From Eledone cirrhosa (lineage: Eukaryota), in the NCBI GenBank assembly GCA_964016885.1, contig OZ024744.1, positions 121,830,001 to 121,894,000 of the forward strand: a stretch of 64,000 bases of DNA, in the 5' to 3' direction. The position numbers and the translations under genes were made by a program. The notes beneath the pieces were generated by a model. That model ran no database searches and was not told the DNA's origin. It saw nothing but the letters and a program-made list of their open reading frames with translations. Of this stretch, positions 1 through 64,000 are shown piece after piece (the first letter of the stretch is position 1; each line of letters opens with the position of its first letter).

Positions 1-3000
1 TCTCTCTTCACAACATCCATCACTACCTCTATTCCTCTCACCCAGTCACTTTCATACTTCCTCAACACATGAACCAACCATCTCACACTATCTCTCTTCA
101 CAACATTTCATCACTACCTCTATTCCTCTCACCCAGTCACATTCATGCTTCCTCAACACATGACCCAACCATCTCACACTATCTCTCTTCACAACATTCA
201 TCAATACATCTATTCCCCTCACGCAGTCACTTTTATACTTCTTCAACACATGACCCAACCATCTCACACTATCTCTCTTCACAACATCCATCACTACATC
301 TATTCCTCTCACCCAGTCACTTTTATCCTTCCTCAACACATGACCCAACCATCTCACACTATCTGTCTTCACAAAATCCATCACTACCTCTATTCTTCTC
401 ACCCAGTCACTTTTATCCTTCTTCAACACATGACCCAACCATCTCACACTATCTCTCATCACAACAACCATCACTACCTCTATTCCTCTCACCCAGTTAC
501 TTTTATCCTTCCTCAACACATGACCCAACCATCTCACACTATCTCTCTTCACAACATCCATCACTACCTCTATTCCTCTCACCCAGTCACTTTCATACTT
601 CCTCAACACATGACCCAACCATCTCACACTATCTCTCTTCACAACATCCATCATTACCTCTATTCCTCTCACCCAGTCACTTTCATACTTCCTCAACACA
701 TGACCCAACCATCTCACACTATCTCTCTTCACAACATCCATCACTACCTCTATTCCTCTCACCCCGTCACTTTCATACTTCCTCAACACATGACCTAACC
801 ATCTCACACTATCTCTCTTCACAACATCCATCACTACCTCTGTTCCTCTCACCCAGTCACTTTTATCCTTCCTCAACACATGACCCAACCATCTCATACT
901 ATCTCTCTTCACAACATCCATCACTACCTCTGTTCCTCTCACCCAGTCACTTTTATCCATCCTCAACACATGACCCAACCATCTCACACTATCTCTCTTC
1001 ACAACATTTCATCACTACCTCTATTCCTCTCACCCAGTCACTTTCATACTTCCTCAACACATGACCCAAACATCTCACACTATCTCTCTTCACAACATCC
1101 ATCACTATCTCTATTCCTCTCAACCAGTCACTTTTATCCTTCCTCAACACATGACCTAACCATCTCATACTATCTCTCTTCACAACATCCATCACTACCT
1201 CTATTCCTCTCACCCAGTCACTATTATACTTCCTCAACACATGACCTAACCATCTCACACTATCTCTCTTCACAACATCCATTATTACCTCTGTTCTTCT
1301 CACCCAGTCACTTTCATACTTCCTCAACACATGACCCAACCATCTCACACTATCTCTCTTCACAACATCCATCACTACCTCAATTTCTCTCACCCAGTCA
1401 CTTTTATCCTTCCTCAACAGATGACCCAACCATCTCACACTATCTCTCTTCACAACATCCATCACTACCTCTATTCTTCTCACCCAGTCACTTTTATCCT
1501 TCCTCAACACATGACCCAACCATCTCACACTATCTCTCATCACAACAACCATCACTACCTCTATTCCTCTCACCCAGTTACTTTTATCCTTCCTCAACAC
1601 ATGACCCAGCCATCTCACACTATCTCTCTTCACAACATCCATCATTACTTCTGTTCCTCTCATCCAGTCACTTTCATACTTCCTCAACACATGACCCAAC
1701 CATCTCACACTATCTCTCTTCACAACATCCATCACTACCTCTATTCCTCTCACCCAGTCACTTTTATACTTCCTCAACACATGACCCAACCATCTCACAC
1801 TATCTCTCTTCACAACATCCATCACTACCTCTGTTCCTCTCACCCAGTCACTTTTATCCTTCCTCAACACATGACCCAACCATCTAACACTATCTCTCTT
1901 CACAACATTTCATCACTACCTTCATTCCTCTCAGCCAGTCACTTTTATCCTTCCTCAACACATGACCCAACCATCTCACACTATCTCTCTTCACAACATC
2001 CATCACTACCTCTATTCCTCTCACCCAGTCACTTTCATACTTCCTCAACACATGAGCCAACCATCTCACACTATCTCTCTTCACAACATCCATCACTACC
2101 TCTATTCCTCTCACCCAGTCACTTTTATCCTTCCTCAACACATGACCCAACCATCTCACACTATCTCTCTTCACAACATCCATCACTACCTCTATTCCTC
2201 TCACCCAGTCACTTTCATACTTCCACAACACATGACCAACCATCTCACATTATCTCTCTTCACGACACCCATCACTACCTCTATTCCTCTCACCCAGTCA
2301 CTTTAATACTTCCTCAACACATGAACCAACCATCTCACACTATCTCTCTTCACAACATTTCATCACTACCTCTATTCCTCTCACCCAGTCACTTTCATGC
2401 TTCCTCAACACATGACCCAACCATCTCACACTATCTCTCTTCACAACATTTCATCACTACCTCTATTCTTCTCACCCAGTCACTTTCATACTTCCTCAAC
2501 ACATGACCCAACCATCTCACACTATCTCTCTTCACAACATCCATCACTACCTCTATTCCTCTCACCCAGTTACCTTTATCCTTCCTCAACACATGACCCA
2601 ACCATCTCACACTATCTCTCTTCACAACACCCATCATTACCTCTGTTCCTCTCACCCAGTCACTTTCATACTTCCCCAACACATGACCCAACCATCTCAC
2701 ACTATCTCTCTTCACAACATCCATCACTACTTCTATTCCTCCCACCCAGTCACATTCATACTGCCTCAACACATGACCCAACCATCTCACACTATCTCTC
2801 TTCACAACATCCATCATTACCTCTATTCCTCTCACCCAGTCACTTTTATCCTTCCTCAACACATGACCCAACCATCTCACACTATCTCTCTTCACAACAT
2901 CCATCACTACCTCTATTCCTCTCAGCCAGTCACATTTATCCTTCCTCAACACATGACCCAACCATCTCACACTATCTCTCTTCACAACATACATCACTGC

Positions 3001-6000
3001 CTCTATTCCTCTCACCCAGTCACTTTCATACTTCCTCAACACATGACCCAACCATCTCACACTATCTCTCTTCACAACATCCATCACTACCTCTGTTCCT
3101 CTCACCCAGTCACTTTTATCCTTCCTCAACACATGACCCAACCATTCTCACACTATCTATCTTCACAACATCCATCACTACATCTATTCCTCTCACCCAG
3201 TCACTTTTATACTTTTTCAACACATGACCCAACCATCTCACACTATCTCTCTTCACAACATCCATCACTACATCTATGCCTCTCACACTGTCACTTTCAT
3301 ACTTCCTCAACACATGACCCAACCATCTCACACTATCTCTCTTCACAACATACATCACTACCTCTATTCCTCTCACCCAGTCACTTTTATCCTTCCTCAA
3401 CACATGACCTAACCATCTCACACTATCTCTCTTCACAACATCCATCACTACCTCCATTCCTCTCAGCCAGTCACTTTTATCCTTCCTCAACACATGAACC
3501 AACCATCTCACACTATCTCTCATCACAACAACCATCACTACCTTTATTCCTCTCACCCAGTTACTTTTATCCTTCCTCAACACATGACCCAGCCACCTCA
3601 CACTATCTCTCTCCACAACATCCATCATTACTTCTGTTCCTCTCATCCAGTCACCTTCATACTTCCTCAACACATGACCCAACCATCTCACACTATCTCT
3701 CTTCACAACATCCATCACTACCTCTATTCCTCTCACCCAGTCACTTTCATACTTCCTCAAAACATGACCCAACCATCTCACACTATCTCTCTTCACAACA
3801 TCCATCACTACCTCTGTTCCTCTCACCCAGTCACTTTTATCCTTCCTCAACACATGACCCAACCATCTAACACTATCTCTCTTCACAACATTTCATCACT
3901 ACCTTCATTCCTCTCAGCCAGTCACTTTTATCCTTCCTCAACACATGACCCAACCATCTCACACTATCTCTCTTCACAACATCCATCACTACCTCTATTC
4001 CTCTCACCCAGTCACTTTCACACTTTCTCAACACATGAGCCAACCATCTCACACTATCTCTCTTCACAACATCCATCACTACCTCTATTCCTCTCACCCA
4101 GTCATTTTAATCCTTCCTCAACACATGACCCAACCATCTCACACTATCTCTCTTCACAACATCCATCACTACCTCTATTCCTCTCACCCAGTCACATTCA
4201 TACTTCCACAACACATGACCAACCATCTCACATTATCTCCCTTCACAACACCCATCACTACCTCTATTCCTCTCACCCAGTCACTTTTATCCTTCCTCAA
4301 CACATGACCCAACCATCTCACACTATCTCTCTTCACAACATCCATTATTACCTCTGTTCCTCTCACCCAGTCACTTTCATACTTCCTCAACACATGACCC
4401 AACCATCTCACACTAACTCTCTTCACACCATTTCATCACTACCTCTATTCCTCTCAACCAATCACTTTCATACTTCCTCAACACATGACCTAACCATCTC
4501 ACACTATCTCTCTTCACGACATCCATCACTACCTCTGTTCCTCTCACCCAGTCACTTTCATACTTCCTCAACACATGAACCAACCATCTCACACTATCTC
4601 TCTTCACAACATTTCATCACTACCTCTATTCCTCTCACCCAGTCACTTTCATACTTCCTCAACACATGACCCAACCATCTCACACTATCTCTCTTCACAA
4701 CATTTCATCACTACCTCTATTCCTCTCACCCAGTCACTTTCATACTTCCTCAACACATGACCCAACCATCTCACACTATCTCTCTTCACAACATCCATCA
4801 CTACCTCTATTCCTCTCACCCAGTTACCTTTATCCTTCCTCAACACATGACCCAACCATCTCACACTATCTCACTTCACAACATCCATCATTACCTCTGT
4901 TCCTCTCACCCAGTCACTTTCATACTTCCTCAACACATGACCCAACCATCTCACACTATCTCTCTTCACAACATCCATCACTACCTCTATTCCTCTCACC
5001 CAGTCACTTTTATCCTTCCTCAACACATGACCCAACCATCTCACACTATCTCTCTTCACAACATCCATCACTACCTCTATTCCTCTCACCCAGTCACTTT
5101 TATCCTTCCTCAACACATGACCCAACCATCTCACACTATCTCTCTTCACAACATACATCACTACCTCTATTCCTCTCACCCAGTCACTTTTATCCTTCCT
5201 CAACAAATGACCTAACCATCTCACACTATCTCTCTTCACAACATCCATCACTACCTCCATTCCTCTTAGCCAGTCACTTTTATCCTTCCTCAACACATGA
5301 ACCAACCATCTCACACTATCTCTCATCACAACAACCATCACTACCTCTATTCCTCTCACCCAGTTACTTTTATCCTTCCTCAACACATGACCCAGCCATC
5401 TCACACTATCTCTCTTCACAACATCCATCATTACCTCTGTTCCTCTCACCCAGTCACATTCATACTGCCTCAACACATGACCCAACCATCTCACACTATC
5501 TCTCTTCACGACATCCATCACTACCTCTGTTCCTCTCACCCAGTCACTTTCATACTTCCTCAACACATGAACCAACCATCTCACACTATCTCTCTTCACA
5601 ACATTTCATCACTACCTCTATTCCTCTCACCCAGTCACTTTCATACTTCCTCAACACATGACCCAACCATCTCACACTATCTCTCTTCACAACATTTCAT
5701 CACTACCTCTATTCCTCTCACCCAGTCACTTTCATACTTCCTCAACACATGACCCAACCATCTCACAATATCTCTCTTCACAACATCCATCACTACCTCT
5801 ATTCCTCTCACCCAGTTACCTTTATCCTTCCTCAACACATGACCCAACCATCTCACACTATCTCTCATCACAACAACCATCACTACCTCTATTCCTCTCA
5901 CCCAGTCACATTCTAACTTCCTCAACACATGACCCAACCATCTCACACTATCTCTCTTCACAACATCCATCACTGCCTCTATTCCTCTCACCCAGTCACA

Positions 6001-8460
6001 TTCTAACTTCCTCAACACATGACCCAACCATCTCACACTATCTCTCTTCACAACATCCATCACTACCTCTATTCCTCTCACACAGTCACATTCATACTGC
6101 CTCAACACATGACCCAACTATCTCACACTATCTCTCTTCACAACATCCATCACTACTTCTATTCCTCTCACCCAGTCACTTTCATACTTCCTCAACACAT
6201 GAGCCAACCATCTAACACTATCTCTCTTCACAACATCCATCACTACCTCTATTCCTCTCACCCAGTCACTTTTATCCTTCCTCAACACATGACCCAACCA
6301 TCTCACACTATCTCTCTTCATAACATCCATCACTACCTCTATTGCTCTTACCCAGTCACTTTCATACTTCCTGAACACATGACCCAACCATCTCACACTA
6401 TCTCTCTTCACAACATCCATCACTACCTCTATTCCTCTCACCCAGTCACTTTTATCCTTCCTCAACACATGACCCAACCATCTCACACTATCTCTCTTCA
6501 CAACATCCATCACTACCTCTATTCCTCTCAGCCAGTCACATTTATCCTTCGTCAACACATGACCCAACCATCTCACACTATCTCTCTTCACAACATACAT
6601 CACTACCTCTATTCCTGTCACCCAGTCACTTTCATACTTCCTCAACACATGACCCAACCATCTCACACTATCTCTCTTCACAACATCCATCACTACCTCT
6701 GTTCCTCTCACCCAGTCACTTTTATCCTTCCTCAACACATGACCCAACCATTCTCACACTATCTATCTTCACAACAGCCATCACTACATCTATTCCTCTC
6801 ACCCAGTCACTTTTATACTTTTTCAACACATGACCCAACCATCTCACACTATCTCTCTTCACAACATCCATCACTACATCTATTCCTCTCACACTGTCAC
6901 TTTCATACTTCCTCAACACATGACCCAACCATCTCACACTATCTCTCTTCACAACATCCATCACTACCTCCATTCCTCTCAGCCAGTCACTTTTATCCTT
7001 CCTCAACACATGAACCAACCATCTCACACTATCTCTCATCACAACAACCATCACTACCTCTATTCCTCTCACACTGTCACTTTCATACTTCCTCAACACA
7101 TGACCCAACCATCTCACACTATCTCTCATCACAACAACCATCACTACCTCTATTCCTCTCACACTGTCACTTTCATACTTCCTCAACACATGACCCAACC
7201 ATCTCACACTATCTCTCTTCACAACATACATCACTACCTCTATTCCTCTCACCCAGTCACTTTTATCCTTCCTCAACACATGACCTAACCATCTCACACT
7301 ATCTCTCTTCACAACATCCATCACTACCTCCATTCCTCTCAGACAGTCACTTTTATCCTTCCTCAACACATGAACCAACCATCTCACACTATCTCTCATC
7401 ACAACAACCATCACTACCTCTATTCCTCTCATCCAGTCACTTTCATACTTCCTCAACACATGACCCAACCATCTCACACTATCTCTCTTCACAACATCCA
7501 TCACTACCTCTATTCCTCTCACCCAGTCACTTTCATACTTCCTCAACACATGACCCAACCATCTCACACTATCTCTCTTCACAACATCCATCACTACCTC
7601 TGTTCCTCTCACCCAGTCACTTTTATCCTTCCTCAACACATGACCCAACCATCTAACACTATCTCTCTTCACAACATTTCATCACTACCTTCATTCCTCT
7701 CAGCCAGTCACTTTTATCCTTCCTCAACACATGACCCAACCATCTCACACTATCTCTCTTCACAACATCCATCACTACCTCTATTCCTCTCACCCAGTCA
7801 CTTTCATACTTCCTCAACACATGAGCCAACCATCTCACACTATCTCTCTTCACAACATCCATCACTACCTCTATTCCTCTCACCCAGTCACTTTTATCCT
7901 TCCTCAACACATGACCCAACCATCTCACACTATCTCTCTTCACAACATCCATCACTACCTCTATTCCTCTCACCCAGTCAATTTCATACTTCCACAACAC
8001 ATGACCAACCATCTCACATTATCTCTCTTCACAACACCCATCACTACCTCTATTCCTCTCACCCAGTCACTTTTATCCTTCCTCAACACATGACCCAGCC
8101 ATCTCACACTATCTCTCTTCACAACATCCATCATTACCTCTGGTCCTCTCACCCAGTCACTTTCATACTTCCTCAACACATGACCCAACCATCTCACACT
8201 ATCTCTCTTCACAACATCCATCACTACATCTATTCCTCTCACACTGTCACTTTCATACTTCCTCAACACATGACCCAACCATCTCACACTATCTCTCTTC
8301 ACAACATACACCACTACCTCTATTCCTCTCACCCAGTCACTTTTATCCTTCCTCAACACATGAACCAACCATCTCACACTATCTCTCTTCACAACATCCA
8401 TCACTGCCTCTATTCCTCTCACCCAGTCACATTCTAACTTCCTCAACACATGACCCAACC

Positions 8461-10860
8461 CTCTAACACTATCTCTCTTCACAACATCCATCACTACCTC
8501 TATTCCTCTCACCCAGTCACTTTTATCCTTCCTCAACACATGACCCAACCATGTCACACTATCTCTCTTCACAACATCCATCACTACCTCTATTGCTCTT
8601 ACCCAGTCACTTTCATACTTCCTGAACACATGACCCAACCATCTCACACTATCTCTCTTCACAACATCCATCACTACCTCTATTCCTCTCACCCAGTCAC
8701 TTTTATCCTTCCTCAACACATGACCCAACCATCTCACACTATCTCTCTTCACAACATCCATCACTACCTCTATTCCTCTCAGCCAGTCACATTTATCCTT
8801 CCTCAACACATGACCCAACCATCTCACACTATCTCTCTTCACAACATACATCACTACCTCTATTCCTCTCACCCAGTCACTTTCATACTTCCTCAACACA
8901 TGACCCAACCCTCTAACACTATCTCTCTTCACAACATCCATCACTACCTCTATTCCTCTCACACGGTCACATTCATACTGCCTCAACACATGACCCAACC
9001 ATCTCACACTATCTCTCTTCACAACATCCATCACTATTTCTATTCCTCTCACCTAGTCACTTTTTTCCTTCCTCAACACATGACCCATCCATCTCACACT
9101 ATCTCTTTTCACAACAACCATCACTACCTCTATTCCTCTAACCCAGTTACTTTTATCCTTCCTCAACACATGACCCAACAATCTCACACTATCTCTCTTC
9201 ACAACATCCATTATTACCTCTGTTCCTCTCACCCAGTCACTTTCATACTTCCTCAACACATGACCCAACCATCTCACACTATCTCTCTTCACAACATCCA
9301 TCACTACCTCAATTTCTCTCACCCAGTCACTTTTATCCTTCCTCAACACATGACCCAACCATCTCACACTATCTCTCTTCACAACATCCATCACTACCTC
9401 TATTCCTCTCACCCAGTCACTTTTATCCTTCCTCAACACATGACCCAACCATGTCACACTATCTCTCTTCACAACATCCATCACTACCTCTATTGCTCTT
9501 ACCCAGTCACTTTCATACTTCCTGAACACATGACCCAACCATCTCACACTATCTCTCTTCACAACATCCATCACTACCTCTATTCCTCTCACCCAGTCAC
9601 TTTTATCCTTCCTCAACACATGACCCAACCATCTCACACTATCTCTCTTCACAACATCCATCACTACCTCTATTCCTCTCAGCCAGTCACATTTATCCTT
9701 CCTCAACACATGACCCAACCATCTCACACTATCTCTCTTCACAACATACATCACTACCTCTATTCCTCTCACCCAGTCACTTTCATACTTCCTCAACACA
9801 TGACCCAACCCTCTAACACTATCTCTCTTCACAACATCCATCACTACCTCTATTCCTCTCACACAGTCACATTCATACTGCCTCAACACATGACCCAACC
9901 ATCTCACACTATCTCTCTTCACAACATCAATCACTATTTCTATTCCTCTCACCTAGTCACTTTTATCCTTCCTCAACACATGACCCAACCATCTCACACT
10001 ATCTCTTTTCACAACAACCATCACTACCTCTATTCCTCTAACCCAGTTACTTTTATCCTTCCTCAACACATGACCCAACAATCTCACACTATCTCTCTTC
10101 ACAACATCCATTATTACCTCTGTTCCTCTCACCCAGTCACTTTCATACTTCCTCAACACATGACCCAACCATCTCACACTATCTCTCTTCACAACATCCA
10201 TCACTACCTCAATTTCTCTCACCCAGTCACTTTTATCCTTCCTCAACACATGACCCAACCATCTCACACTATCTCTCTTCACAACATCCATCACTACCTC
10301 TATTCCTCTCACCCAGTCACTTTCACACTTCCTCAACACATGAGCCAACCATCTAACACTATCTCTCTTCACAACATCCATCACTACCTCTATTCCTCTC
10401 ACCCAGTCACTTTTATCCTTCCTCAACACATGACCCAACCATGTCACACTATCTCTCTTCACAACATCCATCACTACCTCTATTGCTCTTACCCAGTCAC
10501 TTTCATACTTCCTGAACACATGACCCAACCATCTCACACTATCTCTCTTCACAACATCCATCACTACCTCTATTCCTCTCACCCAGTCACTTTTATCCTT
10601 CCTCAACACATGACCCAACCATCTCACACTATCTCTCTTCACAACATCCATCACTACCTCTATTCCTCTCAGCCAGTCACATTTATCCTTCCTCAACACA
10701 TGACCCAACCATCTCACACTATCTCTCTTCACAACATACATCACTACCTCTATTCCTCTCACCCAGTCACTTTCACACTTCCTCAACACATGACCCAACC
10801 ATCTCACACTATCTCTCTTCACAACATCCATCACTACCTCTGTTCCTCTCACCCAGTCAC
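8461..10860. repeat. Higher-order repeat of 10-11 monomers (900/990 bp)
   Basis: Rare variant ATGTCACACT at 8551, 9451 and 10441. ACCTAGTCAC at 9051 and 9951. The intervening variant order is the same in each unit. Confidence 0.9.
8687..8776 (-). mobile_element. Representative monomer: putative 30-codon relic of RTE-clade non-LTR retrotransposon ORF (region C-terminal to the RT domain); applies to every monomer
   Basis: Minus-strand translation of 8776->8687 is GIEVVMDVVKRDSVRWLGHVLRKDKSDWVR. It is collinear with the RTE/BovB-like pattern 'LGI..I...V.R.RLRW(F/L)GHV.R....WV', recognised from family knowledge without a search. No RT core (YADD), endonuclease or downstream RGRP motif is present. 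Confidence 0.75.
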
Positions 10861-12341
10861 TTTTATCCTTCCTCAACACATGACCCAACCATTCTCACAC
10901 TATCTATCTTCACAACATCCATCACTACATCTAATCCTCTCACCCAGTCACTTTTATACTTTTTCAACACATGACCCAACCATCTCACACTATCTCTCTT
11001 CACAACATCCATCACTACATCTATTCCTCTCACACTGTCACTTTCATACTTCCTCAACACATGACCCAACCATCTCACACTATCTCTCTTCACAACATAC
11101 ATCACTACCTCTATTCCTCTCACCCAGTCAATTTTATCCTTCCTCAACACATGACCTAACCATCTCACACTATCTCTCTTCACAACATCCATCACTACCT
11201 CCATTCCTCTCAGCCAGTCACTTTTATCCTTCCTCAACACATGAACCAACCATCTCACACTATCTCTCATCACAACAACCATCACTACCTCTATTCCTCT
11301 CACCCAGTTACTTTTATCCTTCCTCAACACATGACCCAGCCATCTCACACTATCTCTCTTCACAACATCCATCATTACTTCTGTTCCTCTCATCCAGTCA
11401 CTTTCATACTTCCTCAACACATGACCCAACCATCTCACACTATCTCTATTCACAACATCCATCACTACCTCTATTCCTCTCACCCAGTCACTTTCATACT
11501 TCCTCAACACATGACCCAACCATCTCACACTATCTCTCTTCACAACATCCATCACTACCTCTGTTCCTCTCACCCAGTCACTTTTATCCTTCCTCAACAC
11601 ATGACCCAACCATCTAACACTATCTCTCTTCACAACATTTCATCACTACCTTCATTCCTCTCAGCCAGTCACTTTTATCCTTCCTCAACACATGACCCAA
11701 CCATCTCACACTATCTCTCTTCACAACATCCATCACTACCTCTATTCCTCTCACCCAGTCACTTTCATACTTTCTCAACACATGAGCCAACCATCTCACA
11801 CTATCTCTCTTCACAACATCCATCACTACCTCTATTCCTCTCACCCAGTCACTTTTATCCTTCCTCAACATATGACCCAACCATCTCACACTATCTCTCT
11901 TCACAACATCCATCACTACCTCTATTGCTCTTACCCAGTCACTTTCATACTTCCTGAACACATGACCCAACCATCTCACACTATCTCTCTTCACAACATC
12001 CATCACTACCTCTATTCCTCTCACCCAGTCACTTTTATCCTTCCTCAACACATGACCCAACCATCTCACACTATCTCTCTTCACAACATCCATCACTACC
12101 TCTATTCCTCTCAGCCAGTCACATTTATCCTTCCTCAACACATGACCCAACCATCTCACACTATCTCTCTTCACGACATCCATCACTACCTCTGTTACTC
12201 TCACCCAGTCACTTTCATACTTCCTCAACACATGAACCAACCATCTCACACTATCTCTCTTCACAACATTTCATCACTACCTCTATTCCTCTCACCCAGT
12301 CACTTTCATACTTCCTCAACACATGACCCAACCATCTCACA

Positions 12342-15300
12342 CTATCTCTCTTCACAACATTTCATCACTACCTCTATTCCTCTCACCCAGTCACTTTCAT
12401 ACTTCCTCAACACATGACCCAACCATCTCACACTATCTCTCTTCACAACATCCATCTCTACCTCTATTCCTCTCACCCAGTTACCTTTATCCTTCCTCAA
12501 CACATGACCCAACCATCTCACACTATCTCTCTTCACAACATCCATCATTACCTCTGTTCCTCTCACCCAGTCACTTTCATACTTCCTCAACACATGACCC
12601 AACCATCTCACACTATCTCTCTTCACAAGATCCATCACTACTTCTATTCCTCTCACCCAGTCACTTTTATCCTTCCTCAACACATGACCCAACCATCTCA
12701 CACTATCTCTCTTCACAACATCCATCACTACCTCTATTCCTCTCAGCCAGTCACATTTATCCTTCCTCAACACATGACCCAACCATCTCACACTATCTCT
12801 CTTCACAACATCCATCACTACCTCTATTCCTCTCAGCCAGTCACTTTTATCCTTCCTCAACACATGAACCAACCATCTCACACTATCTCTCTTCACAACA
12901 TCCATCACTGCCTCTATTCCTCTCACCCAGTCACATTCTAACTTCTTCAACACATGACCCAACCATCTCACACTATCTCTCTTCACAACATCCATCACTA
13001 CCTCTATTCCTCTCACACAGTCACATTCATACTGCCTCAACACATGACCCAACCATCTCACACTATCTCTCTTCACAACATCCATCACTACTTCTATTCC
13101 TCTCACCCAGTCACTTTTATCCTTCCTCAACACATGACCCAACCATCTCACACTATCTCTCTTTACAACAACCATCACTACCTCTATTCCTCTAACCCAG
13201 TTACTTTTATCCTTCCTCAACACATGACCCAACAATCTCACACTATCTCTCTTCACAACATCCATTATTACCTCTGTTCCTCTCACCCAGTCACTTTCAT
13301 ATTTCCTCAACACATGACCCAACCATCTCACACTATCTCTCTTCACAACATCCATCACTACCTCAATTTCTCTCACCCAGTCACTTTTATCCTTCCTCAA
13401 CACATGACCCAACCATCTCACACTATCTCTCTTCACAACATCCATCACTACCTCTATTCCTCTCACCCAGTCACTTTCATACTTCCTCAACACATGAGCC
13501 AACCATCTAACACTATCTCTCTTCACAACATCCAACACTACCTCTATTCCTCTCACCCAGTCACTTTTATCCCTCCTCAACACATGACCCAACCATCTCA
13601 CACTATCTCTCTTCACAACATCCATCACTACCTCTATTGCTCTTACCCAGTCACTTTCATACTTCCTGAACACATGACCCAACCATCTCACACTATCTCT
13701 CTTCACAACATCCATCACTACCTCTATTCCTCTCACCCAGTCACTTTTAACCTTCCTCAAAACATGACCCAACCATCTCACACTATCTCTCTTCACAACA
13801 TCCATCACTACCTCTATTCCTATCACACAGTCACTTTTATACTTCCTCAACACAGGACCCAACCATCTCACACTATCCCTCTTCACAACATCCATCACTA
13901 CCTCTGTTCCTCTCACCCAGTCACATTCATACATCCTCAACACATGACCCACACATCTCAAACTATCTCTCTTCACAACATCCATCACTACCTCAATTTC
14001 TCTCACCCAGTCACTTTTATCCTTCCTCAACACATGACCCAACCATCTCACACTATCTCTCTTCACAACAACCATCACTACCTCTATTCCTCTAACCCAG
14101 TTACTTTTATCCTTCCTCAACACATGACCCAACAATCTCACACTATCTCTCTTCACAACATCCATTATTACCTCTGTTCCTCTCACCCAGTCACTTTCAT
14201 ACTTCCTGAACACATGACCCAACCATCTCACACTATCTCTCTTCACAACATCCATCACTACCTCAATTTCTCTCACCCAGTCACTTTTATCCTTCCTCAA
14301 CACATGACCTAACCATCTCACACTATCTCTCTTCACAACATCCATCACTACCTCCATTCCTCTCAGCCAGTCACTTTTATCCTTCCTCAACACATGAACC
14401 AACCATCTCACACTATCTCTCTTCACAACATCCATCACTGCCTCTATTCCTCTCACCCAGTCACTTTCTAACTTCTTCAACACATGACCCAACCATCTCA
14501 CACTATCTCTCTTCACAACATCCATCACTACCTCTATTCCTCTCACACAGTAACATTCATACTGCCTCAACACATGACCCAACCATCTCACACTATCTCT
14601 CTTCACAACATCCATCACTACTTCTATTCCTCTCACCCAGACACTTTTATCCTTCCTCAACACATGACCCAACCATCTCACACTATCTCTCTTCACAACA
14701 ACCATCACTACCTCTATTCCTCTAACCCAGTTACTTTTATCCTTCCTCAACACATGACCCAACAATCTCACACTATCTCTCTTCACAACATCCATTATTA
14801 CCTCTGTTCCTCTCACCCAGTCACTTTCATACTTCCTGAACACATGACCCAACCATCTCACACTATCTCTCTTCACAACATCCATCACTACCTCAATTTC
14901 TCTCACCCAGTCACTTTTATCCTTCCTCAACACATGACCCAACCATCTCACACTATCTCTCTTCACAACATCCATCACTACCTCTATTCCTCTCACCCAG
15001 TCACTTTCATACTTCCTCAACACATGAGCCAACCATCTAACACTATCTCTCTTCACAACATCCATCACTACCTCTATTCCTCTCACCCAGTCACTTTTAT
15101 CCCTCCTCAACACATGACCCAACCATCTCACACTATCTCTCTTCACAACATCCATCACTACCTCTATTGCTCTTACCCAGTCACTTTCATACTTCCTGAA
15201 CACATGACCCAACCATCTCACACTATCTCTCTTCACAACATCCATCACTACCTCTATTCCTCTCACCCAGTCACTTTTAACCTTCCTCAAAACATGACCC

Positions 15301-18300
15301 AACCATCTCACACTATCTCTCTTCACAACATCCATCACTACCTCTATTCCTATCACACAGTCACTTTTATACTTCCTCAACACAGGATCCAACCATCTCA
15401 CACTATCTCTCTTCACAACATCCATCACTACCTCTGTTCCTCTCACCCAGTCACATTCATACATCCTCAACACATGACCCATACATCTCAAACTATCTCT
15501 CTTCACAACATCCATCACTACCTCAATTTTTCTCACCCAGTCACTTTTATCCTTCCTCAACACATGACCTAACCATCTCACACTATCTCTCTTCACAACA
15601 TCCATCACTACCTCTATTCTTCTCACCCAGTCACTTTTATCCTTCCTCAACACATGACCCAACCATCTCACACTATCTCTCATCACAACAACCATCACTA
15701 CCTCTATTCCTCTCACCCAGTTACTTTTATCCTTCCTCAACACATGACCCAACCATCTCACACTATCTCTCTTCACAACATCCATCATTACTTCTGTTCC
15801 TCTCATCCAGTGACTTTCATAATTCCTCAACACATGACCTAACCATCTCACACTATCTCTCTTCAAAACATCCATCACTACCACTATTCCTCTCACCCAG
15901 TCACTTTTATCCCTCCTCAACACATGACCCAACCATCTCACACTATCTCTCTTCACAACATCCATCACTACCTCTATTCCTCTCACCCAGTCACTTTCAT
16001 ACTTCCTCAACACATGACCCAACCATCTCACACTATCTCTCTTCACAACATCCATCACTACCTCTATTCCTCTAACCCAGTTACTTTTATCCTTCCTCAA
16101 CACATGACCCAACAATCTCACACTATCTCTCTTCACAACATCCATTATTACCTCTGTTCCTCTCACCCAGTCACTTTCATACTTCCTCAACACATGACCC
16201 AACCATCTCACACTATCTCTCTTCACAACATCCATCACTACCTCAATTTCTCTCACACAGTCACTTTTATCCTTCCTCAACACATGACCCAACCATCTCA
16301 CACTATCTCTCTTCACAACATCCATCACTACCTCTATTCCTCTCACCCAGTCACTTTCATACTTCCTCAACACATGAGCCAACCATCTAACACTATCTCT
16401 CTTCACAACATCCATCACTACCTCTATTCCTCTCACCCAGTCACTTTTATCCCTCCTCAACACATGACCCAACCATCTCACACTATCTCTCTTCACAACA
16501 TCCATCACTACCTCTATTGCTCTTACCCAGTCACTTTCATACTTCCTGAACACATGACCCAACCATCTCACACTATCTCTCTTCACAACATCCATCACTA
16601 CCTCTATTCCTCTCACCCAGTCACTTTTAACCTTCCTCAAAACATGACCCAACCATCTCACACTATCTCTCTTCACAACATCCATCACTACCTCTATTCC
16701 TATCACACAGTCACTTTTATACTTCCTCAACACAGGACCCAACCATCTCACACTATCCCTCTTCACAACATCCATCACTACCTCTGTTCCTCTCACCCAG
16801 TCACATTCATACATCCTCAACACATGACCCACACATCTCAAACTATCTCTCTTCACAACATCCATCACTACCTCAATTTCTCTCACCCAGTCACTTTTAT
16901 CCTTCCTCAACACATGACCCAACCATCTCACACTATCTCTCTTCACAACATCCATCACTACATCTATTCCTCTCACACTGTCACTTTCATACTTCCTCAA
17001 CACATGACCCAACCATCTCACACTATCTCTCTTCATAACATACATCACTACCTCTATTCCTCTCACCCAGTCACTTTTATCCTTCCTCAACACATGACCT
17101 AACCATCTCACACTATCTCTCTTCACAACATCCATCACTACCTCCATTCCTCTCAGCCAGTCACTTTTATCCTTCCTCAACACATGAACCAACCATCTCA
17201 CACTATCTCTCTTCACAACATCCATCACTGCCTCTATTCCTCTCACCCAGTCACATTCTAACTTCTTCAACACATGACCCAACCATCTCACACTATCTCT
17301 CTTCACAACATCCATCACTACCTCTATTCCTCTCACACAGTAACATTCATACTGCCTCAACACATGACCCAACCATCTCACACTATCTCTCTTCACAACA
17401 TCCATCACTACTTCTATTCCTCTCACCCAGTCACTTTTATCCTTCCTCAACACATGACCCAACCATCTCACACTATCTCTCTTCACAACAACCATCACTA
17501 CCTCTATTCCTCTAACCCAGTTACTTTTATCCTTCCTCAACACATGACCCAACAATCTCACACTATCTCTCTTCACAACATCCATTATTACCTCTGTTCC
17601 TCTCACCCAGTCACTTTCATACTTCCTGAACACATGACCCAACCATCTCACACTATCTCTCTTCACAACATCCATCACTACCTCAATTTCTCTCACCCAG
17701 TCACTTTTATCCTTCCTCAACACATGACCCAACCATCTCACACTATCTCTCTTCACAACATCCATCACTACCTCTATTCCTCTCACCCAGTCACTTTCAT
17801 ACTTCCTCAACACATGAGCCAACCATCTAACACTATCTCTCTTCACAACATCCATCACTACCTCTATTCCTCTCACCCAGTCACTTTTATCCCTCCTCAA
17901 CACATGACCCAACCATCTCACACTATCTCTCTTCACAACATCCATCACTACCTCTATTGCTCTTACCCAGTCACTTTCATACTTCCTGAACACATGACCC
18001 AACCATCTCACACTATCTCTCTTCACAACATCCATCACTACCTCTATTCCTCTCACCCAGTCACTTTTAACCTTCCTCAAAACATGACCCAACCATCTCA
18101 CACTATCTCTCTTCACAACATCCATCACTACCTCTATTCCTATCACACAGTCACTTTTATACTTCCTCAACACAGGATCCAACCATCTCACACTATCTCT
18201 CTTCACAACATCCATCACTACCTCTGTTCCTCTCACCCAGTCACATTCATACATCCTCAACACATGACCCATACATCTCAAACTATCTCTCTTCACAACA

Positions 18301-18926
18301 TCCATCACTACCTCAATTTTTCTCACCCAGTCACTTTTATCCTTCCTCAACACATGACCTAACCATCTCACACTATCTCTCTTCACAACATCCATCACTA
18401 CCTCTATTCTTCTCACCCAGTCACTTTTATCCTTCCTCAACACATGACCCAACCATCTCACACTATCTCTCATCACAACAACCATCACTACCTCTATTCC
18501 TCTCACCCAGTTACTTTTATCCTTCCTCAACACATGACCCAACCATCTCACACTATCTCTCTTCACAACATCCATCATTACTTCTGTTCCTCTCATCCAG
18601 TGACTTTCATACTTCCTCAACACATGACCTAACCATCTCACACTATCTCTCTTCAAAACATCCATCACTACCACTATTCCTCTCACCCAGTCACTTTTAT
18701 CCCTCCTCAACACATGACCCAACCATCTCACACTATCTCTCTTCATAACATCCATCACTACCTCTATTCCTCTCACCCAGTCACTTTCATACTTCCTCAA
18801 CACATGACCCAACCATCTCACACTATCTCTCTTCACAACATCCATCACTACCTCTGTTCCTCTCACCCAGTCACATTTATCCTTCCTCAACACATGACCC
18901 AACCATCTAACACTATCTCTCTTCAC
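12342..18926 (-). other. Longest indel- and stop-free run of the RTE-like frame (2194 codons, 73 monomers); probably not a real CDS
   Basis: ORF track entry. It begins and ends at the recurrent +1 variant ACAACATTTCA and has no unique N- or C-terminus. Confidence 0.6.
13141..18780. repeat. Nested higher-order repeat: 15-17-monomer units within a 31-32-monomer (2790/2880 bp) duplication
   Basis: The variant TTTTAACCTTCCTCAAAACATG has its AACATG at 13761, 15291, 16641 and 18081 (spacings 1530, 1350, 1440). GGATCC at 15385 and 18175 and TAACATTCAT at 14551 and 17341 are both 2790 apart. CACTATCCCT at 13871 and 16751 is 2880 apart. Confidence 0.9.
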
Positions 18927-21900
18927 AACATTTCATCACTACCTTCATTCCTCTCAGCCAGTCACTTTTATCCTTCCTCAACACATGACCCACCATCTCA
19001 CACTATCTCTCTTCACAACATCCATCACTACCTCTATTCCTCTCACCCAGTCACTTTCATACTTCCTCAACACATGAGCCAACCATCTCACACTATCTCT
19101 CTTCACAACATCCATCACTACCTCTATTCCTCTCACCCAGTCACTTTTATCCTTCCTCAACACATTACCCAACCATCCCACACTATCTCTCTTCACAACA
19201 TCCATCACTACCTCTATTGCTCTTACCCACTCACTTTCATACTTCCTGAACACATGACCCAACCATCTCACACTATCTCTCTTCACAACATCCATCACTA
19301 CCTCTATTCGTCTCACCCAGTCACTTTTAACCTTCCTCAACACATGACCCAACCATCTCACACTATCTCTCTTCACAACATCCATCACTACCTCTATTCC
19401 TATCACACAGTCACTTTTATACTTCCTCAACACAGGACCTAACCATCTCACACTATCTCTCTTCACAACATCCATCACTACCTCTGTTCCTCTCACCCAG
19501 TCACATTCATACATCCTCAACACATGACCCACACATCTCAAACTATCTCTCTTCACAAGATCCATCACTACCTCTATTCCTCTCACCCAGTCACTTTCAT
19601 ACTTCCTCAACACATGACCCAACCATCCCACACTATCTCTCTTCACAACATCCATCACTACCTCAATTTCTCTCACCCTGTCACTTTTATCCTTCCTCAA
19701 CACATGACCCAACCATCTCACACTATCTCTCTTCACAACATCCATCACTACCTCTATTCTTCTCACCCAGTCACTTTTATCCTTCCTCAACACATGACCC
19801 AACCATCTCACACTATCTCTCATCACAACAACCATCACTACCTCTATTCCTCTCACCCAGTTACTTTTATCCTTCCTCAACACATGACCCAACCATCTCA
19901 CACTATCTCTCTTCACAACATCCATCATTACTTCTGTTCCTCTCATCCAGTGACTTTCACACTTCCTCAACACATGACCTAACCATCTCACACTATCTCT
20001 CTTCACAACATCCATCACTACCACTATTCCTCTCACCCAGTCACTTTTATCCCTCCTCAACACATGACCCAACCATCTCACACTATCTCTCTTCACAACA
20101 TCCATCACTACCTCTATTCCTCTCACCCAGTCACTTTCATACTTCCTCAACACATGACCCAACCATCTCACACTATCTCTCTTCACAACATCCATCACTA
20201 CATCTGTTCCTCTCACCCAGTAACTTTTATCCTTCCTCAACACATGACCCAACCATCTAACACTATCTCTCTTCACAACATTTCATCACTACCTTCATTC
20301 CTCTCAGCCAGTAACTTTTATCCTTCCTCAACACATGACCCAACCATCTCACACTATCTCTCTTCACAACATCCATCACTACCTCTATTCCTCTCACCCA
20401 GTCACTTTCATACTTCCTCAACACATGACCCAACCATCTCACACTATCTCTCTTCACAACATCCATCACTACCTCTATTCCTCTCACCCAGTCACTTTTA
20501 TCCTTCCTCAACACATGACCCAACCATCTCACACTATCTCTCTTCACAACATCCATCACTACCTCTATTCCTCTCAGCCAGTCACATTTATCCTTCCTCA
20601 ACACATGACCCAACCATCTCACACTATCTCTCTTCACAACATACATCACTACCTCTATTCCTCTCACCCAGTCACTTTCATACTTCCTCAACACATGACC
20701 CAACCATCTCACACTATCTCTCTTCACAACATCCATCACTACCTCTGTTCCTCTCACCCAGTCACTTTTATCCTTCCTCAACACATGACCCAACCATTCT
20801 CACACTATCTATCTTCACAACATCCATCACTACATCTATTCCTCTCACCCAGTCACTTTTATACTTTTTCAACACATGACCCAACCATCTCACACTATCT
20901 CTCTTCACAACATCCATCACTACATCTATTCCTCTCACACTGTCACTTTCATACTTCCTCAACACATGACCCAACCATCTCACACTATCTCTCTTCACAA
21001 CATACATCACTACCTCTATTCCTCTCACCCAGTCAATTTTATCCTTCCTCAACACATGACCTAACCATCTCACACTATCTCTCTTCACAACATCCATCAC
21101 TACCTCCATTCCTCTCAGCCAGTCACTTTTATCCTTCCTCAACACATGAACCAACCATCTCACACTATCTCTCATCACAACAACCATCACTACCTCTATT
21201 CCTCTCACCCAGTTACTTTTATCCTTCCTCAACACATGACCCAGCCATCTCACAATATCTCTCTTCACAACATCCATCATTACTTCTGTTCCTCTCATCC
21301 AGTCACTTTCATACTTCCTCAACACATGACCCAACCATCTCACACTATCTCTATTCACAACATCCATCACTACCTCTATTCCTCTCACCCAGTCACTTTC
21401 ATACTTCCTCAACACATGACCCAACCATCTCACACTATCTCTCTTCACAACATCCATCACTACCTCTGTTCCTCTCACCCAGTCACTTTTATCCTTCCTC
21501 AACACATGACCCAACCATCTCACACAACTCTCTTCACAACATCCATCACTACCTCTATTCCTCTCACCCAGTCACTTTCATACTTTCTCAACACATGAGC
21601 CAACCATCTCACACTATCTCTCTTCACAACATCCATCACTACCTCTATTCCTCTCACCCAGTCACTTTTATCCTTCCTCAACACATGACCCAACCATCTC
21701 ACACTATCTCTCTTCACAACATCCATCACTACCTCTATTCCTCTCACCCAGTCACTTTCATACTTCCACAACACATGACCAACCATCTCACATTATCTCT
21801 CTTCACAACACCCATCACTACCTCTATTCCTCTCACCCAGTCACTTTTATCCTTCCTCAACACATGACCCAACCATCTCACACTATCTCTCTTCACAACA

Positions 21901-23559
21901 TCCATTATTACCTCTGTTCCTCTCACCCAGTCACTTTCATACTTCCTCAACACATGACCCAACCATCTCACACTATCTCTCTTCACGACATCCATCACTA
22001 CCTCTGTTCCTCTCACCCAGTCACTTTCATACTTCCTCAACACATGAACCAACCATCTCACACTATCTCTCTTCACAACATTTCATCACTACCTCTATTC
22101 CTCTCACCCAGTCACTTTCATACTTCCTCAACACATGACCCAACCATCTCACACTATCTCTCTTCACAACATTTCATCACTACCTCTATTCCTCTCACCC
22201 AGTCACTTTCATACTTCCTCAACACATGACCCAACCATCTCACACTATCTCTCTTCACAACATCCATCTCTACCTCTATTCCTCTCACCCAGTTACCTTT
22301 ATCCTTCCTCAACACATGACCCAACCATCTCACACTATCTCTCTTCACAACATCCATCATTACCTCTGTTCCTCTCACCCAGTCACTTTCATACTTCCTC
22401 AACACATGACCCAACCATCTCACACTATCTCTTTTCACAAGATCCATCACTACTTCTATTCCTCTCACCCAGTCACTTTTATCCTTCCTCAACACATGAC
22501 CCAACCATCTCACACTATCTCTCTTCACAACATCCATCACTACCTCTATTCCTCTCAGCCAGTCACATTTATCCTTCCTCAACACATGACCCAACCATCT
22601 CACACTATCTCTCTTCACAACATCCATCACTACCTCTATTCCTCTCAGCCAGTCACTTTTATCCTTCCTCAACACATGACCCAACCATTCTCACACTATC
22701 TATCTTCACAACATCCATCACTACATCTATTCCTCTCACCCAGTCACTTTTATACTTTTTCAACACATGACCCAACCATCTCACACTATCTCTCTTCACA
22801 ACATCCATCACTACATCTATTCCTCTCACACTGTCACTTTCATAATTCCTCAACACATGACCCAACCATCTCACACTATCTCTCTTCACAACATACATCA
22901 CTACCTCTATTCCTCTCACCCAGTCACTTTTATCCTTCCTCAACACATGACCTAACCATCTCACACTATCTCTCTTCACAACATCCATCACTACCTCCAT
23001 TCCTCTCAGCCAGTCACTTTTATCCTTCCTCAACACATGAACCAACCATCTCACACTATCTCTCTTCACAACATCCATCACTGCCTCTATTCGTCTCACC
23101 CAGTCACATTCTAACTTCTTCAACACATGACCCAACCATCTCACACTATCTCTCTTCACAACATCCATCACTACCTCTATTCCTCTCACAGTCACATTCA
23201 TACTGCCTCAACACATGACCCAACCATCTCACACTATCTCTCTTCACAACATCCATCACTACTTCTATTCCTCTCACACTGTCACTTTTATCCTTCCTCA
23301 ACACATGACCCAACCATCTCACACTATCTCTCTTCACAACAACCATCACTACCTCTATTCATCTAACCCAGTTACTTTTATCCTTCCTCAACACATGACC
23401 CAACAATCTCACACTATCTCTCTTCACAACATCCATTATTACCTCTGTTCCTCTCACCCAGTCACTTTCATACTTCCTCAACACATGACCCAACCATCTC
23501 ACACTATCTCTCTTCACAACATCCATCACTACCTCAATTTCTCTCACCCAGTCACTTTT

Positions 23560-26500
23560 ATCCTTCCCCAACACATGACCCAACCATCTCACACTATCTC
23601 TCTTCACAACATCCATCACTACCTCTATTCCTCTCACCCAGTCACTTTCATACTTCCTCAACACATGAGCCAACCATCTAACACTATCTCTCTTCACAAC
23701 ATCCATCACTACCTCTATTCCTCTCACCCAGTCACTTTTATCCCTCCTCAACACATGACCCAACCATCTCACACTATCTCTCTTCACAACATCCATCACT
23801 ACCTCTATTGCTCTTACCCAGTCACTTTCATACTTCCTGAACACATGACCCAACCATCTCACACTATCTCTCTTCACAACATCCATCTCTACCTCTATTC
23901 CTCTCACCCAGTCACTTTTAACCTTCCTCAAAACATGACCCAACCATCTCACACTATCTCTCTTCACAACATCCATCACTACCTCTATTCCTATCACACA
24001 GTCACTTTTATACTTCCTCAACACAGGACCCAACCATCTCACACTATCTCTCTTCACAACATCCATCACTACCTCTGTTCCTCTCACCCAGTCACATTCA
24101 TACATCCTCAACACATGACCCACACATCTCAAACTATCTCTCTTCACAACATCCATCACTACCTCTATTCTTCTCACCCAGTCACTTTTATCCTTCCTCA
24201 ACACATGACCCAACCATCTCACACTATCTCTCTTCACAACATCCATCACTACCTCTATTCTTCTCACCCAGTCACTTTTATCCTTCCTCAACACATGACC
24301 CAACCATCTCACACTATCTCTCATCACAACAACCATCACTACCTCTATTCCTCTCACCCAGTTACTTTTATCCTTCCTCAACACATGACCCAACCATCTC
24401 ACACTATCTCTCTTCACAACATCCATCATTACTTCTGTTCCTCTCATCCAGTGACTTTCATACTTCCTCAACACATGACCTAACCATCTCACACTATCTC
24501 TCTTCAAAACATCCATCACTACCACTATTCCTCTCACCCAGTCACTTTTCTCCCTCCTCAACACATGACCCAACCATCTCGCACTATCTCTCTTCACAAC
24601 ATCCATCACTACCTCTATTCCTCTCACCCAGTCACTTTCATACTTCCTCAACACATGACCCAACCATCTCACACTATCTCTCTTCACAACATCCATCACT
24701 ACCTCTATTCCTCTCACCCAGTCACTTTCATACTTCCTCAACACATGACCCAACCATCTCACACTATCTCTCTTCACAACATCCATCACTACCTCTGTTC
24801 CTCTCACCCAGTCACTTTTGTCCTTCCTCAACACATGACCCAACCATCTAACACTATCTCTCTTCACAACATTTCATCACTACCTTCATTCCTCTCAGCC
24901 AGTCACTTTTATCCTTCCTCAACACATGACCCACCATCTCACACTATCTCTCTTCACAACATCCATCACTACCTCTATTCCTCTCACCCAGTCACTTTCA
25001 TACTTCCTCAACACATGAGCCAACCATCTCACACTATCTCTCTTCACAACATCCATCACTACCTCTATTCCTATCACACAGTCACTTTTATACTTCCTCA
25101 ACACAGGACCTAACCATCTCACACTATCTCTCTTCACAACATCCATCACTACCTCTGTTCCTCTCACCCAGTCACATTCATACTTCCTCAACACATGACC
25201 CAACCATCCCACACTATCTCTCTTCACCACATACATCACTACCTCTATTCCTCTCACCCAGGCACTTTCATACTTCCTCAACACATGACCCAACCATCTC
25301 ACACTATCTCTCTTCACAACATCCATCACCACCTCTGCTCCTCTCACCCAGTCACTTTTATCCTGCCTCAACACATGACCCAACCATCTCACACTATCTC
25401 TCTTCACAACATCCATCACTACCTCAATTTCTCTCACCCAGTCACTTTTATCCTTCCTCAACACATGACCCAACCATCTCACACTATCTCTCTTCACAAC
25501 ATCCATCACTACCTCTATTCTTCTCACCCAGTCACTTTTATCCTTCCTCAACACATGACCCAACCATCTCACACTATCTCTCATCACAACAACCATCACT
25601 ACCTCTATTCCTCTCACCCAGTTACTTTTATCCTTCCTCAACACATGACCCAACCATCTCACACTATCTCTCTTCACAACATCCATCATTACTTCTGTTC
25701 CTCTCATCCAGTGACTTTCATACTTCCTCAACACATGACCTAACCATCTCACACTATCTCTCTTCACAACATCCATCACTACCACTATTCCTCTCACCCA
25801 GTCACTTTTATCCCTCCTCAACACATGACCCAACCATCTCACACTATCTCTCTTCACAACATCCATCACTACCTCTATTCCTCTCACCCAGTCACTTTCA
25901 TACTTCCTCAACACATGACCCAACCATCTCACACTATCTCTCTTCACAACATCCATCACTACATCTGTTCCTCTCACCCAGTAACTTTTATCCTTCCTCA
26001 ACACATGACCCAACCATCTAACACTATATCTCTTCACAACATTTCATCACTACCTTCATTCCTCTCAGCTAGTAACTTTTATCCTTCCTCAACACATGAC
26101 CCAACCATCTCACACTATCTCTCTTCACAACATCCACCACTACCTCTATTCCTCTCACCCAGTCACTTTCATACTTCCTCAACACATGAGCCAACCATCT
26201 CACACTATCTCTCTTCACAACATCCATCACTACCTCTATTCCTCTCACCCAGTCACTTTTATCCTTCCTCAACACATGACCCAACCATCCCACACTATCT
26301 CTCTTTACAACATCCATCACTACCTCTATTGCTCTTACCCACTCACTTTCATACTTCCTGAACACATGACCCAACCATCTCACACTATCTCTCTTCACAA
26401 CATCCATCACTACCTCTATTCCTCTCACCCAGTCACTTTTAACCTTCCTCAACACATGACCCAACCATCTCACACTATCTCTCTTCACAACATCCATCAC

Positions 26501-29500
26501 TACCACAATTCCTCTCACCCAGTCACTTTTATCCCTCCTCAACACATGACCCAACCATCTCACACTATCTCTCTTCACAACATCCATCACTACCTCTATT
26601 CCTCTCACCCAGTCACTTTCATACTTCCTCAACACATGACCCAACCATCTCACACTATCTCTCTTCACAACATCCATCACTACATCTGTTCCTCTCACCC
26701 AGTAACTTTTATCCTTCCTCAACACATGACCCAACCATCCCACACTATCTCTCTTTACAACATCCATCACTACCTCTATTGCTCTTACCCACTCACTTTC
26801 ATACTTCCTGAACACATGACCCAACCATCTCACACTATCTCTCTTCACAACATCCATCACTACCTCTATTCCTCTCACCCAGTCACTTTTAACCTTCCTC
26901 AACACATGACCCAACCATCTCACACTATCTCTCTTCACAACATCCATCACTACCACAATTCCTCTCACCCAGTCACTTTTATCCCTCCTCAACACATGAC
27001 CCAACCATCTCACACTATCTCTCTTCACAACATCCATCACTACCTCTATTCCTCTCACCCAGTCACTTTTATCCTTCCCCAACACATGACCCAACCATCT
27101 CACACTATCTCTCTTCACAACATCCATCACTACCTCTATTCCTCTCACCCAGTCACTTTCATACTTCCTCAACACATGAGCCAACCATCTAACACTATCT
27201 CTCTTCACAACATCCATCACTACCTCTATTCCTCTCACCCAGTCACTTTTATCCCTCCTCAACACATGACCCAACCATCTCACACTATCTCTCTTCACAA
27301 CATCCATCACTACCTCTATTGCTCTTACCCAGTCACTTTCATACTTCCTGAACACATGACCCAACCATCTCACACTATCTCTCTTCACAACATCCATCTC
27401 TACCTCTATTCCTCTCACCCAGTCACTTTTAACCTTCCTCAAAACATGACCCAACCATCTCACACTATCTCTCTTCACAACATCCATCACTACCTCTATT
27501 CCTATCACACAGTCACTTTTATACTTCCTCAACACAGGACCCAACCATCTCACACTATCTCTCTTCACAACATCCATCACTACCTCTGTTCCTCTCACCC
27601 AGTCACATTCATACATCCTCAACACATGACCCACACATCTCAAACTATCTCTCTTCACAACATCCATCACTACCTCTATTCTTCTCACCCAGTCACTTTT
27701 ATCCTTCCTCAACACATGACCCAACCATCTCACACTATCTCTCTTCACAACATCCATCACTACCTCTATTCTTCTCACCCAGTCACTTTTATCCTTCCTC
27801 AACACATGACCCAACCATCTCACACTATCTCTCATCACAACAACCATCACTACCTCTATTCCTCTCACCCAGTTACTTTTATCCTTCCTCAACACATGAC
27901 CCAACCATCTCACACTATCTCTCTTCACAACATCCATCATTACTTCTGTTCCTCTCATCCAGTGACTTTCATACTTCCTCAACACATGACCTAACCATCT
28001 CACACTATCTCTCTTCAAAACATCCATCACTACCACTATTCCTCTCACCCAGTCACTTTTCTCCCTCCTCAACACATGACCCAACCATCTCGCACTATCT
28101 CTCTTCACAACATCCATCACTACCTCTATTCCTCTCACCCAGTCACTTTCATACTTCCTCAACACATGACCCAACCATCTCACACTATCTCTCTTCACAA
28201 CATCCATCACTACCTCTATTCCTCTCACCCAGTCACTTTCATACTTCCTCAACACATGACCCAACCATCTCACACTATCTCTCTTCACAACATCCATCAC
28301 TACCTCTGTTCCTCTCACCCAGTCACTTTTGTCCTTCCTCAACACATGACCCAACCATCTAACACTATCTCTCTTCACAACATTTCATCACTACCTTCAT
28401 TCCTCTCAGCCAGTCACTTTTATCCTTCCTCAACACATGACCCACCATCTCACACTATCTCTCTTCACAACATCCATCACTACCTCTATTCCTCTCACCC
28501 AGTCACTTTCATACTTCCTCAACACATGAGCCAACCATCTCACACTATCTCTCTTCACAACATCCATCACTACCTCTATTCCTCTCACCCAGTCACTTTT
28601 AACCTTCCTCAACACATGACCCAACCATCTCACACTATCTCTCTTCACAACATCCATCACTACCTCTATTCCTATCACACAGTCACTTTTATACTTCCTC
28701 AACACAGGACCTAACCATCTCACACTATCTCTCTTCACAACATCCATCACTACCTCTGTTCCTCTCACCCAGTCACATTCATACTTCCTCAACACATGAC
28801 CCAACCATCCCACACTATCTCTCTTCACCACATACATCACTACCTCTATTCCTCTCACCCAGGCACTTTCATACTTCCTCAACACATGACCCAACCATCT
28901 CACACTATCTCTCTTCACAACATCCATCACCACCTCTGCTCCTCTCACCCAGTCACTTTTATCCTGCCTCAACACATGACCCAACCATCTCACACTATCT
29001 CTCTTCACAACATCCATCACTACCTCAATTTCTCTCACCCAGTCACTTTTATCCTTCCTCAACACATGACCCAACCATCTCACACTATCTCTCTTCACAA
29101 CATCCATCACTACCTCTATTCTTCTCACCCAGTCACTTTTATCCTTCCTCAACACATGACCCAACCATCTCACACTATCTCTCATCACAACAACCATCAC
29201 TACCTCTATTCCTCTCACCCAGTTACTTTTATCCTTCCTCAACACATGACCCAACCATCTCACACTATCTCTCTTCACAACATCCATCATTACTTCTGTT
29301 CCTCTCATCCAGTGACTTTCATACTTCCTCAACACATGACCTAACCATCTCACACTATCTCTCTTCACAACATCCATCACTACCACTATTCCTCTCACCC
29401 AGTCACTTTTATCCCTCCTCAACACATGACCCAACCATCTCACACTATCTCTCTTCACAACATCCATCACTACCTCTATTCCTCTCACCCAGTCACTTTC

Positions 29501-30330
29501 ATACTTCCTCAACACATGACCCAACCATCTCACACTATCTCTCTTCACAACATCCATCACTACATCTGTTCCTCTCACCCAGTAACTTTTATCCTTCCTC
29601 AACACATGACCCAACCATCTAACACTATATCTCTTCACAACATTTCATCACTACCTTCATTCCTCTCAGCTAGTAACTTTTATCCTTCCTCAACACATGA
29701 CCCAACCATCTCACACTATCTCTCTTCACAACATCCACCACTACCTCTATTCCTCTCACCCAGTCACTTTCATACTTCCTCAACACATGAGCCAACCATC
29801 TCACACTATCTCTCTTCACAACATCCATCACTACCTCTATTCCTCTCACCCAGTCACTTTTATCCTTCCTCAACACATGACCCAACCATCCCACACTATC
29901 TCTCTTTACAACATCCATCACTACCTCTATTGCTCTTACCCACTCACTTTCATACTTCCTGAACACATGACCCAACCATCTCACACTATCTCTCTTCACA
30001 ACATCCATCACTACCTCTATTCCTCTCACCCAGTCACTTTTAACCTTCCTCAACACATGACCCAACCATCTCACACTATCTCTCTTCACAACATCCATCA
30101 CTACCACAATTCCTCTCACCCAGTCACTTTTATCCCTCCTCAACACATGACCCAACCATCTCACACTATCTCTCTTCACAACATCCATCACTACCTCTAT
30201 TCCTCTCACCCAGTCACTTTCATACTTCCTCAACACATGACCCAACCATCTCACTCTATCTCTCTTCACAACATCCATCACTACATCTGTTCCTCTCACC
30301 CAGTAACTTTTATCCTTCCTCAACACATGA
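23560..30330. repeat. Tandem duplication of a 39-40-monomer block (3511/3601 bp)
   Basis: TCCTTCCCCA at 23561 and 27072, and the G of CATCTCGCACT at 24581 and 28092, are 3511 apart. CCTCTCAGCTAGTAAC at 26061 and 29662 is 3601 apart, after one extra monomer near 28550-28640. An internal 450-bp duplication is marked by TACCACAATT at 26501 and 26951. Confidence 0.9.
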
Positions 30331-31140
30331 CCCAACCATCTAACACTATCTCTCTTCACAACATTTCATCACTACCTTCATTCCTCTCAGCCAGTAACTT
30401 TTATCCTTCCTCAACACATGACCCAACCATCTCACACTATCTCTCTTCACAACATCCATCACTACCTCTATTCCTCTCACCCAGTCACTTTTATCCTTCC
30501 TCAACACATGACCCAACCATCTCACACTATCTCTCTTCACAACATCCATCACTACATCTGTTCCTCTCACCCAGTAACTTTTATCCTTCCTCAACACATG
30601 ACCCAACCATCCCACACTATCTCTCTTCACAACATCCATCACTACCTCTATTGCTCTTACCCACTCACTTTCATACTTCCTGAACACATGACCCAACCAT
30701 CTCACACTATCTCTCTTCACAACATCCATCACTACCTCTATTCCTCTCACCCAGTCACTTTTAACCTTCCTCAACACATGACCCAACCATCTCACACTAT
30801 CTCTCTTCACAACATCCATCACTACCCCTATTCCTATCACACAGTCACTTTTATACTTCCTCAACACAGGACCTAACCATCTCACACTATCTCTCTTCAC
30901 AACATCCATCACTAACTCTGTTCCTCTCACCCAGTCACATTCATACATCCTCAACACATGACCCACACATCTCAAACTATCTCTCTTCACAAGATCCATC
31001 ACTACCTCTATTCCTCTCACCCAGTCACTTTCATACTTCCTCAACACATGACCCAACCATCTCACACTATCTCTCTTCACAACATCCATCACTACCTCTG
31101 CTCCTCTCACCCAGTCACTTTTATCCTGCCTCAACACATG

Positions 31141-33300
31141 ACTCAACCATCTCACACTATCTCTCTTCACAACATCCATCACTACCTCCATTCCTCTCAC
31201 CCAGTCACTTTTATCCTTCCTCAACACAGGACCCAACCATCTCACACTAACTCTCTTCACAACATCCATCACTACCTCTATTCCTCTCACCCAGTCACTT
31301 TTAACCTTCCTCAACACATGACCCAACCATCTCACACTATCTCTCTTCACAACATCCATCACTACCTCTGTTCCTCCCACCCAGTCACATTCATACATCC
31401 TCAACACATGACCCACACATCTCAAACTATCTCTCTTCACAACATCCATCACTACCTCAATTTCTCTCACCCAGTCACTTTTTTCCTTCCTCAACACATG
31501 ACCCAACCATCTCACACTATCTCTCTTCACAACATCCATCACTACCTCTATTCTTCTCACCCAGTCACTTTTATCCTTCCTCAACACATGACCCAACCAT
31601 CTCACACTATCTCTCATCACAACAACCATCACTACATCTATTCCTCTCACCCAGTTACTTTTATCCTTCCTCAACACATGACCCAACCATCTCACACTAT
31701 CTCTCTTCACAACATCCATCATTACTTCTGTTCCTCTCATCCAGTCACTTTCATACTTCCTCAACACATGACCCAACCATCTCACACTATCTCTCTTCAC
31801 AACATCCATCACTACCTCTATTCCTCTCACCCAGTCACTTTCATACTTCCTCAACACATGAGCCAACCATCTCACACTATCTCTCTTCACAACATCCATC
31901 ACTACCTCTATTCCTCTCACCCAGTCACTTTTATCATTCCTCAACACATGACGCAACCATCTCAAACTATCTCTCTTCACAACATCCATCACCACCTCTA
32001 TTGCTCTTACCCACTCACTTTCATACTTCCTGAACACATGACCCAACCATCTCACACTATCTCTCTTCACAACATCCATCACTACCTCTATTCCTCTCAC
32101 CCAGTCACTTTTATACTTCCTCAACACAGGACCAAACCATCTCACACTATCTCTCTTCACAACATTTCATCACTACCTCTATTCCTCTCACCCAGTCACT
32201 TTCATACTTCCTCAACACATGACCCAACCATCTCACACTATCTCTCTTCACAACATCCATCTCTACCTCTATTCCTCTCACCCAGTTACCTTTATCCTTC
32301 CTCAACACATGACCCAACCATCCCACACTATCTGTCTTCACAACATCCATCACTACCTCTATTCCTCTCACCCAGGCACTTTCATACTTCCTCAACACAT
32401 GACTCAACCATCTCACACTATCTCTCTTCACAACATCCATCACTACCTCCATTCCTCTCACCCAGTCACTTTTATCCTTCCTCAACACAGGACCCAACCA
32501 TCTCACACTAACTCTCTTCACAACATCCATCACTACCTCTATTCCTCTCACCCAGTCACTTTTAACCTTCCTCAACACATGACCCAACCATCTCACACTA
32601 TCTCTCTTCACAACATCCATCACTACCTCTGTTCCTCCCACCCAGTCACATTCATACATCCTCAACACATGACCCACACATCTCAAACTATCTCTCTTCA
32701 CAACATCCATCACTACCTCAATTTCTCTCACCCAGTCACTTTTTTCCTTCCTCAACACATGACCCAACCATCTCACACTATCTCTCTTCACAACATCCAT
32801 CACTACCTCTATTCTTCTCACCCAGTCACTTTTATCCTTCCTCAACACATGACCCAACCATCTCACACTATCTCTCATCACAACAACCATCACTACATCT
32901 ATTCCTCTCACCCAGTTACTTTTATCCTTCCTCAACACATGACCCAACCATCTCACACTATCTCTCTTCACAACATCCATCATTACTTCTGTTCCTCTCA
33001 TCCAGTCACTTTCATACTTCCTCAACACATGACCCAACCATCTCACACTATCTCTCTTCACAACATCCATCACTACCTCTATTCCTCTCACCCAGTCACT
33101 TTCATACTTCCTCAACACATGAGCCAACCATCTCACACTATCTCTCTTCACAACATCCATCACTACCTCTATTCCTCTCACCCAGTCACTTTTATCATTC
33201 CTCAACACATGACGCAACCATCTCACACTATCTCTCTTCACAACATCCATCACCACCTCTATTGCTCTTACCCACTCACTTTCATACTTCCTGAACACAT
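31141..33300. repeat. 14-monomer (1261 bp) duplication
   Basis: ACTCAACC at 31141 and 32402, TTCCTCCCAC at 31371 and 32632, and ACGCAACC at 31951 and 33212 are all 1261 apart. Confidence 0.88.
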
Positions 33301-36300
33301 GACCCAACCATCTCACACTATCTCTCTTCACAACATCCATCACTACCTCTATTCCTATCACACAGTCACTTTTATACTTCCTCAACACAGGACCAAACCA
33401 TCTCACACTATCTCTCTTCACAACATCCATCACTACCTCTGTACCTCTCACCCAGTCACATTCATACATCCTCAACACATGACCCACACATCTCAAACTA
33501 TCTCTCTTCACAAGATCCATCACTACCTCTATTCCTCTCACCCAGTAACTTTCATACTTCCTTAACACATGACCCAACCATCCCACACTATCTGTCTTCA
33601 CAACATCCATCACTACCTCTATTCCTCTCACCCAGGCACTTTCATACTTCCTCAACACAGGAGCCAACCATCTCACACTATCTCTCTTCACAACATCCAT
33701 CACTACCTCTGTTCCTCTCACCCAGTCACTTTTATCCTGCCTCAACACATGACCCAACCATCTCACACTATCTCTCTTCACAATATCCATCACTACCTCC
33801 ATTCCTCTCACCCAGTCACTTTTATCCTTCCTCAACACAGGACCCAACCATCTCACACTATCTCTCTTCACAACATCCATCACTACCTCTATTCCTCTCA
33901 CTCAGTCACTTTTATCCTTCCTCAACACATGACCCAACCATCTCACACTATCTCTCTTCACAACATCCATCACTACCTCCATTCCTCTCAGCCAGTCACA
34001 TTCATACTTCCTCAACACATGACCCAACCATCTCACACTATCTCTCTTCACAACATCCATCACTACCTCTATTCCTCTCACCCAGTCACTTTTATCCTTC
34101 CTCAACACATGACCCAACCATCACACACTATCTCTCTTCACAACATCCATCACTACCTCTATTCCTATCACACAGTCACTTTTATACTTCCTCAACACAG
34201 GACCAAACCATCTCACACTATCTCTCTTCACAACATCCATCACTACCTCTGTTCCTCTCACCCAGTCACATTCATACTTCCTCAACACATGACCCAACCA
34301 TCTCACACTATCTCTCTTCACAACATCCATCACTACCTCTATTCCTCTCACCCAGTCACTTTTATACTTCCTCAACACATGACCTAACCCTCTCACACTA
34401 TCTCTCTTCAAAATATCCATCACTACCTCTATTCCTCTCACTCAGTCACTTTTATCCTTCCTCAACACATGACCCAACCATCTCACACTATCTCTCTTCA
34501 CAACAACCATCACTACATCTATTCCTCTCACCCAGTTACTTTTATCCTTCCTCAACACATGACCCAACCATCTCACACTATCTCTCTTCACAACATCCAT
34601 CATTACTTCTGTTCCTCTCATCCAGTCACTTTCATACTTCCTCAACACATGACCCAACCATCTCACACTATCTCTCTTCACAACATCCATCACTACCTCT
34701 ATTCCTCTCACCCAGTCACTTTCATACTTCCTCAACACATGAGCCAACCATCTCACACTATCTCTCTTCACAACATCCATCACTACCTCTATTCCTCTCA
34801 CCCAGTCACTTTTATCATTCCTCAACACATGACGCAACCATCTCACACTATCTCTCTTCACAACATCCATCACCACCTCTATTGCTCTTACCCACTCACT
34901 TTCATACTTCCTGAACACATGACCCAACCATCTCACACTATCTCTCTTCACAACATCCATCACTACCTCTATTCCTATCACACAGTCACTTTTATACTTC
35001 CTCAACACAGGACCAAACCATCTCACACTATCTCTCTTCACAACATCCATCACTACCTCTGTACCTCTCACCCAGTCACATTCATACATCCTCAACACAT
35101 GACCCACACATCTCAAACTATCTCTCTTCACAAGATCCATCACTACCTCTATTCCTCTCACCCAGTCACTTTCATACTTCCTTAACACATGACCCAACCA
35201 TCCCACACTATCTGTCTTCACAACATCCATCACTACCTCTATTCCTCTCACCCAGGCACTTTCATACTTCCTCAACACAGGAGCCAACCATCTCACACTA
35301 TCTCTCTTCACAACATCCATCACTACCTCTGTTCCTCTCACCCAGTCACTTTTATCCTGCCTCAACACATGACCCAACCATCTCACACTATCTCTCTTCA
35401 CAACATCCATCACTACCTCCATTCCTCTCACCCAGTCACTTTTATCCTTCCTCAACACAGGACCCAACCATCTCACACTATCTCTCTTCACAACATCCAT
35501 CACTACCTCTATTCCTCTCACCCAGTCACTTTTATCCTTCCTCAATACATGACCCAACCATCTCACACTATCTCTCTTCACAACATCCATCACTACCTCC
35601 ATTCCTCTCAGCCAGTCACATTCATACTTCCTCAACACATGACCCAACCATCTCACACTATCTCTCTTCACAACATCCATCACTACCTCTATTCCTCTCA
35701 CCCAGTCACTTTTATCCTTCCTCAACACATGACCCAACCATCACACACTATCTCTCTTCACAACATCCATCACTACCTCTATTCCTATCACACAGTCACT
35801 TTTATACTTCCTCAACACAGGACCAAACCATCTCACACTATCTCTCTTCACAACATCCATCACTACCTCTGTTCCTCTCACCCAGTCACATTCATACTTC
35901 CTCAACACATGACCCAACCATCTCACACTATCTCTCTTCACAACATCCATCACTACCTCTATTCCTCTCACCCAGTCACTTTTATACTTCCTCAACACAT
36001 GACCTAACCCTCTCACACTATCTCTCTTCACAATATCCATCACTACCTCTGTTCCTCTCACCCAGTCACTTTTATCCTTCCTCAACACATGACCCAACCA
36101 TCACACTCCATCTCTCTTCACAACATCCATTACTACCTCTGTTCCTCTCACCCAGTCACTTTCATTCTTCCTCAACACATGACCAACCATCTCACACTAA
36201 CTCTCTTCACAACATTTCATCACTACCTCTATTCCTCTCAACCAGTCACTTTTATCCTTCCTCAACACATGACCCAACCATTCTCACACTATCTCTCTTC

Positions 36301-39300
36301 ACAACATCCATCACTACCTCTCTTGCTCTTACCCACTCACTTTCATACTTCTGAACACATGACCCAACCATCTCACACCATCTCTCTTCACAACATCCAT
36401 CACTACCTCTATTCCTCTCACCCAGTCACTTTTATCCTTCCTCAACACATGACCCAACCATCACACACTATCTCTCTTCACAACATCCATTACTACCTCT
36501 GTTCCTCTCACCCAGTCACTTGCATACTTCCTCAACACAGGACCCAACCATCACACACTATCTCTCTTCACAATATCCATCACTACCTCTGTTCCTCTCA
36601 CCCAGTCACTTTCATTCTTCCTCAACACATGACCAACCATCTCACACTAACTCTCTTCACAACATTTCATCACTACCTCTATTCCTCTCAACCAGTCACT
36701 TTTATCCTTCCTCAACACATGACCCAACCATCTCACACTATCTCTCTTCACAACATCCATCACCACCTCTATTGCTCTTACCCACTCACTTTCATACTTC
36801 CTGAACACATGACCCAACCATCTCACACTATCTCTCTTCACAACATCCATCACTACCTCTATTCCTATCACACAGTCACTTTTATACTTCCTCAACACAG
36901 GACCAAACCATCTCACACTATCTCTCTTCACAACATCCATCACTACCTCTGTACCTCTCACCCAGTCACATTCATACATCCTCAACACATGACCCACACA
37001 TCTCAAACTATCTCTCTTCACAAGATCCATCACTACCTCTATTCCTCTCACCCAGTAACTTTCATACTTCCTTAACACATGACCCAACCATCCCACACTA
37101 TCTGTCTTCACAACATCCATCACTACCTCTATTCCTCTCACCCAGGCACTTTCATACTTCCTCAACACAGGAGCCAACCATCTCACACTATCTCTCTTCA
37201 CAACATCCATCACTACCTCTGTTCCTCTCACCCAGTCACTTTTATCCTGCCTCAACACATGACCCAACCATCTCACACTATCTCTCTTCACAACATCCAT
37301 CACTACCTCCATTCCTCTCACCCAGTCACTTTTATCCTTCCTCAACACAGGACCCAACCATCTCACACTATCTCTCTTCACAACATCCATCACTACCTCT
37401 ATTCCTCTCACTCAGTCACTTTTATCCTTCCTCAACACATGACCCAACCATCTCACACTATCTCTCTTCACAACATCCATCACTACCTCCATTCCTCTCA
37501 GCCAGTCACATTCATACTTCCTCAACACATGACCCAACCATCTCACACTATCTCTCTTCACAACATCCATCACTACCTCTATTCCTCTCACCCAGTCACT
37601 TTTATCCTTCCTCAACACATGACCCAACCATCACACACTATCTCTCTTCACAACATCCATCACTACCTCTATTCCTATCACACAGTCACTTTTATACTTC
37701 CTCAACACAGGACCAAACCATCTCACACTATCTCTCTTCACAACATCCATCACTACCTCTGTTCCTCTCACCCAGTCACATTCATACTTCCTCAACACAT
37801 GACCCAACCATCTCACACTATCTCTCTTCACAACATCCATCACTACCTCTATTCCTCTCACCCAGTCACTTTTATACTTCCTCAACACATGACCTAACCC
37901 TCTCACACTATCTCTCTTCACAATATCCATCACTACCTCTATTCCTCTCACTCAGTCACTTTTATCCTTCCTCAACACATGACCCAACCATCTCACACTA
38001 TCTCTCTTCACAACAACCATCACTACATCTATTCCTCTCACCCAGTTACTTTTATCCTTCCTCAACACATGACCCAACCATCTCACACTATCTCTCTTCA
38101 CAACATCCATCATTACTTCTGTTCCTCTCATCCAGTCACTTTCATACTTCCTCAACACATGACCCAACCATCTCACACTATCTCTCTTCACAACATCCAT
38201 CACTACCTCTATTCCTCTCACCCAGTCACTTTCATACTTCCTCAACACATGAGCCAACCATCTCACACTATCTCTCTTCACAACATCCATCACTACCTCT
38301 ATTCCTCTCACCCAGTCACTTTTATCATTCCTCAACACATGACGCAACCATCTCACACTATCTCTCTTCACAACATCCATCACCACCTCTATTGCTCTTA
38401 CCCACTCACTTTCATACTTCCTGAACACATGACCCAACCATCTCACACTATCTCTCTTCACAACATCCATCACTACCTCTATTCCTATCACACAGTCACT
38501 TTTATACTTCCTCAACACAGGACCAAACCATCTCACACTATCTCTCTTCACAACATCCATCACTACCTCTGTACCTCTCACCCAGTCACATTCATACATC
38601 CTCAACACATGACCCACACATCTCAAACTATCTCTCTTCACAAGATCCATCACTACCTCTATTCCTCTCACCCAGTCACTTTCATACTTCCTTAACACAT
38701 GACCCAACCATCCCACACTATCTGTCTTCACAACATCCATCACTACCTCTATTCCTCTCACCCAGGCACTTTCATACTTCCTCAACACAGGAGCCAACCA
38801 TCTCACACTATCTCTCTTCACAACATCCATCACTACCTCTGTTCCTCTCACCCAGTCACTTTTATCCTGCCTCAACACATGACCCAACCATCTCACACTA
38901 TCTCTCTTCACAACATCCATCACTACCTCCATTCCTCTCACCCAGTCACTTTTATCCTTCCTCAACACAGGACCCAACCATCTCACACTATCTCTCTTCA
39001 CAACATCCATCACTACCTCTATTCCTCTCACTCAGTCACTTTTATCCTTCCTCAATACATGACCCAACCATCTCACACTATCTCTCTTCACAACATCCAT
39101 CACTACCTCCATTCCTCTCAGCCAGTCACATTCATACTTCCTCAACACATGACCCAACCATCTCACACTATCTCTCTTCACAACATCCATCACTACCTCT
39201 ATTCCTCTCACCCAGTCACTTTTATCCTTCCTCAACACATGACCCAACCATCACACACTATCTCTCTTCACAACATCCATCACTACCTCTATTCCTATCA

Positions 39301-39600
39301 CACAGTCACTTTTATACTTCCTCAACACAGGACCAAACCATCTCACACTATCTCTCTTCACAACATCCATCACTACCTCTGTTCCTCTCACCCAGTCACA
39401 TTCATACTTCCTCAACACATGACCCAACCATCTCACACTATCTCTCTTCACAACATCCATCACTACCTCTATTCCTCTCACCCAGTCACTTTTATACTTC
39501 CTCAACACATGACCTAACCCTCTCACACTATCTCTCTTCACAATATCCATCACTACCTCTGTTCCTCTCACCCAGTCACTTTTATCCTTCCTCAACACAT
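32880..39600. repeat. Two-level higher-order repeat: 18-mer (1620 bp) inside a 39-mer (3510 bp)
   Basis: CTTAACACAT at 33561, 35181, 37071 and 38691 (spacings 1620, 1890, 1620). CCCAGTAACT marks units 1 and 3 (33541, 37051). CTCAATACAT marks units 2 and 4 (35541, 39051). Confidence 0.92.
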
Positions 39601-40039
39601 GACCCAACCATCTCACACTATCTCTCTTCACAACATTTCATCACTACCTCTATTCCTCTCACCCAGTCACTTTCATACTTCCTCAACACATGACCCAAAC
39701 ATCTCACACTATCTCTCTTCACAACATCCATCACTACCTCTATTCCTCTCACCCAGTCACTTTTATCCTTCCTCAACACATGACCCAACCATCACACACT
39801 ATCTCTCTTCACAACATCCATTACTACCTCTGTTCCTCTCACCCAGTCACTTTCATTCTTCCTCAACACATGACCAACCATCTCACACTAACTCTCTTCA
39901 CAACATTTCATCACTACCTCTATTCCTCTCAACCAGTCACTTTTATCCTTCCTCAACACATGACCCAACCATTCTCACACTATCTCTCTTCACAACATCC
40001 ATCACTACCTCTCTTGCTCTTACCCACTCACTTTCATAC

Positions 40040-43000
40040 TTCTGAACACATGACCCAACCATCTCACACCATCTCTCTTCACAACATCCATCACTACCTC
40101 TATTCCTCTCACCCAGTCACTTTTAACCTTCCTCAACACATGACCCAACCATCTCACACTATCTCTCTTCACAACATCCATCACTACCTCTATTCCTATC
40201 ACACAGTCACTTTTATACTTCCTCAACACAGGACCCAACCATCTCACACTATCTCTCTTCACAACATCCATCACTACCTCTGTTCCTCTCACCCAGTCAC
40301 ATTCATACATCCTCAGCACATGACCCACACATCTCAAACTATCTCTCTTCACAACGTCCATCACTACCTCTATTCCTCTCACCCAGTCACTTTCATACTT
40401 CCTCAACACATGACCCAACCATCCCACACTATCTTTCTTCACAACATCCATCACTACCTCTATTCCTCTCACCCAGGCACTTTCATACTTCCTCAACACA
40501 TGACCCAACCATCTCACACTATCTCTCTTCACAACATCCATCACTACCTCTGTTCCTCTCACCCAGTCACTTTTATCCTGCCTCAACACATGACCCAACC
40601 ATCTCACACTATCTCTCTTCACAACATCCATCACTACCTCCATTCCTCTCACCTCGTCACTTTTATCCTTCCTCAACACAGGACCCAACCATCTCACACT
40701 ATCTCTCTTCACAACATCCATCACTACCTCTATTCCTCTCACTCAGTCACTTTTATCCTTCCTCAACACATGACCCAACCATCTCACACTATCTCTCTTC
40801 ACAACATCCATCACTACCTCCATTCCTCTCACCTCGTCACTTTTATCCTTCCTCAACACAGGACCCAACCATCTCACACTATCTCTCTTCACAACATCCA
40901 TCACTACCTCTATTCCTCTCACTCAGTCACTTTTATCCTTCCTCAACACATGACCCAACCATCTCACACTAACTCTCTTCACAACATTTCATCACTACCT
41001 CTATTCCTCTCAACCAGTCACTTTCATACTTCCTCAACACATGACCTAACTATCTCACACTATCTCTCTTCAAAACATCTATCACTACCTCTATTCCTCT
41101 CACCCAGTCACTTTTATCCTTCCTCAACACATGACCCAACCATCTCACACTATCTCTCTTCACAACATCCATCACTATCTCTGTTCCTCTCACCCAGTCA
41201 CTTTCATACTTCCTCAACACATGAACCAACCATCTCACACTATCTCTCTTCACAACATTTTATCATTACCTCTATTCCTCTCACCCAGTCACTTTCATAC
41301 TTCGTCAACACATGACCCAACCATCTCACACTATCTCTCTTCAAAACATCTATCACTACCTCTATTCCTCTCACCCAGTCACTTTCATCCTTCCTCAACA
41401 CATGACCCAACCATCTCACACTATCTCTCTTCACAACATCCATCACTGCCTCTATTCCTCTCACCCAGTCACTTTTATCCTTCCTCAACACATGACCCAA
41501 CCATCTCACACTATCTCTCTTCACAACATCCATCACTACCTCTATTCCTCTCAGCCAGTCACTTTTATCCTTCCTCAACACATGACCCAACCATTCTCAC
41601 ACTATCTATCTTCACAACATCCATCACTACATCTATTCCTCTCACCCAGTCACTTTTATACTTCTTCAACACATGGCCCAACCATCTCACACTATCTCTC
41701 TTCACAACATCCATCACTACATCTATTCCTCTCACACTGTCACTTTCATACTTCCTCAACACATGACCCAACCATCTCACACTATCTCTCTTCACAACAT
41801 CCATCACTACCTCTATTCCTCTCACCCAGTCACTATTATCCTTCCTCAACACATGACCTAACCATCTCACACTATCTCTCTTCACAACATCCAGCACTAC
41901 CTCCATTCCTCTCAGTCAGTCACTTTTATCCTTCCTCAACACATGAACCAACCATCTCAGACTATCTCACTTCACAACATCCAACACTGCCTCTATTCCT
42001 CTCACCCAGTCACATTCTAACTTCCTCAACACATGACCCAACCATCTCACACTATCTCTCTTCACAACATCCATCACTACCTCTATTCCTCTCACCCAGT
42101 CACTTTTATCCTTCCTCAACACATGACCCAACCATCTCACACTAACTCTCTTCACAACATTTCATCACTACCTCTATTCCTCTCAACCAGTCACTTTCAT
42201 AGTTCCTCAACACATGACCTAACTATCTCACACTATCTCTCTTCACGACATCCATCACTATCTCTGTTCCTCTCACCCAGTCACTTTCATACTTCCTCAA
42301 CACATGAACCAACCATCTCACACTATCTCTCTTCACAACATTTTATCACTACCTCTATTCCTCTCACCCAGTCACTTTCATACTTCCTCAACACATGACC
42401 TAACCATCTCACACTATCTCTCTTCACAACATTTCATCACTACCTCTATTCCTCTCACCCAGTCACTTTCATACTTCCTCAACACATGACCCAACCATCT
42501 CACACTATCTCTCTTCAAAACATCCATCACTACCTCTATTCCTCTCACCCAGTCACTTTTATCCTTCCTCAACACATGACCCAACCATCTCACACTATCT
42601 CTCTTCACAATATCCATCACTACCTCTATTCCTCTCAGCCAGTCACATTTATCCTTCCTCAACACATGACCCAACCATTCTCACACTATCTATCTTCACA
42701 ACATCCATCACTACATCTATTCCTCTCACCCAGTCACTTTTATACTTCTTCAACACATGACCCAACCATCTCACACTATCTCTCTTCACAACATCCATCA
42801 CTACCTCTATTCCTCTCACCCAGTCACTTTTATCCTTCCTCAACACATGACCCAACCATCTCACACTATCTCTCTTCACAACATCCATCACTACATCTAT
42901 TCCTCTCACACTGTCACTTTCATACTTCCTCAACACATGACCCAACCATCTCACACTATCTCTCTTCACAACATCCATCACTACCTCTATTCCTCTCACC

Positions 43001-46000
43001 CAGTCACTATTATCCTTCCTCAACACATGACCTAACCATCTCACACTATCTCTCTTCACAACATCCATCACTACGTCTGTTCCTCTCACCCAGTCTCTTT
43101 CAACCTTCCTCAACACATCACCTAACCATCTCACACTATCTCTCTTCACAACATCCATCACTACCTCTATTCCTCTCAGCCAGTCACATTTATCCTTCCT
43201 CAACACATGACCCAACCATTCTCACACTATCTATCTTCACAACATCCATCACTACATCTATTCCTCTCACCCAGTCACTTTTATACTTCTTCAACACATG
43301 ACCCAACCATCTCACACTATCTCTCTTCACAACATTCATCACTACATCTATTCCTCTCACACTGTCACTTTCATACTTCCTCAACACATGACCCAACCAT
43401 CTCACACTATCTCTCTTCACAACATCCATCATTACCTCTATTCCTCTCACCCAGTCACTTTTATACTTCCTCAACACATGACCCAACCATCTCACACTAT
43501 CTCTCTTCACAACATCCATCACTACCTCTGTTCCTCTCACCCAGTCACTTTTATCCTTCCTCAACACATAACCCTACCATCTCACACTATCTCTCTTCAC
43601 AACATTTCATCACTACCTCTATTCCTCTCACCCAGTCACTTTCATACTTCCTCAACACATGACCCAAACATCTCACACTATCTCTCTTCACAACATCCAT
43701 CACTACCTCTATTCCTCTCACCCAGTCACTTTTATCCTTCCTCAACACATGACCCAACCATCTCACACTATCTTTCTTCACAACATCCATCACTACCTCT
43801 ATTGCTCTTACCCACTCACTTTCATACTTCCTGAACACATGACCCAACCATCTCACACCATCTCTCTTCACAACATCAATCACTACCTCTATTCCTCTCA
43901 CCCAGTCACTTTTAACCTTCCTCAACACATGACCCAACCATCTCACACTATCTCTCTTCACAACATCCATCACTACCTCTATTCCTATCACACAGTCACT
44001 TTTATACTTCCTCAACACAGGACCCAACCATCTCACACTATCTCTCTTCACAACATCCATCACTACCTCTGTTCCTCTCAACCAGTCACATTCATACATC
44101 CTCAACACATGACCCACACATCTCAAACTATCTCTCTTCACAAGATCCATCACTACCTCTATTCCTCTCACCCAGTCACTTTCATACTTCCTCAACACAT
44201 GACCCAACCATCCCACACTATCTTTCTTCACAACATCCATCATTACCTCTATTCCTCTCACCCAGGCACTTTCATACTTCCTCAACACATGACCCAACCA
44301 TCTCACACTATCTCTCTTCACAACATCCATCACTACCTCTGTTCCTCTCACCCAGTCACTTTTATCCTGCCTCAACACATGACCCAACCATCTCACACTA
44401 TCTCTCTTCACAACATCAATCACTACCTCTATTCCTCTCACCTCGTCACTTTTATCCTTCCTCAACACAGGACCCAACCATCTCACACTATCTCTCTTCA
44501 CAACATCCATCACTACCTCTATTCCTCTCACTCAGTCACTTTTATCCTTCCTCAACACATGACCCAACCATCTCACACTATCTCTCTTCACAACATCCAT
44601 CACTACCTCCATTCCTCTCAGCCAGTCACATTCATACTTCCTCAACACATGACCCAACCATCTCACACTATCTCTCTTCACAACATCCATCACTACGTCT
44701 GTTCCTCTCACCCAGTCTCTTTCAACCTTCCTCAACACATGACCTAACCATCTCACACTATCTCTCTTCACAACATCCATCACTACCTCTATTCCTCTCA
44801 CCCAGTCACTTTTATACTTCCTCAACACATGACCTAACCCTCTCACACTATCTCTCTTCACAATATCCATCACTACCTCTGTTCCTCTCACCCAGTCACT
44901 TTTATCCTTCCTCAACACATGACCCAACCATCTCACACTATCTCTCTTCACAACATTTCATCACTACCTCTATTCCTCTCACCCAGTCACTTTCATACTT
45001 CGTCAACACATGACCCAACCATCTCACACTATCTCTCTTCAAAACATCCATCACTACCTCTATTCCTCTCACCCAGTCACTTTTATCCTTCCTCAACACA
45101 TGACCCAACCATCTCACACTATCTCTCTTCACAACATCCATCACTACCTCTATTCCTCTCACCCAGTCACTTTTATCCTTCCTCAATACATGACCCAACC
45201 ATCTCACACTATCTCTCTTCACAACATCCATCACTACCTCTATTCCTCTCAGCCAGTCACTTTTATCCTTCCTCAACACATGACCCAACCATTCTCACAC
45301 TATCTATCTTCACAACATCCATCACTACATCTATTCCTCTCACCCAGTCACTTTTATACTTCTTCAACACATGACCCAACCATCTCACACTATCTCTCTT
45401 CACAACATCCATCACTACATCTATTCCTCTCACACTGTCACTTTCATACTTCCTCAACACATGACCCAACCATCTCACACTATCTCTCTTCACAACATCC
45501 ATCACTACCTCTATTCCTCTCACCCAGTCACTATTATCCTTCCTCAACACATGACCTAACCATCTCACACTATCTCTCTTCACAACATCCATCACTACCT
45601 CCATTCCTCTCAGCCAGTCACTTTTATCCTTCCTCAACACATGAACCAACCATCTCACACTATCTCACTTCACAACATCCAACACTGCCTCTATTCCTCT
45701 CACCCAGTCACATTCTAACTTCCTCAACACATGACCCAACCATCTCACACTATCTCTCTTCACAACATCCATCACTACCTCTATTCCTCTCACCCAGTCA
45801 CTTTTATCCTTCCTCAACACATGACCCAACCATCTCACACTAACTCTCTTCACAACATTTCATCACTACCTCTATTCCTCTCAACCAGTCACTTTCATAC
45901 TTCCTCAACACATGACCTAACTATCTCACACTATCTCTCTTCACGACATCCATCACTATCTCTGTTCCTCTCACCCAGTCACTTTCATACTTCCTCAACA

Positions 46001-48200
46001 CATGAACCAACCATCTCACACTATCTCTCTTCACAACATTTTATCACTACCTCTATTCCTCTCACCCAGTCACTTTCATACTTCCTCAACACATGACTTA
46101 ACCATCTCACACTATCTCTCTTCACAACATTTCATCACTACCTCTATTCCTCTCACCCAGTCACTTTCATACTTCCTCAACACATGACCCAACCATCTCA
46201 CACTATCTCTCTTCAAAACATCCATCACTCCCTCTATTCCTCTCACCCAGTCACTTTTATCCTTCCTCAACACATGACCCAACCATCTAACACTATCTCT
46301 CTTCACAACATCCATCACTACCTCTATTCCTCTCAGCCAGTCACTTTTATCCTTCCTCAACACATGACCCAACCATTCTCACACTATCTATCGTCACAAC
46401 ATCCATCACTACATCTATTCCTCTCACCCAGTCACTTTTATACTTCTTCAACACATGACCCAACCATCTCACACTATCTCTCTTCACAACATCCATCACT
46501 ACATCTATTCCTCTCACACTGTCACTTTCATACTTCCTCAACACATGACCCAACCATCTCACACTATCTCTCTTCACAACATCCATCACTACCTCTATTC
46601 CTCTCACCCAGTCACTATTATACTTCCTCAACACATGACCTAACCATCTCACACTATCTCTCTTCACAACATCCATCACTACGTCTGTTCCTCTCACCCA
46701 GTCTCTTTCAACCTTCCTCAACACATGACCTAACCATCTCACACTATCTCTCTTCACAACATCCATCACTACCTCTATTCCTCTCACCCAGTCACTTTTA
46801 TACTTCCTCAACACATGACCTAACCCTCTCACACTATCTCTCTTCACAATATCCATCACTACCTCTGTTCCTCTCACCCAGTCACTTTTATCCTTCCTCA
46901 ACACATGACCCAACCATCTCACACTATCTCTCTTCACAACATTTCATCACTACCTCTATTCCTCTCACCCAGTCACTTTCATACTTCCTCAACACATGAC
47001 CCAACCATCTCACACTATGTCTCTTCACAACATCCATCTCTACCTCTATTCCTCTCACCCAGTCACTTTTATCCTTCCTCAACACATGACCCAACCATCT
47101 CACACTATCTCACTTCACAACATCCATCACTGCCTCTATTCCTCTCACCCAGTCACATTCTAACTTCCTCAACACATGACCCAACCATCTCACACTATCT
47201 CTCTTCACAACATCCATCACTACCTCTATTCCTCTCACCCAGTCACTTTTATCCTTCCTCAACACATGACCCAACCATCTCACACTAACTCTCTTCACAA
47301 CATTTCATCACTACCTCTATTCCTCTCAACCAGTCACTTTCATACTTCCTCAACACATGACCTAACTATCTCACACTATCTCTCTTCACGACATCCATCA
47401 CTATCTCTGTTCCTCTCACCCAGTCACTTTCATACTTCCTCAACACATGAATCAACCATCTCACACTATCTCTCTTCACAACATTTTATCACTACCTCTA
47501 TTCCTCTCACCCAGTCACTTTCATACTTCCTCAACACATGACCCAACCATCTCACACTATCTCTCTTCACAACATTTCATCACTACCTCTATTCCTCTCA
47601 CCCAGTCACTTTCATACTTCCTCAACACATGACCCAACAATCTCACACTATCTCTCTTCAAAACAAGGTCCATCACTACCTCTATTCCTCTCACCCAGTC
47701 ACTTTTATCCTTCCTCAACACATGACCCAACCATCTCACACTATCTCTCTTCACAACATCCATCACTACCTCTATTCCTCTCAGCCAGTCACTTTTATCC
47801 TTCCTCAACACATGACCCAACCATTCTCACACTATCTATCTTCACAACATCCATCACTACATCTATTCCTCTCACCCAGTCACTTTTATACTTCTTCAAC
47901 ACATGACCCAACCATCTCACACTATCTCTCTTCACAACATCCATCACTACCTCTATTCCTCTCACCCAGTCACTATTATCCTTCCTCAACACATGACCTA
48001 ACCATCTCACACTATATCTCTTCACAACATCCATCACTACCTCCATTCCTCTCAGCCAGTCACTTTTATCCTTCCTCAACACATGAACCAACCATCTCAC
48101 ACTATCTTACTTCACAACATCCATCACTGCCTCTATTCCTCTCACCCAGTCACATTCTAACTTCCTCAACACATGACCCAACCATCTCACACTATCTCTC
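40040..48200. repeat. Indel-rich sub-domain with ~3.7-3.8-kb and 1445-bp duplications
   Basis: CGTCAAC at 41303 and 45001 (3698 apart). Near-identical ORF-track entries start at 41967, 45665 and 47110. TCTCACACCA at 40062 and 43851 and CCTCGTCAC at 40652 and 44441 are 3789 apart. Confidence 0.85.
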
Positions 48201-51200
48201 TTCACAACATCCATCACTACCTCTATTCCTCTCACCCAGTCACTTTTATCCTTCCTCAACACATGACCCAATAATCTCACACTATCTCTCTTCACAACAA
48301 CCATCACTACCTCTATTCCTCTCACCCAGTTACTTTTATCCTTCCTCAACACATGACCCAATAATCTCACACTATCTCTCTTCACAACATCCATTATTAC
48401 CTCTGTTCCTCTCAGCCAGTCACTTTCATACTTCCTCAACACATGACCCAACCATCTCACACTATCTGTTTTCACAACATCCATCACTACCTCAATTTCT
48501 CTCACCCAGTCACTTTTATCCTTCCTCAACACATGACCCAACCATCTCACACTATCTCTCTTCACGACATCCATCACTACCTCTATTCTTCTCACCCAGT
48601 CACTTTTATCCTTCCTCAACACATGACCCAACCATCTCACACTATCTCTCATTACAACAACCATCACTACCTCTATTCCTCTCACCCAGTTACTTTTATC
48701 CTTCCTCAACACATGACCCAACCATCTCACACTATCTCTCGTCACAACATCCATTATTACCTCTGTTCCTCTCACCCAGTCACTTTCATACTTCCTCAAC
48801 ACATGACCCAACCATCTCACACTATCTCTCTTCACAACATCCATCACTACCTCAATTTCTCTCACCCAGTCACTCTTATCCTTACTCAACACATGACCCA
48901 ACCATCTCACACTATCTCTCTTCACAACATCCATCACTACCTCTATTCCTCTCACCCAGTCACTTTCATACTTCCTCAACACATGAGCGAACCATCTCAC
49001 ACTATCTCTCTTCACAACATCCATCACTACCTCTATTCCTCTCACCCAGTCACTTTTATCCTTCCTCAACACATGACCCAACCATCTCACACTATCTCTC
49101 TTCACAACATCCATCAGTACCTCTATTGCTCTTACCCAGTCACTTTCATAATTCCTGAACACATGACCCAACCATCTCACACTATCTCTCTTCACAACAT
49201 CCATCACTACCTCTATTCCTCTCACCCAGTCACTTTTAACCTTCCTCAACACATGACCCAACCATCTCACACTATCTCTCTTCACAACATCCATCACTAC
49301 CTCTGTTCCTCTCACCCAGTCACATTCATACATCCTCAACACATGACCCACACATCTCAAACTATCTCTCTTCATAACATCCATCACTACCTCCATTCCT
49401 CTCACCCAGTCACTTGCATACTTCCTCAACACATGACCGAACCATCTCACACTATCTCTCTTCACAACATCCATCACTACCTCAATTTCTCTCACCCAGT
49501 CACTTTTATCCTTCCTCAACACATCACCCAACCATCTCACACTATCTCTCTTCACAACATCCATCACTACCTCTATTCTTCTCACCCAGTCACTTTTATC
49601 CTTCCTCAACACATGACCCAACCATCCCACACTATCTCTCTTCACAACATCCATCACTACCTCCATTCCTCTCAGCCAGTCACATTCATACTTCCTCAAC
49701 ACATCACCCAACCATCTCACATTATCTCTCTTCACAACATCCATCACTACGTCTGTTCCTCTCACCCAGTCACTTTTATACTTCCTCAACACATGACCCA
49801 ACCATCTCACACTATCTCTCTTCAATACATCCATCACTACCTCCATTCCTCTCAGCCAGTCACTTTTATCCTTTCTCAAATCATGACCCAACCATCTCAC
49901 ACTATCTCTCTTCACAACATCCATCACTACCTCTGTTCCTCTCAACCAGTCACATTCATACATCCTCAACACATGACCCAACCATCTCACACTATCTCTC
50001 TTCACAACATCCATCACTACCTCTATTCCTCTCACCCAGTCACTTTTATCCTTCCTCAACACATGAAGCAACCATTCTCACACTATCTCTCTTCACAACA
50101 TCCATCACTACCTCTATTCCTCTCACCCAGTCACTTTCATACTTCCTCAACACATGACCCAACCATCTCACACTATCTCTCATCACAACATCCATCACTA
50201 CCTCTATTCCTCTCACCCAGTCACTTTTATCCTTCCTCAACACATGACCCAACCATCTCACACTATCTCTCTTCACAACATACATCACTACCTCTATTCC
50301 TCTCACCCAGTCACTTTTATCCTTCCTCAACACATGACCTAACCATCTCACACTATCTCTCTTCACAACATCCATCACTACCTCCATTCCTCTTAGCCAG
50401 TCACTTTTATCCTTCCTCAACACATGAACCAACCATCTCACACTATCTCTCATCACAACAACCATCACTACCTCTATTCCTCTCACCCAGTTACTTTTAT
50501 CCTTCCTCAACACATGACCCAGCCATCTCACACTATCTCTCTTCACAACATCCATCATTACCTCTGTTCCTCTCACCCAGTCACATTCATACTGCCTCAA
50601 CACATGACCCAACCATCTCACACTATCTCTCTTCACGACATCCATCACTACCTCTGTTCCTCTCACCCAGTCACTTTCATACTTCCTCAACACATGAACC
50701 AACCATCTCACACTATCTCTCTTCACAACATTTCATCACTACCTCTATTCCTCTCACCCAGTCACTTTCATACTTCCTCAACACATGACCCAACCATCTC
50801 ACACTATCTCTCTTCACAACATTTCATCACTACCTCTATTCCTCTCACCCAGTCACTTTCATACTTCCTCAACACATGACCCAACCATCTCACAATATCT
50901 CTCTTCACAACATCCATCACTACCTCTATTCCTCTCACCCAGTTACCTTTATCCTTCCTCAACACATGACCCAACCATCTCACACTATCTCTCTTCACAA
51001 CATCCATCACTACATCTATTCCTCTCACACTGTCACTTTCACACTTCCTCAACACATGACCCAACCATCTCACACTATCTCTCTTCACAACATACATCAC
51101 TACCTCTATTCCTCTCACCCAGTCACTTTTATCCTTCCTCAACACATGACCTAACCATCTCACACTATCTCTCTTCACAACATCCATCACTACCTCCATT

Positions 51201-52519
51201 CCTCTCAGCCAGTCACTTTTATCCTTCCTCAACACATGAACCAACCATCTCACACTATCTCTCATCACAACAACCATCACTACCTCTATTCCTCTCACCC
51301 AGTTACTTTTATCCTTCCTCAACACATGACCCAGCCATCTCACACTATCTCTCTTCACAACATCCATCATTACTTCTGTTCCTCTCATCCAGTCACTTTC
51401 ATACTTCCTCAACACATGACCCAACCATCTCACACTATCTCTCTTCACAACATCCATCACTACCTCTATTCCTCTCACCCAGTCACTTTCATACTTCCTC
51501 AACACATGACCCAACCATCTCACACTATCTCTCTTCACAACATCCATCACTACCTCTGTTCCTCTCACCCAGTCACTTTTATCCTTCCTCAACACATGAC
51601 CCAACCATCTAACACTATCTCTCTTCACAACATTTCATCACTACCTTCATTCCTCTCAGCCAGTCACTTTTATCCTTCCTCAACACATGACCCAACCATC
51701 TCACACTATCTCTCTTCACAACATCCATCATTACTTCTGTTCCTCTCATCCAGTCACTTTCATACTTCCTCAACACATGACCCAACCATCTCACACTATC
51801 TCTCTTCACAACATCCATCACTACCTCTATTCCTCTCACCCAGTCACTTTCATACTTCCTCAACACATGAGCCAACCATCTCACACTATCTCTCTTCACA
51901 ACATCCATCACTACCTCTATTCCTCTCACCCAGTCACTTTTATCCTTCCTCAACACATGACCCAACCATCTCACACTATCTCTCTTCACAACATCCATCA
52001 CTACCTCTATTCCTCTCACCCAGTCACTTTCATACTTCCACAACACATGACCAACCATCTCACATTATCTCTCTTCACAACACCCATCACTACCTCTATT
52101 CCTCTCACCCAGTCACTTTTATCCTTCCTCAACACATGACCCAGCCATCTCACACTATCTCTCTTCACAACATCCATCATTACCTCTGTTCCTCTCACCC
52201 AGTCACTTTCATACTTCCTCAACACATGACCCAACCATCTCACACTATCTCTCTTCACAACATCCATCACTACATCTATTCCTCTCACACTGTCACTTTC
52301 ATACTTCCTCAACACATGACCCAACCATCTCACACTATCTCTCTTCACAACATACACCACTACCTCTATTCCTCTCACCCAGTCACTTTTATCCTTCCTC
52401 AACACATGACCCAACCATCTCACACTATCTCTCTTCACAACATCCATCACTACCTCTATTCCTCTCACCCAGTCACTTTCATACTTCCTCAACACATGAG
52501 CCAACCATCTCACACTATC

Positions 52520-55500
52520 TCTCTTCACAACATCCATCACTACCTCTATTCCTCTCAGCCAGTCACATTTATCCCTCCTCAACACATGACCCAACCATCT
52601 CACACTATCTCTCTTCACAACATACATCACTGCCTCTATTCCTCTCACCCAGTCACTTTCATACTTCCTCAACACATGACCCAACCATCTCACACTATCT
52701 CTCTTCACAACATCCATCACTACCTCTGTTCCTCTCACCCAGTCACTTTTATCCTTCCTCAACACATGACCCAACCATTCTCACACTATCTATCTTCACA
52801 ACATCCATCACTACATCTATTCCTCTCACCCAGTCACTTTTATACTTTTTCAACACATGACCCAACCAGCTCACACTATCTCTCTTCACAACATCCATCA
52901 CTACATCTATGCCTCTCACACTGTCACTTTCATACTTCCTCAACACATGACCCAACCATCTCACACTATCTCTCTTCACAACATACATCACTACCTCTAT
53001 TCCTCTCACCCAGTCACTTTTATCCTTCCTCAACACATGACCTAACCATCTTACACTATCTCTCTTCACAACATCCATCACTACCTCCATTCCTCTCAGC
53101 CAGTCACTTTTATCCTTCCTCAACACATGAACCAACCATCTCACACTATCTCTCATCACAACAACCATCACTACCTTTATTCCTCTCACCCAGTTACTTT
53201 TATCCTTCCTCAACACATGACCCAGCCATCTCACACTATCTCTCTCCACAACATCCATCATTACTTCTGTTCCTCTCATCCAGTCACCTTCATACTTCCT
53301 CAACACATGACCCAACCATCTCACACTATCTCTCTTCACAACATCCATCACTACCTCTATTCCTCTCACCCAGTCACTTTCATACTTCCTCAAAACATGA
53401 CCCAACCATCTCACACTATCTCTCTTCACAACATCCATCACTACCTCTGTTCCTCTCACCCAGTCACTTTTATCCTTCCTCAACACATGACCCAACCATC
53501 TAACACTATCTCTCTTCACAACATTTCATCACTACCTTCATTCCTCTCAGCCAGTCACTTTTATCCTTCCTCAACACATGACCCAACCATCTCACACTAT
53601 CTCTCTTCACAACATCCATCACTACCTCTATTCCTCTCACCCAGTCACTTTCATACTTCCTCAACACATGAGCCAACCATCTCACACTATCTCTCTTCAC
53701 AACATCCATCACTACCTCTATTCCTCTCACCCAGTCACTTTAATCCTTCCTCAACACATGACCCAACCATCTCACACTATCTCTCTTCACAACATCCATC
53801 ACTACCTCTATTCCTCTCACCCAGTCACATTCATACTTCCACAACACATGACCAACCATCTCACATTATCTCCCTTCACAACACCCATCACTACCTCTAT
53901 TCCTCTCACCCAGTCACTTTTATCCTTCCTCAACACATGACCCAACCATCTCACACTATCTCTCTTCACAACATCCATTATTACCTCTGTTCCTCTCACC
54001 CAGTCACTTTCATACTTCCTCAACACATGACCCAACCATCTCACACTAACTCTCTTCACAACATTTCATCACTACCTCTATTCCTCTCAACCAGTCACTT
54101 TCATACTTCCTCAACACATGACCTAACCATCTCACACTATCTCTCTTCACGACATCCATCACTACCTCTGTTCCTCTCACCCAGTCACTTTCATACTTCC
54201 TCAACACATGAACCAACCATCTCACACTATCTCTCTTCACAACATTTCATCACTACCTCTATTCCTCTCACCCAGTCACTTTCATACTTCCTCAACACAT
54301 GACCCAACCATCTCACACTATCTCTCTTCACAACAGTTCATCACTACCTCTATTCCTCTCACCCAGTCACTTTCATACTTCCTCAACACATGACCCAACC
54401 ATCTCACACTATCTCTCTTCACAACATCCATCACTACCTCTATTCCTCTCACCCAGTTACCTTTATCCTTCCTCAACACATGACCCAACCATCTCACACT
54501 ATCTCACTTCACAACATCCATCATTACCTCTGTTCCTCTCACCCAGTCACTTTCATACTTCCTCAACACATGACCCAACCATCTCACACTATCTCTCATC
54601 ACAACATCCATCACTACCTCTATTCCTCTCACCCAGTCACTTTTATCCTTCCTCAACACATGACCCAACCATCTCACACTATCTCTCTTCACAACATACA
54701 TCACTACCTCTATTCCTCTCACCCAGTCACTTTTATCCTTCCTCAACACATGACCTAACCATCTCACACTATCTCTCTTCACAACATCCATCACTACCTC
54801 CATTCCTCTTAGCCAGTCACTTTTATCCTTCCTCAACACATGAACCAACCATCTCACACTATCTCTCATCACAACAACCATCACTACCTCTATTCCTCTC
54901 ACCCAGTTACTTTTATCCTTCCTCAACACATGACCCAGCCATCTCACACTATCTCTCTTCACAACATCCATCATTACCTCTGTTCCTCTCACCCAGTCAC
55001 ATTCATACTGCCTCAACACATGACCCAACCATCTCACACTATCTCTCTTCACGACATCCATCACTACCTCTGTTCCTCTCACCCAGTCACTTTCATACTT
55101 CCTCAACACATGAACCAACCATCTCACACTATCTCTCTTCACAACATTTCATCACTACCTCTATTCCTCTCACCCAGTCACTTTCATACTTCCTCAACAC
55201 ATGACCCAACCATCTCACACTATCTCTCTTCACAACATTTCATCACTACCTCTATTCCTCTCACCCAGTCACTTTCATACTTCCTCAACACATGACCCAA
55301 CCATCTCACAATATCTCTCTTCACAACATCCATCACTACCTCTATTCCTCTCACCCAGTTACCTTTATCCTTCCTCAACACATGACCCAACCATCTCACA
55401 CTATCTCTCTTCACAACATCCATCACTACGTCTATTCCTCTCACCCAGTCACTTTTATCCTTCCTCAACACATGACCCAACCATCTCACACTATCTCTCT

Positions 55501-58500
55501 TCACAACATCCATCACTACCTCTATTCCTCTCACCCAGTCACTTTTATCCTTCCTCAACACATGACCCAACCATCTCACACTATCTCTCTTCACAACATA
55601 CATCACTACCTCTATTCCTCTCACCCAGTCACTTTTATCCTTCCTGAACACATGAACCAACCATTCTCACACTATCTCTCTTCACAACATCCATCACTAC
55701 CTCTATTCCTCTCAGCCAGTCACTTTTATCCTTCCTCAACACATGACCCAACCATTCTCACACTATCTATCTTCACAACATCCATCACTACATCTATTCC
55801 TCTCACCCAGTCACTTTTATACTTTTTCAACACATGACCCAACCATCTCACACTATCTCTCTTCACAACATCCATCACTACATCTATTCCTCTCACACTG
55901 TCAATTTCATACTTCCTCAAAACATGACCCAACCATCTCACACTATCTCTCTTCACAACATACATCACTACCTCTATTCCTCTCACCCAGTCACTTTTAT
56001 CCTTCCTCAACACATGACCTAACCATCTCACACTATCTCTCTTCACAACATCCATCACTACCTCCATTCCTCTCAGCCAGTCACTTTTATCCTTCCTCAA
56101 CACATGAACCAACCATCTCACACTATCTCTCTTCACAACATCCATCACTGCCTCTATTCCTCTCACCCAGTCACATTCTAACTTCCTCAACACATGACCC
56201 AACCATCTCACACTATCTCTCTTCACAACATCCATCACTACCTCTATTCCTCTCACACAGTCACATTCATACTGCCTCAACACATGACCCAACCATCTCA
56301 CACTATCTCTCTTCACAACATCCATCACTACTTCTATTCCTCTCACCCAGTCACTTTCATACTTCCTCAACACATGAGCCAACCATCTAACACTATCTCT
56401 CTTCACAACATCCATCACTACCTCTATTCCTCTCACCCAGTCACTTTTATCCTTCCTCAACACATGACCCAACCATCTCACACTATCTCTCTTCACAACA
56501 TCCATCACTACCTCTATTGCTCTTACCCAGTCACTTTCATACTTCCTGAACACATGACCCAACCATCTCACACTATCTCTCTTCACAACATCCATCACTA
56601 CCTCTATTCCTCTCACCCAGTCACTTTTATCCTTCGTCAACACATGACCCAACCATCTCACACTATCTCTCTTCACAACATACATCACTACCTCTATTCC
56701 TGTCACCCAGTCACTTTCATACTTCCTCAACACATGACCCAACCATCTCACACTATCTCTCTTCACAACATCCATCACTACCTCTGTTCCTCTCACCCAG
56801 TCACTTTTATCCTTCCTCAACACATGACCCAACGATTCTCACACTATCTATCTTCACAACATCCATCACTACATCTATTCCTCTCACCCAGTCACTTTTA
56901 TACTTTTTCAACACATGATCCAACAATCTCACACTATCTCTCTTCACAACATCCATCACTACATCTATTCTTCTCACACTGTCACTTTCACACTTCCTCA
57001 ACACATGACCCAACCATCTCACACTATCTCTCTTCACAACATACATCACTACCTCTATTCCTCTCACCCAGTCACTTTTATCCTTCCTCAACACATGACC
57101 TAACCATCTCACACTATCTCTCTTCACAACATCCATCACTACCTCCATTCCTCTCAGCCAGTCACTTTTATCCTTCCTCAACACATGAACCAACCATCTC
57201 ACACTATCTCTCATCACAACAACCATCACTACCTCTATTCCTCTCACCCAGTTACTTTTATCCTTCCTCAACACATGACCCAGCCATCTCACACTATCTC
57301 TCTTCACAACATCCATCATTACTTCTGTTCCTCTCATCCAGTCACTTTCATACTTCCTCAACACATGACCCAACCATCTCACACTATCTCTCTTCACAAC
57401 ATCCATCACTACCTCTATTCCTCTCACCCAGTCACTTTCATACTTCCTCAACACATGACCCAACCATCTCACACTATCTCTCTTCACAACATCCATCACT
57501 ACCTCTGTTCCTCTCACCCAGTCACTTTTATCCTTCCTCAACACATGACCCAACCATCTAACACTATCTCTCTTCACAACATTTCATCACTACCTTCATT
57601 CCTCTCAGCCAGTCACTTTTATCCTTCCTCAACACATGACCCAACCATCTCACACTATCTCTCTTCACAACATCCATCATTACTTCTGTTCCTCTCATCC
57701 AGTCACTTTCATACTTCCTCAACACATGACCCAACCATCTCACACTATCTCTCTTCACAACATCCATCACTACCTCTATTCCTCTCACCCAGTCACTTTC
57801 ATACTTCCTCAACACATGAGCCAACCATCTCACACTATCTCTCTTCACAACATCCATCACTACCTCTATTCCTCTCACCCAGTCACTTTTATCCTTCCTC
57901 AACACATGACCCAACCATCTCACACTATCTCTCTTCACAACATCCATCACTACCTCTATTCCTCTCACCCAGTCACTTTCATACTTCCACAACACATGAC
58001 CAACCATCTCACATTATCTCTCTTCACAACACCCATCACTACCTCTATTCCTCTCACCCAGTCACTTTTATCCTTCCTGAACACATGACCCAGCCATCTC
58101 ACACTATCTCTCTTCACAACATCCATCATTACCTCTGTTCCTCTCACCCAGTCACTTTCATACTTCCTCAACACATGACCCAACCATCTCACACTATCTC
58201 TCTTCACAACATCCATCACTACATCTATTCCTCTCACACTGTCACTTTCATACTTCCTCAACACATGACCCAACCATCTCACACTATCTCTCTTCACAAC
58301 ATACACCACTACCTCTATTCCTCTCACCCAGTCACTTTTATCCTTCCTCAACACATGACCTAACCATCTCACACTATCTCTCTTCACAACATCCATCACT
58401 ACCTCCATTCCTCTCAGCCAGTCACTTTTATCCTTCCTCAACACATGAACCAACCATCTCACACTATCTCTCTTCACAACATCCATCACTATTTCTATTC

Positions 58501-61500
58501 CTCTCACCCAGTCACATTCTAACTTCCTCAACACATGACCCAACCCTCTAACACTATCTCTCTTCACAACATCCATCACTACCTCTATTCCTCTCACACA
58601 GTCACATTCATACTGCCTCAACACATGACCCAACCATCTCACACTATCTCTCTTCACAACATCCATCACTATTTCTATTCCTCTCACCTAGTCACTTTTA
58701 TCCTTCCTCAACACATGACCCAACTATCTCACACTATCTCTTTTCACAACAACCATCACTACATCTATTCCTCTAACCCAGTTACTTTTATCCTTCCTCA
58801 ACACATGACCCAACAATCTCACACTATCTCTCTTCACAACATCCATTATTACCTCTGTTCCTCTCACCCAGTCACTTTCATACTTCCTCAACACATGACC
58901 CAACCATCTCACACTATCTCTCTTCACAACATCCATCACTACCTCAATTTCTCTCACCCAGTCACTTTTATCCTTCCTCAACACATGACCCAACCATCTC
59001 ACACTATCTCTCTTCACAACATCCATCACTACCTCTATTGCTCTTACCCAGTCACTTTCATACTTCCTGAACACATGACCCAACCATCTCACACTATCTC
59101 TCTTCACAACATCCATCACTACCTCTATTCCTCTCACCCAGTCACTTTTATCCTTCCTCAACACATGACCCAACCATCTCACACTATCTCTCTTCACAAC
59201 ATCCATCACTACCTCTATTCCTCTCAGCCAGTCACATTTATCCTTCCTCAACACATGACCCAACCATCTCACACTATCTCTCTTCACAACATACATCACT
59301 ACCTCTATTCCTCTCACCCAGTCACTTTCATACTTCCTCAACACATGACCCAACCCTCTAACACTATCTCTCTTCACAACATCCATCACTACCTCTATTC
59401 CTCTCACACAGTCACATTCATACTGCCTCAACACATGACCCAACCATCTCACACTATCTCTCTTCACAACATCCATCACTATTTCTATTCCTCTCACCTA
59501 GTCACTTTTATCCTTCCTCAACACATGACCAAACCATCTCACACTATCTCTTTTCACAACAACCATCACTACCTCTATTCCTCTAACCCAGTTAATTTTA
59601 TCCTTCCTCAACACATGACCCAACAATCTCACACTATCTCTCTTCACAACATCCATTATTACCTCTGTTCCTCTCACCCAGTCACTTTCATACTTCCTCA
59701 ACACATGACCCAACCATCTCACACTATCTCTCTTCACAACATCCATCACTACCTCAATTTCTCTCACCCAGTCACTTTTATCCTTCCTCAACACATGACC
59801 CAACCATCTCACACTATCTCACTTCACAACATCCATCACTACCTCTATTCTTCTCACCCAGTCACTTTCACACTTCCTCAACACATGAGCCAACCATCTA
59901 ACACTATCTCTCTTCACAACATCCATCACTACCTCTATTCCTCTCACCCAGTCACTTTTATCCTTCCTCAACACATGACACAACCATGTCACACTATCTC
60001 TCTTCACAACATCCATCACTACCTCTATTGCTCTTACCCAGTCACTTTCATACTTCCTGAACACATGACCCAACCATCTCACACTATCTCTCTTCACAAC
60101 ATCCATCACTACCTCTATTCCTCTCACCCAGTCACTTTTATCCTTCCTCAACACATGACCCAACCATCTCACACTATCTCTCTTCACAACATCCATCACT
60201 ACCTCTATTCCTCTCAGCCAGTCACATTTATCTTTCCTCAACACATGACCCAACCATCTCACACTATCTCTCTTCACAACATACATCACTACCTCTATTC
60301 CTCTCACCCAGTCACTTTCATACTTCCTCAACACATGACCCAACCATCTCACACTATCTCTCTTCACAACATCCATCACTACCTCTGTTCCTCTCACCCA
60401 GTCACTTTTATCCTTCCTCAACACATGACCCAACCATTCTCACACTATCTATCTTCACAACATCCATCACTACATCTAATCCTCTCACCCAGTCACTTTT
60501 ATACTTTTTCAACACATGACCCAACCATCTCACACTATCTCTCTTCACAACATCCATCACTACATCTATTCCTCTCACACTGTCACTTTCATACTTCCTC
60601 AACACATGACCCAACCATCTCACACTATCTCTCTTCACAACATACATCACTACCTCTATTCCTCTCACCCAGTCAATTTTATCCTTCCTCAACACATGAC
60701 CTAACCATCTCACACTATCTCACTTCACAACATCCATCACTACCTCCATTCCTCTCAGCCAGTCACTTTTATCCTTCCTCAACACATGAACCAACCATCT
60801 CACACTATCTCTCATCACAACAACCATCACTACCTCTATTCCTCTCACCCAGTTACTTTTATCCTTCCTCAACACATGACCCAGCCATCTCACACTATCT
60901 CTCTTCACAACATCCATCATTACTTCTGTTCCTCTCATCCAGTCACTTTCATACTTCCTCAACACATGACCCAACCATCTCACACTATCTCTATTCACAA
61001 CATCCATCACTACCTCTATTCCTCTCACCCAGTCACTTTCATACTTCCTCAACACATGACCCAACCATCTCACACTATCTCTCTTCACAACATCCATCAC
61101 TACCTCTGTTCCTCTCACCCAGTCACTTTTATCCTTCCTCAACACATGACCCAACCATCTAACACTATCTCTCTTCACAACATTTCATCACTACCTTCAT
61201 TCCTCTCAGCCAGTCACTTTTATCCTTCCTCAACACATGACCCAACCATCTCACACTATCTCTCTTCACAACATCCATCACTACCTCTATTCCTCTCACC
61301 CAGTCACTTTCATACTTTCTCAACACATGAGCCAACCATCTCACACTATCTCTCTTCACAACATCCATCACTACCTCTATTCCTCTCACCCAGTCACTTT
61401 TATCCTTCCTCAACATATGACCCAACCATCTCACACTATCTCTCTTCACAACATCCATCACTACCTCTATTGCTCTTACCCAGTCACTTTCATACTTCCT

Positions 61501-61700
61501 GAACACATGACCCAACCATCTCACACTATCTCTCTTCACAACATCCATCACTACCTCTATTCCTCTCACCCAGTCACTTTTATCCTTCCTCAACACATGA
61601 CCCAACCATCTCACACTATCTCTCTTCACAACATCCATCACTACCTCTATTCCTCTCAGCCAGTCACATTTATCCTTCCTCAACACATGACCCAACCATC
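52520..61700. repeat. Long-range copy of the 2.9-12.1 kb block (offset ~49.5-50.1 kb)
   Basis: Private variants recur in order: CATCTATGCC 3271/52904 and CTCCACAACA 3611/53244 (49633 apart); TGTCACCC 6616/56701 (50085); CTAATCCTCT 10931/60476 and CATATG 11869/61414 (49545). Confidence 0.88.
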
Positions 61701-64000
61701 TCACACTATCTCTCTTCACAACATACATCACTACCTCTATTCCTCTCACCCAGTCACTTTCATACTTCCTCAACACATGACCCAACCATCTCACACTATC
61801 TCTCTTCACAACATCCATCACTACCTCTGTTCCTCTCACCCAGTCACTTTTATACTTTTTCAACACATGACCCAACCATCTCACACTATCTCTCTTCACA
61901 ACATCCATCACTACATCTATTCCTCTGACACTGTCACTTTCATACTTCCTCAACACATGACCCAACCATCTCACACTATCTCTCTTCACAACATCCATCA
62001 CTACCTCTATTCCTCTCACCCAGTCACTTTTATCCTTCCTCAACACATGACCCAACCATCTCACACTATCTCTCTTCACAACATCCATCACTACCTCTAT
62101 TCCTCTCAGCCAGTCACATTTATCTTTCCTCAACACATGACCCAACCATCTCACACTATCTCTCTTCACAACATACATCACTACCTCTATTCCTCTCACC
62201 CAGTCACTTTCATACTTCCTCAACACATGACCCAACCATCTCACACTATCTCTCTTCACAACATCCATCACTACCTCTGTTCCTCTCACCCAGTCACTTT
62301 TATCCTTCCTCAACACATGACCCAACAATCTCACACTATCTCTCTTCACAACATCCATCACTACCTCTATTCCTCTCACCCAGTCACTTTCATACTTCCT
62401 CAACACATGACCCAACCCTCTAACACTATCTCTCTTCACAACATCCATCACTACCTCTATTCCTCTCACACAGTCACATTCATACTGCCTCAACACATGA
62501 CCCAACCATCTCACACTATCTCTCTTCACAACATCCATCACTATTTCTATTCCTCTCACCTAGTCACTTTTATCCTTCCTCAACACATGACCCAACAATC
62601 TCACACTATCTCTCTTCACAACATCCATTATTACCTCTGTTCCTCTCACCCAGTCACTTTCATACTTCCTCAACACATGACCCAACCATCTCACACTATC
62701 TCTCTTCACAACATCCATCACTACCTCAATTTCTCTCACCCAGTCACTTTTATCCTTCCTCAACACATGACCCAACCATCTCACACTATCTCTCTTCACA
62801 ACATCCATCACTACCTCTATTCCTCTCACCCAGTCACTTTCACACTTCCTCAACACATGAGCCAACCATCTAACACTATCTCTCTTCACAACATCCATCA
62901 CTACCTCTATTCCTCTCACCCAGTCACTTTTATCCTTCCTCAACACATGACACAACCATGTCACACTATCTCTCTTCACAACATCCATCACTACCTCTAT
63001 TGCTCTTACCCAGTCACTTTCATACTTCCTGAACACATGACCCAACCATCTCACACTATCTCTCTTCACAACATCCATCACTACCTCTATTCCTCTCACC
63101 CAGTCACTTTTATCCTTCCTCAACACATGACCCAACCATCTCACACTATCTCTCTTCACAACATCCATCACTACCTCTATTCCTCTCAGCCAGTCACATT
63201 TATCTTTCCTCAACACATGACCCAACCATCTCACACTATCTCTCTTCACAACATACATCACTACCTCTATTCCTCTCACCCAGTCACTTTCATACTTCCT
63301 CAACACATGACCCAACCATCTCACACTATCTCTCTTCACAACATCCATCACTACCTCTGTTCCTCTCACCCAGTCACTTTTATCCTTCCTCAACACATGA
63401 CCCAACCATTCTCACACTATCTATCTTCACAACATCCATCACTACATCTAATCCTCTCACCCAGTCACTTTTATACTTTTTCAACACATGACCCAACCAT
63501 CTCACACTATCTCTCTTCACAACATCCATCACTACATCTATTCCTCTCACACTGTCACTTTCATACTTCCTCAACACATGACCCAACCATCTCACACTAT
63601 CTCTCTTCACAACATACATCACTACCTCTATTCCTCTCACCCAGTCAATTTTATCCTTCCTCAACACATGACCTAACCATCTCACACTATCTCTCTTCAC
63701 AACATCCATCACTACCTCCATTCCTCTCAGCCAGTCACTTTTATCCTTCCTCAACACATGAACCAACCATCTCACACTATCTCTCATCACAACAACCATC
63801 ACTACCTCTATTCCTCTCACCCAGTTACTTTTATCCTTCCTCAACACATGACCCAGCCATCTCACACTATCTCTCTTCACAACATCCATCATTACTTCTG
63901 TTCCTCTCATCCAGTCACTTTCATACTTCCTCAACACATGACCCAACCATCTCACACTATCTCTATTCACAACATCCATCACTACCTCTATTCCTCTCAC

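Follow-up and report, generated by a model that had tools for sequence, protein, structure and literature searches.

The 90-bp satellite that fills a 64,000-nucleotide stretch of Eledone cirrhosa contig OZ024744.1 (C28; G000:C28:121,830,001-121,894,000; hereafter the window) is, as its sequence reads, built from a 30-codon coding segment that lies downstream of the reverse transcriptase (RT) domain in an old RTE-type LINE family, family A. This satellite, which we name satA, probably grew in place from a short array that was carried and spread by an RTE source element, itself likely defective. TRF run on the window returned a period of 90 with 710.5 copies spanning positions 1-64000, and the whole window is one tandem array, in agreement with the original prediction of about 710 copies. 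The array is long, head-to-tail and homogenised, as satellite DNA is: 624 of the 710 monomers are 90 bp long and the other 86 between 88 and 93 bp; they average 95.8% identity to the commonest monomer (31/710 being exact copies), 307 of them are distinct, and the mean pairwise difference is 7.0%. The features of the window are as follows.

1..64000, minus strand: satA, 710.5 monomers joined head to tail, belonging to the minus arm G000:C28:121,801,281-122,325,288.
63094..63183, minus strand: exact copy of the commonest monomer, aligning with residues 542-571 of the RT protein P0002 (conserved post-RT motif).
63079..63108, minus strand: head-to-tail junction, between 63094 and 63093, seen in parent-like form at 33 LINE loci dispersed through the genome as well as at the outer array edge.

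Two main monomer types, told apart at columns 70 and 73, make up 348 and 300 of the 710 window monomers; both are a single step away from the parent state, and this state persists at up to 14% in plus-arm samples. A 180-bp higher-order repeat was considered and rejected, since the two types do not alternate regularly in the window: the letter at column 70 is the same with a frequency of 0.40 at lag 1 and 0.48 at lag 2. The best-match lags within the window are 39-42 and 550-551 monomers, which indicates block duplications.

Protein search with a monomer dimer returned three proteins, among them the aligned RT protein P0002, with which the monomer shares 25/30 residues at a score of 148; the maximum over 1000 shuffles was 52. 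P0002 carries an RT domain, the Pfam RVT_1 match ending at residue 352, and the matched segment is a conserved motif downstream of it that is followed, as had been predicted, by an RGRP motif. Pfam searches with the satA monomer and dimer gave nothing above cut-off. Searching the genome with P0001 revealed two LINE groups, of which 30 loci were fetched: family A, whose copies are old, stop-ridden and 55-65% identical to P0001, and family B, which is younger and has open frames of up to ~1024 codons. At the nucleotide level satA aligns with 11/30 of these loci at 77-87% identity, 10 of the 11 over at least 89 nt, and its mean identity to the last units of family-A copies is 82.8% (30 of the 41 copies of the blind set described below, with at least 80 aligned columns). 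The monomer is thus collinear at the DNA level with a dispersed element, as in a transposon-derived satellite, and both the internal LINE origin and the match across the full 90 bp that the original prediction put forward are borne out.

The parent family is still in the genome, also as anticipated, in old and degraded form. Family A is ~13% diverged with many stops (single units lie 13.4% from the family's columns), all the copies of it that were seen are broken and most of them 5'-truncated, and no intact family-A copy or source element was found in the host genome. We looked for one internal deletion common to the family-A copies; none was seen, the deletions differing between copies. The suggestion that the satellite family is young holds only in part: its copies are 7.0% apart pairwise, and the monomer, or its diagnostic part, is recorded in public runs under five organism labels. 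Family B includes an intact copy, L249, with the RTE layout of a single 1024-aa ORF holding an AP endonuclease, an RT and a short C-terminal part; relatives of P0002 likewise carry PF03372 and PF00078. We accordingly class both families as RTE-type on their domain layout and on motifs known from that clade rather than on an RT tree, a probable assignment. The P0002 cluster contains a protein labelled 'craniofacial development protein 2-like', a name that we take to mark RTE-derived proteins. Among the nearest public relatives of family A (the P0002 cluster and P0029) are hagfish-annotated proteins, and these may hint at a marine RTE lineage, possibly one moving between phyla. Host family A has Met in 34/39 copies at a position that is Leu in 58/58 public proteins, which could be a hint of a defective source element.

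With the window included, satA amounts to ~0.94 Mb, divided between two arms of opposite orientation on C28, placed by sampling rather than by end-to-end reading, with a second satellite, satB, and several others nearby.

G000:C28:121,048,799-121,464,024, plus strand: satA plus arm, placed by sampling.
G000:C28:121,801,281-122,325,288, minus strand: satA minus arm, placed by sampling, includes the window.
C28 121,478,316-121,591,947 (L123:4316 to L124:8947): satB, a different 90-bp unit, 114 kb, between the satA arms.
C18 ~5.356-5.47 Mb (L251, L266, L267), C9 (L211) and C12 (L216): other satB arrays.
C28 120.6-121.006 Mb (L021-L022, L071-L073, L126), 122.33-122.38 Mb (L037, L088-L090) and 122.48 Mb (L038): 64-bp, 42-bp and telomere-like ~23-bp satellites.

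Thirteen samples over both satA arms are 95-97% identical to the same monomer, and the arms are alike. A diagnostic satA 31-mer has 4904 exact genome matches, none of them listed before C28, and satA in that form is therefore absent from contigs C1-C27; as the 31-mer is present in 356/710 window monomers, we estimate ~9,800 satA copies. The original prediction proposed that the array ends might preserve flanking parts of the parent element. Parent LINE flanks were sought at all four satA ends and none was found, the adjacent RT matches being other insertions. The terminal monomers on the outer side of the minus arm carry parent-like letters together with the satellite junction and are interrupted by an inverted family-B fragment; these parent-like edge monomers suggest that an older short array expanded in place.

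In the assembly as scaffolded, which sets the orientation of the arms, the two face inward from either side of a 337-kb interval. That one array had simply been inverted was considered and set aside: the two candidate breakpoints are out of phase and samples there have no excess of shared monomers, so that the arrangement is unexplained. A 48-bp satellite at C28 ~121.02-121.03 and 121.60-121.63 Mb (L074:8430-10000, L075, L076, L082, L083) resembles the internal repeats of RTE 3' UTRs (74-83% to L097/L265, L211, L105 and L249) and, judged by this resemblance, is a third RTE-derived satellite of the C28 block. The 64-, 42- and ~23-bp satellites flank the satA arms, the satellite mosaic totalling ~1.9 Mb; compared with a set of the RTE copies, they gave no match. 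C28 is 136.5 Mb long and out of size order, those contigs viewed between C1 and C26 descending from 443 to 24 Mb. Separately named chromosomes, sex chromosomes for example, often break contig size order, and C28 stands out of order as such a chromosome would.

A series of intermediates is evident from the dispersed family-A loci. A junction probe with parent-like letters gave 87 matches at 34 loci on 17 contigs (reversed control, 0); these comprise 33 family-A loci scattered over 16 other contigs plus the C28 array edge. In the stretches fetched, the dispersed loci hold from about 1 to 89 or more units (~95 at most), and at 21/33 native LINE sequence continues downstream. The LINE 3' fragments form a continuum of 1, 2-7, 10-40 and ~95 units sharing one junction; the longer dispersed arrays, the largest of which (C24) is ~8.6 kb, have locus-specific homogenised variants, including shorter units. 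L288 (C2:266.4 Mb) carries an array whose 99-bp units derive from this family-A segment too, by way of a second direct repeat.

To this we can add a set chosen regardless of duplication, namely all 41 matches to the native downstream junction (the blind set). Among these 41 3' ends, 16 are multi-unit, 17 are single with native sequence upstream and 8 are truncated within the unit, classes that were assigned by eye because the automated unit walker took native upstream sequence for units at some loci; the multi-unit share of the informative copies is 16/33. The junctions are of mixed type (90 bp, 99 bp and partial). Multi-unit copies retain native LINE flanks, as is expected where the direction is from element to satellite, and the motif occurs twice in 0/58 public proteins, the single-unit form being the conserved protein state. 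Two multi-unit loci, L148 (C4) and L192 (C2), have ~230 bp of similar upstream sequence that stops where the unit begins (79% identity along 306 bp, unit included), which would be either a composite element or a target site common to both.

The same path appears to have been taken a second time. The satB unit aligns with family B at 77-83% nucleotide identity over at least 88 nt at 20/30 fetched loci, and it covers codons overlapping those of satA, out of register with them. For the satB junction there are 1907 exact matches, with arrays on C9, C12 and C18 among the matches listed. The C9 array consists of about ten units within a truncated LINE that keeps its native 3' end, and copies on C22 and C24 have 4 and 6 units, respectively, with native flanks on both sides. 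Duplicated young family-B copies number 0 among the first 30 of 10,972 native-junction matches. Two RTE families have on this evidence given separate 90-bp satellites from overlapping codons, a parallel origin.

Given that the monomer can be read as protein, we asked whether the array is coding. The commonest monomer has one open frame of three on the minus strand, which encodes the peptide originally predicted, and two of three on the plus strand. The prediction of a single open minus-strand frame thus stands for the monomer and fails for the array, in which the word WLGHV occurs in all three minus frames (230, 126 and 160 occurrences in the window) because indels move the frame along it, and 127/710 monomers are broken by a stop or an indel. 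Open frames were found in 17% of 5000 shuffled monomers, so openness is weak evidence and homology strong evidence. It could be supposed that translation into a repeat protein holds the array in frame: the longest minus-strand stop-free stretch in the window is 2196 aa, stop-free runs reach 72 monomers, and copy-weighted stops are 48 against 165 expected. Copy-weighted synonymous changes are also few, 319 against 527 expected, and weighted counts are not independent; among distinct variants, the non-synonymous, synonymous and stop classes number 128/32/9, where the mutation spectrum predicts 125.8/33.1/10.1. Further, satA has Ser and Val where 55/58 public proteins have Arg and 58/58 have Leu, and the usual unit of the sister satellite satB contains an in-frame stop. 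A translated repeat protein is accordingly extremely improbable. Purifying selection on one frame is not seen, the claim that the frame is being maintained finds no support, given the neutral variants and the lost invariant residues, and the satA array is non-coding; its open frame is inherited, with no clear sign of selection, simply because the unit comes from an ORF and its length is divisible by three.

We then considered when the unit was first duplicated. Comparison of first and last units at 15 multi-unit loci (after removal of three pseudo-units; L186 had one alignable unit only) reveals 20 shared derived changes (1.9% of sites; 1.2% between loci) and 174 private ones, and the few shared against many private changes therefore make most duplications about as old as the insertions, or earlier. 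This argues against duplication of single-unit copies later in DNA, by microhomology-mediated repair or replication slippage acting independently at each locus, since first-last pairs mostly share almost nothing; and about half of the informative copies are duplicated, yet the direct repeat at the segment ends is short and imperfect. Growth after insertion is clear for the longer arrays, and a few loci do have derived changes common to their units (5 at L192, 4 at L202, 3 at L259), but as the origin of the short arrays such later events seem to us quite improbable.

The similar age of duplications and insertions would equally be seen if the short arrays had been made at insertion, RT slipping back 90 or 99 nt at the direct repeat independently at each locus. 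The mixed junctions, which require either that the source array varied or that events recurred, are consistent with slippage of this kind, as is the duplication of overlapping codons in the second family, once with a different junction; 5' ends appear, by eye, somewhat enriched near the unit start. By their downstream flanks, multi-unit copies do not group apart from single-unit ones (permutation p=0.61), so a duplicated subfamily is not visible there, again as slippage would have it. The letter at column 9, however, depends on unit position: native-start units are A19/G9 (2 other) and post-junction units A8/G29 (p=3e-4), and the blind loci by themselves give 16A/8G versus 0A/8G (p=0.002), while a paired within-locus test gives 3 versus 0 (p=0.25) with the little power of 8 loci. 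Because column 9 differs by unit position, copying one template twice is ruled against, and the pattern speaks for a source element in which the first unit may already have differed from those after it. Slippage at insertion would also have to accommodate the 0/30 duplicated copies of young family B, where the parent-like junction has 3 matches at 2 loci against the 10,972 native-junction matches (probes unmatched for age). We judge it unlikely. A direct-repeat scan of the intact L249 showed no outstanding repeat pair at the satellite segment.

We therefore hold it likely that satA grew in place from a short array spread by a source element. A duplication at the short imperfect direct repeat, whose copies are 90 bp (or 99 bp) apart, would have arisen in the source element; the array-bearing element would then have been copied by retrotransposition to many loci, where some seeds may have lengthened through unequal exchange or slippage. 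The C28 seed would have fixed ~5-7 changes and gone on to ~10,000 copies via multi-kb block duplications.

The satellite also occurs in other sequencing runs; a look for expression listed no RNA run that contains it. The exact satA monomer is present in contigs of four public runs, under four organism labels from three studies, and the 90-base go-back joint is in the contigs of three of those four; under a fifth organism label, the diagnostic part is in a contig and junction reads are in the raw run. These occurrences suggest that satA is not confined to one sample, although one label may be the host and contigs do not give copy number.

Comparable systems are on record. In Lathyrus sativus, as far as the available text of the report goes, Ogre LTR-retrotransposons bear short arrays, some of which expanded to long homogenised satellites (PMC7004042); as here, the short arrays lie in dispersed retroelements and the genome shows the intermediates, whereas the Ogre repeats come from the 3' UTR of LTR elements and satA from non-LTR LINE coding sequence, in whole codons, with two families using overlapping codons. 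LINE ORF2 pieces in satellites are described in the consulted portion of a review (chicken HinfI/CR1, Phodopus PROsat/L1, and the cetacean common satellite/L1 3' end; PMC9659126), cases that like satA contain LINE sequence, ORF sequence included. In those cases the LINE piece lies within, or is similar to, a larger monomer, whereas the satA monomer is entirely one ORF segment; the word RTE has 0 occurrences in the text of that review available to us. RTE-clade LINEs such as RTE-2_OV are described, in the portion of the source used, as having a single ORF with AP endonuclease and RT and a microsatellite-like 3' end (PMC9115989), a layout that the 1024-aa ORF of family-B L249 resembles; unlike such elements, satA is a dead fragment, and its parent A was seen in broken copies only. 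No RTE-coding-derived satellite was found in the literature searched, repeat databases and supplements lying outside that search. As far as these sources go, transposon-derived satellites are already known, and what is new is the LINE-coding variant with its full intermediate series and parallel origin.

A wider reading, speculative and on balance improbable, would make the 30 post-RT codons a recurrent satellite nursery across unrelated RTE families through a shared property of the segment, with 90-bp in-register units travelling with the element and seeding satellites genome-wide, and the C28 block functional heterochromatin, possibly sex-linked and shared by related species. In practical terms, such arrays are prone to mis-annotation as RT-like genes, or to inflating LINE counts. 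How satellites begin has as a rule to be deduced from the finished arrays; in this genome all the stages of one unit are present together, from the single segment through 2-7 copies in dispersed LINEs and 10-95-copy arrays with private variants to a 0.94-Mb array. Together, the intermediate series and the repetition of the path in a second family make the origin and growth of satellite seeds testable by counting.
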